From: Lytechinus pictus | Taxonomy: Eukaryota | Assembly: GCF_037042905.1 (NCBI RefSeq) | Contig: NC_087245.1 | Span: 12,836,001 to 12,900,000 of the forward strand | Length of the DNA: 64,000 nucleotides | Direction: 5' to 3' | In this document: positions 1-64,000 of the stretch, piece by piece | Layout of the letters: each line of letters starts with the position of its first letter | Position numbering within the stretch: position 1 is the first letter of the stretch | Notes under the pieces: generated by a model | The model's database searches: none | What the model saw: only the letters and a program-made list of their open reading frames with translations | Told to the model about the DNA's origin: nothing | Program-made: the position numbers and the translations under genes

Positions 1-613
1 AAATTTATGTAACAACTGGCTTTCCATAGTTAAACCACAACTTTAAACCCGAGTTTAAATTAAACCCGAGTTCAGAATACGGGCCATGGACTCCATCTCA
101 CACAGGAGTGTGACTGATCCAATCAATCTATGGAAAGCCACTGACACCGCAATCATACGTTTGCACACTGCCATGTGATTCTTCTTGTTAAAGGGGATAA
201 GTGCGTACACTCACAAACAAAGAATGATGGCATTACTGGCTTTACATAGTTGTGATTGATTCAATTGATCACAGTCCTTTCTAAAACAGGGCCATTGATA
301 AACTTTCAGCCCAAACTTTGGCACTTCACATTCCTGTCATTCTATCAAGCGTACCTTTCAAAACAGCTCCATGAAACACATCCTGGGTTCAATTTCACAA
401 GACTTATTTTTGAAAGATACCATGCCATGGTATGTGATTGGCCAATAGCAAACTTGTCATACAAATTTTGCATTTGTTGTTATAGCAAGTTTCTACTTGA
501 TTACTCATACTCTGGTTAGAAAAAATAAATAAGTAGATTAGTCTTTTGGTACAATTCTGCCTGCATACCGACAGTTCAAGTGAAATTTAGGGATGAGAAT
601 TCATTTGTGAGTC

Positions 614-3600
614 TCAACAGCAATCCAGAGCATTACCACTACTATCCATGCTATGAAGAGCTATTAAACTTTCCGACTGATCTTTGTCATCTGACGTTGG
701 TAACCTGGTAAGGAAAACAACAAAAAGAGAAACGAGGAATACGATGGAAACTATTCAAACAGCATTATAGTATTTTGAGGGCCCCTCCAAGCATTTTGGG
801 TAAGAAAACAGGATTCTCAACAAGCAGTACAATGATTGGGTGAGGAAACAAAGTCTATCCAAGAAGTATCAAACAGAAAAGTTTTTATTTGTAAATGGTA
901 GCTTCTATATGATTGAAACTTCTCTACACACAATGCAATATTAACCTCCCCCCCCCAAAAAAAAAAAAAAAAATGATATTATAGTTGCAAAACAATTTCT
1001 GCCTCATTGATCATCTGTGTTCAATAATACATGGATGCAAGGTGTGTCCTTATTGTGACTTCACACCTCTGCATAAATCTTGAAAGTTTTTTTTTTTAAT
1101 TTTCCAATCACTTTCAGTGCATGCTATCTGGCAAAAAGTTATTTTAACCACAGGGGAAAGTAGGCCTCCCGTGAAAATGAACCACACACATTTTGGGGAC
1201 GGAATGAGATTTAGCTTACCTGACATGAGGTGTTTTCCTTCTGCATATTGAGCATATCGTGCAGAAGAGGCAGCTTAGTCTATGAAAACAGTAGTAAAGT
1301 CTTTTGATGAGAGCCCATGCAGGATCCCAATCATTGTAATGGGTTAGGATAGCTACCACAATAAATGACACAAACACTGGTATGGCACCTAAGATGAACA
1401 TTAGGGAGAAGTCCACCTGTAAAGAAAATGAAAATGAGAGTAGAAATGTCCTGACATGGCGGCACACATATCCTCTGGTAAGGCATGCACTGTTATCATG
1501 GTACATGTAGTTATGTCTATCCAGAACAAGAAAAGACTCTGCATGGAGATGGTTAAAGACCATTAAAGGTTAAAGGTTATTAGTCCTCTTACATGTTTTC
1601 AGAGCTATAATTGTGTGTATCCTGATAATGTATGTTTTTAGGCACCTTGTTTTTATGTCTCAACAATAAGTACTTCAAAAACAATTTTCTATTTAAAATA
1701 AAATGAACCGAACATACTATGTAATATATTTTATCAAACATTTACTAGAATTGCTTTATGTTTACAGGCCTACAAGGGCTACGTTTAATTAAATTATTTC
1801 AGGAAATGACAGGGTATTGCACTCAACTTCCTTGTTAATTGGTGTCAACAGTCATTTCTTAATGCAATAGCAAGTTAATCTAACATGGTGTACATGTATA
1901 TCACATTACATAATAAAATACAGAATTTGACTTACATTATTATAATAGATATCTACAAGGATCGACATGGGGATAGTGAGACTCAAAGAAAGTGTTCCAA
2001 TCAATGATGATGTCAAGAAACACCCCCTGTGGAAAGAAAAAATGAAAGCAGATTTGGTATCAACTCCAGGAGAAGAAAATTAACTTTGTAATTAAAACAA
2101 AGATTCACAAGATTCTGTGCTAGCATGAAAGTGAATTATAAATAACAGTTTTACAAGAAATGAATACGAGTAATTATTGAATTCTGAAATGGAAAGAAGA
2201 CGATGTGAAAGTTGATTATCAAGACTTCGCAAATTAAATGGGCTTGGAGATTCAAAGGACATGTCTATCCTATGGAGAAAGGGCTGAATGTTCAAGGAAA
2301 TCATGAGGTTTCTTGCAATTTACGATAACAAACGTGCTGAATTATTGCCATATAATCTGTTACCACATGTGGTAATGTTGCTTCTGACACATTTCGCATG
2401 TGCTAAATTCCATGAGCACTCCTAAAACAAACTGAGGAAGTATTTGATATGCATGATTATAAATGAATCAGCCGACAATCTGCCAGACCCTTCAAATTTG
2501 GATTGGCATGAGCATATCTGATTGGGCCATACTCGCAAGAGAAATCGTGTTGGCCATTAAGACTTTGATTATAAGCACTCTATTTGCAAAACATTATTTG
2601 AAAATGTATATATTATTATTAAAGACCTTTTTTTTACTCCTTTTTCTACTTCCTTTATTCAACGCTGATTTTTCTGTTTTCATCAAAAGCAACATGCTAG
2701 CAAGGTACAAATTATCATTCTCATTTATCATATAAAAACAAACATGAATTTATGAAGGGATCCCCCAAAAAGTAATACTTGGCAAAAGCAAAGTGTGAAT
2801 ACCTCAACATCATAGTAATATTGTAGACATAGTATTTTGAACAATTTAAGAAATAAAAGATAGATATTGCCAATAAAGCTGACAAAATGAAAATCATGCA
2901 TGGGGACATTGGAGAACAAAAAAAGGACAGTTTTTCATGCTGCAATCATCAAATTATCAGGGATCAAATTCTTGGAAATGAAAATCTACCACCAGTGTAG
3001 TCTCCCTTTTCAATAGTGCAGTGCCCTTTCACCTAGAAGTCACAAGTGACCTATTTCAAGAACAATAGGACACATGGTGTATTTATATTCCACTTCATTC
3101 AGAAGATTAAAGACCTCCCTTCTGATGTCAAACACCATTCTTCCAACCAAGGAATCAAGCAGCACTCATCCCCACCACAATAGAAAGGATTAACACACCC
3201 ATACATTCTATACCTTACTACATGTCGCCCAAGGTATAAGATGGGTAGATATCATAAAATGACTGGGACCTGCGATTGTTATAAATCAAATGCAAACATT
3301 TCCTAATGCCAACACTACACATACCATAACACTGTCATTTCCTAATGCCAACACTACACATACCATGACACTGTCCATTTACAGGTGTGTGTATGTATAT
3401 CTTTGAAAAACTAGAATCAGCATTGATGGTATTGCTCAATTCTATTATTAAATTATTAAAAGTGGTTGTGGTTCCCCAGTCAAATTGTCTTCAGGAGTTG
3501 TTGTTTGGTTAGGGCATCCTCTGACTCCCCCCCCCCCACACACACACCCGGGGGGGGGGGGGGGCACTTACATTGACGAGTGGATACCATGCGTGACTAA

Positions 3601-6600
3601 AAAAACATGTAAAAAGGATGTCTTTTTCAAGATAGGGCACATTACGTACGTAACATAATAAGGATGTCAAAAACACTAAAATAGTGAAAAAAGGGTATCT
3701 ATTTTCGCTAGGAAGCTACATGTTTAGGGTCAAATTTGCGATGGTATAAAAAAATTAAGACTAAATTGTTTTATAAAGGATGTACTTTTTGCCCCAAGAA
3801 ACAACACTATGTTTTTAGAGTACGATCATGACTTGCGCGAGGTGTGGGAGGTGGGGCTGTACTAAGCCCAACGATGTACATGTAGGTAAAGGTAAAACTG
3901 TCGACCAACGTCCTTGACATAACAATTAAAATATTGCTGTACTTGTTTAGGGGTTCAATTCTGGGAATACTTGCCAAGACTATCGTTTGGTTTCCAATAC
4001 TTGTTAAGGGTAGGGTTTCATCACACGCCAATACTTGTCAAGGGGTGCATTTTCAGAATATGGAAAATATGTGTTTAGGGTGCTTTTGGAGACCCCATGG
4101 TCATGCATGGTATCCACTCGTCAATGGAAGTGGCCCCCCTGGGACACACACGGGAGCTCTTCTCCAAGAGTAATGACTGTACTCTCAGATATTTTCAGGT
4201 TGGGAATCTTACCCTTCGAGTCTTTCTCTTGGGGAAGTTGCCTTATGTTTACAGTTGTATAACAGACCTGAGAGGATATCCATTTCATATTTATGACATT
4301 TGATCTGACTTACCAGAGCCAGAGAAACTCTGAAAGCACTGTTCCCACTATGCCATTAACAGCAAGGTATATCCAAACGTTGGATTTAGGGAGTTGGAAC
4401 GGCTCTATGTTGGTGTAATGTAGGATGACTATTCCAGGCCAAATCACTAGGAAATTGAACAGACCAACAAAACCTGAGAGAAAACAAAAGGAAAGTAGTG
4501 TGTTATAACATGTGCATGAGCGAAGTCATTCTGAAATTTACTCTTCAAACAGTTCAAAGCATTTTGATACAGTAAAAAAATCAATTAAATTCCTTCAATA
4601 CATTTCAACCTTATCTATAATTTATTGCAGTAATATACTTCACATACCCATGTGACATACAATTCAATCAAACTGCACAACACTATCTGTAATATTGAAA
4701 TGAAGATAAAAGAGGCCAGAAGAAAAAAAAAGTAGATCTCTTTAAAATGAGGAATTCCAGATTACAATACAAGTAATTAAATGTCTCTAACCACTGGAAA
4801 ATATATAAAATGTTTACTACATTGTACATCTGGTTCCGGTTTCACTAAAAATCATTATAAATGACTAATTGACAGGCAGAGCATTTTACCATGCAGTAAC
4901 AGTGATTCTCAGCTGAGCATTTCACTGTACATGTAGTTGAATTGTATTGAATTGAATATATTCATTGTCCTTTGTAGGAAATTCCTTTCACATCAGGTTT
5001 ACAAAATTACAAATACATATGTACACATAGGCAGAGTGAAATAGACTTACAATACAAAATGCCATAGACGTTATCTTAAATAGAAAATGTACAATTGCAA
5101 ATATAGAAATTAATTAATTATTCAAGTATTAATTGGTATGTGATTCCATCAACAGCTCGAATACAGAACAGGTCTGTACTACGCTAGGGGTGGAAAGAGT
5201 ATTGCGAGGAAATAAGTTAGTGTGAACAAATATTAGTTAGCAGTAAATGGCAAATTGTCATCAAACACCATTATAGAACACATCCCAAGATGTTACAAAG
5301 CATGAAATATGACAACAGGAGCATAATTATCTAAGGATATTGTGCTTTGTGTGTATTATTAAACATTAATAACATGTGTAAATAGTTGCATTAATCTGTA
5401 GAGTACTCGAGGCACATATTTAGAAAGTTATGGATTGAACAGAATGTCTTTTCTTTAAGAATTCAATAGAGTAAACTCACCAAAAAACATAGGAATATCA
5501 ATCTTGTCCTCGTTATCTACTTTTCGTTTGAGTGCAACAAGGTAAACTGCATAGAAGAAAGCACCAGCTAAAGCCCAAAGGGAGCCAAGTTTAAACTGGT
5601 TATCCTTGGTCCTATCTGAGTAGCTGACCATAAATATTCCTCCGACGCTACAAAAAAATCAGACATTTAATCATTATTGAATGAAAATTTGATAACCGTA
5701 TCAATAATCAACAAGCAAAAAACATGTCATTCAACACAACAACCAAAAGAAAAAATAAATAAATAAAAACAAATAATTGTAATTATGAACAACACAAGGA
5801 AAAGAGAATAAAAAATAATGCAATAAATAAAATACAAACAATTACAAATAAAGTCAAGAATATATTACTACCAGTAAAAATAAGGTAATTGATAGATAAA
5901 AGATTTGATACTTTTATTAATAACTATATACATGTAGAAGGAAATGATGTCATCAGCCAATACAACCATATTATAAATCCACAATTAAAACTTCAATATA
6001 AAAAATCAGATGTGTGGGTACTTCGTAACGTAATTACAAGGAAATACCAATGGAATCTATTAACTTTTAATCACATATGCAATTTGAAACCTTACCTACA
6101 TAAGTTTTATCATGAAAAAAAATATTTACAAGTATCTTTTATGGATTATAAGGATATAAGTGTTACGAAGTTCTATTATTAATCAAAGATACTTCTATAT
6201 TAAAGATTATATTCATATTCAAATTCGTATCAAAACCTACAGCCACACAAAGTCTATATTATCAATAATGTACATAGCTTCATACAGTATGATGGTGTTT
6301 TTTCCTTTTTAAAATACCTTTCTAGAAACTATAGGTACATCACTATGATTCTTATAAATGAAGAAATTAGTATGATAGGAAATGACTTACCTCACTAGAA
6401 CAGCAAATAATTTTGTGAGTGTGAATTTATCACCTTGAGAACTGGGAAACAGTGCTGCTAAAACAACGGTAAATAATCCTAATGAAAAAGAACGAGAAAG
6501 TAAAGAAATAGAAAAACATTAAAATGGGTGCAAAGTCATATAACAAGGCTAATGGAGATTCTGTCACATTAGCACTTTACAATGGACAAACCACCCCACC

Positions 6601-9600
6601 CCCCAAATAAAACCCAACATATGTTGAACAATGAGAGATAAGTAATATTCTTTGCTTAAAACATTCTCTATAATTCCTTCTTCCAATTTCTTTCAGGAGA
6701 AACAGCCCAAGTTGTGAGCACAAGTATAGGATGGAATTCCTTGAACAACCTAGGTAAACCTATTGTACCAAGTACTGTATACATGTTACATAACAATAGT
6801 CATTCTCACAAAGCACCCTTTTATGTCTAGTATGCCAGTACTTACATATCATTTTCTAAAGCCTGCCTCACACAGATACTTTGCGATCCAATTTTAAAAG
6901 TAAATACAAATAAATAAATCATTTGTACACACTTTGAGGTAACAGAAAAGTACAGTGCGTATCAAAATCAAGTTTACACTTTGAAAAAGCCCTGGGAATT
7001 AAAAAATATACAACATGGGTAATTTTTTCACATATAACCTTAGGTTTGGGTCTCATCTCTCTAATGAAAGCAAAAGTTTGAACAGAGTGTTACACTTGAG
7101 TGAGCACTGTCCAGTTTTGTAAAGCTCACAGAAATCTGTTTGCGCAGAAATGCTCGTTTTCACGCTGTGTCAAGGGGAAATGGCGAAATCAAACTTACCC
7201 TGCGAAACATTTCTCATGCATTTTCCTTGCACTTTTAGTCAATTGAAATAAAACGGATACATTCAAGCATTTTGTAACAATTTTGCCACCCAAATTGAAA
7301 TTTCAACACATAGTAAGCACAACCTTTACCCTTTTGTGCTAGCTGGATCTGAGGGCATAACTGAATCTGAACAAAAGTTTGTATTAGACATCTCCAGCAT
7401 TTTTTCACTAAGTTTTTATCATTTAAAGTTGGTTTACATTTCATTTAATACTTGTTTCTCCACACATTTTCCAAGCTTGACAACGATTAACAAAATGAAA
7501 ATCAAGACTAAGCCATTTCATGTAAATCACAGCTCAGTGTAAACAAATATCGTCACGATGGCCTCTGTGTTTGGGGGAGTGGGGTGGGGCGCAATGCACT
7601 CTTCGAAGTGTTTTGGGCAAGGAACCGAGTTAAAAAAGGTAAAAGATATCTTCAAATCAATTTTACTAGCTAAATTCCACGTGTTCTTCATGATTAAGGT
7701 CTACTTTTATTCACATAACTATTTCAAAGTTCTGCGCAAATCATTTTTCACTAACTTTTCAAAAGTAAGTGGTGCTCACTCAAGCGGAAATATTTTTCGA
7801 CAGTTATATCGCCATTTGCTTAAATGGATCTGTACCAATGTTAAAATGTAGAATTTTTTTCAGGATATTACAAATGTATGATTTTACAGGATTTTTTCTA
7901 AGTGTAAACTTTTATTTGATACGCACTGTAGAGGTAGTAAAATTAAAATTACAGAATGATAAACCTTCTTCACTGAATATATAAATTGTTAAAAACTCAT
8001 ATTTATATCAGTGCCAACAAGGTGGGGGCAACTTGAAAATGATCTGAGTTATACTCCACATGTACAAACCTTGCATAGATTTCTTATGCAGCAATATTAT
8101 TCCTCTCCTGAACCAATTACATTTGATAACTCAGACCTTAAAAAATGTTTAAATTCAATGATATTGTGATTTGGCATTAAAACTGGATCAAATTGTATTG
8201 TACAATGCGAGGCAGACTTGAAAAGGAATCTATTACTTCAATACTTACCCGATGTCGATGACAGGGTATTGACAATAGCCATCTGGGAATCATTTAATGC
8301 TTCTTGATAAGAAAAATTGGCAAGGAACCACTGAAAAAAAAAAAAAAAATGATTTTTGTAAAGATCATAGTGATAATATGGAACAAAAGATTTAGCCTTT
8401 TCTTTGTGGGAACATTTTGTAGTCTAAAGGTAGAATATATCACATGGATGCAACTTCTCTCTATAGTGACCCAACAGTTTCATGACCAAAATCCACACCA
8501 AATATGCATGGAAATGTCCAAAAGGTTACTTAGCATGTAATCTAAAATAGTAACGTAGCATTGTAATAACCATTTCATATTCGAACCGCAGACAACTACA
8601 TTTAGATATAAACACCCTTTAGTCTTTGGTCCACACAGTACTGTCAGAATATCAAATATAGATTATCTGGACCAGAAATAGAAGGAATTCATCACAGAAG
8701 CTATACTTCCTTTACATTGAAGGCCAAATGCATCAGTCAGTTAAAATCATTTAATAATAACCTCTCAAATTCAAGGTTTTGAGTTTCAAGTATGTGGAAG
8801 ACCTAAAAAAAATGGGGGGATGTCTGTATTTCTAGGATCTGTTACAAAAACATTATTGTTGATAGTACATGTACCAGTATATATATGAATTATAAGCTAC
8901 AATTAATCAAACGAAACACAAGGGCCAATAAATGCCAGGGTTCTAAGAGCAATAACCAAGGCAAAATTACAACCACTAGGAAGTAACACTCATTAGTGCC
9001 CTGTGAAATGAGGATAAACAATCATTTTACCATGGATTTTAATTCTTAAGTCTTTTCCACAGACTTAAAATGAACCAAATCATAACATTGTTAAATTACA
9101 TATAATGTGGAAATTTAACACATGGTGAAATAATAAATAAAATTCACTATTCTTGAAGTACCTTATTTATTCTTGATGTTTGTTGAAATGCTTATTAAAC
9201 TGCTTGTGAATATTTTCTTTTAATAAAGTACAGAATAAACTATACCTAATTTGAATCTTTTGAGACAAAAAAATATGTTTGACTTAGGAGATATTCAACT
9301 TTATCATGTAAATAACACCTATTTTAATTCATCTGGTTTTAAAAAACTGCTTCAACTTAGGTGAATATTTAATTTATGGAAGGTGAACTTAAGCATAGTT
9401 TTGTACAAAATTCCAATAGATCTTACCACTAAACAAAACATGAAGCTAATTTTTGCGACTTGAGGAATGGTAAACTTGTTTGCTTGTTGAAGGTTTTCCT
9501 TTGCTCTCTGTGTAGCATTGTAGGATAACCTAGCCATCATGGCTTCATCTGCAACATCATCTGAAATACAAACAATGGTCACATGAATATACAATGAAAT

Positions 9601-12600
9601 TGTGAGTATACAGTGAACATACAAGAGTAATATGCCATTGTGTAATCTCTAGACAAAGACTATAATGGCACCAAAATAATGGTGTACAAGCGTTAATTTG
9701 TGATGCTTATCTAATAAATTGTCCATGTATCCAGGATGAGTTTACTTTCCATCTAGACTCGCTTGTATGTCCCATGGTTGTGAACTACCCTTAACTTAAC
9801 CAAAAAATATTAAATGACCTACAGTATATGCATGAAAAGTGAAAGCCACTTGAAATCATGTTCAATACAGAGTCCTTTATTCTACTCAGCATGCAAACTG
9901 CCCTTGAGAGAGAGATCCTGAAAAATCAATATTTGATTTTACCCAATGACTATATTTGATCCCTCCACATATAATCATTTTGAGCTTGTGCAAATAGCTT
10001 TCAACAATCCACAACGTTACGTCAATACAAACAGAATTTTTATTTGAATGATGAAAATTCAATACTTTATAATACGTTCATCGTGCATGCACATGTATGT
10101 CAAACTTTTAAACAATAACTGAGGATCTTTGAGTGAATCCAATTTATGAAAGAAGAAAAAGGAAAATGAATTTATGTACAGTAATCCATCCATTACCAGT
10201 TTTACATTACTTATTAAAAGTCAAATGTTCAAATGCTTACCAGACAAATGTCTGACTTCCATCAAATTACTAAATCGAACTCTGGAATTCAATGTTGCTG
10301 CAAAGAGGAAAATACACATATAATTTAAACATTTTCAGTATCAATATAGTATACAAATAATGCACGTAAGCGAGTGTATGCAGGGCCAAATAATGAACGA
10401 TGTGCGAGAAGAGCCAATGGATATACCGCATAGAGGTTCGCAGGACCAAGAGCGGTATATCCATTTGGCGAGTCGAGCACAGAATTCATTATTTAGGCCC
10501 TCAATGCACAAGAATGCCTGTATTGCACTATCCTGCACTCTGACGTCAGAGTGCAGGATAGTGCATTTTGGATACAATACTGCAATTCCCTGAATATCAT
10601 GTGATCCGATTTGGACCAATCAGATTACGGAACATTCTTGGGAGTTGTATAATAAACACTGTTTGGCAAAGTCAGAATTACTGACAGGTCATCCATGTGA
10701 ATTGTAGACTAAAAATGCGATAGATTTTAAAGTAAAAGAATTTTACTTTATCAATCATGTATGAGTACATGCATATCAACCTTACATTCTTTTAAGTTCA
10801 TACATTCATAATGAGCACAGGTCACTGATTTTACCATCACACAGTATACATTAATATTTCATGTACATGCAAAGTCATTGATATTAACAAAAAAAATTAT
10901 TAAAAAATCTATTGTATATACTCCAAAACCTAAATCAACTTACAAGAATCGCATGGCTCACTAAAACTGTTACTCCGACTGCTCTCTTTATCACTGTCGT
11001 TGAACTTGACTGGAACATACAGAGGATCACTCTGCAAAAATAACAATAGCATCAAAGTCAGACTTAATAAAAGTACAGTACATACATGCACATCATTCAA
11101 TTTAATCTTCATACATGCACATCATTCAATTTAATCTTCGATAATTTGCTTTCAACAAAAGACAATTCAACATATATATAGTAGGCCTACAGCGTGCACT
11201 TGGAATTTTCGCACATTTTGATAACATATTGTACTTTGAGAAAAACCTTTAAAAAAAAACTCAAACATTTTCATCCCCCCCCCCCCCCGAAACGAAAAAC
11301 CACCTTCAATAGCACCTGCATACATGAACATAGCATGTAATATTCATAAAGGATGCTCTTGCTTGAGGGCAAGGTAAAAAGCATCAGTACCATATTTTAA
11401 AGAATATATATTTTTTAAAGCGTGACATGTTCTTTGAACACTAACTATTTCTTTTGTATTTTATTATATGAAATATTAAATATTTTTATTTTCTCGTCAT
11501 TGTCATGTGAAATGAAGTTTCATTCCTCCCTGAATACTTGGAATTCCATTATCTTAATATTTTGTGCTTCAGGCAAGGAGGTCCTAATCGTCAAATTCGT
11601 AAAAATTGATATATTGTATAATTCAAACAATAAAAAACAAAAGAAATAGTGAGTGAGTGACGTCATCGACTCTCTCATTTGGATGTAACTGGCTCGTTCA
11701 TATAACTATTTTGTTAAAAATAAGCGAAACTTTGAAATGTTATAACTTTCTTATTTTACATCCGATTTTGATGAAATCTTCAGCATTGTGCTTGTCTGAT
11801 TTTTCTCTATTGATTCAAATCAACATTTTTCTGAGGTGGACTTGACCTTTAACAAATCATGTCAAGTGCATGCATAATTCTAGAACAAGTATATCAAAAG
11901 GTGGTTTCAGACCGCCTCGAAGTTCGTCAGTTCCAGGTATTCTCTGATCGGGAAATTTACCCCGATCAGAAAATACCAGGTATTTTGGTAATGTGAAAGC
12001 AAACTATGCGTAATTTCCCCGAAAGAAAATACCTGCTAAATAGTAGGTACTTGGCGAAATTACGAGAACTATCGCGGGGATTTTTCCAAGGTCGCAGGTA
12101 TTTTGGCAATGTGAAAGCAATTTACAGGAACTTTTAGCCCAGCGTGTCGTTGGGCGCGGGCGCCGTGGGTGGCTGCTGGGATAGTGGTTTTGAATCTCGC
12201 GCCTTGCCTGCTTATTAGACCATACTGCGCATGCTCCTAACTTCAGGAATTTATCCCGAAGGATATGTTTCGGGGCGGTGTGGAATAATTAATGGGTATT
12301 TTTTAGCCTAAAAATGTTCTCGTAATTTAACGGGGATTCTTGTGATCGAGGCGGTTTGAAACCACCTAATGAGAACTCTTCATCAGTAGCCATTCACAAG
12401 ATCAAATTAAGAAACCCCCATCTCCGTCAAGATACTAAGGGAATTTTCAGTGACCTTGAACTCTGAGCAGGTCAGCTTTTAGCTGGATAATTCACAAAAT
12501 TGGGTGCTAAAAAGAAATAAGATGACTCAGGATTGTATGAAACGCATGATAGTCCACTAATTGCATTCAATTTTAATCTTATGATTTCATTATTGGGTAA

Positions 12601-15600
12601 GTTTGCAAGCTAAGAATTGTAGTAGGATCATTTGGAAACCTTTATTGATTGATGAAGTCATTTCGCTGTGGCAACCCTTGTGGTCACCCTGGTGCTAATC
12701 CTGACTTTCATATGGGTGATTTATGAATGTGTGGAAGCTAACAAGCTTTTTACACCTGCCTAATCACAAAATACTGTATCTGTATAATTGCAAGAAATTC
12801 TCAGGCCTCACAAATAATATCTGATTAATTCATGTACATTCACCCCTTCCTGAACAAGAAAATTTTCAAGTCTGCAACAAGACTTACACTCCATAGCAAA
12901 TGATGCAATATTTTCTTGCCTCGCACTATAGGATCTAATGTATGTCACACTCCAATATCCCTACAAACTTGATGTGCAATTTTATAAGCTCTCATGATTT
13001 GGAAAGTACCAACAAAAAAATACAGGTAGGCCTGTTTTATTTCAAGGGAGACCGGGATAGTACTTTGCTTAATTTAGCAAAACACAAGGCAAGTGTGAAG
13101 GCACCTATGGAAGTGAACCTCAAAACTACCTGAAGATCTTCCAGCATATGCCAAGACAATCATAAGGGTTTATAGTCCTCTTGTGTCTGCCCCTTGGCGA
13201 TAGGGCCGCGATGAACACTCCATCATCCAGAAAGCCTCTTTCTAATCATCAACATATTATGCATTGTATTTATTGGTACTACATGTACAAGTCTCTGAAT
13301 CCTGAATATTTCTTGTCATTTGAAATATACTGTAGGTCTACTTCAATATTATTAACATGAATGTGTTTTGGTAATGATACCAAGTTACAATATAGGCCTA
13401 CTATGTACTGAACATGAAAGTTAGTTTGCAAAAAGCAGACTCTCATGAATGCAGCAGATCAAAACATCAGTTCAAAGTGTGGTAATTTTGTTTCAATATA
13501 TGTATACTATGAACAGTATCATTCATACATTTACTATACCATTAATATAGGAGGGCCTGCATTACTTAGGTTTGTGAAAATGCATTTTTATTAGTCAAAG
13601 AAAAAAATCAATTCATCTACATGTATTTACAAAATCTGTAAACCATATAAATTCACTCTTTTATATAAAATATAGTTTCAAATTCCAGATTGATATATTA
13701 ATGAATGCATCAGTGTGATTTGCGGCCACTGCTTTGCAATTGGAATGACTTCTGCCCGTCTACAGGTATATTGTGAATGAGTCATGGATACACGTTTATG
13801 ACTCAGTTACCAATATCAACCATGCAGCAATTATAGCAATGGTTCAATGCACACAAAATTCATTAAGCCTCCACAATAACACGAACTGGACCGTACATTT
13901 AGTATCATGAAAAAATCTCACCATATTAATTATTATGAGGTCATACTTCAAATATGTATATCATGAGCATTAACTAGGGATGTATTTGCCAGGCAAAAAT
14001 TAACTACATGTACACGTTCACTATAATGCAGTTTATTAAAGTTTCCTTTTGTATTCCCCCCAACAAATATAAACATTACAAATACTCCCATGTATTTCCT
14101 TATTGAAATATTTCCACTTCTTTTCCCATGAAGACAGTTGGAAGCAGTCAACATAATCACCATGAGAACTCAATAAAGCAATTATCCTTGATAAATTCAA
14201 TGATGCATGCATGCTTCAAAAGCATAATTTGCTCAAATGTAATAAAAAAATATAATTGGTCAATACTTTGCTATATACAAATACTTTATTTACATGTACC
14301 TGACCCAACACAATGAATTATAAATGACATGATCATTGCAATTATAATGATGTAGACAGTAATGAGAATGTTTTAAATTGGCTAATATATAATTCAATCT
14401 ATAAATAGCATACTCATTATTCAGTGTAACCATGAAATACGGTTGAACTTAATAAAATTCTATCTTCATTTAATAGCTAAATTGCACAATATTGAGATTA
14501 ATTCATGGAGGTGAGATTAGCATGTGGTATTTTTCAATATCCATATATGAATTTGTTATTGTACTTTGTACAATGTTTCCCATGCTAGAGTATATGGATG
14601 CCACCATACATGTTCTTGTACATAAAAGATCAAGATCTAATCGAGAGAATTCAGGCATCTTTTGATTTTATATTTTTTGTATAACCCGTACCAGATAATA
14701 GTTGAGAAAACTAACTAATGCAAGGCCTAATGTAAATGCCTACATGTAGGCAATGGTTGCTTTGCACCCACTGTTTGGAGTCTCATTGCATCAAACATAT
14801 TGCTTACATTAATGGCTAGAGACAAAGATATGGCTGCATGCAACCTCCTCCTAGAATATAGGAAGTATGAAAGCAACTTACTCAACATACCCCAAAAATA
14901 CCTGATAGTTAACCTACAAGTAGTAGGTAGGCTACTTTTCTTAATTTCAGAATCTTTCACAGGAATTTCTCAAAGGTCTCTAGTATGCTTTTCATCCTGC
15001 ATTTTTTAAACCCACTACCATACCGATACCTGGACTATCCTTTAACCTGGACTATCATTAACCCCATACTATCTTTTTGGGGGGGTTTCAGACTGACTTT
15101 CTTAACCCCATACTATTTGCTTTAATAGCCGGGGTTATCGCCTTAACACCGGACTATCGCACAGCTCATGAAAATTGATGATTTTGCCTCACAGTGCGTG
15201 ATTAATACACAATTTCGACTTCTGTGATTGGATAATGCTTAGCCCCACTTTTCTCTGCCCGGTTTGGATTCAGACTGCATTTCTTAGCACTGCGATAAGC
15301 CACCTAACCCTGCTTTTTAGCAGGGCCAGATGTGCTAGCCCACTTGGTATAATGTTGTGTGAAACCGAAAAGTGAGACAAAAATAATGCATATCAATGCA
15401 AGAGAATCGCTGCTGGCTTCTGGTTCAAGGGGAGCATTACATCAATATATTTTGGACAATTAGTTGACAGACAACTTTTTTTTATTTTGACTGGCTGATC
15501 TTGAGAAGCACTGTTACCCTGGTCACTGTCGGATAAAACACTTGACAACTCTTTTCATAAATCGCTCCCCAGGTGGATGTAAACACATGTACCAAGTATT

Positions 15601-18600
15601 TTGAGGCCTGGATATGCTTGTACAAGTAAATTATGGGTAGTCTTGGAGGTAAATCACTAAATGCAAGAACCTTAAACAAAAACATTTTCCTGTGACTGAG
15701 TAATGACTTATGTTTATAACATGTTGCTACAGTTATCGATTACATGTATGTTACATGTATGTTACATGTATGTTACATGTATGTTACATGTATGCTCCAC
15801 AAACATTTAGAAGATGAGTCATGCAAACATCATAAAACCACAAATGGATATCTTGGGGTATTTAATGTTTACAATTCAAGGCTAAAATAATACTAAATAT
15901 TTGTGGTGGAGAAAGCTCAGGAAAGAGATTATGATGAAGTGTTTTCACATCTCACCAATTAGAAAAATACATGTAGTATGATGAGAAATAGTTAAGGCTT
16001 CAAAATGTACTTGTACCTGATGTCTTATATTCATAGTTTCACACTTGCTTGAACCAGACGAGTTCTCCTAGGAATTAGCCTGCAACAAGACTTAGACATT
16101 TCTTGTCTCATCAGTTCATATTCAAAATTTGCTACAGCACTTGGAGAAATCTCTCATTTTGGGGTAGGCCTATTTTCTTTCGAGTATAGTGAGAACTTTG
16201 AATTCATACCAGAAAAATGCCTCAGGGTATATTCATATCGGGTCGAATCCACAATTTATAAGAAACCACATATTTTTTCCTGATTTGGCGGATGTAAAAA
16301 AAAAAACCCTTTATATAACATGTAATGTATCGCAGTGGGGTGAAATTAGAAGTAGACATGTTGGAATTCACAGCAAATTCCTATGAGAAACATATTTTTC
16401 AAAATGTGCACATCCCAAATTTTTTATGTTAAGTTTGTTTCAGGCCTAAAGCAGTGCAAACATAGCCTCAAATGCCTACATGTATATATGCAACAAATTC
16501 AGAGAAGATAAACTTACCAGTAAATGTTCTTGACTGCAGATCAACACATCTTCGTCATCGTTTGAATTCTCATCAATATTCTGATTTAAGAAAAAAAAAA
16601 GGATTTGCAGCAACATATACATGTAAATATATATACAAAAGTAAATCCTGCAAATGTGCATTAAATTGAGCAGTTCCAAAACTATGGATTAAATTACCCA
16701 CAAAACTAGAAAGGCAAAGTTATAAAGACTTCAGGCCCTATATCTCTTCAAATGGTTGATTATTCTTGATAAAGAATGTCTTATGTTTCTAGCAATGTTA
16801 GGAATGGGAACTCTGTTTACATCGCAGCACAGCAATATAGACCTGTAGTCCTGTACATTCATGTAGTAGGCATAGCTATCCCATAATGAATAATTTCAAA
16901 TTATTATTAACACTTCAAATAAAACATAATAAAATAAAAATATATATATATTTAAAAAACAGAATGACTGAGGATGGACTGGTATTGAAATTATTCTATA
17001 TGTACATAGAAATATGAAAGCTTTATACAGTTTGATATTGGTATACATCCTTAGATGTAGGCCTACTGTACATGGTAAATTTTTGTTATTGAGTGCCGTG
17101 TTTCCTGACCTTTATTTTTTCTCACGAAATGAAATGACCTGACCGATGTCCATATCTGAAGTCTGCTATTAAATGGATCTGATAAACTTGTGACTCAAAT
17201 TCTTCTTAATTGTGCTTTGTTTGTTTAATGCAGAAAAATAGGGGCATTCTGAACTATAAAGTAAACATGAATGCCTGATTGCCATAGTGCAAGATGTACT
17301 GTAGGCATACATGTATATATATACTTGTGAAGATGTACAAAATAAATGAGTCACAAATAAAATATGGGTTTAAACTTAAAAGGGGTACCCATCGCTGAAA
17401 ATAATATGATTTTACAATCAACTATAATTCAACTAAAGCTTCTTTGGGCTACATGCACATGTAGGCCAACATCCATGATTCACGTAGAGGTGGGATTGAA
17501 GAAATTCACAAAAGAAGGGAAAGACAGGGTTTGGATTTTGATGTTTTATAGTAATCAAGAGGCACGCTTTAGTATAATACTGTGCAAGAACCACTGTACT
17601 GAAACTCAACAGGACAAAAACATGGCCTTCATATGCTTTTATCTTGGCTAAAGTTGGTTTAACGTTATAAATGTAGGGGTAAATTGTCAATTGGTCTTCT
17701 GCCAACTCGTCCACTCCCCACATGGTCTACCTTCATACATGTACCTAGTCTAATGCCATTCCGTCTATCAACACCATTTGGTCCAATCATCACTTTGTCT
17801 AATCACCAGTTCGTTTATGACCATTTCATCTTGTAATTAGTTGGTCTAATAGTAATATCCATTTTAGTTTCATTCATTTCGCCCAATTTTATTACATTCA
17901 TTTCGCCCAATTAACACTTAGTCCAATTAGACCACATGGTATGGACTTACAAATCAAATAATTAAAATTCAAATAACTTTTTTATTCTTTGATGGGATTT
18001 TCTCAAACCTTCTGCAATATTTTTATCAGCTATTTTTAAAATAACTTTTTGTCAGGCTGAACTTCCTCTTTAAAAAGACAATATCATAATTTTTCATTTT
18101 GAAGCCAAAACACTGAATTTAGCTCATTACAAAGAACCTTTCCTGATAAATTATTTTGGATTTTCAGCTGGGTTATCACTTAAAATATAATCCTACATGA
18201 ACATACTGTACATCCCTTAATACTAATTTTGAATTTGGAAGTGTCCCTGAAAAACAAATTTCCAAATATATTCTAAGATACAGAACACATGAATTTTCAG
18301 GCAACTAATTAAAATGTGATATATTTTTTATACTCTACTTGGTATATTTGTAGCTTGGCCCCACATGTATATTCCCATGATGTACTGTAGTATGGTAATG
18401 ATTGATGCACCCAAGGAGCTGATCAATGCACCTGTACTGTACACTGTAAACGTGTAGAGTGTAGACTACATACATGTACATTATCAATATGGCCACAATA
18501 TTGCTGTTATCTCTAGAAACAGAATCATCCAATAACTGGAAAGAGAACAAACTCTGACACTTGGCAACACATCAATATAAAAACTGAAATTTCACACAGC

Positions 18601-21600
18601 ATTATACACGTGTGTACTAATTGAAAGAAACATGTACATGTAGGCAATTGCTCTTTATCAATTGACACATGGGTCAATATACATGAAGGTATTAGGCTAC
18701 AATCTAAAACTGAAATATCAATACACATACTATCAGAGGAAGGTTTAATTAGGAAGTGTTTTTTAAAATGTTGAAGTCATATGCAGGCCTTCCTCATGAT
18801 ACATGTAGAAACGGTCACCTTTAAAAACAGAATAAACTAAAAGTAACTGCTTCCAAGGACTGTATTGTCTGAAAGGACATGCATCTTTTGAAAGCATCCA
18901 CAATGTATCTTCATACTTGTTTTATTACCCCCTGTAATAGAGTTGCCTTATTTGGACACATATTAAAAGGAACTCACACAGCGACCTCAGAGAGTGAATA
19001 AAAATAACAATTCACAGTTCTTGAATAGTCCTTATTGGCAAAACTTACAGCTCAGTAAACAACACTCTTTTCATCTTTTCATTCCATGCAGCAGACTGCA
19101 ACTAGACTGAATGACAGAATACAAATTATATCCTGCCCCAATGAACACTAGACAAAAATACTTAGATTTTGTTATTCATACAGTACATGTATGTACATTT
19201 ATTTTACAGCTAAATGTCTTGTGTGTGAAATCTGGGATCAAAGTAAGCCTTATTTCAAGAGCCAATGTGTTCAGCACCAAAGCTTTGGTAATAAATGCTT
19301 ATAAGGCTTTAGAGCAAACAAAAATTAAAGAAAGCACTTTCTTTTCTGAGGTAAGGGCACATACATAAGTGTGTTGACTCTGATCAACACACTTAATTAT
19401 CAAAACAGCTCTGGTGGGATGGTCCTGCTTAAAGAAAAAGTCATTATGATATCAATCAACAAATGCTTCAATACAATTCCGACAAAATCGTTCTCAACTA
19501 ATCAGCTTATAACAATAACAGAAGCTTATGAAACGACACCCACTTTATAAGTTTTACTTGAAAACAAGTTTCATGAAACCGTAATAGAACAATTGTCTGA
19601 TGTGTTGCCATACAGATATCAGTGTATTTGTGATATTTTGCACCCTGCATCCACCTGAACCTTTCCAAAGAGAGACTACTACTGGGAACAAATTTCCTTT
19701 TCCTCATGACACAAGAATATGTTTTTTAAAAATTATTCACATGCAGGGTGGGCCCTTATCAAACTTATAATCAGATGAGAATTTCAGCACATGTATGATC
19801 AAGATGTAACCTTTTATTTCTTGCAAGCACATATGTACTGTACATATACATTTTCAATGAATATTTTAGAAGCAGAATCTGTTTTGCCAAGTAACCTTGA
19901 CAACACACACTCCTATCGTATACATTCTACTTGGGACTAAACCAATTTCATACATATCTTTACAACCAAGTAGGCTAACCAATAGGAAGGAAGTCTTTTT
20001 GAAAATGTACATACAGTGCCTTACGGAAGTCACTATTTAAAACCAATGTCAATAGTATGTAAATACTGGAAAAGTATAATCATATACATGTACAGTATAT
20101 ACTGTATCAGCTAGTTATCTTTCTTCAGCTTTGCTTTGGTATTAAAGTCAGCTATGTCAAAATTGTCTCAGGAAATAATAGTTCATCCTATCATTTCTTT
20201 ACAAGAGAGAATACCTTGTTACCACCCACATTTGTAGGGAAGAATTATCCATACATTTCAATTAAAACTGACATTTATTCTGCAATTGCCAATACCTCAG
20301 TCAATTTCCTGTTTAAAGGAAAAATAATATTAGTCTTTTGTTGCCGTTGGGCAATGCAAAAGAGCTTATTAGAAAATGAACAAACATGGAAGACTTAGGC
20401 CGTGTTTATGCTTCCACTTTTCGGGCCAGAATCAGCGTTTCCAAACGTGATTAGTCCAAAACATGGTTGCGTCCATGCTTACTTTCATTTAAACGCTGTT
20501 TCAAAACGCCGATCGTAAACTCACAAAAAGGTGCGTTTGTAAACGTCGTTTGACCAGAATCAGGCTTTCTGGGGAAGTATAAACAGAACCACGATCGTAA
20601 ACGTGTTTAAATGACGTCATTTTGGTGCATGCTTCCGGTGAGATGAAAATCCGCGGGCAAATACAGTCGCATAATCGCATTGCTCCATGGTCGCATGTTA
20701 TACCTCCACGGAATTACCTCTCATCTCCCTCGTTACATTTGCATGTGTGATAATTGAATTAAGTACTATCATTAGTATTACTCTTCCCATTTGTCATCAC
20801 GATGAATGTTGAGGGATTTACAAAAAAAACCTGGAACATGAGTTATAATGAGGAGACATCGCCAGATGCAAATAAACAAATAGATGTTTTGATTATTTTA
20901 TTATGTATACTTTAATATTCTTTATTTTTTCTCACTATTATCCTCACCATGGTGGAAAATATATGGCTATGTCAAGTAGCTCCATGCAATGACTAATATC
21001 GGAAATTGTTCGATGTTTAAATAACATGTAGTTAACGTACCTTCCCCATAACAACTCTCGGAAAAAAAAACTTTCGAAAAAGGGCGCGCCCAATTTGTCT
21101 TCGCTTTCCTGCTCAACGAAAATTACGATGCGAAGCCAGCTGGAGTTCGTGATTTCGCCTCTGAAAAGTGAAGCATAAACAGCACTCCCAGAACCACGTT
21201 TACGATCGGCGTTTTGAATCGACGTTTGAAAACGCTGATTCTGTCCTCGCAATGGAAGCATAAACACACCCTTAATCTTGCCTTCAGTGAACAGCTTACC
21301 AGAGTCTTTGACTTCTCAAAACAATCTAAACACTGCCGCCGCCATGGTCTCCAAAACAAGAAACCCAGTAGATAAAGCATGAACAATGATGTCTTCAGAT
21401 AGGTGGAGAAGAATGGCTTGTCATATCCAATATCCTTGAAGATGTACTAAAATATAAGATTTAAAAAAAAAAAGAGTGAAAAAAAAAAAAAAAAAAAAAA
21501 AAAGATGTGTTGTAGTGTACAGACAATATTTGATATTCTTTCTTCTCTCATTCAATAACCAAGATTCTATTGGCTTTCAATAATGTGTAATTGTTCTAAA

Positions 21601-24600
21601 AGGGGTCTACATTTGTAAATCTGTGTACCAGTACAATATACATTTTTAATCTCCATATTATTGATGCAATGCACAATGAATTAATGTACCATGCATTAAC
21701 TGGGTTGTGGAGGCAATGGATGCATACATACACTGTAGTACACATATTAAAAGCATCTATATTAATCCAAAGAAATTGCATAAACTCACACTATATACAT
21801 GTACATGTAGTAAAAAATCCACATCAGAGAGTAAGTTTACATTACATACAATACATGCAGGGAATATTTAGTGAGATTCCTTGTACTGTACAAAAATATC
21901 TACTTGTTGCACATACATTTTTGATATATCCCATCAGGGATAGGACTCACACAGCATAAATAAACTCAGTATTGTAAAACCACAGTACTTCAATTCCTCT
22001 CTCAAATGCACATGAATATCATAATAAAAAATTTTTTTTTTCAAATGCAATGGCATTTTTTTGGCTGGGACTTGATCAACAGGACTCCAATTCAATTACA
22101 GGAGTGAGAAGCCGCTTATTATATCAGCACTTTGCTTCGGGCTCTGTCACGCTACATGTACAGTAGGGCACAGATATCCAAAGCATCCAGGCACCAACCA
22201 AAGCAATTCAGATTCAGGACCTTTGTTCATAAAAGTTGGGAATAAATTAATTCCTCTACAGGAAAGTGTAGGGAGGCAAGGGGGAGAATTGGGTGTTGAG
22301 ACATTCTAACGGCTAAAACAAACACAATGTATGTACACTGTACACAAATAAATGCAGATCATTATTGATTTGTAGTACAAGTAAAATCAGCTTATTTTTC
22401 AGATAGGCCTACATGTACATGTAATACAATTCAATTTATAGCAAAGTTGAATTCGCAAATCACTCTCCTCTACATGTACTAGGCTCCAAAGTATTTAAAA
22501 AAATATGAAAACTAACAATTGAGACCCCCATGTCTGTACACCTACATGTACAAGTGGACTGAAGATCCATGAAAAATTCATTCAATTGATATATTGTTTC
22601 TTAAACTTGTATGCCCCCCAAAGAAAATCCATCCAAATAGAAACAATTCTTTTTTATGAAAAGCTACAGCCTTGTCATTTAAAAAAAAATGGTGCTCCAT
22701 GTCTGCACACCCATTCATTACACATTGCTGACCAACACATTGCCAACATTAAACATTAATTTCTAGTATGGTACCTCCTGGTATCTTTTCTATTTATTTT
22801 CTTTGAGGCCGTTCTCATTACGCTTTCTAAAACTAGTTTACTGGAAACCGATTCAGGAAACCAGTTTGGAAGATCGCTTTGCTAGCGTTCCCACTTGATC
22901 ACACGAAAGTGGTTTTCAAAATCACTTCACGTAAAGCGCTCTTGTTGCTATGGAAATGCTCTCATAGGGTTGACATGTTTCGCGCGAAATTCGAAACCGC
23001 AGCATAGGCATTCTACACCTGTCTTGTGGAGTAGCGCGCTCAAAATGTGCGAAGATCGCTTCCCGAAGAACGGTTGTGTCCTCACTTACGCTAAAACCAG
23101 TTTAACGAGGCAAAGCGATCTTGAAAACTACATCGCGAGGTGGTTTTCCAAACTGGTTTGGAAGATCGCTTCCAAGACCGCTTCAACCGTTCTCACTACG
23201 CGTTAAACTAGTTTCCACTAAACTAGTTTCCAGTAAACTAGTTTTAGGAACGTAGTGAGAACAGCCTCTTTCAATGAGATGAATCTGATCTGTTTTGTAA
23301 TTTGTACAATATTAAACTTCTACAAATTCTTACGAAAAAAAATATGGAGCAAATTTCAAAATAGGCCTTGATTTGAAAATTTTGAATTTTAATATACATT
23401 GTAAGACCTGAGAGACAAATCAAATATTGCATGAGAGTAAACCAAAAAAAATGCTTTAAATAGTGTTTAGGGGATACTGGAAAATATTTTTGAGCTTTCA
23501 TTTTCTGTTCATATCATAAAAGGTTCAAGTGCTGCAAAGGACTGCTCCTCAGATACTTTCACTTTTATTTCAAGCTTTTGACCCAAGACAGCTGATAATT
23601 TTCATGACAAACATTTGTGTGAACTGTGAAGTAATACAGTTGAACTGTGTTCAGTGTGTAGTGGTTTTCTTTTCATCAAACACTGATTTCAACATGATCA
23701 GAGCTTGATCACTTTATTTTACATTGATCATGCAAAGACAGCTGATTTACAACTTAATTATTTCTTTTCATGGAGCACCTCTCAGTTAGACTATTCAACT
23801 TGATTCTCCTGTCTATCTCTAAGCGGATGTTTTTCTCACTTAGCAACGACTAGCCAATCAGATTTAAGCTGAGAGCAACCTCATGGTTAATTTTTACACT
23901 CCAACACACGCGGTAGAAAGTCTTCACCTAGTAAGGACATGTACAATTTCTGCTAGTCACTTTTCTTTGCAACACAACAAATAGCTCTTACTTTGGGATT
24001 TATTTTTCATCATCAGGATTTCAAGTTCTTCATTTTCCATCCTTTTGATTTTGGACATATGTAAATATATACTCATCGCTTGTGTTATCCAAGTGGACAG
24101 CGTGTAATATTTCTAGGAGAACATCTCGTGTCACGATCACCCTATTCGCGACGCGTTTCGCTGAGGCCTCACGTGCGCGGTCGTTCTTCATCGCGACATT
24201 GTTCTTCATTCGCATTTATCTTGTTTATGGACATCGCATTAAAGGATCCCGATGAATTACTCGCCACTAGATTTTCTACATTTTTGCCTTCGCATATTGG
24301 ACCTCAGTGCTGGTGAGTCAATCAGATATTTTTATGTTAAGTAAGTTCTCATTTCTTACAATTGGTGACCCCGACGTGATTTTCGAGACGCAACAATTTT
24401 CATCATGAATCAACAATCAGCTAATCCAGCTGCTGCGGTATCGCATGTCGCTGCAGTCGCCTTAAAGCTTCCCCCATACTGGCCGAACGATCCCGCTGTA
24501 TGGTTCGCTCAAGTACAAGCCCAGTTCATGACGAGGGGAATTACTTCAGAGGAGACTCAGTTTGCGTACATTGTGTCTGCACTTCAACCTGAGATTGCAC

Positions 24601-27600
24601 AGGAAGTCAGGGATATTTTAATGAACCCTCCTAAGGACACACCGTACTCGCACCTCAAAGCAGAATTGATTCGCAGGACATCAGTCTCGGAGCAGAAAAG
24701 ACTCCACCAGCTACTTACCCAAGAGGAACTAGGGGATCGAAAACCCTCCCAGTTATTACGTAGAATGGAACAACTGCTTGGAAGTGATCATCTTGATGAA
24801 ACAATCTTCAAACAATTATTTTTGCAGCGACTTCCACATCATGTCCAGACAATTCTAGCGTCAAGCCGCGACGACATGAAGGTGACACAGTTGGCAGACT
24901 TGGCTGATAGAATCATTGATATTGGTTCAACAAGTACTGTTTCTGCTGTTAGTTCGCCCTCGTCTTCTACTTCTAGTTCAGAGTTGTCACAACTTCAACA
25001 GCAAGTAGACAGACTTACATTTCAAGTGCAGTCATTGACTACGCAACTTCAACATGAACGTGGTCGATCTCCAAATAGGCGCCCTCAACGTCCAAATACT
25101 CATTCAAATAGACAACGTAGCAGGAGTAGCAGTCAAAAGCGTCCTCTCTGTTGGTATCACTGGAAACATGGTGCAGAAGCTCGCAAGTGTACACCGCCAT
25201 GTAACTTTAATCACGCTTCTTTGTTTTCGAGTGATTCTCAACAGCCTTCTTCCAACACCCATGCTCAGGGAAACGACAGAGCCAGCCGGGATTAAGAGCG
25301 ACGACTCGTGCTGGTGCTAAGAATAAGAATGGTCGCTTGTTCTACATTCATGATCGGATCAGTGGTACTCAATTTTTGGTAGATACTGGAGCGGAAGTCA
25401 GCATAATCACGCCATCTGCAGTTGACAGACAACGGCATACACATTCAGAGTACACATTGGAAGCGGTTAACGAGTCTCGCATTCGTACGTATGGTGAACG
25501 CTCCATCACTTTGGATTTAGGCCTTCGAAGGACTTTTCGTTTTGTTTTCGTGATTGCCGATCTTCCTACACCCATTATTGGAGCCGATTTCCTGGATGAA
25601 TTTGGACTGGTTGTAGATGTTAGGCATCGAAAACTTATTGACTCCACTACAAAGCTCACGATCGACGGCATCCGTGCTCCACTTCACACGCAGTCTGTCA
25701 GTCCTATGTTTTCACGTTCATCGACTACAGGCAGTGATGAGTATAACGCCATCTTAAAGGAGTACCCAGACATCACTCGTCCTGACTATCGCCCCAAAGC
25801 TGTCAAACATTCTGTTACGCACCACATTGTAACGACAGGACCTCCATGTTCCGCACGTCCACGTCGTTTAGCTGCTGATCGCCTGACGATAGCACGTTCT
25901 GAGTTCGAACATATGCAGGAACTGGGGATCGTTAGACCGTCGAGTAGCAATTGGGCATCCCCGCTCCACATGGTTCCCAAATCTACACCAGGTGATTGGC
26001 GCCCATGTGGGGATTACCGTGCTCTTAACGCTCGAACTGTACCAGATCGCTACCCAGTCCCACATATCCAGGATTTTACAGCATCATTGAATGGCAAGGA
26101 GATCTTTTCGAAGATAGATCTCATCAAGGCATACCATCAGATACCCGTTGAACCATCTGATATACCGAAGACGGCAATTACCACACCCTTCGGACTCTTC
26201 GAGTTTACGCGAATGCCTTTCGGACTTCGAAATGCAGCCCAATCCTTCCAGCGTTTGATGGACGAAGTGGTCAGGGGCTTGCCTTTTGTCTTTGTGTACA
26301 TCGACGACATGCTAGTTGCTAGTGCAACAGAGGAAGAGCATAAGGAACATCTCCGACTTCTTTTTGCTCGCCTTCACGAGTATGGTATAGTGATCAACCC
26401 TGCCAAGTGTGTGTTTGGTGTGAGTTCTCTCATCTTCTTGGGACATCACATCAGCGCAGATGGCATTCGACCCCTCGAGAAGCGCGTGGAGGAGATCCGC
26501 GAATTTGCTCGTCCTTCTTCTATTCGACAGCTCCGTCGTTTTCTAGGACTTGTCAATTTTTATCGACGATTTATCCCCAAGGCAGCAGCTATCCTCGCAC
26601 CACTTACCGACATGCTCCGTGGTCAGCCGAAGAGATCAACCAAGGCAGTTGAGTGGACGGAAGAGCGCATCAGTGCATTTGAGCGTGCGAAGGAGGAACT
26701 TGCAAATGCTGCTTTGCTTGTACATCCTTCGACAGATCTCCAAACTAACTTGATGGTTGATGCATCAGATGTAGCAGTCGGTGGCGTCCTTCAACAGTAC
26801 GCTGATGGTATTTGGAAGCCAATTGCGTTCTTTTCACAGCGACTCAAACCTACCGAAATAAGATACAGCACTTTTGGTAGGGAATTATTAGCTATTTACC
26901 TCACGATTCGCCATTTTCGCTATTTCTTAGAGGGACGCGAGTTCACAGTCTACACAGATCATAAGCCATTGACCTACGCTTTGCGATCGAAGCCTGACCG
27001 TCACTCTCCAAGAGAAATCCGCCAGCTAGACTATATCTCGCAGTTTACATCAGACATACAGCATGTACACGGTGTAGACAACACAGTAGCTGATGCCTTG
27101 TCTCGACTGCACGTGGATGCTCTCCACACATCATTTACTGTTGATTTTGATCAGATTGCAGCCGACCAAATTGATGATGAATGGGAAGAGATACAGAAAT
27201 CAACTTCACTGACATTTAAGCAAGTACCACGGCCTTCAAGCGACGGAATGATTTGGTGCGATGTCTCTACAGACCACGAGAGACCTTACGTCCCGAAGAA
27301 ACACCGCCGCATGGTATTTGAAGCGTTGCATAATATGTCACATCCTGGTGTACGCTCTACCCAAGCAATGATTACTTCACGTTTTGTTTGGCCAAGTATG
27401 AACAAGGACATACGTACGTGGGCTCGTTCATGCTTATCTTGCCAGCGCTCTAAGGTCCATCGACATATCAAGGCACCACTTGGAACCTACACTGCGCCAG
27501 ACGCCAGATTCAGTCATATTCATGTAGACTTAGTCGGTCCATTGCCTTCGTCAAATGGATATTGTTACATGTTAACCTGTATTGATCGGTTTACAAGATG

Positions 27601-30600
27601 GGCCGATGCTTTCCCAATATCAGACATTACAGCAGAGACTGTCGCCAAGACACTTGTGCATGGGTGGATTTCCCGATTTGGCGCACCCTCAACCATCACC
27701 ACGGACAGAGGTAGGCAGTTTGAATCGCAACTCTTCCAAGCACTCACTTCACTTCTTGGGAGCTCTCGTACACGCACCACTGCGTATCACCCTGCGGCCA
27801 ATGGTATTGTGGAGAGATTCCATCGTCAGCTCAAAGCAGCACTTCGAGCGCAATCTGATCCCAGCAAATGGCAAGAGTTTTTGCCTATCGCACTTTTGGG
27901 CATACGCACAACGGTAAAAGAGGATCTTGGATGTACACCAGCAGAACTGGTGTATGGAACTACACTGAAGGTTCCAGGTCAGCTGGTGGCACCAACGACT
28001 CCGGACTCTTTCTCCAACCCAGGCGACTATGTTCATCGCCTTCGCAACTATATGATTGACATCAACCCTGCACGAACACGTTCTCAAACTACTACATCGC
28101 ATGTTCCACCTGATTTGCAAGATTGCTCGCATGTATTTATCAGGTGTGATGCTGTCCGGCCATCACTTCAGCCGCAATATGATGGACCTTACAGAGTTGT
28201 TAGTAGGACGCCAAAGTTTTTCATTTTGGATGTGAAAGGGAAGAATGATTCCGTCAGCGTTGATCGTCTCAAGGTTGCTCATCTGCCATCTACTACAAGC
28301 ATGGACAATTCAATTCAACATCATGCATCATTTTCATCGCTACCTACTCCTACTGCCTCTACTCCACCGGTGCGGACAACCAGATCAGGTCGCCGCGTCC
28401 ATTTTCCAGCTCGTTTTGCCCAGTTTTCCAATGGATGAAAGGACATCTTACATTATCATGGGACCAATGCTTTGTATCGATCAACTTAACTCTTGTTCGT
28501 TGATCTAGGAGGGGAGTATTGTAGTGGTTTTCTTTTCATCAAACACTGATTTCAACATGATCAGAGCTTGATCACTTTATTTTACATTGATCATGCAAAG
28601 ACAGCTGATTTACAACTTAATTATTTCTTTTCATGGAGCACCTCTCAGTTAGACTATTCAACTTGATTCTCCTGTCTATCTCTAAGCGGATGTTTTTCTC
28701 ACTTAGCAACGACTAGCCAATCAGATTTAAGCTGAGAGCAACCTCATGGTTAATTTTTACACTCCAACACACGCGGTAGAAAGTCTTCACCTAGTAAGGA
28801 CATGTACAATTTCTGCTAGTCACTTTTCTTTGCAACACAACAAATAGCTCTTACTTTGGGATTTATTTTTCATCATCAGGATTTCAAGTTCTTCATTTTC
28901 CATCCTTTTGATTTTGGACATATGTAAATATATACTCATCGCTTGTGTTATCCAAGTGGACAGCGTGTAATATTTCTAGGAGAACATCTCGTGTCACGAT
29001 CACCCTATTCGCGACGCGTTTCGCTGAGGCCTCACGTGCGCGGTCGTTCTTCATCGCGACATTGTTCTTCATTCGCATTTATCTTGTTTATGGACATCGC
29101 ATTAAAGGATCCCGATGAATTACTCGCCACTAGATTTTCTACATTTTTGCCTTCGCATATTGGACCTCAGTGCTGGTGAGTCAATCAGATATTTTTATGT
29201 TAAGTAAGTTCTCATTTCTTACAAGTGCAAGAGACTTTGAGTAGATTTACATACACATGTATCAACAATTGGGACTCCCCATTCTTACACAATACTCAGA
29301 TTATTTGGTGCCTTAACTAACATTTATCACTCACTATCACATTGCATTGGGTAATTTCTTCCATTAGTCAATCTACTGACTGTAAATGAATTTATTTTTA
29401 AAGATTACATGTAGTACCACCATCCATACAAGTCATGTCTAATTAAATATTTACATGTATCTACATTTTTCATATAAACTGAAATGAGGAAATGCAAGCA
29501 AATGGATTGTACATTGGTAAATATAAACACTGAGCAGAGCCTTTAAAACTCATGGACAATTATGAAATACAAGTAGCAATGATAAGTACATATCCCAATC
29601 AGGCTGATGAAAATGTTGGAGTCAGGGGCAATTTTAGTCAATTCTTTTCAAAGCACTTCAGCTTGTGCATTCAAACGTCAAGAATAAAAATTAGTAATAG
29701 GAGAATGTTGAAATTAAGTAATTATATAGAGGGAACATCATTCTTTTATTAACCGGGATTAACAGATTTTGTTTGCAATTGAAATAAGGATAAATATGAT
29801 GTAGAACTGAAAATCTACATGTATCCTGGCAGAGCTTGACAGGATTAATGACAGCAACAGTAAAGCAATTACAATGTACTACAAAGCTGTATAATTACTC
29901 ATCAGGGCCCGTATTCCATAAACGAGATAAGCATGCTTAAGTCAAAAATCTAAGCATTTTGTCTTATTTTCTGTCTAAGACAAAATTCTTAGCCAAAACG
30001 CGTATTCCATAAAGAATTGGCTAAGAATTTTGTCTTAGAATTTGGCTAAGAGGTTTTGCGCGACTAAGACAGATATAGGATGAATGGCTAAGTAACTTTT
30101 CTTAAAACTGCAGAGTCTGTATTTCATAAATACAACATGGCTAAGAATTTAGCCCTAACTTTAAGACAGGTGTGAGTTGTCTTAATTGCTTTAAGACAAC
30201 CTGGTTTAAATCCAACAAATCATGGCCAATTTTTTTTTAGAATTTATACCTATATTGCATTTCGAGCTACTTCCTCAGTTTTTTAACCGATTTTCATGAA
30301 ATTTGGAACACACATTGGTCTTAAAGTAAGGAGGTGTGAGAAATTTTTTTTTTGCTTTTTCAGAAATTGTGTTGCCATGGTAACAGTATATTATGGCCAA
30401 AATTTAAAATTTAAATTACTTCATCAGTTTTCTACCAATTCTCATGAAAGTTGGCTCACACATTGGATTTGAGGAAAAGATGTGCAAGACACAATTTTGC
30501 ATGTGTTGGAAATTGTGTTGCCATGGTAACAGTATATTATGGCAAAAATTATGTATAAATCTTGCTATTCCAACTACTTCCTCAGTTTTTAACAAATTCT

Positions 30601-33600
30601 CATGAAATGTGGCACAAACATTAGTCTTGATGTGAAGATGGGCAAAACATATTTTATGCCTATATAAAAAAAATGCGTTGCCATGGTAACAACATATTAA
30701 ATAACGAAAATTAGGTGAAAAATTTGTGGTTTTAACTAGTTTATAATATTTCAACCACTTCTCATGATGTTTGCCACAAACATAAGTCTTGAGGTAAAGA
30801 TGTGCAAGACACATTTTCGCATGTGTCGGAAATTGTGTTGCCATGGTAACGGTATATTAGGGCAAAAATTATGTAAAAATCTTGCAGTTCCAACGACTTC
30901 TTCAGTTTTTAATCAATTCTCATGAAATGTGGCACAAACGTTAGTCTTGATTTGAAGATGTGCAAAGTATATTTTATGCCTTTATAAAAAATTGCGTTGC
31001 CATGGCAACAAATAAAATAACAAAAATTAGATGAAAATCTTGTGATTTGAATTACTTTATCAGTTTTCAACTGGTCAATTCTCCTAAAATGTTGGCGCAC
31101 ACAATAGTCTTGAGTTGAAGATGTCTAAGATATACTTTTGCCTGTATCAGATTCGGGTTGCTATGGTAACATATTATATAACGAAAATAAGGTGAAAATC
31201 TTGTAGTTCGAACTCCTTCATCTTTTTTCAACCAATGCTCATGAAATTTGGCACACACAATAGTCTTGAGTTGAAGATGTGCAAGACTATTTTTGTCTGT
31301 ATCAGAAATCGTGTTGCCAAGGTAACAACATATTATATAAAGAAATTAGGTGAAAATCTTGTGGTTTGAATCCCTTTATCAGTTTTACCAATTCTTATAA
31401 AAGTTGGCTCACAAATTGATTTTGAGGTGTAGATCTGCAAGACATATATTGGAAAATGTGTTGCCATAATAACAGCATATCAGATCAATAAATGTGTAAA
31501 CAGCATGATGTGTATTGAACTACTTCTTCATTTTATGACATTGGCCTATATGTCCATGAAATGTAGGTTTTGAGCTAAAATAATCTGCAAGACACATTTT
31601 CTCATTCATCAAAATATGTGTTTGTATGATAACTACATGTATACGCCAAAAAAAGATTAAGACAATGGTCAATGCTAACTTTTGTTTGGCTACATAGTCA
31701 TAGAGAACTACATGTAGCTGAGGGCTTAGTTCTAGTTTTTTTTTTTTTTTTTTTTTTTTTGGGGGGGGGGGGGGCTAGACCTCAAGATTTCGAACTACAG
31801 CCCCTAGTTTAGATCTAAGCCTAGATCAAGATCCTTTAGTCCTAGAAATAATCCAATGCTAGATCCCTAGCCTACTTCCTTTCTCAGGCCTAACGTTAAA
31901 TGAGTAGAACTAGACTAGATCTAGCCTACATTTACTATTTTTAGATCTAGAATCTACATTGAGATAGAGTCTACAAGTCTCTAGATCTAGACCTATTACT
32001 ATGACCCTATGTACACCTAGATTTGTATAGTTCTAGATCTAGATAGGGTCTAATTTTAGTCTAAGTGAGTAAGTCATTTAGTCTAGATCTAGGCCTAGGT
32101 TAGAGATTTCTAGATCAAACAGTAGACTAGATCAGCCAGTCCTAACGTTAGGGCTACCGGATAGGCTAGAAATAGAATCTAGAATGAATAGAAGAAAGCA
32201 CAGGCTAGGCCGCCTAGGCCCTAGATCTAAATTCTTATATAAATCTAGGCCCTAGGCCTAGTCTAGACTGAGCTGTTGCCAGTGTTGGTCTAGGTTTAGG
32301 CCTGTTTTCTAGTCCTGGAAACCTAGATCTAAACAAGTCCTCAAAATGTATAAAATAAAAACTCCAAACAAACAGATGGACCTAAAAAAAGCAAGAGTAG
32401 ATCTAGATAGATGTCTTACTGCGGCAGCCTGAACACGTACTGTGTCTAAAGACGTCGTGTCGAGGTCCCCGGGGCAAGATAGATCAGATGTCTAGACTAC
32501 TACTAGGACTAGATCTAACTTTAGGCATAGTTGGCAAGCAATGCGTAGCGATAGATCTAGCACTGTTGACAGGAATAACCGTCGTTTCTGGGGATTTATT
32601 TAAAAGTTTCTGACATTTACTGTCATATCACATTGGTGAGACTAGGCCAACGTAACGTTAGATTGTTTACAGTTTAGTGTCGTACTCGTAATATAGCGGA
32701 ACAACCAAAATACAGTCGGAGACTGAAGCTTTTGGTCTAAGTCAGATCTATTCTAGACCTACATGTAGATCTAGATAGATCTATCCCTGTCTTAAGGCTA
32801 AGCCAGGCTAAGTCCTGCATGTTCTAGGCCTAGACCAATACTAATATAGGTCTATCGTTAGATCTAGGCCTACGTAGCTTCAGTCTCAGTTGCTCCACTA
32901 CGGCACTGGACTAACAAAGTTACGTTTTGCTTCAGCCTTCAGGAAAGTAAAAAGTAAAAACAATGTTCAATTCTCCTCCAAACAGACGGATATTAGTTGT
33001 AGATCTTGGGCCTAGGCTAGATCTAGGCCTAATGTTAGACCCAAGACTAGTCTCAAAAGTTACAAATGTTTTCCCTTAGACCCTAGATCTACTTCAGTGA
33101 AGTAGAATAAAGATGTCGAGAGGAATCTATTCCATTTAGATTTTGACAAACAATACATGAAAAGTAATGAATGGGACTGATACATAAAAAACTGTGCAAG
33201 TCACTCGGTTTGGGATTGAAATGTTTTGGTAATTAAAAATATATAGATAATCTGAATAAAAAATTCTTACCATATATGGGTGATGAATGCTCTTCTTCTA
33301 CTACAATAGTTGTAATTAGTTTCAATAAAATCAAACTTGTTAAGAAAAAACAACTTCAATGACATTTTTGCTATTTTGTTGCAGTCACCCCTGCAGCAGT
33401 TTAGAAGGTCATAGAATTTGACTTTGAGACTTTGGCTTAGCCATATCGTCTGACTTGAGACAAATGTCTTAAAGTTTATAGAATATCCTTAGGGAAGATT
33501 TCTTAGACAAGCAAAATGCTAAGACAAATTGCTAAGACTTAAGCAAAAAGCTTATCTTGTTTATGGAATACGGGCCCAGGTCCTAGAACTCTACTGGATA

Positions 33601-34085
33601 AGGGCACGGTTTCAGCAGCAAAACTTAAAATTGATAACATATAAGAACTGCCAAGAATCATGTTCAACCAGACCTCCTTTGAGTTTGATCAATATAAAAA
33701 GACAGTGTGTACAGGCTCAAGCAACTCTTGCGACAAACCACTCTCACACCTCAATGCAGGTCTAAAAAAGCTACAGTAAATGTAGGCCCCATTTATTTTT
33801 GTTGCCAATCATTTAACATATTTTTTTTAAACTGATGCTTTAAAATTAACCATTGTGCGGAATCACATACATGTACAACATGGGAACAAGTTTGTTTGGG
33901 CATAAAGGTAAAAAGAATAGAACACACTCTGATTATACTGCAGCTACATGTACATACTGTCTGATTTATTTAGAGCTTACCTGAGTTATCTCTGATGAAA
34001 CGACCCAGATGACATCCACTACAAGGAGTAAGAGGATACCAACAGCCATTCTCTTAGGTCTGGTTAGTCCACTGGTAAGACTCAT
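614..34085 (-). CDS. SLC35F5: Solute carrier family 35 member F5 (DMT-superfamily transporter), 13 coding exons, 489 aa
   Basis: Hand-spliced GT-AG exons with consistent phases: 34085-33981, 21446-21300, 16580-16518, 11031-10944, 10297-10241, 9560-9427, 8330-8249, 6478-6391, 5647-5481, 4473-4314, 2026-1936, 1416-1220, 704-614 (1470 nt including TGA). Peptides such as [69 protein letters not shown] and [30 protein letters not shown] match SLC35F5 as I recall it. Confidence 0.95.
3547..4143. mobile_element. Non-autonomous TIR element (CCC...GGG termini, CMC/EnSpm-like MITE)
   Basis: TIR CCCG(G)nCACTTACATTGACGAGTGGATACCATGC versus GCATGGTATCCACTCGTCAATGGAAGTGG(C)nTGGG, inserted in an (AC)n tract. 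Confidence 0.75.
6953..7928. mobile_element. Non-autonomous Tc1/mariner-type element
   Basis: About 36-bp TIR (CAGTGCGTATCAAA...AAGTTTACACTT) at both ends with TA TSD; no transposase. Confidence 0.88.
11420..11850. mobile_element. Partial TTAA-type (Kolobok-like) non-autonomous element
   Basis: Ends GGACTTGACCT-TTAA; internal segments resemble 61514-62128 (TGTCTGATTTTTCT, ATAACTTT...ATT). Confidence 0.5.
11900..12366. mobile_element. PIF/Harbinger-like MITE
   Basis: TIR GGTGGTTTCAGACCGCCTCGA / TCGAGGCGGTTTGAAACCACC; flanks AAA and TAA. Confidence 0.75.
15741..15794. repeat. 11-bp tandem repeat (TACATGTATGT) x about 5
   Basis: Directly visible. Confidence 0.9.
20398..21271. mobile_element. 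PIF/Harbinger-like MITE
   Basis: TIR GG..GTGTTTATGCTTCCA at both ends, TTA TSD, internal subterminal inverted repeats. Confidence 0.82.
22805..23268. mobile_element. MITE with about 44-bp TIRs (Harbinger-like)
   Basis: GAGGCCGTTCTCATTACGCTTTCTAAAACTAGTTTACTGGAAAC versus its near reverse complement at 23225-23268. Confidence 0.8.
23657..24360 (+). repeat. 5' LTR (704 bp)
   Basis: TGTAGTGG...CTTACA; direct repeat of 28520-29223 at offset 4863, the same offset as the duplicated ORFs in the ORF track. Confidence 0.96.
24363..24382 (+). promoter_or_regulatory. Primer binding site complementary to the tRNA-Trp 3' end
   Basis: TGGTGACCCCGACGTGATTT starts 2 nt after the LTR and is the reverse complement of the metazoan tRNA-Trp 3' end (...AAATCACGTCGGGGTCACCA). 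Confidence 0.92.
24405..25295 (+). CDS. gag: Retrotransposon Gag (296 aa)
   Basis: [21 protein letters not shown] capsid-like motif; C-terminal C-X2-H-X9-C-X3-C ([18 protein letters not shown]) knuckle typical of CsRn1-clade elements. Confidence 0.93.
25268..25338 (+). promoter_or_regulatory. -1 programmed ribosomal frameshift signal (slippery heptamer plus predicted H-type pseudoknot)
   Basis: G GGA AAC in the gag frame at 25268-25274, then a 6-nt spacer. Stem 1 pairs 25281-25290 with 25305-25315; stem 2 pairs GAGCGAC 25296-25302 with GTCGCTT 25332-25338. Pol is in the -1 frame and open across the site. Confidence 0.85.
25337..28438 (+). CDS. pol: Retrotransposon Pol (protease, RT, RNase H, integrase), probably expressed as a Gag-Pol frameshift fusion from about 25274
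   Basis: FLVDTGA protease; MPFGL and YIDD RT; VDAS RNase H; HHCC zinc finger; D-D-E integrase (HVD, TDRG, VER); GPY motif. No internal stops. Confidence 0.96.
28507..28516 (+). promoter_or_regulatory. Polypurine tract
   Basis: AGGAGGGGAG ending 3 nt before the 3' LTR. Confidence 0.85.
28520..29223 (+). repeat. 3' LTR (704 bp)
   Basis: Identical by eye to the 5' LTR; followed by the AGTG TSD. Confidence 0.96.
29906..33576. mobile_element. 3.7-kb non-autonomous TIR element (Harbinger-like, CAG TSD) carrying a 160-bp tandem array and a CTAG-rich block
   Basis: TIR GGCCCGTATTCCATAAAC / GTTTATGGAATACGGGCC, CAG on both sides, subterminal CTAAG/CTTAG repeats, no transposase ORF. Confidence 0.82.
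30280..31600. repeat. Tandem array of about 160-bp units, each with a GTTGCCATGGTAAC-type palindrome
   Basis: Motif starts at 30371, 30517, 30677, 30837, 30996, 31157, 31313 and 31460. Confidence 0.88.
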
Positions 34086-34353
34086 CTTGAAGTCAGTCTT
34101 AGTAGTTGGTGAATGGCAAACAACCCCACACTCTACTAACCATGCAGTGATGATGGGAAATATGAAAGGTAAGAGCTGCCTTCAATCCAAAACTTGAACT
34201 TAAAGCTACAACAAACATCTACCACGGCAAACCACATTCCATGTAAATGGTTACTGTCCTGTTGCTACCTTGGCCTAGGTCTGTTGAAAAACAAAAATGT
34301 TGGTACAGATGAATTGTGATTTTAAAAATAATCATTGTGACCCTAAATCTCAT

Positions 34354-34516
34354 CAGGGGCTTGTTTCATAAAGGACTTACAACTGTTGTAGCTTTGCCAT
34401 TATGGCAACTACCATGGTAACAGGGCTCATCAGCCAATCAGAATCAAGGTTTCCATGTTAGTTGCCAAAATGGCAAAGTTACAACAGTTGTAAGTCCTTT
34501 ATGAAACGGGCCCCTG
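34354..34516. mobile_element. Small palindromic MITE
   Basis: GTTTCATAAAGGACTTACAACTGTTGTA ... TACAACAGTTGTAAGTCCTTTATGAAAC inverted arms. Confidence 0.75.
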
Positions 34517-35418
34517 ATCTTGGTCACTTCCACATGAGCCAAGTTACGGTTATTCAAAATTTCAACTCACAAGAAAAATACATATTTTCATGTAGGGCCT
34601 ACATGTACATGCATAAAAGTTTTTAAAAGCAAAATACCTCTGGGTCCCTTTTATCTTTGTCTTGTGGCCAAAATTCTAATCAAATGGTCAATATGCCTAC
34701 ATAAACACAATTTGAAATTTATTTATGTCCTTATCTTATATGGATAATGAGATACATTGATGTGTGAAATGATGACCTATGTTACCTTTAAGTTTTGACC
34801 TCATAACCCCAAAAGTTAGTCAGATCATCATTGCCACCCACATGTATACATGCAATGCCAACACTTGACAAAATGAGTAGTGGACAATTTACAATCTACA
34901 AAAATGTAGACCAAAAGCTTTGGTCTTATTCACTGTGCTGTTCTGCTGAACTATGTTGGCTACCTGTGTCTGGAGAGAATAGTCAAATGCCAGAAATTAT
35001 TTAATAAATTCCTAGAAAAGACAGTTATTTTTGTCTAAGGACAACCCAGCATTCCATGATTAAAAATTTGGACACAGAAATTCTGGTTGTCATTTTTTTC
35101 TTCAAATGTCAAGGAAAGAAAGAATGTCAATTATCAAGTTACAGGTAAATGTGCATATGTTAGTTTTTAAACTTTTAATAATAGTCCTATTTATTGTGAA
35201 ATGGCAAGCAGTCAGTCCCATCAGCATTTAAGTTGTTGAGCGGAACAAGTGATGGCCAGTCAGAGTCGAGAATGAAGCTTGTAAAACTAACCTTTTTAAG
35301 AGTGCTTTATCCTAGACTGAAATATCAGCTGTTTTGGAGGAGTTTTTGAAATATTTTCAGATTTTTCTCAGTTCTCCTACACAAATGGAAGCCTCCCATA
35401 GCCTAGGACTTGTAATGG

Positions 35419-35807
35419 CAGAGTTGCCAAGTTGTATTTTGCATTTTCAGTATTCTCATCCCCCAAAATCAGTATTTTTACCGTGTGAGATAAATATTTT
35501 GTATTTTTCCCCAAACAAGTGTATTTCATAATAAAATGCTTGGCGCACTCGCCCATCACGGCGCTCAAGCTAAAATGCGCACTGCTCTTGCAGATGAAAA
35601 AAAAACCATTAAAACTTGTGTATATCTCACCCTGGTTTTTACAAAATGATTGAGAAAAAAAAACAAGTTACCTGAAATTACATTGATCTAATAACCATTT
35701 TTTTTTTAAATACAAAAAACGTATTTTTTTAAAGAAAAAATGTACTGCCGTATTTTGGTTGCAAAAACGTACTAAATACGGCTAAAACGTACTGGTTGGC
35801 AGGTCTG
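35419..35807. mobile_element. hAT-like MITE with 6-bp TSD
   Basis: CAGAGTTGCCAA...TTGGCAGGTCTG termini; TAATGG on both sides. Confidence 0.7.
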
Positions 35808-36165
35808 TAATGGCGGTGATTTGCGTCTATGGGGAAAAGAGTGGGCTCACTGGGCTGCCTTACTCCACTTTTTATGGGGTGAAACAAAGCTTGTGAGTTG
35901 TGAATGAAAAGTACTAATAACTTCTTATGGATTATTTCTCACCAGTTTCTCAAAATATGTGATGTAAAATACAAAATTTTGACTCCAAACAGACAGGGTT
36001 CATGTGTTACTATCATTGCATGTCTACCACCACCAAAGTGGTGCGTATGGGATACTTCTGTCCAAGCAAAAAAAACTTGGGGGGGGGGGCTACTGTTCAC
36101 AACTTACTGCCTAAATCTGCAACATTGGGCAAGCTTTAACACTGCAATGAATGGGGATTTCCAGT

Positions 36166-36533
36166 TTGTTTCATAAAGCTGTTCGTAAGTTAAGAATGCC
36201 TTTAAGAACGACTGGTGACCCTTTCTTACGCGCTTAACCATCGCCAATGAATATACCATTTACCAAAAGAAAGGATCATCAGTCGTTCATAAAGTTGCTC
36301 TTAACTTACGAACAGCTTTATAAAACACCCACTTGGGCTCCTTTTTTTTTAGTTTCCAGGGGGCAGTTTCATATTCAGCTGTTCGTAAGTTAAAAGCGAC
36401 TTTAAGAACGACTGGTGATCCTTTCTTGTGCACTAAATCATCGCCAATGAATATATCATTTACCATAAGAAAGGATCACCAGTCATTCTTAAAGTCGCTC
36501 TTAACTTACGAAAAGCTTTATGAAATGCCCACC
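36166..36533. mobile_element. Two adjacent copies of an about 165-bp palindromic MITE
   Basis: TTTCATAAAGCTGTTCGTAAGTTAAG...CTTAACTTACGAACAGCTTTAT; further copies at 56618-56783 and, partially, 63033-63105. Confidence 0.82.
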
Positions 36534-36677
36534 AGGGCTCTTTTTAAGATCATTTCATGAGCTATACTTGCCCCAAGCCCCTGTGTAATTTTTTTAAACA
36601 TTATATCTAGATTTATTTAATATTAGATTTGTCCCTTATTAGAATCTGAACTTGCAGTCTTTTAACTTTGAGATCTT

Positions 36678-36820
36678 GATAAAAAATACTTGCATCGGTC
36701 GATAAATATCACGAATCTCACCTCGATGCTGAAATATCCCGCATGCTAGACCACTTGAAGCAGGATTTAGCATTGAGGTAAGATTCATATTTATCGGCCG
36801 ATGCAAGTATTTCTTTATCT
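36678..36820. repeat. About 140-bp imperfect hairpin (MITE-like)
   Basis: AATACTTGCATCGGTCGATAAATAT ... ATATTTATCGGCCGATGCAAGTATT. Confidence 0.65.
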
Positions 36821-37594
36821 GGTAGCACTGCTCATGATGTTGTCACCCTCTATAAGCGTCTTGTAGCTAGGCTACGATAACAAAGACAGCAAGATGGCGA
36901 CAATAACATGTCAGTAACTGCTCATCTTCTTGTAATATGATTTTTCTTCATTCTGATATCAATTTTCATGTAAAAAGAAGTTTAGTATTTTCTAATGGGG
37001 GGAAATGAAGTTGTAGCCCATTCACGTTCACATAAGTTTGGGCTCAAATCCCTAAAAGACTTTGTGTGATTTTGAGCCCGAGGCTTTGAGCAAATTTAAT
37101 TGTGGGAAAATTGATGGTGCGTGTAGACTGGCATGCCGTCCCTTGCTCCGTAGAGATTAAGTACGTCAGTGGTATGACTTTAATCTTTAGGAGCCTCCTG
37201 GCTAGTGACAGTGTAACCAAGGGAGCTCCGGCCCGCAAAGCGGGCCAGAGCCCAGGACTCGTCCGTGTAATACTAGGCGGACATACGCTCTCCAAAATGG
37301 GGTAGAATGGGGTCGCAATAGCACTCCAAATAAAAGGGGAAAATATAAATTATCATTATCATTTATTTGACCAATATAAAAAGTACATACACATTACATT
37401 AGAATAAACAATTTACAGTACTTGAAAATTCACTGCGCTTCTCTTTGCATACAGAGGACATTGTGCAAGTTTTTTTACCTTCATCCATATAATCGAGGTA
37501 AGTGCATAATGTTTGTAATGTTTTCGATATTAATTCCATTCTACTTTGGACTTCTAACTACCCCCCCTTCTTTTTTTCCGAACTCCAGTTACAC

Positions 37595-38060
37595 CAGGGC
37601 TCCATCTAACAAAGAGTTACGATTGATCCGATCAATCGTAACTCTATGGAAATCCATACATGTCATAATTTTTTTCTCCAAAAAACTTGCACAATGTCCT
37701 CTGTATGCAAAGAGAAGCACAGTGAATTTTCAAGAAAACAATGAATGCATGAATACACATCATAGCTAGCAAATATTTTGAACAAACATGCATAGTAGAT
37801 GCACTCACACGTATTGCGAGGTTAGTATTAGTATACTAACCTCGCACCACGAACCGCGTATGGCAGTGGATTTCTAACTAGTGGGTCGCGCGTGCTGGGA
37901 TCTCACTTCTTGGGTCCACAACACACGACTTCTATGGCTTGAATTTTCTGTGCGCGGCGGCAAGTAATGAACCCTTGGGTGTAGTAGATGTTGACCTTGC
38001 TGGCCATCCATAGTTACGATTGATTTGTTCAATCTTAACTCTTTGTAAGACGGGGCCCTG
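37595..38060. mobile_element. MITE containing a nested 180-bp insertion
   Basis: Termini AGGGCTCCATCTAACAAAGAGTTACGATTG / CAATCTTAACTCTTTGTAAGACGGGGCCCT; nested insertion 37802-37981 flanked by TAGTAGATG duplicates. A diverged family member lies at about 87-295. Confidence 0.72.
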
Positions 38061-39142
38061 ATCTGCTTAATCAAATATATTTGAATTTCCAATTTCTATT
38101 GCAAGTTTATTTAGAATGCCCCTTTCATATTACTGTTCAGCACCGAGGTTTTAATTTTTTACTATGTTATATTTCTACAATTTTGCAGTGATATATTTTT
38201 TTTCTAATGCATCTCAAGACTATCTAATTAATTATCTTGGCACCCTTTTCAGGATTCTGTGTCTCACGATAGACCTTCATCCATATAATCAAGGTAGGCC
38301 TAAGTGCATTATTTATATTTCCCCCTTTTATTTGGAGTGCTATTGCGACCCCTTCCTACCCCATTTTGGAGAGCATATTTCCGCGAAGTATTACACGGAC
38401 GAGTCCTGGGCTCCGGCCCGCGAAGCTCCCTAGGTTAGTGACAGTGTAGCCTAGGCCTAAGTAAAGAAAGGCCAGGAGTCAGACTCAGGAGAGCTCGACA
38501 CGCAACAGGACTGAACTAAAAACAAAATCTGAAAATGTTCAAATATATTGTGGATCTTTCAGTTTCACTATATATTGCCTGATTCAAACAATGATCACTC
38601 ACTGAGTGTCACTTTACTAACACAACAGTAAGTAAGTAACAGTAATACTTAATGTAGAAGCGGGAATGGTAAGCCATTCCAGCCAGCTGCTCCGTTTTGG
38701 TGTTTTTTACTTAAACTTGGCTCGGCAAGCTGGCGCTAAATAACTAACAGAATACCCAGTTGTTGTGTGTCCGGACGATCAATTTTAGAAAGTCATTTGG
38801 AAAAATTTACAAGCGAAGTTTCAGCAATTTTTAGTACAAAATGTTAGGAAATATTCTTTAAAAAAAATAGAAGATGACTACAAAGATTGAATTCATATTC
38901 TTACTGTAAACCAAAGACAAAAAAGAAGGCTTCAAAAATATAAAGTGTCCGGACACCCGACCCCCATCCTACAGTCAGCTTCAGTGGCACAGCTCAAACT
39001 GAAAAGGGCCTAGGGAGGAGTGGCACTCACATCATTGAAATAGCACGCATACGGTACCGTACGGTATCACACATTCACACCACACAGAGCTGCAGAGTAA
39101 CAAAACCAACATGTTTTGCAAAGGTATAATGTCTTAACTTAC

Positions 39143-39310
39143 CCAATCTTTAACAATTGTATCACATGTAAACAAGAGAAACGACAAACTAATCCATCAA
39201 TAGACGAGAAAACGTAATTTTTACGATTCAACTACGCCTACGGTACTGGCAGTCTTGATCTTCTAAACTATCATGACTATCTTCTACCCAATTTCAGATC
39301 GGATTGCGCT
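39143..39310 (-). other. SLC35F5: Probable non-coding first (5'UTR) exon of SLC35F5
   Basis: Consensus donor GG|GTAAGT at 39143/39142 in a CpG-richer, promoter-like region. The ATG-containing exon begins at an acceptor at 34280, so an upstream exon is required. The 5' boundary is approximate. Confidence 0.5.
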
Positions 39311-39401
39311 AGCTAGCGCCTGCATATAACCGGTACGCGGTTAATCCGATCCGAGATCACTGAACGAGATGAACAATTACAAGTTTCATCCTGGCTTGAT
39401 G

Positions 39402-39608
39402 AATGATAATGGGGGTGGTGATTATGATGATGGTGGTGGTGGTGGTGGTGATGATGATGATGATGATGTTGATGACGATGTTGATGATGGTGGTGGTGGT
39501 GGTGATGATGATGATGTTGATGATGATGTTGATGATGGTGGTGGTGGTGATGGTGACCCGGGGGTGGTGGTGATGATGATGCATGTTGATTATGATGATG
39601 ATGATAAT
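39402..39608. repeat. Compound (GAT)n/(GGT)n trinucleotide microsatellite
   Basis: Directly visible; explains the spurious poly-His, poly-Asp and poly-Gly ORFs. Confidence 0.93.
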
Positions 39609-39705
39609 TAATGATGACAGCTAGGGGCGGCGGAGTGAAGTTGAAAGTGGGGGGCACAGGGAAGAAAGGGCACCTTTTTTCTTTCGAAAAAAGCACTATC
39701 TTCAA

Positions 39706-39971
39706 CATGGCCATATGCAGAAATTTTTCGCTGGGGGGGGGGGGCATCACGCGTAAACTTTTAGGAAAAATATTAAAGCGAGGGAGCAAAGCAACCGAGC
39801 TTATCATAGAGGCACTTTTGCATTTTGTTAAGTGAAATTGTTGGATTTTGAGCATATTTTTGGTGCTTTTCGGTTGTGAAAATCTGCAGTAAATGAATGT
39901 GAGTTTTCAAACTATGGGAGGGGGGCAATTGCCCCTCTGCCCCCCCCCCCCCCCCGCTGCGTACGGCCATG
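39706..39971. mobile_element. MITE (CATGGCC...GGCCATG family)
   Basis: TIR CATGGCCATATGCAG / CTGCGTACGGCCATG; second copy at 45775-45990. Confidence 0.65.
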
Positions 39972-40250
39972 ATCTTAAAGTAAATAAAAAATGACTTCTT
40001 TACCCCACTTACGTGACTCATGAAACTTTAGGCACGTCTGAACAGAGTTCAGAAAAAGTGAGAGAGATGGAAACTTGTCGTGAAGCAGATGAGAACAATC
40101 TCGGTAGTGCCAATGGTTGACAAGAGCTGGCGCTATTGCTCTCAATGCATTATACTTTTGCCCCTCCCTCCTTTTGGTATTCCCCACTAAAGTCCCCAAC
40201 GACATTATACATCAGGCCAGGTTCAAGGTAGGTACGACTGAACGGCACCA

Positions 40251-43200
40251 ATGGCCAACCAAACTGTTGTAGGTATGCTACACATATTTCACCACATTTC
40301 CAAACATGTTCCTAGCAGCCTCGCTTGCACAGCAGATTGATACATTGTCTGAATTACTTGTGAGTTGAGAAATCATGGCCGAGAATGATCAACGGGTATG
40401 TAAATGTTATTTACATGACGAACCAAAAAATAAGCATTAATGATATTCTTATTCATGTTAAAGTCGTATTTTTTTATCATGTGTTGCAGGCCCAATGTTA
40501 ATTATCTATACTTGGCTTAATGTGTGACGTGTGATAGTATTTGGCACAGACCTACAATCCTACATTGATTTCCGTGATATTCGTACAAACATGACTAATG
40601 TCAGAATTTTGTATAGATCTTCAATTTTGAATTTTGAAATTGAATTACAAATGATCTCTCCCCTGTCTCTACTAGGAAGAGGGGAGGAGTGGAGGGAAGG
40701 GAAGAAAGATCCAAATAGATTTAGAGAGTGTAGGAGCGAGAAAAGAGAGAGAGGGTCGGAGTGAGAGAAGGGGAGCCAAAGAGGGGAGCAGTGCGCGGGG
40801 AGGGGGGGGGGGAATGATGGTAATGATGAGCGCTCTGGAAGTGAAGAAAACTGAAGTATGCCAATAATTATGGAGAGAAGGGTATAGGAGGCACGGTCAT
40901 GATTATGGTCGGGATGCAGAAATAGGCGAGAGAGAGAAATAGATATATAGACGATGGAGAAGAGGATAGGGCCTATTACAGACATGATACAGTTAGGAGG
41001 GGTACTACGGGCTAAAAATAATTATGTCTAAATAAATAGATTAAAATCGAGCAAAATGCTTAAAATTTCATCAAAAATGAAGTCGTTTAATTTTAAAGTT
41101 AAGCAATATTTTTGTGAAAACAGTCATGCCTATTCATTAAGTGGGCTGATGGTGTCATATCCACACTTTCCATTTTGTATGTTATTACATGGAATCATAT
41201 CATTTTTTCATACATGTTTGAACGATTTGTCTCTCTTATACTCAAATAAGTTGCAGCAATGAATATTTGATGCATTGAATCAGTTGTCAATAATGTTTTC
41301 TGTTCTTGGTGGAAAAACATAAATAAAAATAAAAGAACAAGTAGGGATATGACTATCAGATTGCTAAATGAATATTTATAAAGTTTGAACTGTTTCAACG
41401 AAATAGTGCAGATCTTTAAAATATCATAACTTTGTCATAAGTGTATAATTTTGATCAAAATTGTTTTCTTTATTTGTTAAACATATGTTCAGCCTGGAGC
41501 AAAACACAATTTGACGAGAGTTTCAGAAAGAGAACGAGAGACGAGCGGGCGGGGGGGGGGGGGGGTGCAAAGATGAATTCAGACAATAAATCATCATTTA
41601 GTGGAACAAGGTGATTCTGAAAATGAATTTTACTTCAAACATATGCCCATGAAGACACAGATTCATATACGTGAACACAAAGTTGGCCAATTTCTTCGTA
41701 ATTTCGTGCACCAGTACATTTTTAAGGGGTTCACTTCAAGTTGTCAAAAATGTTGTTCTAGTCGACGAAAAAGGTTGACACTAGACTGTATTGAGGTTTG
41801 TCGATTTGATAAGTAAGCAAAAAAATAAAAATAAATAAATAATATGGATAGATAAAGATATCTAATAAAGGCTTTCAAGTCCAAAAATGGTTGACATTTA
41901 GGCGCAGGAAAGGAGGGGGGGGTTCTCTTTTGTACGTCATTGCTAGTCTAAAAAAGTGATTTTATTTTTTGATACAGCCACAATCAATTTCTTATTGTGA
42001 TTCAAATTTCACTATTCTTTTTTTTAAATATAATTCTCCTCATTTCCTGCCAATCATATCATCCAGATTACTCCCCTGCGGAAACATAGGGTGCATGCAC
42101 AATGATCATGGTGCTTTTTGTAAACAAAAACGTTCAGACAACATACCATTATGATGCATTTTCTAATAATAATCTTGTCGTACATTTGCGTATAAATAAT
42201 TAAATCAAATTAAAGGGGCACTCCAGGCAGAACATAAAAATAAAGATAAAGAAAAATCAGACAAACACCTGCCCCCCCCCCCCCTCCGCCTCAAGTTTCA
42301 ATTAACCTCTGCTGGGAATTTGGAAACTCCCAGTTTTATAAAGACACACATTATGTGTGTCATACAAACAGATGGCCAGACAAATTGAATCAATACCATA
42401 TATGATTCTTCAAAAATACAAATGATTTAATTTTGATATGAAAGAATGACAAGGCCGCCCTTTTTTCACCTGAGGTGACACAGAAAGGACTTTGTTATGC
42501 TCAGAGATTAATTAGGTTTACTTTATGCCAAAATATAAACTTGCGGTCTATTTGCATTTATGAATACAAATAATAAGACCATACAGAACTGATATATAAC
42601 AATGTGTTTTTTTTGGGGGGGGGGTGGGTCGGGGAGAATGACAGCAGTTGGTAGGTTTATATCAATCAATCTTATAATTGCTCTTTTATTTTTTTTTTAT
42701 GTTTATACACATGCTTAGGCATATCAAAACAGAAGAAGAAGAATCTAGTTCTGCAGCCTATGATGAAGTTCATGTTTTTAAGAGATTAAAGGAGAACATT
42801 TCTATTATTTTTAATCATTATAGACACATCGCATCGGTAGAGAGCGGATAAAATATCTGACAGATGGCCAGGTTAGTGATATTTTACTTCAGCAGATATG
42901 CACTTTTCTTTTTCTTATCGATGGTGCATCCAGGTTTGATAAAATAGTAATGGGTTCATTTGAATTTAGACGATTTCTTTAGAATTTTTACAAGCAAAAA
43001 ATAGGAGGTAGAAAAGATGGCTGGCCCCAATAATTGAAAAACAAAAGAGGAGAGCTTCATATTTATGAGTAGAAAAGATAGAAACAATGGCCCGCATTCA
43101 CCAATTAAGGTGGATTCGAAAATTCATTGAATCTGCAGAATCCACCTTTGTGAATCCAGGTCATTGGGGTTTGATCATATTAATCTTAATGTTGATCATC

Positions 43201-46200
43201 CTGTTAAAATATCTCGTTATGCTTAAAGATAAAACACAAAGAAAAACAATTAGCACACAAATCGCAGACACTGTACGAAAGTGTGTTCTCAAAACATAAA
43301 TCCATTCTAAACTTATTTTCGAGGTTTAAACATTCATTGAAACGTTATACATCTGCTGTTTCGTCACTCTCATATTTAATTTGGCTTAATGTTAAATTTA
43401 CTGCAGCCGGATCAGAACAAGATACGGTCAATATGTCGGGCAATCTCGACAGAATGTAACTACACCAGGGTAGACTTCAATGTCCGTGATAACGGAACGA
43501 CTGAGTTCTTTGTCAGGGGAGCCGACGATAAGATGGAGCTTGCTCTTAGGTTAATACATCTGAGACTAAAAGGAAGAGTGAGTATTAAAAGACTGCCAAT
43601 CGTGTTTCCATGGAAATTATTTTGATAAAGAATTTTAAGCAATTGTGTCTATCATCCAGAAGTAGAATAGAGATTTATGACCCATTGATTTAACATAACT
43701 GATATGTAAATTACTCTCAGTGTTTTACTATTGTAAAATAATTGTCCCTGGACCGAAATAAGGAATTTGATGGGACATGAATTTGCCGATCTCCGGGCCT
43801 ATATTTTGATGTTTTTTAAACTTCACTCTAAAAATATATTGGGTAAAAATGCTTCATGAGGGTAATTATGTGTCCAACCAACATTGGACATTTCTTTTGG
43901 GCATTTTTATTTATCCATTTTAATGAATATTTTGCCCATTCTAAAGTAATTGCTGCTTATTTTTTTTAACCTTACTGGACAATATGCTTCCCGCATTGGG
44001 TAAAACACTGCCCCAAATTGGTTGGACACATAATTAACCTCGTGCTGGTTAAAATTTTACCCAATGTGTTTTACAGTGTTGTATCAGTTTTAAAGAAGAC
44101 TGAAAATACAATGTCTAGTGGTTAAAATAAACATGTCCATAGCTTTGAATATCAAGAGACAACACTGGGGAACTATTTCATGAAAGCTGTCAGCACCATA
44201 AAATCCAACAATCAGTGCAGTACTTCGATTAGATACAATCATGTGCTCCTTCCTCTTCAGCCAATCACAACCATAAGTTGCCAATCGAAAAAAATGTTGG
44301 GGGAAATGCTCCCAAAGCTTATTAAAAAATTCCCTTGTTTCCATGTTCAAGAAATTATATATAGGCGAACGGATGAATTGAAGTTTGTCTTAGTTTCAAA
44401 ATGAGTAAATATATTATCTGGCAGGATGGCGGACAGCCCCCTCCCGAGGTAGTACCATTAACTGTAGAGAATATCAGGAGACACAACAGGAATCTAACAG
44501 AAAGAAGACAGTTCGTATGTGGAGCTTGCCCGAAGATTTGGTTTAAAAAAGTGTTCAGCTACAAACCTGTTTCACGGTAAGAAATAATCGTCTTTGTTCA
44601 ATATAATACGGCATAATTTCCAAATACGCTAAATTCAAATTAGTACTTTTAATTATAGGGCAAAAAGCAGGCCCCTATATAGATTAGAACTTGTACGAAA
44701 TATCGGATCAGGGGGAGGGGGATAGATGGGGGTCCACCCCTGGATTACACGACAATTAATGAATGTGGTGATTATGGGGGAACAAAGAAGTGCCCCGGAT
44801 TGTAGTTAACCTTTTGATAATTTTCTCTCTCTCTCTCTTTGTTTTTTTTTGCTTGTCAATGATTGAATGAAAAATGTAATTTTGAAATATGTTATTGCCT
44901 GTCATTTTTTTTTAGATTTAAGTAATTTCTAGCCCTATTTTTTTCTCAAAAAGTCAAATTGCATCAAACGATTCTCTGCCCCAATCTTCCCAATCAATAA
45001 TTATAATTATTAACTTGGGGTAAGGGTTCATATTAGACTTAATAATGAACATTTTCTACATTCTAGTTGCCATTATTTGATTGGGATCATTTATCAGTAG
45101 GTCCCAATTAGTTTGTCAGAGCCTTGTCGATGCATATGAATATTTTGCATAGCGAACGTATCCACCTTGTTAGGTGCTCAAGGCGCTCCTATATTCTAGT
45201 CTACCGATTCCGGTGCTCACAGTTCACAGCTTTTTGAGGAATTACTTCATACCGGTAATCTTTTACCTTACCTGGGTTGAGTGCAGCACAATGTTGGTAG
45301 ATTGCTTGCTCATATTACCACATTTACCAAGCATTATCTATTTTTTTTCAGGTGTGCTCAATGTCATGTCCGTTATGATCCTATTCCTCGTGGTAGTGAA
45401 TTTGGACATGGTTACTACAGGTGTGGACATTGTGGAAATGAATTTACAGGACGGGCTACTGCAGGAGTTCCAGCACCTTGTTTCGTTTGTGGAAGAATGG
45501 TAAGATATTTTAATAACCAAACACTTTTACGAAGATACGTTGCTAGCACTGTCATTTCGGCGAAACTGACCCCCCGACCAATCAAATATAATTATTGGGG
45601 CTTTTCCTGTAGCATAACAGTGAAATGATTGTAATCTTTGTATCCTGCTTTCATCCGGGGTTTTAATCAATACCTTCTCTTTTCGCTTTTCATCAAAATG
45701 TACACCTGCTCTTCAAACGAAAGTAAATCAAACAATGACGAAAAGGAGAATATCGCGGCAACACCAGAAAAGGACATGGCCGTACGCAGACGTGTTTTCG
45801 GGGGAGGGGGGGCCAAGACACCTACATTTTTAAAAACTAATCTTGAAAGTAAGGGAGCTAAGCGACCGAGATTTTCATGGGGGCATTTTTGCATTTGATA
45901 AAGAGAAATTAAAAAATGTAAGTTTTAAAATTTTCGGGGGGGGGGGACTTTCCCCTACACCCCCCCCCCCCTGCGCTGCGTACGGCCATGGAAATGATAT
46001 TGTTTATGTTTTTGCATTTTTCTTGATATCGGCAGTGTTTGCCCTTGAGAATCGGACCGAAGCCCGAGAGGAATCGACCGCAGGGTGGTGGTCGTCATGC
46101 CTGTGAGATGTGTGATAACGGTAGGATCCGACCATGTCCATCTTTCAATCAATTCCCTGTCGTGAGCCAGCGCCATGAAAGCACCGGGTCAACAGTATCT

Positions 46201-46281
46201 ACCTTTCTCACACAAGCCTCAGAACTTTCCATCGATTTCGTAAAGGGTCAGGAAACTGTTGATGAAACACTCCCAATGTAA
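40251..46281 (+). CDS. SHFL: Shiftless antiviral inhibitor of ribosomal frameshifting homolog (SHFL/C19orf66/RyDEN family) with a KH-like N-terminus, about 260 aa
   Basis: Exons 40251-40268 (tentative), 42824-42871, 43407-43577, 44425-44576, 45352-45499, 46036-46281 with compatible phases. The segment LTVENIRR...RQFVCGACPKIWFKKVFSYKPVSRCAQCHVRYDPIP...CGHCGNEFTGRATAGVPAPCFVCG...VSQRHESTGSTVSTFLTQ parallels human SHFL as recalled ([36 protein letters not shown]...HISSGSTVATCLSQ). The last four exons are solid; the first exon is uncertain. Confidence 0.85.
40996..41505. mobile_element. Diverged copy of the TTAA-type element at 61514-62128
   Basis: Shared blocks GGGGTACT, GCAAAATGCT.AAAATTTCATCAAAA, AGTTGCAGCAATGAATAT and CAGCC.GGAGCA. 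Confidence 0.65.
43824..44078. mobile_element. CACT...AGTG MITE (CMC/EnSpm-like)
   Basis: CACTCTAAAAATATATTGGGTAAAA / TTTTACCCAATGTGTTTTACAGTG; TT on both sides. Confidence 0.7.
45775..45990. mobile_element. MITE in the last SHFL intron
   Basis: TIR CATGGCCGTACGCAG / CTGCGTACGGCCATG. Confidence 0.7.
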
Positions 46282-46978
46282 TGCCCACGTCCCTCCGATT
46301 CCTAAAAAAAAATGCATCGTCCCCTAAATTTTCTGAAAAATGTGTCCGTGTTTTTTGTTTTGTTTGCTTGTTTTTTTTCTTGCAGTACAAGCCTCATCTT
46401 CTCTCTATACATTTTTTTTGAAGCAATGGCGTCGGTTTTGAAGAAAATTGGCTCACTTCCTGTTATGTTCCTTCTGGATAATGAAGTCTTACTTGGATAT
46501 AGCGATATTCATGATTAATTTGCAACATGTTATACAATTACTTTGAAACATGAAATACCTATTAAGTTCATATTTTCCGAAATTCTATATTTCGAGTTTA
46601 TCACTACACCCCATGACTATACCCCAGTATTCGACGCAGAATAATATTAGACTACATAGACTAAGAAATGAAATAAAAATTAGTATGTGCTTTGAATAAG
46701 AGTAAGTATACAATGTCCCATTTACATTCCCATTCGTTGATTATTTGGCAAATGAAGTTCGTTTGTTTTGCGGTCTTTTGGTCTGAATCTTTCAAATGTT
46801 ACCGTAAATTCGGTTTAAATGGGAGGTTGATACTGCCCTATTTTATTGTTTAACTGCCATATTTATGACAAGTAAGGGTACATGATTGTGAATTACAGCG
46901 ATGTTACCATTTCAACATTATGTGTGGGCCCTACATTTTTTTTATTATTATCATCATAAATCATTAATAAAGTACATA

Positions 46979-48045
46979 CACTCGGCAAAAAAAGTTCTTG
47001 GACACTAAGAAAAGTTAAAATATTCCATATAGATATATTTGATGAAAGGCAAATTATTGTATGTCATCATGACCAGACAATATACCTCTTCCAGTATGAC
47101 ACGACATTTTCATGTGAACGGTCATGCATGGGTGGTTAAATGCTTTAAACAATAGTAATGTCAGTAAAAGAAAATTGCAAGAAATGGATCAGTCAGTGCA
47201 TGGCTGGTTACAGGCATTAAACAATAGCAATGTCAGTAAAAGAAAATTGCAATAAAACGATCAGTCATTCTTTCAGTTGTGAAAGTTTATGTGGCATAAA
47301 TATCCATTAAATGATAAAAGCAAATTTAAAGTCAAATACCACTCTTATAAGAGAAGAGAAGTTATCCACCTTGGATGCATCACTATTCCACTGGAATTTT
47401 AAGTCAAAGTTAGTCGATGACTGAAAAAAATGTCAAATTTCAGTATCTTGGCATAAGCAAAATAAAATTCAATATCTCGTTTGTCCACCCTGGCTCTGAC
47501 TGAGTGTACCACATCGACGTCGCATGCTTGTCACATGTCGGCGAATTTGCACTGGGGTGATGTTGTCCCATTCTTCCAGGAGATAACGCCGGACACCTTG
47601 AAGAGTGTCTCCTGGTTGAATTCTTTGATTGACCGATTTTCCTAGCTGATCCCACAAGTGTTCAAATGGGTTCATGTCTGGTGATCGAACAAGCGGGTCA
47701 TGGATCCAAGCGCTGAACATTGTGGTCATCCAGAAATCTTTGGACAATGTTCGCTCGATGGGGACAACCCCCTGTCAGCCTGTTGAAATCGTTGAATGTA
47801 TGCCTACAGGATGGCCATGATCATAGCATTTGAATGGTCCATTTCTTGCAATTTTCTTTTACTGACATTTCTATTGTTTAAGGCATTTAACCACCCATGC
47901 ATGACTGTGAACATGCAAATGTCATGTCATACTGGAAGAGGAATATTGTCTGGTCATGTTGACATACAATAATTTGCCTTTAATCGAATATCTATATGAA
48001 ATATTTTACGTTTTCTAAGTGTCCAAGAACTTTTTTTGCCGAGTG
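46979..48045 (-). mobile_element. Internally deleted Tc1-like transposon with long (about 200 bp) TIRs
   Basis: TA TSD; TIR CACTCGGCAAAAAAAGTTCTTGGACACT; residual transposase fragment inside. Confidence 0.9.
47469..47700 (-). pseudogene. Tc1 transposase C-terminal remnant
   Basis: SPDMNPFEHLWDQL (third catalytic residue region), EEWDNI and SMRRRC...GGQTRY are typical of Tc1 C-termini. Confidence 0.85.
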
Positions 48046-48626
48046 TATATAGTTTCTATTACCATATTCTTCGTTGTTGACGTATAATTATTTCTGATTT
48101 TGTGGTTTAGGTTTGGGTGGGCCTTTGTAATTTGGTTTTGAAGATTTCAGAGCTTTTTGAAGTGACAAAAATTGATGCATTCGATTTTTTCTAGATTTTC
48201 AGTGAACCGCTTCCTTCACTTTTGTGTTTCTTGGACAACCTTTATCTTTGAGCAGATGGACTTTCCATTTTATTATTTTGCCACCCAATATATTGATTCT
48301 ATTTGAACGCAAGTTCCGTTTCATAAAAATTGTTTTTAATAACTAACGTATAGAATCAGTGGCTTACTCGTAAACTCAGCGTCCAAAACATTCACTTGAG
48401 CTGCACCCCTTTCTCAACATCTAACCCCGGGGGCCAGCCCTGAAATTTTATCCCTCCAATATTTCGGTACCCATAACTTCAATCTGTCGTTGTCCATTAT
48501 GATTATTTGTTTTTTTGTTTTTTCTCTTTCTCTCTTTTTTGTACGTCTTTCTTTGTTTTCTTTTTTTTCTCCTCCATTTCCCCGTTTTACGCCCTTTCAG
48601 ACTGGTAGTTGGCGCACGTGCCCCTT

Positions 48627-48745
48627 AAGGGGCTTTCACAATTGCTCGTACGATCGTTCGCGATCATTTGGTCACAATATACATGATGTTGCACAGAATC
48701 GCAACGGCTGTAAGCGGTCGCACCACCAATTGTGAAAGGGGCTTT
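48627..48745. mobile_element. Small Harbinger-like MITE
   Basis: GGGCTTTCACAATTG ... CAATTGTGAAAGGGGC inverted ends. Confidence 0.55.
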
Positions 48746-49270
48746 AGTTAGATACTGGCTTCAATTTTGCTTTCTATCAATTACCCGACATCATTCCGTA
48801 GTTAATAAAGTAGCAAGTAAAAAAGTGGTATAGTTCATCATTTCATATGCGTTTGCAAAACTACAGAACGTAGATTATTCTAATAGTAGTTTAGAAGATA
48901 TTTTATAAACAGTAATATTTCAAAGGAGATAGTTTATGATAGTAAAGCGAGACCTTTGTCAGCATTCATGTTCTATACAACTATGGTACATGTATATTCT
49001 TTATTGTTTTCATGGTGGCATTTTGGGTAAAATGGTCGAAATATTTGATGTTTGTGACTATTTAATAATTATCGTAAGTTTGCCTAATTTTTGAGGAAAT
49101 AAAATGTTCAAACTATCATCAGATAAAAATTTGTTTGTGTTTTGTTTAGTAACGAAAAAAAAATGAAGGCATGTAACAAAAATATTTGTTCACAGATGAC
49201 ACTTAAAATGTCTAAGACCCCGGGGTCTAGAAAAGGATACACATGGTAATCTTTCACACATTCTCCCTTG

Positions 49271-49479
49271 GTCCAGATTGGACCTTGTTGTTTGGAAGTG
49301 CCCTTTCCCAAAGCTAACACAGAGGGCACATATCTCCCAATCTTTAATCAGCGCCAATCTCTCATCTTCCCTGGGGAGGGAAGATGAGTGGATTGGCGCT
49401 GATTAGAGATTGGGAGATATGTGCCCTCTGTGTTAGCTTTGGGAAAGGGCACTTCCAAACAACAAGGTCCAATCTGGAC
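49271..49479. repeat. Near-perfect 209-bp palindrome (arms about 102 bp, loop about 4 nt)
   Basis: GTCCAGATTGGACC...CATCTTCCCT-GGGG-AGGGAAGATG...GGTCCAATCTGGAC; about 2-3 differences between arms by eye. Confidence 0.92.
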
Positions 49480-50850
49480 TACTTCTCCCTTTTCCCCACC
49501 CCCATGCCCATGGAATACTTCATTGAATCCTCCCCTCCTCCTCTCCTTTTCGATTCACCAGCGGTTCATTGTAACGAATTATTTCATTATCTTTATTTCT
49601 TTGTATTTTTTTTATTCATTAATTTTTTCTCAACATATTTTGATCTTTGCATCTTTCTCCTCACACTTTCTATTGACCCTATCCCGTTCCTACACTAACT
49701 GTGCGTGGTATTGACAATGGCCCAAAGACAAAACATTTTTTAAGTTAAGTTCATTTAAGTTCATTTTATTTGTCTTCCAACTTTGAGTTTGAATACATGA
49801 CAAACATATAAGTGTGTATGAAACAATGAGCAGAGTACATGATAAAACATACAGGTTTTGCCTGTAACAGAGTATGCAAAAAAAAACATTGTTTTTTAAA
49901 TACATTATACAGCTTAAGACAGAAAAGAAATAATTTTAAAGGAAGACGAGGAGACCTAAGTGAAGCAATGCTTGTAAATTAAGGTTCCTCATTATGAATT
50001 CAAAGAACATTGGATAAACAACAAATAAATGGCAATATAATATAATATGATAACTAAAGAGAGAGGAGGGGAGACAAATAAAACTATGAAATAAGTTTTA
50101 TATAAATATTATTTAAAAGCATTGGTGAGTTCTGATAAAGGATAGCCCGTCCTCACATGAGAAGTGGTTTTATATTGTGGCGTACAGATGGGGGCTTGGG
50201 GGCTCTTGCCCCCCACAAAAAATGTCACGACCAAGAAAAAAAAGAGAAAAGGAAATAGCGAAGGGTAAAATGTGATCTTTTTTCTTTTTTTTACTATATT
50301 ATGTCAAAATCTATCACAAAATGTTATTTTTGTATTAAAAAATGTATAAAAAAAAATGCTCGCTCGCTTCACTCTGACTTTTTTTACACAATAAATTTTA
50401 CCAGATACGCCATAAATCGCCCCTTTCAGTATATTTGGCGCATTACACCACTGGTTTCATAAAAAAAAAAATTTATATATAGATAATTTATGTTGATCTG
50501 GCACCCGATTAAATGAATTTTTAAGCAAAATTGCAAATTTAGCCAGTAAAAAGCATATTCTCCACATTTGAACGGTTTTGAGACGTAATAATACAATTGT
50601 TCTGTGCCCCATTCGACCAGGGTTGAATGGGAAACTTCTTTTGATTAATAAAAATGAAAACAAATTAATAATCTAGCAATGGAATAGGGGGGGGGGTTAC
50701 CAAAGCTAAAAATAAGTTTAATTTATAATTAATTTCAATAAAGTAAAATAAAATTCAACAAACAACACAAAACACAATCAGAATCTTTCAGTCTATTTCA
50801 AAGAAGGCTCTTAACCTCTCTTTATTTTTCGATTAAAGATAAGTGGTATT

Positions 50851-51933
50851 CAGTCAGTCCGCAAGCCCTGAAAAAGTAGCTCCTTTTATCCAAGTGATAT
50901 TCATGACTAGAGGGTTTTTGCATAGTTAATGAGCTTGGTGCGAACCAAAACACCTCTTTTTATTCGGCCATTGCTGCTCTAAATATTGACAAAATTTCAT
51001 GTTTTTTGGTATCTTTGTAAAGAAGAAGAATCATTCTTTTAGGTCATGTGTTTGGATTTTTAAAAGAGTGTTGTAATATAGGAAAAACTTTTGATCTAAA
51101 ACATGAAACAAAATATTTTTTTTATGCAACAAAAGTTGTTGTTTTCACACTTAATTTCTGTTTGGGCACAAATGATTTTTAGATCATGATAAAGCTGAAG
51201 ATCTAAGCTTTAATATGATATAATTTTTATAAGAAGATGTATTTTAGATGGGTCAGCAGCCAGCTTTTCATAGGCCAAGTACATTTTGCAGCTCAAAAAC
51301 AAGAATACTGCGCTCTGATTGGTCATAGAGACCAGTAGACAACACACCCACGCAAATTCCAATGTTCCCCTCACTGGGCCTCTGCAAGGTCACACTCACC
51401 ATGTGGTAATCTCTTCAAAATACCCGCGCCTGTTTGTTTTGAAAACAGTATTCAGCCAATCAGAACTCTGGATTTTATGTTACTCAGAAATTTCAGAAAT
51501 CTCGTCTTGCATCTTGATGGACAAAGCTGGCTGCTGACCCATCTAAAAGATGCCACATATCAAGAGTGACATTGTAAGAAAGTATAGAGTTTGAGCTTTC
51601 TGATGATATAAATAATGTTGGTGCCTAAAACACAAAATGTTGCACAATTTGCAAGTGAAAACAGAGGAAGAAAATTCTGTTTGATGCATCTTTTCAGGTA
51701 AAAAATTCACTTATTTATCAAAATATTTCATTCAAAAGAAATGACTAATATAAAAGAGTAACATTTACTCTTGCCCATGGTACAAAAATAATCAATATTA
51801 CGCAAGGAGAAAGTGGTTAAATTCTTTGAGAAAGAAAGTCTCACAATTCACGAGGGACATGAATTCAGCCACGAGAGGACTTGGATAAATCTCGCTCATT
51901 TGCTCATTAACACAGGGGCTTGCGGACTGACTG
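50851..51933. mobile_element. Non-autonomous Tc1/mariner-like element
   Basis: TIR CAGTCAGTCCGCAAGCCC / GGGCTTGCGGACTGACTG with TA on the right; internal inverted repeat 51242-51268 / 51523-51548. Confidence 0.78.
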
Positions 51934-53194
51934 TATTGTAAGATCTTTTTTTAATAACATACAGTAGCAGAAAGATAAGATATTATTTCTTTCAATGGAT
52001 GGAGAGGAAATGCTTTCAGGAAGTGAGACTGTGAATCCAGTCAATGCACGTCATTACGCTCTAAACCGTCAGAATTTCGTTTGTTTTCATTTCGTTAAAA
52101 ACCCGGTCTTAAACTTTGGTTAAGATTCAATAAAGTGAATACGATTGGATATTGATTCTCAAATTTCAATCAATGTGTATTCAGTGCGTGATATCTTCTT
52201 TTTCATTAATTAAATCTTCGTTAAATGCACTCGTAATGTAGTCACTATACAAGCACTGTAAGTGCTAAATTAGCAGTTCATTTTTTTTACAGTGTGGTTA
52301 TCTTGCTAGTCTCTACGTGATAAAATCCATTTTGCCCTTTTATTCGTTTTTCTTTTTATCGTAAGGCTATGTTTGGTATTGCATAGAAATTATTTCTTCA
52401 TTGCTGTTATATAATCATTTTATCAATAATCAAATTTTTAAAAAGAGTGCATTGACAGTTTTGTCCCATTCCATCCTTGAGAATCGTTTTATATTAAAAC
52501 GAAAACAATTTTTACCCTAGAAAGTTAGTTTTTAGATTACATATTGTTTTTGTACAAAACATCAGTTTAATTTATTTACTTTTTCCACAACATCCACTGC
52601 ATATTGGTTATACTCTTTCTATTGGTCATTATATTGATCTGTTTATGCATTGATTGTTCTTTTTATTGTTCATATATATTGTATTTTGTATATCGTACCT
52701 TTTTAATGGATGTGAATAAAGTGAATTGAATCTTAATTGACAAAAAATTCCATACCCTATAAGTATGTCATATATATCGGCTTATACCCCTATTTTATAA
52801 TATTTTTGTATACTGATATTCATCTATAGCGACTATAAAACGTTTTATGCGCAGGTAAAAAAATAACACTCATACAGAACATATTCAAAATATGCAATAG
52901 TTTTGCAGTAGTAAGAGTAAAATAGCTAAATAGATTCATTTTATTGTTTCATAGAAAATGTGCTTCTTATACATGGAAATCGGAAAAGTTACCCTTTTTC
53001 TTCAATATATCCCAGCTACGTTATGTTTTGAGGCTTTTAGTATCTCACATTCTTACACACACCTTGAAATACGTTTTGGGGGCATCTTTCAGTCTTCAAA
53101 CTAATGAAAATTTGCTTGCTCGCTTCACTCTCTCGCATACTGATATACATGGTCACCCCAAAAGTTATCAGTAGCTTATATTACCAAAACCCAT

Positions 53195-53525
53195 CTTTTA
53201 GAACAAAGATTACACTAGGTGCTGCACCCAAACTCTGGAATAGTCTCCCTTCCTCAATAAGAAAAGCATTATCTATTACCTTGTTCAAAACTAAACTAAA
53301 AACCTACCTTTTCAAGAGAGTTTAGTATATAAGTCACTTTTTGTTATATTATTCATAGAGACAGTATAGGCTTCTCTTTTGAATTATAACTTAATCGTTG
53401 CGTTGTGTATTTATCTTGTTAACTATTTTACCTTTTGAATATTGTAATGCGCAGCAGTTGAATATATATATATATATATATATAAATTGCGCAATATAAA
53501 TGTACTATTATTATTTTTATTATAA
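53195..53525 (+). mobile_element. 5'-truncated L2/CR1-type LINE 3' end
   Basis: AAPKLWNSLPSSIR...FKTKLKTYLF is the typical end of L2/CR1 ORF2; followed by a 3'UTR with a GCGC hairpin and (TAT)n tail. Confidence 0.75.
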
Positions 53526-53652
53526 AAAACATTAAAAGGGCCATCGAAAAAACAAGAAAATTTGCATTAACTGTCATCACCAAAGGTTATAAATGGTAAT
53601 ATTATGTATCCCCGTAAATCCAAGCTATATGGGGAAGTCACACATTGATATC

Positions 53653-53775
53653 GAGGTTCGAGCCCTGGTCACGTCTTTCGGATGGTGACGTTAAAGGTCG
53701 GTCCCAGACGTAAATAATCATTTCTGATTGATAAACATCTGACGAAACTCAAACGCACACACCCTCACACACACT
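53653..53775 (+). mobile_element. 5'-truncated tRNA-derived SINE
   Basis: Pol III B box GGTTCGAGCCC, a core TTTCGGATGGTGACGTTAAAGGTCGGTCCC resembling the Meta-SINE domain, and a (CA)-rich tail. Confidence 0.55.
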
Positions 53776-54651
53776 CTAGTGTGGTGTGAGTGTTAATGAT
53801 TTTGCACTACTATAGTTCTTTTCAATTCCCCTTCTCTTGTGTCAATCTGATTTGCGGATTTTGTGTGTGTACCCTATGTCGAAATTAAATGTTCGTGAAC
53901 ATAATTGTTTATGTATAGGGTGTGTGTATATGCAATGTGTGGTTTTTTTTTTCAATGTAAGTAGAAGGTTAATGTAAAAAATCATATGAGTGCAACAATA
54001 ATGCGTTAATTTTTTTTCTGCATATCTTTCAATATTATATGTATTATTAGGTTACATATAGGATCGGGGCTGAGTTAATTTTATATACACATATATAATT
54101 TTTATGGTATTTCATTCCATCATTATTTGCTTCAGTTTTTTTTATTTTTTTATTGTTGATATGAAATAAAGATTTGTTAATTTTGTTCGTACTTTATCTT
54201 GAGTTTATTTAAATGAAATCCTTAATAAAAAAACATGTTGAAAAAACGTAGCTCGCAGTTTGCGCTCGCATATTGTTTCTATCGCTTCTAAGCATTTGCA
54301 AACAAAACGTTCTGCTTTCAGGTCAAAATATCCTAAAATTCCAGCTTGCGCTTCGCACTCGCGTTATTCATTTATGTCTTATCCTTTTCTTCATTATATG
54401 AAATAAAGCTTTAAAAATATTTTTTAGGAATAACCCAACCCGACCAAAGAATAAAAAAGCTGTTAACTCTCAAAGCGGCCAATCCGTGACCACATAGTTA
54501 CAATATGGATATTTTTTTCTGCCTTCTTTGGCAAATGCTGGATTCGCCCCCTGCATTCGGATTTATTTCAATAAGCGATTTATACTTTCAGTAGCTTAAA
54601 GACCAGAATTTATAACTTTCGTGGAAGTTGGAAGGAGAGGAAATGATTTCA

Positions 54652-54663
54652 GAAAGTGAAACT
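54652..54663 (+). promoter_or_regulatory. ISRE/IRF-E-like motif
   Basis: GAAAGTGAAACT matches GAAANNGAAACT, next to GAGGAA (ETS-like) and ACGTCA (CRE half-site), about 1.3 kb upstream of the predicted TSS at 55929. Function is unproven. Confidence 0.4.
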
Positions 54664-55897
54664 GCGAATCCAGTCCATGCACGTCATTATGCTCTAAACC
54701 GTAGGAATGTCTTTTTAACTCTTTTCTTTTCATGAAAACCCGGTCTAAAAATTTGATTAATATTCAAAAAAGTGAATAGAGTGGACTGATTAAATCTTGG
54801 TAAAAGTTTGGATTTTAATGCACTCTTTGAGTGACTTTGTTATAAACAAAATTGTATAAATGCCCGTTGAACAGTAATCTATTCTAATAGTTATAAGCTG
54901 AGATTGTATGTTTACATTTCTGTCCCATTTCATGCTTGAGAATGGGTGTAGTGTCGAAGAGACAGAGAGGGTGAGAGATGGGGGGAAATAGTTCTTTGAA
55001 AAAAGAAAAAGTTTTTTATTCGACATTTTGAATATGAAATTTACCCATGAAAATAAGTTTTAGAAAACATCTTTCACATAACATCACTTGGATTTTTTTT
55101 TCATTATAATTGAAAATAAATTCAAATCCCAAGTGTTTCAAGTATATAGTCCTATTATGCCCATATTTTATACGATGATATTCATTCATAGCGACTGTTC
55201 AACAGGACATATAAAACGTTATGTGAAAGCCAAACAATAACACTCATATACAACATAAATCCAAAATGTATTAGTAAGAGTAATATTACGAATTAACTTC
55301 ATTTTATCTATAAAACTCCTCTCTAATAAAAAATGTAAGGACCTGGCATAAGTAACCTTTTTTTTGGGGGGGGGGATCCAGGTTACATCATAGCCATATG
55401 CTATACCTTTAAAGATTAACCAAAGAATTTAAGTTTGAAAAACATCCATTGTACTCGACTAGGTCCCCACTCATTGGTAAGAAAACTCATCTACTAATGT
55501 GACCATTTCCATTTCTGATTAATAGGCCTATATACTCTTTCCGCGTACCCCCATTTTACTTTGGATTAGAGTTTGATTAATTTCCTTTAAAAATCATATT
55601 CCCGAACATTCTGATTTATCTATTTTAAAAGAGCCTCATCGATTTTCCTTCACGCATTAGTTTTGCTAATTTCTGTCATCTATGTCATATCTACAACATG
55701 TGTGTTGTTTAATTTTCAGTTTATGTATAGTAACAAACTTTAACAATAAACATGCCTTTATCAATCCTTAGTTGTTTTGTACTCAGTGCATGACAGTAGG
55801 TTGCTTAAATGTCTTTCAAACGAAACACAACGTGATAAATCCCTGGAAATTCATTTCACGAAAGGCCAAAGTCTAAAGTATCATGGTTCAGCCTGCC

Positions 55898-55932
55898 TAT
55901 ATAAGTACCGATGTAGATATTGGATCTCAGTC
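55898..55932 (+). promoter_or_regulatory. TATA box plus initiator of the death-domain gene
   Basis: TATATAAG at 55898 lies 31 nt before the A of TCAGTC (55929); a donor AT|GTGAGT at 56117/56118 would close a 5'UTR exon. Confidence 0.55.
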
Positions 55933-56617
55933 AACGCTACACTATAGATGGGGAAAAACCCGCCCAATATTCGAGGGGATTTTTATGTTTGACGCCGCAA
56001 GCTCTGTGTACGAAAGGTCTATTCTGCTATTGCTTGTCGGTTGTGAATTGGTATAAATTCGCAAGAGTATACCATTACCCCGGACCATTACGCAGCAAAC
56101 CTCAATTTTAAAATCATGTGAGTATTGAAGTAAAGTTTGTCGACTTTACCATCGTTTATGATAAATATTGTTTGGTAATTTTATTCATAACAGTAACCTA
56201 TACTAGTAGTATTGACAATGGCACAGCATACCACTACAGGGAAAATCATACTCATTAGATTCCTGGCTGAGAGGAAAACTGTATGGGTCATTCTGTGGGG
56301 CCATTTTAGACTGTCCAGATAGGAATAGTAATTGGGCTTGAGCAATTGGGCAATTGAAGAGCTTTGAGAAACTATATGCGACTGCCTTGCCTTGTAGTAT
56401 CGTATTGTAATAGGCCTATGCTATGCTACACCACCGAAAATAATACAAACAAAGTCTTGATGGTCGACTATTGTGCAGATACATCGTTTTGGAGGCTGAT
56501 GCTACAGATCCAATACTCGTTTGTATTTCATTTTGTCTTTTATAAAATATATGTATTTTTGCCCCATTTTTGCTCAGTCATATATACTCTCTCATAAGGT
56601 TGACCTTACAAGACCTG

Positions 56618-56783
56618 GTGGGTGTTTCATAAAGCTGTTCGTAAGTAAAGAGCGACTTTAAGAACGACTGGTGATCCTTTTTTCTTATGGTAGAACTCCA
56701 TTGGCGATGGTTTAGCGCGTAAGAAAGGTTCACCAGTCGTTCTTAAAATCGCTCTTAACTTAAGAACATCTTTATGAAATGGC
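56618..56783. mobile_element. Palindromic MITE (same family as 36166-36533)
   Basis: GTTTCATAAAGCTGTTCGTAAG...CTTAACTTAAGAACATCTTTATGAAA. Confidence 0.8.
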
Positions 56784-57408
56784 CATGCAGTACTCCATCC
56801 CCCTCCAATCAAACCCGGGCAGGAAAAAAAATTGTTGCCCCAGTGCTATTTGGTGTCACCGAACCCCCCCCCCCCCAAACATGAATGTAAACACATTCAT
56901 GAATCCATGACACCAAGAGTATTTGCCAAGCGGACTCTTCTCTGAAACCTCTCCGCAGGGTCTCCAGCAGCTCGCGGTGATGACTAGGCGACGTTATGGA
57001 GATCTGTTCACAACTGAAAGAATATTCGCGACTGACGGAGACATACAGTAGAAACCTTTCAGGACACTGAAAAAAAAATCTTTAAAATCCCACTTTTTAA
57101 TTTTCACCGCGAGTTTCCAGAAGCCCGTTGAAGAAGAAAAATAACATGCGTTTAACTACTTTAACAAAACATGAAATGAAAATCAAGTTTGTACTTGTTT
57201 GTTTGTGATTCGCTTAAAATCTTATGTTTGTTTTTGTTACCTCCGATTCGAAGTCTTCCTTCTATTACGGGCGCCAAGAATCGTTAAGGGCACTTGAGTA
57301 GTCAACTGGACGGATAATCATCATCATCATGGGTTCCAAACAAACTCAGATCTTGTTATTAAAAGAAATCTAAATCATTTCTTATTGTAATTAATTGCGA
57401 CAGAAGAC

Positions 57409-60400
57409 ATGGCGGATTCAGGAGATCCGACAAATAGAAGTTCTACCCCATCAGATCAGATGAGCCGACCAGGGTCACTCAGGACCGATGGAGAGGTACC
57501 TCCAAACAACCCAACGAACCCGCCTTTATCAGGTAATAATTGAATTTAAAGTGATTTTTAATTGATTTAATTACCAAATGTCACTGATATGCATTCATTT
57601 GCTATTATATTAACAGGGGCGGATCCAGCCTCCGCCAATAGGGGGGGGGGGGCCGAATTTTTTTTCACCCATATTTTCCCCGATCGGCCGCTCTAAGTTG
57701 ATTTTTGTTTGTTTCTTTGAAGGGGTTGTCCCAGTGGCGTAATGAGCCCAAAAAAATTGAGGGGGCTCGATATGGCATATCGCGTAAAATACATGTATAT
57801 AAGAAGTTACGAGCGAGCGAGCAAAAATTTTGACATTTTTATTACAAAAATCCAAGTTCGTGATAGATTTTGACATAATATTTGGAAAATAATATTATTT
57901 TTCACCCTTATCCCTTTCCTTTTCTCTTTTTTATTCTTGATCGTGATTTTTTTGTTTTTTTTTGGGGGGGGGGGGGGCAAAATGCCCATGTCCTAACAGC
58001 CCTATTTAAATAGTGTGAGCGCGAAGTGCGAGCTAAACAATTTTGAAATTTCATGTATTTTTGTCTTGAAAATTTAACATTCTGGGTAATGTTTGTGAAC
58101 CTGAACAAGATGCGTATGCAACTAGATAATTACTGCGAGCGCGAAGCGCGAGCAGAAATATTTATAATGCGTTCTGGCCTTGTCGAAAAGGGACCTGTCA
58201 AGGACGTTTTGCAGTTAGCCATTAAGACGATACATATTTCAATGATAAAATAATGCGAGCGCAAAGCGCGAGCTGAAAATATTTTGAAGTTCCGGCCTAA
58301 ATTAACGTTTTATGCACTTTTTGTAATCATGAACGGTATAAGTATATAACCAAACAATTAATGCGAGCGCGAAGCGTGAGCAGAAAAAAATGAGATTTCA
58401 AACCTAAAAACGGGACACTCTCTTCATGTTTTGTAAATCATTAACAAATTTGGGTATAATTTGGGATCTTCCTACATTAATAATGCGAGCGCAAAGCGTG
58501 CGCAGAAAATTTTTGATATTCTGATCTGAAACTGGATATATAGGCTCATAATGATTTAAACAGAGAACAAGCTGCGTATCTGAATAAACATGCGTGCGTG
58601 TGTTTCATATTTTGACCTAGAATCTGGGCATTCTAAATACCTTTTTTCATCATGAAAATCAATAAAGCGAGCGCGAAGCGCGAGCTTAAAATATTTGATA
58701 TTCCGATCTGAAAAAAAAGTCAATTTAAGCTCTGTATTTCAAGCACTTGTGAGGTGGATATGAATCACAGTTAAACAAAGATCTGATATGTTTCATCATT
58801 ATTAATTTGAGTTTTGACATAGGACAGGGACATTCTAAGAACATTATGTCATCATATGAAAATGATGACTATCTTCCTATTTCTCTTCCTAAGCGGGAGA
58901 TGAAACTTGTCGATATTCCATTCTTAAAAGGGTCAATTCGATTATTAAATTAATATCTTATTTATTAATCTAATAAGCCTAATGAGAGCGAGAAATCTGT
59001 TAATTTATTATGGCCTGAAAACTGGACATTTAAAGCACTTTTGTAATTATGAATAAGATGCATGAGTTAATATAATTTCAACAATCAATGCGAGCGCAAA
59101 TCGCGAGCCGAAATTTTTTATAAACTGTCATGAAATGATTTTAAGTAGTTTGTTATAAAATTAAAATTGAGATATACATATCGAATCACCGATCAAAATG
59201 CGAGCGTGCAGCGCTAGCTGTTACGTTTTGACAATTTGAGCTGAATAGGGATACATGTATTTGAGAATTTAATGGAATACAGGAAAATAATAGGTACCTG
59301 CCACTATCAAATTTTGCGACCGCGCAGCGCGAGCAGAAAATATTAATATTCAGAAGATAAAACATAAATTTTTACAGAGCACTTTTTAAACATCAATTTG
59401 TAAATCAAACAAAATAATGAAAGTTTGATTTCCGAGCTGAAATATGTTTTATATATTGACTTCAAAATTTGATATTTAAGCTCCGTATTATATATAAATC
59501 ACCTAAAAGTCAATGCGAGCGCGAAGCGCGAGCGAAAATTTACACTGCATAGTGACATGAAATATTAAAAAAATTATTTTCCAAGTCTTCCCCTCATCTT
59601 ATTCTATTCACTCGTCTTCCTCCTCTTGTCATGTGTTTCCCCTTCTTTTTTCTCCTCTCTTTTCCCTTCTTTTTCTTTCTTCCCCCTTTTTTGCTCCGCC
59701 AATAGGGGGGGGGGGGGACGGGCCCCTCGGCCCCCCTGGATCCGCCTATGTCTTAACATGATGTACATGTATAGTATTTGGCAACTGGATATCACCTCAG
59801 TCAGTCTCTAAAACTAAACTTGCCCGGTAATAGCTAAAAATGGTATAGCCTTCTACACTCTCTGCTCGGCAAGCAGTAAATGGGGAGATCAATTCCTGTC
59901 GGTTCACCGGCGGATCCAGGGCCCCCCCCCCCTTTTGAGAAGCAAAATTAAAATTTGTAATTTAAAAAAATTTTTTGCTTGTCAAATTTGTCCGGTACGA
60001 AATATTCTTAATTTATGGTTGAAAACATTTTTTTTCATTTTTGCTCGTCAAAAATTTTCTCAGAAAAATCTGCCCCCCCCTTTTTTGGAACATCCTGGAT
60101 CCGCCCCTATGTCGGTTTCATTTTCCCTGACGGTTATCTATTAGGATAATCAAGTAGGTTATATGATTTTGTTTAATTAATTATATTAGTCCAAATTTTT
60201 CATGAAAGGCTTTCAGTGAAAGCCGAAGATTCTAGTTTGACAATGAGAGAAATAACAAATTACGAAAGCAGTATGATCAGATGACTGCCAACAAAGATGC
60301 AAACATTCGTCTGTGGATTTCTCGAGCCAAGATATCAGTGAAACAATCTCCCCGCCAGTGTTGCCTGATGTTCTGCTATTACTGGACCAAAGATATCATA

Positions 60401-62595
60401 GGTTTTTTTTTTTTTTTTTTTGCTTGTCAAAAAATGTTGGTGGTCCCCCTCTAAAATTTTGGTTAATAACCTTTTTTAATTATTTTGTTTTTTGCTTGTC
60501 AAATATGTTTCCTGCGTCCCCCCTAAATTCAGGAGGACCCCCCCTAAATTTTTGTGGTCGCCCCTAAAATGTTGGTTGATAACCTTTTTTTTTTTTTTTG
60601 CTTGTGAAATTTTTTACCTGTGTCCATCCCAAAATTTCAGGTGGACCCCCCTAAATTTGTTGGCTTCCGCCGCCAATGCATAGGTGACAGATATCAAGAG
60701 AGCCATTTTGGAGTTTCTGATTAATTCATATTTATTAAAATGGAAATTTTCACCTTTCTTGATTTCAGTTTGCGTCATCAAAACCGATAATAGACAGTTT
60801 TCGCAATCACTACGCGGCCGCTCTCTACAACGCACCGATTCCTTTGAAAATGCAAATCAAATCACAATGGAGAGCTGAGAGGCTTTTGTCGAAAGTTAGG
60901 GGACACGGACGGCAGCGTCGTCTCATGACTCTGGACAACGACATATTTGCAATTTTTCGTCCGGTGCATATCTTGATGATCTGCTCCCACTTTCGACAAA
61001 AGCCTCTCAGCTCTCCATTGTGATTTGACTTGCATTTTCAAAAGAATCGGTGCGTTGTAGAAAGCGGCCGCGTCGTGATTGAGAAAACTCTGTTATATCC
61101 ATGTGTTAATTGATGGCGTATGCCTATTCATGCTACAGTCACGCAACCAAATATCGATCGGCTTCAAACCGACCGATTATGATTATCTAAGACATTCGAA
61201 ACAATGTATGATCGGTCTGGAGTGTATTCCAGTGTATACTTTTATAAGTTTTTTCTCATATATTTGTGAGTCACACTCATCTGGTACGATGCAGTGTCTT
61301 AAAATAATATTACATGATGTGCATAATGTATTAGAGTTAAGTAATTTGTTCGAATTATTCTTTACAATTGTTACTTTGTGAACTGCATTGTATGAATTTA
61401 ATTTGAGAGAAAAACAATAAAACATCTTTTTAAAAAAATCCGTTAGTGTGACTAGCCTCAGGTAGAGCTGAAAAGGATGGGATGCACAATCTCATGGCTT
61501 TTGCTGACGTTAAAGGGGTACTCCGGTCTGAAAATATTTGTATCTAAATGAATAGAGTAAAATTCACAAAGCAAAATGCTGAAAATTTCATCAAAATCGG
61601 ACAACAAATAATGAAGTTATTGAATTTTTAAGTTTAGCGAGATTTTGTGAAAATATTTATATGCACGTCATCATGAACATTCATTTGATGGGCTGATGAT
61701 GCCACATCCTCATTTTTTTTTTTTTTAATGTCATTACTAGTACATGAAATCATAATTGTTTCATTTTTTCATACATGTGTGAATAATGTGTCTCCTTTAT
61801 AATGAAATGAGTTGCAGCAATGAATATCGAATGCACTAAATCAGCTGTCAATCCATTTTTTATTCAATTCTTGGTAGAAAAAAATTGAATAAACCTACAA
61901 ATTTCATATAATAAATACAAAAGAATAAGTGGGGATATGATACCATCAATTCGCTTATTGAATATTCATGAAGACATGCCAAGAACTGTTTCACCGAAAT
62001 AATGCAAAATATTTAAAATGCCATAACTTTGTTATTCTTTGTCCGATTTGATCACATTTTTAGTGTTTTGTTTGTCTGATTTTTCTTTATCTGTTTAAAT
62101 AAGATTATTTTCAGCCCGGAGCATCGGTTTAATATCTCACTCTAATTTCTTCCAACATAAAAAATGAGAATAGTTGAAATAGTCTACGCATTCTTTATCT
62201 GTTCTTCCCTACCCCCCCCCCCCCACTAATTTCTACACCTCTGCTTGTCTATTAAACTGTCTCTATATCTTTGTCAAATTTTTGCTCTCCAATTTTTTCA
62301 TCAATCTTACTATCTCACTATACAGTGGATCGAAGCCCGTTTACGGATTTAGAATGTCATGAGCTAGCCAGTTTACTCCATCCGGATGATTTCCGCCGCC
62401 TTGGTCTGATATTGGGATGTCATGAAGCGGCGATCAGTAGATACGGAATGCAAAACAGAGATGGAAGATATGAGGGTACTTATAAGATGCTCACTGATTG
62501 GAAGAAGGGAGTCTTAGACCATGATCAGAGAGAAAATTTATCAAATGGATTGAATAAGGCAGGGGTGATTTCATTAGCTTTCCAGGTCCGGCATG
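57409..62595 (+). CDS. 5' part of a death-domain protein (possibly an NLR-type immune gene); continues beyond the window
   Basis: Exon 57409-57532 (ATG, Ser/Pro-rich, phase 1) joins the symmetric phase-1 exon 62326-62595 encoding FTDLECHELASLLHPDDFRRLGLILG...GTYKMLTDWKK...LSNGLNKAGVISLAFQV, a six-helix death-fold pattern with the typical ML..W motif. Confidence 0.75.
57614..59750. mobile_element. 2.1-kb non-autonomous TIR element with internal GCGAGCGCGAAGCGCGAGC tandem units
   Basis: TIR CAGGGGCGGATCCAG / CTGGATCCGCCTATG; motif copies near 58015, 58135, 58255, 58363, 58485, 58667, 59090, 59200, 59317 and 59515. A short relative lies at 59908-60110. Confidence 0.8.
60796..61089. mobile_element. 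Foldback/MITE with about 100-bp inverted arms
   Basis: CAATCACTACGCGGCCGC...GGCTTTTGTCGAAAGT versus its reverse complement at 60988-61089. Confidence 0.8.
61514..62128. mobile_element. TTAA-flanked non-autonomous DNA transposon (Kolobok-like)
   Basis: TTAA-AGGGGTACTCCGG...CCGGAGCATCGGT-TTAA. Confidence 0.72.
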
Positions 62596-63499
62596 GTAAG
62601 TATATAGCATTCATACTATATAATATGCCCCATTGCTCATAATCATAACCAAATATTCCCGTTCCTTAAGTAATACAAATTGGTTTCTATACTTGTAATT
62701 CACCCCGGTAGCATACACGTCATCATTTGATACTAAAACATGTAAAAAGGTGTTTTCCTCAATTATACTGTGACCACTTTCAGAATACAAGCACAATGAA
62801 CGTAAACCTGAAATCGAAGGTCATTTCTATTAAAAGAACAAAAAATGGATGGTGTTATAATTGAGAATTCATAGCAATACTAAAGTGAAAGGACTTAAGA
62901 TAACTTCTGTATAACTCCTTTGTGTGAGACATCACAAGATGATGACTCAAGTAACCACAAATGCCAATGAGATGAAGACAGTACTCTTTCTATCCATGCT
63001 AAAATGACAATTAATTATTGTACAAATGAATTAGGGGCCGTTTAATAAAGCTGTTCGTAAGTTAAGAGTGACTTCAAGAACGGTTGTTGATCCTTTCTTG
63101 TGGTAAATGCAGGCCGTCGCTAAAGGGGGGGGGGGGTGTGGGGGTGCGACACCTAAATCTAAAAAAAAGCAACAACCCCAGCTTGCGCTTCGCGCTCGTA
63201 GCATTGTATTGAAATCCACATCCTCTCTAAAAATTTCCTGAAGAGTGCTTAAAATGGTCCCTTTCGGGTCAGTAAGTCAACATTTTCAGCACGCGCTTCG
63301 TGCTCGTATTCTCTTTATTGGGATACACAGCCTGTCCAGTTACAGATGCAGAATCCGAACTTGTTCTAAATAATAACGAGTGGAGCGCCTCTGGCAGCCT
63401 CACCTGCATTAGGCGATTCGATATAGCAGTAGTGCTGACTTTGAAAACTACTATAAAATAATTATTCACAAAAAACACCATTCATATAATGATACAATA

Positions 63500-64000
63500 C
63501 TGCGTTCATTGACCCTAAATAATATTGGACTTTGATCATGTGACCTGAGACTTGTCAGTGATACTTGATTACCCCTATGTCCACATTTCATAAACTATAT
63601 CCATAAACTCTGAAAGTTATGAAAGCAATGTAATAATTACCTCCAACGTGGCCAAAGTTCATTGACCTTAAATGACCTTTGACTTTGGTCATGTGACCTG
63701 AAACTCGCACGAAATATTAAGTGATACTTAATTACTCTTATGTCTAAGTTTTATGAACTAGATCCATACACTTTCAGAGTTATGATGGTAATTCAACAAA
63801 TACCCCCAACTTGGCCAAAGTTCATTGACTTTAAATGGCCTTTGACCTAAGTCATGTGACCTGAAACTCGCACGAGATGTTCAGTGATACTTGATTACTC
63901 TTATGTCAAAGTTTTATGAATCAGATCCATAACTTTTCGCATAAACTTTCGAAGTTATGATGGTCATTCAACAAATACCCAAATTTGGTAAAAGTTCATT
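63500..64000. repeat. Tandem 150-175-bp repeat (TGACC-rich), truncated by the window end
   Basis: GTTCATTGAC recurs at about 63505, 63657 and 63820 (partial at 63994) with shared CATGTGACCTGA and AGTGATACTT blocks. Confidence 0.85.

Follow-up and report, generated by a model that had tools for sequence, protein, structure and literature searches.

The window, by which we mean the whole 64-kb stretch of DNA analysed, carries in its first part a multi-exon gene of the SLC35 family (drug/metabolite transporter superfamily), recognised by its exon translations and splice ends. We take its subfamily name to be SLC35F5, and it is presumably a housekeeping gene. Feature matches in the Atlas fell within SLC35F/UAA/nucleotide-sugar transporter clusters; a Pfam scan of single exons returned a weak EamA match (E = 0.024) as its sole match, and a PDB search returned none. 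The 35-64 kb half also contains genes, represented by a UPF0515 exon and a death-domain exon. In one RNA run almost no reads lay over exons, and this run was not taken as evidence on expression.

600..34283, minus strand: SLC35-family transporter gene, multi-exon
~34283-33981, 21446-21300, 16582-16518, 11032-10943, 9562-9429 and 8332-8249, minus strand: exons of this gene
6478-6391, 5647-5480, 4415-4312, 1418-1219 and 711-~600, minus strand: its further exons
~34085, minus strand: its start codon ATG

Abundance of the palindrome and its sister words

The introns of the transporter gene hold a large excess of one perfect 8-bp palindrome, TACATGTA. We counted 46 overlapping occurrences across the window, 42 before position 35,000 and 4 after it, in close agreement with an earlier note on this DNA, which had claimed about 40 copies versus about 4 in 35-64 kb; all 14 positions quoted at that time are indeed exact starts of the word. 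An 11-bp tandem amplification contributes 5 of the 42 copies, which rules out a single tandem repeat as the source, and with this array counted once, 38 independent sites lie before 35 kb versus 4 after it (p = 1e-6). The number expected in 1-35 kb is 1.1, 2.3 and 4.8 under Markov models of order 1, 2 and 3, respectively; orders 4-6 absorb TACATGTA itself.

15741-15792: tandem amplification of one TACATGTA site, five copies
48987, 57790, 59252 and 59764: TACATGTA sites beyond 35 kb

When every one of the 256 perfect 8-bp palindromes was counted in the gene DNA left after repeat masking (20.5 kb), TACATGTA (32 vs 2.2 expected) and TAGGCCTA (5 vs 0.17 expected) came out on top, and the remaining 254 summed to 133 vs 107 expected. 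The excess is word-specific, and a general palindrome bias was thus ruled out. The window holds 14 copies of TAGGCCTA, 10 of them before 35 kb, and half of these 10 lie in a 1.4-kb island rich in TAGATCTA. Variants of TACATGTA with one mismatch were likewise over-represented (57 vs 20-33 expected), at inner and outer positions alike, and their excess was about the size of that of the exact word (36 sites), which appears to fit continuing input and neutral decay better than active maintenance. The proposal of the earlier note that the word may be a sequence-level chromatin mark found no support, since decayed variants are about as frequent in excess as exact words, as they would be under neutral decay.

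Other words of similar build were enriched in the same masked gene DNA. The canonical 3-nt footprint of Tc1/mariner elements, TACAGTA/TACTGTA, numbered 20 against 6.0 expected (p = 5e-6) and stood at 4 vs 3.7 expected outside the gene, and TACACTGTA, the 2+3 form combining CA with CTG, was found 3 times vs 0.46 expected. The controls TACATTA/TAATGTA (13 vs 9.0 expected) and TACAATA/TATTGTA (13 vs 10.4 expected) were not enriched, nor, in the masked gene DNA, was the one-sided TACATA/TATGTA (36 vs 33 expected); TACACTA occurred once vs 3.8 expected despite the presence of a CAC-ended element in the window. According to excerpts of PMC6943129, Tc1/mariner footprints consist of the terminal 2-4 nt of the element, and TACAGTA/TACTGTA is the canonical footprint of Sleeping Beauty; a passage of PMC3520976 names TACATGTA as a rare footprint of Tc1, an element of C. 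elegans, and an excerpt of the review PMC2874221 describes NHEJ footprints as bordered by TA duplication. Staggered cuts in CAG...CTG ends would leave just such a series, namely CA+TG, CAG or CTG, and CA+CTG.

The words were also found together in other sources. At least 120 metagenome loci, mixed and unrelated, were chosen for one stacked motif; on account of this choice they speak for co-occurrence of the words and say nothing of how prevalent they are. After removal of the search anchor, 120 such loci contained 77 TAGGCCTA (2.9 expected), 93 TAGCCTA/TAGGCTA (27 expected), 14 TAGGCCCTA/TAGGGCCTA (1.2 expected) and 67 TACATGTA (8.2 expected). Sixteen viral matches showed no excess and were left out of the counts, and the viral, metagenome and genome contigs searched contained no further copies of the repeats of the window.

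Distribution of the sites across genes, repeats and CpG-poor DNA

The unique intron DNA of the transporter gene contains 33 TACATGTA in 19.1 kb at a CpG o/e of 0.24. The parts of these introns that derive from repeats, as delimited by manual masking, contain 5 in 14.5 kb (0.35/kb) at a CpG o/e of 0.82, and the 35-64 kb half 4 in 29 kb (0.14/kb) at 0.75; the exons counted contained none, which in 1,383 bp has low power. Over 32 bins of 2 kb, the density of the word dropped as CpG o/e rose (rho -0.47, p = 0.006). The depletion extends across the gene body (0.24 in unique introns vs 0.69-0.75 outside the gene), and this is the usual trace of invertebrate gene-body methylation, for which PMC8857917 provides background in excerpt; the transporter gene is thus probably methylated in the germ line, and the link of the words to a germline-methylated gene gains indirect support from it. 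Among the mixed metagenome loci, the 52 of 120 that were at least 2.5 kb long showed no rank correlation between TACATGTA density and CpG (rho 0.04), and the pooled density was 0.26/kb below a CpG o/e of 0.8 and 0.11/kb above it.

The sites are unevenly spread within the gene as well, as seen in the following regions.

12801..35000: dense field of putative scars; its unique intron totals 10.0 kb, with 28 independent TACATGTA (2.79/kb) and a CpG o/e of 0.19
1..12800: 3' half of the gene; its unique intron totals 9.1 kb, with 5 TACATGTA (0.55/kb) and a CpG o/e of 0.28
23657..29227, plus strand: young LTR retrotransposon in an intron, CpG o/e 0.92

From 5' to 3' the density declines five-fold (p = 1.5e-4, the boundary having been picked after inspection of the data), and since CpG loss is similar in the two parts, neither methylation nor age alone sets the density. 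TACAGTA/TACTGTA numbered 13 in 12801..35000 and 7 in 1..12800. Beyond the transporter gene, the UPF0515 gene had no TACATGTA in 5.1 kb of introns, and the death-domain gene had 3 in 4.8 kb; these are three of the four sites beyond 35 kb, and they sit in an intron with a CpG o/e of 1.0, which argues against a strict methylation rule. The description of the excess as gene-body-restricted is too broad in view of these two neighbours and of the variation within the gene itself.

The retrotransposon, which we assign to the Ty3/gypsy type by its gag-pol anatomy, has LTRs of 708 bp that are 99.86% identical, and it contains no TACATGTA, as had been noticed earlier. Together with five other young, CpG-rich inserts it makes up 8.2 kb free of the word, compared with 5 TACATGTA in 6.3 kb of older, CpG-poorer intronic repeats (p = 0.016).

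The TAGATCTA-rich island and the element around it are placed as follows.

31750..33120: promoter-shaped island with 16 TAGATCTA, 5 TAGGCCTA, 3 TAACGTTA and 48 CTAG
29905-33577: 3.67-kb element enclosing the island, with inverted ends and a 3-bp CAG duplication

No TAGATCTA of the window lies outside the island, which also has a core richer in CpG (o/e 0.91 at 32401-32800) and a splice-donor-like site on the minus strand at 32420. Possibly it acts as an alternative promoter or is one that was captured. Beyond 35 kb, the four TAGGCCTA are close to presumed gene starts, at 38.3-38.5 kb and 55.5-56.4 kb, which hints that different scars may form in different chromatin.

Stacked modules, gains at TA and candidate donors

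Adjacent modules share a TA more often than expected by chance. One stack combines three of them, and others were found at several places in the gene.

22404..22423: three modules on shared TAs, TA-GGCC-TA-CATG-TA-CATG-TA
21796-21809, 19179-19191, 20085-20097, 22153-22165 and 34593-34607: further stacks
38295..38302: TAGGCCTA as a clean 6-bp gain at TA, by pairwise alignment with the paralogous stretch ~37476-37510
17678..17949: high-copy repeat carrying TACATGTA at 17736; other copies lack the word and are 7-8 letters shorter

Among the 72 flanks examined, 8 belong to such a stack, at 6 independent junctions, compared with 2.6% for each TA side by chance (p = 5e-4). Outside the window, loci L052 and L127 differ by a clean six-letter gain of the TAGGCCTA type (GGCC) at a TA beside an existing TACATGTA, although the six letters could have been copied from 6 nt downstream. 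For TACATGTA itself, none of the four testable sites, all of them inside repeats, showed a clean +6 gain with TA duplication. At 17736 the gain was +7/+8 with extra letters relative to other copies, 57790 and 31634 had zero net gain in alignments of 65-70%, and 59252 was ambiguous. The repeat at 17678-17949 exists in thousands of copies, with a depth of ~150,000 in the DNA runs vs ~45 in unique bins; its other copies omit letters 17737-9, 17741 and 17743-5, in keeping with the loose-end consensus behind 17736, and since they lack the word, the motif was gained after this copy landed.

Four of 22 listed runs were aligned to 13150-22700. Among the 12 indel entries listed of 430, 11 fell in repeat pile-ups and one at the tandem array, and repeat pile-ups also dominate among the 40 substitution entries listed of 851. 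In the independent run X1, six dispersed sites (13280, 13618, 14291, 14741, 15968 and 16477) are intact within pieces that align with 0-1 gap letters, so that these sites are real and shared and an assembly artefact was ruled out; it is to be noted that X1 is a haplotype very close to the window and therefore offers little power. Another of its pieces, which covers 22042-22700, has 9 gap letters and a length 5 letters below that of the window; this is compatible with the lack of a module, though it does not demonstrate it. Contigs of a second organism break at the ends of sites 16477 and 17308; both sites precede TA runs, and these ends were left uncounted.

Three elements with CA...TG ends lie in the window, where the earlier note had placed Tc1/mariner-type elements (6953, 46979 and 50851), and two of these three candidate donors are in the motif-poor half.

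6951..7930: TA-flanked non-autonomous element with CAG...CTG ends, 23/26 terminal bases matching
46977..48048: TA-flanked element with CAC...GTG ends, 26/26 matching
47469-47774, minus strand: remnant ORF in the preceding element
50851..51933: element with CAG...CTG ends, read from the sequence; right flank TA, left flank TT (an altered TA)

The first is a candidate for the type of donor that would have given the CATG, CAG/CTG and CA+CTG scars. We take the remnant ORF of the second to be transposase-like, and a Pfam scan of it found no match. The third was missed by the TA-flank script. Overall, the bases of the CA/CAG series are the terminal 2-4 nt of TA-flanked elements in the same genome. 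No TA-flanked element with GG or GA ends was found in the 64-kb window, and one TA-flanked hairpin with GGC...GCC ends was found in L131, a locus of different source. Scar-like words (33 + 20) outnumber the one intact Tc1-like element in the gene by ~50 to 1. This is contrary to isolates of C. elegans, for which excerpts of PMC4490562 give 93 insertions vs fewer than 10 deletions, with varied germline footprints, and a model of scars must therefore assume that ends are joined efficiently in the germ line and that full inserts are lost.

Origin of the words

We consider it moderately probable that cut-and-paste transposons of the Tc1/mariner type, which target TA, were repeatedly inserted and excised here, and that the words are the scars they left, now fixed and neutral. 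In the first step, an element bearing CAG...CTG ends would enter a TA and duplicate it; upon excision, cuts 2-3 nt inside each end would leave 3' overhangs, and end joining would retain CA+TG (the commonest outcome), a single 3-nt end (CAG or CTG) or CA+CTG. TAGGCCTA, TAGGCTA/TAGCCTA and TAGGGCCTA would stem from a second family, whose ends are GGC...GCC. Scars would supply new TAs in favoured contexts and be hit again, giving rise to stacks, and they would accumulate with residence time and erode through point mutation. They would become densest in the 5' part of the CpG-depleted gene, which is probably methylated and transcribed in the germ line; the likeliest cause of this bias would be that insertion or end-joining repair is favoured in such chromatin, with full-length inserts being purged. 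On this account the scars appear to be a passive record and not a mark with a function. A footprint origin had already been put forward in the earlier note, and it draws strength from the co-enrichment of TACAGTA/TACTGTA and TACACTGTA, from the stacking, from the one paralogous pair in which TA became TAGGCCTA and from the TA-flanked CA...TG elements; a clean 6-bp indel between TA and TACATGTA was seen at none of the four testable sites.

The scar origin could hold and the patchiness still reflect DNA age, an explanation we regard as unlikely, in which old, conserved introns are set against the recently turned-over repeat and immune-gene DNA of 35-64 kb, too recent to have gained scars or lost CpG. 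Intronic repeats do resemble the outside half in density and CpG o/e, and recognisable repeats make up at least 11.2 of the 29 kb outside the gene; however, the unmasked 17.8 kb there, with masking based on in-window repeats only, contain just 2 sites, a lower density than in unique introns (p = 6e-8) and in the 3' half of the gene (p = 0.049), and the five-fold gradient lies inside unique introns that are equally CpG-poor. A chromatin cause of the patchiness is plausible, and not yet separable from DNA age. It is distinctly unlikely, in our estimate, that a non-transposon process, such as a domesticated transposase or nuclease with a staggered cut at TA, inserted fixed short pieces, with end joining preferring self-complementary 4-mers (CATG, GGCC, GATC). 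Every dominant insert is indeed self-complementary, the window has no GG- or GA-ended donors, and scars vastly outnumber elements; nonetheless, the non-palindromic CAG/CTG, CA+CTG and GGC+CC series are not predicted by such a process, yet are explained by element ends, and no such enzyme was found.

The words would be a functional chromatin mark if they were selected as binding sites of a DNA-binding protein, for instance an Irx-type homeodomain factor or a MYB-related one, as has been suggested in Phytophthora. The exact 8-mer is sharply enriched, passages of PMC3520976 describe an abundant promoter motif and cite an Irx preference, and the abstract of PMC11134190, on a MYB-related factor, contains TACATGTA; the excess of mismatch variants at all positions, the appearance of sites in repeats, their tandem amplification, their stacking with unrelated modules and the separate cause that the sister words would require make this view very improbable. 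We give hardly any credence to the generation of the palindrome from local sequence, be it through CpG decay or through fold-back mutation by a hairpin or template switch. TG in the left flank or CA in the right flank is over-represented (17/72 vs 9%) and the domain is CpG-depleted, but palindromes extend into their flanks at 5 of 38 sites vs 10.9 expected, which argues against fold-back of local sequence; furthermore, palindromes in general are not in excess, and the insert at 38295 does not mirror its flanks. CpG decay as the origin was ruled out, as TACGCGTA and the alternative decay product TATGCATA are both at zero in the window, and TACGTGTA/TACACGTA are at zero in the gene body.

As in the Tc1/mariner excision footprints described in excerpts of PMC6943129 and PMC3520976, the TA-flanked inserts correspond to the terminal 2-3 nt of CAG...CTG elements, and the canonical 7-bp form is enriched here. 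Those footprints are known from single experimental excisions, in which the 2+2 form is called rare, whereas here it is the commonest, and the words are fixed at up to 2.8/kb, stacked, far more numerous than elements and accompanied by a GGC series that has no donor in the window. Motif-1 of Phytophthora, in the available passages of PMC3520976, is the identical palindrome TACATGTA, abundant and with a stacked example in Table 1 of that paper; there it is read as a transcription-factor site upstream of infection genes, the footprint idea being set aside, whereas here it is intronic, decaying and joined by sister words. Passer (pogo), according to excerpts of PMC9976928, also targets TA, inserts preferentially into expressed genes and into the 5' portions of genes, and has footprints of 0-4 bp; its insertions were in human cell lines, in contrast to the fixed scars here, and no family link is implied. 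By analogy, its bias may serve as a precedent for the 5' gradient. HIP1 of bacteria is likewise one 8-bp palindrome far above expectation, and it occurs throughout coding DNA, where substitution maintains it, whereas TACATGTA here is patchy (2.79, 0.55 and 0.14/kb), intronic, with none in the exons counted (a low-power sample), and at least partly insertional. Among the matches listed in a literature search that covered few subscription journals, no dense field of TACATGTA scars in animal gene bodies was found. The mechanism is known from single excisions, and the new part is the scale and the spatial bias.

It is possible, if doubtful, that different TA-targeting families read different germline chromatin, with CATG/CAG scars in the 5' parts of gene bodies that are methylated and transcribed, and with GGCC/GATC scars on promoter shoulders. 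If this were true, any invertebrate assembly would hold, in its short-word densities, a fossil record of germline chromatin and of excision events that otherwise go unseen, and part of the TACATGTA promoter motifs in the literature would be scars, not binding sites. Studies of motif discovery may take from this the caution that abundant intronic palindromes may be mutational residue. The tie to CpG-poor gene bodies would open to testing an old question: does gene-body methylation in invertebrates merely accompany the traffic of transposons through housekeeping genes, or is it a response to it? In the life cycles of DNA transposons, excision is the half that goes unrecorded; if the words are scars, fixed excisions in this gene exceed surviving elements about fifty-fold, and the rate of excision, the depth of the cut and the choice of repair in the animal germ line would become measurable from sequence alone.

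Sites and genes beyond the main field

Beyond the main field of TACATGTA, the 8-bp palindrome over-represented in introns of the SLC35-family gene before 35 kb, three of the four sites sit in the CpG-rich intron of the death-domain gene.
57409-62596, death-domain gene with a CpG-rich intron
40375-48250, plus strand, gene with a UPF0515 exon at 45351-45499, which we take to be shiftless-like
No TACATGTA was found in the introns of the UPF0515-exon gene, where CpG depletion is not strong. The death-domain intron is built of diverged units, each of ~110-180 bp.

Mobile elements and repeats

23657-29227, young LTR retrotransposon, 708-bp LTRs with 1 mismatch between them
29905-33577, 3.67-kb element, inverted ends reading GGCCCG...CGGGCC, with 3 bp (CAG) duplicated
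39345-39620, (GAT/GGT)n trinucleotide tract
The retrotransposon has a 4-bp target duplication, AGTG, and open frames of 308 and 1067 aa. The 3.67-kb element, presumably Harbinger-like, encloses a 160-bp tandem array. It also holds a TAGATCTA island with the shape of a promoter, which may be a first exon or promoter that was captured. TACATA immediately adjoins the TA-flanked, CAC...GTG-ended element at 46977-48048 (junction, 46971-46978), as if this element had inserted into an older one-sided scar, i.e., the TACATA/TATGTA form of the proposed excision footprint.

Possible GGCC-type halves and a candidate donor

A perfect 16-bp palindrome at 14737-14752, consisting of GCC-TACATGTA-GGC and one more base per side, is possibly a CATG scar with a GGCC-type half on each side.
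264-347 of locus L131, TA-flanked 82-bp hairpin, GGC...GCC ends
Stacked modules (neighboring putative scars sharing a TA) occupy the center of this hairpin, which is a candidate for the donor type of the GGCC series, in another organism.

Follow-up and report, generated by a model that had tools for sequence, protein, structure and literature searches.

The question raised by this locus is how a short stretch of Lytechinus pictus DNA came to hold a dense cluster of palindromes framed by TA, and whether that cluster was formed at the place where it now lies. We have analyzed it within a window of 64,000 nucleotides, which also holds the surrounding gene.

Palindrome content of the block

31776..33095, no strand: block rich in putative scars, with 25 perfect TA-NNNN-TA sites (16 GATC, 5 GGCC, 3 ACGT, 1 CATG)
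31776..33095, no strand: further units in the same block, namely TA-GAC/GTC-TA (6), TA-GGC/GCC-TA (4), TA-GACC/GGTC-TA (3) and decayed forms
31736..31775, no strand: run of T25 and then G15, at the left edge of the block

All 16 copies of TAGATCTA in the 64-kb window lie between positions 31770 and 33095, together with 5 of the 14 copies of TAGGCCTA, 3 of the 4 copies of TAACGTTA and 1 of the 46 copies of TACATGTA. In 1000 dinucleotide shuffles of the block the first three words had means of 0.14 (maximum 3), 0.08 (maximum 2) and 0.02 (maximum 1), respectively. The block also holds 48 of the 158 CTAG in the window, far above the shuffles (mean 16.8, maximum 29). The counts of 16, 5 and 3 and the abundant CTAG reported in an earlier, sequence-only reading of this DNA proved to be exact. 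Words with one mismatch are likewise in excess (10 versus 2.4 for the GATC word and 12 versus 1.4 for the GGCC word), which fits a long history of gain and decay.

The frame is as clear as the words. Between successive TA dinucleotides in the block, 50 of the 151 spacers are four bases long, where 12.6 were expected. The spacers enriched relative to shuffles (P 0.004 or less) are GATC (16), GAC/GTC (6), GGCC (5), GGC/GCC (4), GACC/GGTC (3) and ACGT (3); the two-base spacers GA/TC (TA-GA-TA) are not enriched in the block (3 versus 2.95). As had been claimed, the palindromes are not arranged in tandem: Tandem Repeats Finder returned no array in the block at score 40, no head-to-tail periodic unit of the simple or minisatellite type was found there, the spacings of TAGATCTA (10-214) are aperiodic, and the autocorrelation is raised at lag 6 only. 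Runs of T and G that resemble the one at the left edge also occur near 945-973 and 57947.

The claimed contrast between the GATC core of the block and the CATG core of the gene body was borne out, with 33 copies of TACATGTA and none of TAGATCTA in positions 1-24300. The block has 12 GATC scars per kb and the CATG field of the intron 1.4 CATG per kb, making the block about nine times denser. Both share the TA-NNNN-TA form and one proposed cause, but the block is mixed, dominated by GATC, and situated within a transposon family with comparable copies and with candidate makers nearby. Outside the element the CA..TG class shows the same pairing of four-base and three-base forms (CATG 43 versus 2.0, CAG/CTG 24 versus 6.6), and at 6953 and 46979 there are elements bounded by TA whose ends are CAG and CAC. 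The CATG field itself extends across the SLC35F5 gene body (positions 1-34600, 42 of the 46 window copies of TACATGTA) and includes a tandem of TACATGTA at 15740-15794, 11-base. The TA-flanked element at 46979-48045 has 28-bp perfect inverted repeats and a frame of 101 aa, which we take to resemble the end of a Tc1 transposase; a Pfam search gave no match for the frame at 47469-47774.

The host element

29906..33576, no strand: host element, a non-coding inverted-repeat transposon with 18-bp perfect ends, NuwaI/Harbinger-like, multi-copy
30250..31660, no strand: about nine diverged tandem units of 158 bp, the left cargo of the host element
33981..34085, minus strand: SLC35F5-like coding exon 1 (tblastn)
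21446-21300, minus strand: SLC35F5-like coding exon 2, frame 98% identical to the SLC35F5-like protein of Lytechinus variegatus

The block was said to lie within a 3.7-kb element with terminal inverted repeats, and this element is found as described at 29906-33576 (3.67 kb). Its 18-bp inverted repeat is perfect, its ends match at 26 of 28 positions, and CAG stands on both sides as a target duplication (29903-29905 and 33577-33579); a second site of the element in sequencing run X2 (see below) continues with CTG. From left to right it is composed of the 158-bp units, the T25G15 run, the block and an AT-rich tail. Each of the 158-bp units contains a near-perfect GTTGCCATGGTAAC palindrome, presumably akin to the RFX X-box.

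The frames lying wholly in 31776-33576 are all 73 aa or shorter, and the sole frame of at least 100 aa in the whole element falls in the tandem array. The NuwaI group of the PHIS superfamily (PIF/Harbinger, ISL2EU, Spy) is defined by CWG duplications (PMC4482050). With that description the host element shares the CWG target duplication, the inverted ends and the animal host; unlike it, no DDE transposase or Myb/SANT frame was found in the part of the element examined. On the CAG duplication and inverted ends we call the element NuwaI-like and a putative member of the group; it is non-autonomous and would work like NuwaI.

A comparison of the SLC35F5-like protein with the window by tblastn gave 13 exon matches on the minus strand with 87-100% identity. 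Since exons 1 and 2 flank it, the host element is intronic in this SLC35F5-like gene. The two exons themselves had no match in Pfam.

Copies of the element in public sequencing runs

Positions 31776-34300 of the window were compared with four (X1, X2, X14 and X23) of 24 listed public runs, and the block is present in all of them. The summed contig depth per bin wholly within the element is at least 480 in X1, against 13 in the flanking intron, and at least 560 in X14, against 22-32; such a depth is not a copy number, and we take it to mean that the element is present many times, probably some tens. At 33577 the depth drops in X1, X2 and X14, and one X2 contig exits the element exactly there into a different flank. 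One contig of organism C (X14) has 102 non-aligning letters and then continues into the flank at 33577, which fits an empty site in that organism. In X1 a contig begins exactly at the CAG (33577) and agrees with the window at all 434 letters, a pattern expected of a sample with both filled and empty alleles.

The close X2 contigs represent a copy at another site that is about 99% identical to the window. In this run (organism B) there is no depth over the flank or over the SLC35F5 exon, which may reflect low-coverage host DNA, filtering, or an element shared with another species. In X2, 14 of the 25 perfect palindromes lie in pieces with at most six gap letters and can be judged, whereas 10 belong to a piece whose 20 gap letters have no assigned position, and the last is uncovered. 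The near-identical copy keeps 12 of these 14. More specifically, 11 are in pieces with too few gaps for the loss of a unit and with no listed substitution, the palindrome at 32552 is substituted, and of the pair at 32222 and 32253 only one remains, the absent one apparently being 32253. Since 12 of the 14 are common to both copies, most of the putative scars arrived with the element. The host intron differs from this imported DNA in origin, and the GATC/CATG contrast between the two is a consequence. The idea of a hotspot formed at the present locus found no support: the block travels in many copies as cargo, and most of its palindromes recur in a near-identical copy elsewhere.

It is extremely improbable that the cluster arose in place in the intron or is an assembly artefact. 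Such an origin could be considered for the GGCC unit at 32253, which may be private to the window copy, and the compared range starts at 31776, to the right of the T25G15 run and the left cargo. For most sites, however, it is refuted by the presence of the block in four runs, by an X2 contig that follows 31834-32160 with two substitutions and one gap, and by the other X2 contig that leaves at 33577 into a different flank. Among the diverged copies (X2 record 23, X1 record 4) the right part of the element (33103-33476) is shared and the interior is different. A 24-base pattern from the block retrieved no stretches from metagenomes.

Presence and absence of single units

32324..32331, no strand: TAGATCTA, where diverged copies have one TA only (loose end at 32319 in X1, three contigs, agreement 0.99)
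32253..32260, no strand: TAGGCCTA, apparently absent (six letters) from a near-identical copy (X1 and X2)
32841..32874, no strand: 34-bp run of the TA-bounded units GGTC, TCGT, GATC and GGCC, absent in one copy of organism C (X14)
32409..32485, no strand: 77-bp piece, rich in CpG and bounded by direct repeats of 8 bp, which the common family form lacks

Variants were compared with the window by eye; the listing covers 12 of the 148 rows of indels and 24 of the 402 rows of loose ends. The proposed step from TA to TA-NNNN-TA is supported by these data, as plain TA stands in other copies at 32324 and 32253 and the 32841-32874 run is absent from another, though the direction of change is unpolarised. 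The plain-TA variants fit additions of six bases at TA; a loss between two TA would look alike. At 32253 the evidence consists of an X1 loose end before 32257 (one contig), which equals the window minus GGCCTA, and of X2 record 20, which has no substitutions and six gap letters of unplaced position over 32162-32312. The absence of the 34-bp run is seen as a joint of 32840 to 32875 with TA between (one contig, 21 letters on the short side), and that of the 77-bp piece as a joint of 32408 to 32486 in X1 (depth 450), X2 and X23 (four reads). Two further variants are ambiguous: the one at 32776 can also be a 10-base near-tandem duplication, and the one at 31916 a deletion of one base.

It had been suggested that each event creates a new TA target and that the process could therefore amplify itself. 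There are 11 adjacent scar pairs, where random order gives 9.3 (P=0.30). Adjacency thus does not demonstrate self-amplification, although the 34-bp run of units at 32841-32874 hints at it.

The variants also bear on the idea that the words are selected binding sites, either for a host factor or for a DNA-binding helper protein of the element itself. Harbinger elements have subterminal motifs that are bound by a helper protein, one 8-base word occurs in many exact copies within a mobile element, and TA stands on both sides of 16 of the 24 GATC in the block. Nevertheless, we consider this very unlikely, as several cores share one frame, copies without the sites exist, the words are internal rather than subterminal while the ends have CTAAG-type repeats of their own, and the perfect sites at 32552 and 33084 are substituted in the common form, about as expected by chance.

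The sequence-only reading had named three findings that would speak against it, and none was encountered: copies do vary in the presence of units, the block is no satellite, and it is no artefact. As a whole that interpretation is partly supported.

Candidate makers of the putative scars

32568..32737, no strand: MITE-A, a dispersed small element with GAC..GTC ends, short imperfect inverted repeats and TA outside; candidate maker
34909..35035, minus strand: second copy of MITE-A, outside the host element, with TA on both sides and sharing both ends
51247..51543, no strand: 297-bp element with 21-bp perfect inverted repeats, GAT..ATC ends and TA on both sides; second candidate maker

TA-bounded elements with GA..TC, GG..CC or AC..GT ends had been predicted. 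The first class is represented by two elements in the window, one of them inside the block; elements with GG..CC or AC..GT ends were not found in the 64-kb window.

The 170-bp MITE-A in the block is far more abundant than the block itself, with a peak bin of 12514 in X1 and 168518 in X14. Its left edge at 32568 is marked by loose ends of 330 reads in X23, 28 contigs in X1 and 69 contigs in X14, the consensuses of which all end in TA, and its right edge at 32739 by 243 reads and 49 contigs. TA is kept at both edges in the reads and in the second copy; the copy in the block has TT on its left. The ends are of the form GAC(A/C), and GAC and GACC match the GAC/GTC and GACC/GGTC units exactly. The inverted repeats of MITE-A comprise about 8 imperfect bases. 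No empty site of MITE-A was seen, nor any exact direct repeat of 3-10 bases flush with or outside the TA. Ends of the Academ, IS3EU or hAT type were considered for it and rejected, as neither copy has an exact longer target duplication. A search with the MITE-end pattern gave two metagenome stretches, both taken to be chance matches in unrelated sequence, and no viral stretches. When the 38 units in the block are collapsed, 1102 bases remain, and their sole match within the window is the second copy of MITE-A. For the 297-bp element (51247-51543) the complementarity extends three bases past the TA, which makes its boundary uncertain. Both candidates are non-coding, and no transposase for scar makers was found.

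The match of minor units to real element ends speaks against an explanation without any transposase, in which short words of a CTAG-rich DNA would be copied and inverted by slippage and error-prone end joining, to give degenerate simple sequence. In favor of it, CTAG-like sequence pervades the block (98 of 212 non-scar TA flanks have C before or G after), two variants (32776 and 32253) are duplications in near tandem, and the autocorrelation peaks at lag 6. Still, such a process is unlikely to account for the block, which has neither period nor array and in which one TA..TA frame is common to four unrelated cores, some minor units are those of element ends, and neither flank at 32324 contains the extra GATC.

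Two other proposals were set aside. A preference for C-TA-G targets (19 of 32 scar flanks versus about 15% outside the element) was dropped because the non-scar TA of the block show 46%. A single GACC/GGTC heteroduplex as the sole source of both GATC and GGCC was abandoned because outside the element GGCC occurs nine times and GATC never.

CpG content and the question of a former promoter

The earlier description of the block as CpG-containing unique sequence was correct as to the CpG. It was not as to uniqueness, for 14 of the 26 CpG lie within the dispersed 170-bp MITE-A and the 77-bp piece, with observed/expected ratios of 1.23 and 1.06. The backbone has ratios of 0.21 and 0.34 in its two long parts, where the intron elsewhere has 0.28-0.46, and 38500-39400, the presumed 5' region of the host gene, has 0.87. 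In the part of run X23 that was read (about 6%) there are no piles of RNA starts, the RNA depth outside MITE-A is low in both orientations, and no splice-type joint is present among the 15 of 28 rows listed. The suggestion that the block is a former promoter is therefore unsupported at present, given its CpG-poor backbone and the lack of start piles in X23.

A related provenance, compatible with scars, is that GA..TC elements hit the stretch because it had formerly served as a promoter or an open 5' region, taken from a gene or from an autonomous parent element. We regard it as a tentative possibility. No GATC scar occurs in the other 62.7 kb of the window despite the copy of MITE-A at 34.9 kb, which points to something special about the ancestral stretch. 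In addition, two copies of TAGGCCTA at 38295 and 38452 are near the presumed 5' end of the host gene, and CTAG-rich palindrome clusters are found close to gene starts in other invertebrates. Against it stand the RNA results of X23, the depth of the block in X1, which does not exceed that of the right part of the element, and the low CpG of the backbone; methylation after capture may, however, erase CpG, and a past promoter would be compatible with a CpG-poor backbone.

Probable inherited excision scars

We consider it probable that several TA-targeting transposons left the palindromes behind as scars when they excised, and that an ancestral host element accumulated them. A cut-and-paste element would insert at TA and duplicate it; on excision, staggered cuts would leave a few terminal bases of the element on the broken ends, and end joining would then produce TA-(2-4 bases)-TA. 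Elements with GA..TC ends would thus give GATC, GAC/GTC and GACC/GGTC, while GGCC, GGC/GCC and ACGT would stem from hypothetical elements ending in GG..CC and AC..GT. The three-base forms fit a footprint of a single end; the GATC core needs bases from both ends of the element. For the 297-bp element, of which one copy with an uncertain boundary is available, two three-base GAT overhangs pairing via AT could yield TAGATCTA. The excess of the words, the many copies, the sharing between them, the plain-TA variants and the TA-bounded GA..TC elements are observed, whereas excision itself, the direction of change, the assignment of elements to scars and the chemistry of joining are inferred; all three states (TA, element and scar) were seen together at no single site. 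The ancestral copy would have gathered dozens of scars over a long period, after which a recent burst may have spread the host element to tens of sites, including the SLC35F5-like intron, with its copies still gaining or losing single scars.

Footprints of Tc1/mariner elements keep 2-4 terminal bases from one end of the element, framed by TA, such as TACAGTA/TACTGTA for Sleeping Beauty (PMC6943129) and TACATA/TATGTA for Tc1 of C. elegans (PMC12632400). The block resembles them in its additions of a few bases framed by TA (25 perfect sites), in three-base forms that equal the end bases of the TA-bounded MITE-A, and in the existence of plain-TA variants. It differs in candidate ends of GA..TC instead of CA..TG, and in a dominant form with a palindromic four-base core, unlike the scars given for Tc1 (PMC12632400) and Sleeping Beauty (PMC6943129). 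The canonical single-end two- or three-base form does not dominate in the block, which has 16 GATC versus 6 GAC/GTC and 3 GA/TC. Moreover, several scar classes are mixed in it and carried as cargo within another transposon. The block would work like Tc1/mariner excision footprints and is a putative member of that class, with a main form that is non-canonical.

If the words are scars, elements that have since departed contributed about one sixth of the stretch (38 units with 218 of its 1320 bases). Excisions normally leave no countable record, and the paralogous copies would then be a built-in comparison for the order and rate of such events. New here are the GATC scar class, its candidate makers and the variation from copy to copy. 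In a literature search that covered few of the subscription journals, no report of genome-wide fixed TA-NNNN-TA scars was found among the papers listed, which does not establish their absence from print. The two candidate makers with GA..TC ends make the scar explanation of the TA-NNNN-TA excess in marine invertebrates directly testable. The case also carries a warning, as palindrome clusters may be imported cargo and need not describe the resident gene.

A wider generalization can be put forward only speculatively. TA-targeting classes with GA..TC, GG..CC and AC..GT ends might leave uniform palindromic scars and sort by chromatin, with CA..TG scars in gene bodies and the others in open 5' DNA. 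An element that captured an open patch would then turn its copies into a time series of scar gain, exposing the traffic of insertion and excision together with an undescribed group of GA..TC TA-targeting transposases.

Other features of the window

An Rfam search gave five matches up to E 1, all far under the gathering score. The intron that holds the host element also contains two long overlapping frames of 308 and 1067 aa at 24369-28438 (CpG observed/expected 0.91), which resemble the gag and pol of an intact Gypsy-type retrotransposon. A small foldback element with 52-base arms at 34353-34517 apparently lies between CAG and CTG, in the same CTCAT context as the host element. An inverted-repeat element family is present at 36165-36545 and 56630-56774, with two copies head to tail at 36177-36545. 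Finally, the frames at 45281-45628 and 62256-62642 match Pfam UPF0515 (E 3.6e-13) and, below the cut-off, the Death domain.

Follow-up and report, generated by a model that had tools for sequence, protein, structure and literature searches.

A shiftless homolog of Lytechinus pictus with a GxxG-less KH-like domain of probable vigilin origin

A 64,000-nucleotide stretch of the Lytechinus pictus genome (the window, to which all coordinates refer) contains, with high confidence, a spliced gene whose product combines the zinc fingers and phospho-loop residues of shiftless (SHFL) with a type I KH-like domain of ~75 residues, which lacks a GxxG loop and replaces the helical bundle. As an overall explanation, we slightly favour a paralogous KH-SHFL subfamily with a vigilin-derived module that would act mainly by docking. 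NCBI already lists the gene as a shiftless homolog, and only its architecture and origin look undescribed. No paper on invertebrate SHFL architecture was found in the open literature, the supplements of which (for example, those of PMC12716391 and PMC12724340) could include such homologs. A published SHFL phylogeny covers 15 species with Xenopus as the outgroup (PMC10433982).

Contigs of two runs from two studies (X1 and X5) each confirm five GT-AG junctions and thus six exons (40395>42824, 42871>43407, 43577>44425, 44576>45352 and 45499>46036), and the third junction is crossed by one raw read in X10. Exons 42824-42871 and 43407-43577 are therefore spliced onward to 44425, as the original prediction required. 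The contigs are read as transcripts (library type not on record) because approximately one-fifth of the words of 42700-46400 were present in the runs, matching the expectation for exons only, and because a single SHFL locus was found. Exon coverage was near nil in two raw RNA-seq runs (~6% scanned), whereas it was clear in the contigs of two others. The spliced coding sequence (786 nt, 261 aa, start ATG 40375) is identical to that of L. pictus protein P0002, named ‘shiftless antiviral inhibitor of ribosomal frameshifting protein homolog’ by NCBI. The features of the gene are as follows:

40207..40395, +: exon 1, 5′ UTR and first 7 codons (ATG 40375), with pieces from 40207 (X5) and 40232 (X1)
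42824..42871, +: exon 2, residues 8-23, KH-like first strand, invariant Glu14, short helix and loop, preceded by a phase-0 intron
43407..43577, +: exon 3, residues 24-80, KH-like long helix, two strands, invariant Gly61 and final helix
44425..44576, +: exon 4, residues 81-131, low-confidence linker, helix 94-104 and first half of zinc finger 1 (C112, C115)
45352..45499, +: exon 5, residues 131-180, remainder of zinc finger 1 (C132, C135) and zinc finger 2 (C155, C158, C174, C177)
46036..46281, +: coding part of exon 6, residues 181-261 and stop, zinc finger 3 (H201, C203, C206, C214) and short tail
46189..46212, +: phospho-loop codons S232-T239, counterpart of the human hyperphosphorylation loop (S249, T250, T253, S256)

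The left end of exon 1 at 40207 is a contig end rather than a mapped transcription start, and the 3′ UTR of exon 6 extends to at least 47000. An earlier start, at 40251 with an implied donor at 40268 (peptide TVT...), had been proposed and is replaced here, as the contigs use the donor at 40395/40396, giving the in-frame start ATG 40375. Two corresponding first exons were rejected: 40251-40268 keeps the frame open yet differs from the spliced form in the contigs, and 40251-40272 is out of frame. The 5′ leader (40207-40395, +) carries upstream ATGs at 40251, 40275 and 40306, with short open reading frames that terminate ahead of the main ATG. These include a 29-codon uORF opened by ATG 40251 (40251..40340, +, stop at 40340, in a different frame from the coding sequence) and a second uORF of 20 codons (40306-40368), and such frames could limit or regulate translation of the gene.

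The zinc-finger core is that of SHFL. PF15135 matches residues 89-242 with 103.2 bits (curated cut-off, 29.8), and all 12 human SHFL ligands of the three zinc fingers (CCCC, CCCC and HCCC) are retained; across 21 KH-type rows, these ligands are invariant bar one gap in the jellyfish row. S232, T233, T236 and T239 align with human S249, T250, T253 and S256 and are candidate phosphorylation sites; the S249/T250 equivalents are present in 21 of 21 KH-type rows, and the T253/S256 positions are Ser or Thr in all 21. In human SHFL, frameshift inhibition is almost lost on T250A or T253A substitution, and the T250A protein also binds IGF2BP and associates with polysomes less than the wild type (PMC12724340). 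The block of P-bodies by human SHFL is reported to require a W191-G259 bridge (PMC12987661), the counterpart of which is not reliably mappable in the urchin protein. The C-terminal tail has 20 aa with 5 acidic residues and is not Glu-rich. The SHFL Cys-rich region, the C-terminal Ser/Thr motif and the missing Glu-rich tail, all read initially from the translated frames, are thus borne out by the ligands, the four phospho-loop positions, the Pfam match and the tail composition.

The N-terminal module has a predicted KH-like fold. The AlphaFold2 model of the L. pictus protein has the order E6-11, short helix 13-15, H26-39, E44-49, E55-60 and H63-77 (beta-alpha-alpha-beta-beta-alpha), and that of the Ptychodera ortholog has the same topology (block pLDDT of both models, 75-90). 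KH appears in the titles of 16 and 18 of the top 50 matches in two structure searches. Profile-profile comparison (hhalign) with 17 canonical KH domains of the L. pictus genome gave a probability of 76.9 and a score of 27.9 over 40 columns, against scores of at most 12.7 in 59 column shuffles, and the same comparison in global mode was weak (probability 7). Pfam KH matches were below cut-off in relatives, with none for the L. pictus protein itself; among PDB sequences, a whole-protein HMMER profile found human SHFL and no KH entry at E < 10, and an ESM Atlas feature search with the L. pictus and Ptychodera proteins gave no usable match. The module is a predicted alpha/beta domain without profile similarity to the helical bundle of vertebrate-type SHFL (probability 0.3). 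The models and structure matches, and less clearly the profile comparison, support the type I KH-like fold with a degenerate GxxG loop that had been read from the residue pattern, and the N-terminus proved as unlike that of vertebrate SHFL as first described. We note that Branchiostoma P0008/P0016 includes an annotated isoform in which 31 residues are missing, the last strand and helix of the module among them; this would break the KH-like domain while sparing the core.

Structure, sequence and exon boundaries point to vigilin as the source of this module. An ESM Atlas structure search with Ptychodera residues 1-80 (the Atlas has no model of the L. pictus protein, and the TM values compare predicted models on both sides) ranked two vigilin-type clusters first, at TM 0.90 and 0.89 over 79-80 residues of their PF24668 part. 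Next came a fungal KH cluster (TM 0.81), clusters of other KH proteins (0.67-0.72) and phosphoglucomutase domain IV (0.65). PF24668 (KH_Vigilin) matches four orthologs of the urchin protein with E values of 5e-6 to 2e-4. The best PF24668 match in L. pictus (61.7 bits) is a multi-KH gene on contig C14, near 23.566 Mb, which we take to be the urchin vigilin, and the GxxG-less N-terminal KH (KH0) of this gene aligns to positions 5-75 of the SHFL-module profile with 19.3 bits (500 shuffles, at most 6.9). In the predicted exons of this vigilin, the first exon of the N-terminal KH starts, in phase 0, six codons ahead of the Glu aligned to Glu14, identically to SHFL exon 2, and the last exon ends in phase 0 nineteen residues past the strand-ending Gly, identically to SHFL exon 3 after Gly61. 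This 19-residue phase-0 donor recurs in 7 of the 8 other C14 repeats and in none of the 10 evaluable non-vigilin KH loci. The amphioxus isoform difference ends 18-20 residues past the equivalent Gly. Internal introns differ between the two domains.

On these structural, sequence and intron comparisons, the module was probably acquired by exon capture from a vigilin gene. That the donor repeat was specifically the diverged KH0 is somewhat less secure, if still favoured. Vigilin is better supported than KH0 because another repeat scores equally or better by sequence: repeat L005 gave 18.8 bits over a partial alignment, compared with 19.3 full-length for KH0, and was favoured in pairwise searches. 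The first exon of KH0 alone aligned weakly to the full alignment (probability 1.4). In vigilin (HDLBP), KH0, KH2 and KH12 are described as diverged domains without GxxG, and the protein as polysome- and ER-associated and used by flaviviruses (PMC10939154).

Homolog searches yielded 208 proteins, a set that includes redundancy and fragments, of which 24 carry the KH-like module, 79 the helical bundle, 105 neither and none both. Named sources of the KH type are sea urchins, a brittle star, sea stars, a sea cucumber, crinoids, three hemichordates, Branchiostoma and the jellyfish Sanderia (a single, partly mis-modelled record), and those of the helical-bundle type are vertebrates, bivalves, gastropods, a cephalopod and a second gene of the brittle star Amphiura (P0067), which therefore carries both. 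Of the groups in which the architecture was to be sought, other echinoderms and one cnidarian have it, but the named mollusc SHFLs retrieved have the vertebrate-type bundle; no vertebrate KH type was found in the homolog searches. With the core alone, FastTree grouped the KH types at 95 (165 rows, one N-terminally truncated row inside), and IQ-TREE on 53 hand-picked rows recovered a KH clade (96/85) and a helical-bundle clade (100/98) in an unrooted tree. Forcing the KH types with vertebrates was rejected (p-AU 0.028, for a group named post hoc, after the tree was seen). Given these separate core clades and the presence of both types in a brittle star, KH-SHFL is, on sequence grounds, a second, paralogous SHFL subfamily and a paralog rather than an ortholog of human SHFL; mollusc and Amphiura bundle SHFLs are the likelier human orthologs because they group with vertebrates. 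The fusion would date at least to the deuterostome ancestor and perhaps earlier. In the L. pictus genome, exon-wise searches with PF15135 and two bundle queries, which yielded few candidates and set a lower bound, found this gene as the only SHFL locus and no second, helical-bundle SHFL. No relative was found in viral contigs.

The core itself probably predates animals, since core homologs are fused to a 3′-5′ exonuclease (PF01612) in Balamuthia and Andalucia. These two and one more such fusion are found among P0024, P0036, P0046 and P0124, together with one fusion to a DRMBL nuclease-type domain (PF07522), which suggests an old core-nuclease link outside animals. P0021, P0094, P0127 and a clade around P0025-P0074, many from environmental or transcriptome sources, have repeated core segments or little or no N-terminal domain.

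Other features of the window were noted. An apparently intact, young Ty3/gypsy-like LTR retrotransposon (23657-28819, +) with two identical 300-nt repeats sits 11 kb upstream of the SHFL gene, and this proximity is probably due to chance. Its gag-like open reading frame (24369-25292) overlaps a pol frame (25235-28435; protease, RT, RNase H and integrase) in the -1 frame, with the slippery heptamer G GGA AAC in frame at 25268. The element shows that -1 gag-pol substrates exist in the L. pictus genome, rather than any link between them and the SHFL gene. An open frame at 62256-62639 (+) with a weak, sub-cut-off Death-domain match (PF00531, E 0.0027) may belong to an immune-signalling gene as one of its exons. 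Two stretches of the minus strand, 21126-21446 (-) and ~33990-34160 (-), are probably exons of a neighbouring gene for a membrane protein; they have no Pfam assignment and may resemble SLC35F5-type transporters. Downstream of the SHFL gene, a remnant at 47472-47774 (-) has a weak DDE_3 transposase match (E 0.11).

By analogy with human SHFL, the zinc-finger core would bind RNA and ribosomes after phosphorylation of the Ser/Thr loop and would target ribosomes that have stalled or are recoding (by -1 frameshift or readthrough) and, through them, viral and retroelement mRNAs. The KH module would serve chiefly for docking, bringing the protein to polysomes or to a partner protein, and less for reading bases; it may provide in cis the coupling that human SHFL obtains in trans via the KH-domain IGF2BP proteins. 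We regard this mechanism as a whole, with the core on ribosomes and the module docking, as evenly poised. A broader reading, which we consider rather doubtful, is that the SHFL core is an ancient eukaryotic module for RNA surveillance, the N-terminal partner of which can be exchanged: vertebrates and molluscs would have a helical bundle (possibly UBA/CUE-like), protists 3′-5′ exonucleases, and KH-SHFL a vigilin KH exon cassette captured before the cnidarian-bilaterian split. The KH0 fold of this cassette would dock at vigilin sites (ER-bound polysomes) or act as a vigilin decoy. If true, interferon-free animals would have a second inhibitor of viral and retroelement recoding, with targeting of its own and apparently missing in vertebrates.

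The module might instead be a true RNA-binding domain that adds target specificity and offsets the basic residues lost from zinc finger 1, where equivalents of human R126, R133 and R136 are lost or mixed in KH-type proteins. In sea urchins and hemichordates, the module carries a net positive charge (15 K+R and 12 D+E in L. pictus; 15-18 and 9 in hemichordates), and in yeast Scp160, diverged KH domains are able to take the place of conserved ones (PMC1994781). However, no such positive charge is seen in sea stars and sea cucumbers, where the module is neutral or acidic, and the GxxG string is absent from 20 of the 24 KH-type modules, including that of L. pictus; of the four strings present in relatives, two lie where helix meets strand and two close to the beginning of the long helix. 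Moreover, an HDLBP KH0-KH4 fragment is reported to have no high-affinity RNA substrate found (PMC9117268), and the KHNYN di-KH domain, of which KH1 is without GxxG, is required for antiviral activity and bound none of the RNAs that the study describes testing (PMC11997328). Docking is the likelier role, given the missing GxxG, the unconserved charge and these two precedents, and direct RNA binding is correspondingly unlikely. The module could also lack KH ancestry and have reached this topology by convergence, from a small alpha/beta fold of a generic kind (aIF2-alpha domain III, phosphomutase domain IV or ferredoxin-like), but no aIF2-alpha or phosphomutase Pfam family was matched at E up to 0.3-0.5, whereas KH_Vigilin was in the four orthologs (E ≤ 2e-4); the Atlas TM for phosphomutase was 0.65 compared with 0.90 for vigilin, and the intron positions in common with vigilin are independent of the fold search, which makes convergence highly improbable.

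A factor for translation surveillance that serves housekeeping or development and takes no part in immunity, antiviral use of SHFL being confined to the helical-bundle clade, would fit a protein that is paralogous rather than orthologous to human SHFL and a core that is well conserved across deuterostomes (mean column identity, 45-52%); human SHFL itself has been proposed to clear spontaneously frameshifted ribosomes constitutively (PMC10747187). Yet this is the sole SHFL locus found in L. pictus (a lower bound, from exon-wise searches), its near absence from two raw RNA-seq runs beside clear presence in the contigs of two others fits regulated rather than constitutive expression, and a young retroelement of the same genome has gag and pol in a -1 arrangement. 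A purely housekeeping role thus has a low probability, and a docking KH-SHFL acting on recoding ribosomes is slightly preferred.

The SHFL core occurs in animals without interferon, and its presence in these animals and in protists bears on whether SHFL began in ribosome surveillance or in defence. The role of the SHFL N-terminus is poorly defined, the published mutagenesis in the papers cited here being concerned with the core and C-terminus. KH-SHFL is a natural domain swap that keeps all zinc ligands and phospho-sites, and as such permits a direct test of the core alone versus the front end; it also offers a second setting for study of the diverged KH0 fold of vigilin. Database ‘shiftless homolog’ labels mix two paralogous groups. 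L. pictus is a sea urchin kept in laboratories, which makes knockout of the gene feasible.

Compared with known systems, the urchin protein shares its core with human SHFL (C19orf66/RyDEN; PDB 9KBO; PF15135), which has an N-terminal helical bundle at residues 1-101 (PMC12716391) where the urchin protein has a KH-like alpha/beta domain. It further differs from human SHFL in the absence of a Glu-rich tail, in the R126, R133 and R136 equivalents and in its separate clade in the core tree. The SHFLs of oyster, scallop, abalone, argonaut and Amphiura (P0067) have the core and the ‘shiftless homolog’ name in common with it but, unlike it, keep the vertebrate-type bundle. KHNYN and N4BP1 KH1, cofactors of ZAP, combine tandem KH domains with an NYN ribonuclease, whereas the urchin protein has no nuclease domain and shows no sign of descent from them. 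The module itself resembles KH0 of vigilin/HDLBP/Scp160 (PF24668) in fold (TM 0.90, Ptychodera ortholog), in lacking GxxG, in the matching Glu and Gly anchor positions and in both flanking phase-0 introns; it differs in its low identity (15%, hhalign), in an internal intron located elsewhere and in standing singly, joined to a zinc-finger core, where the vigilin domain is one of 15 repeats.
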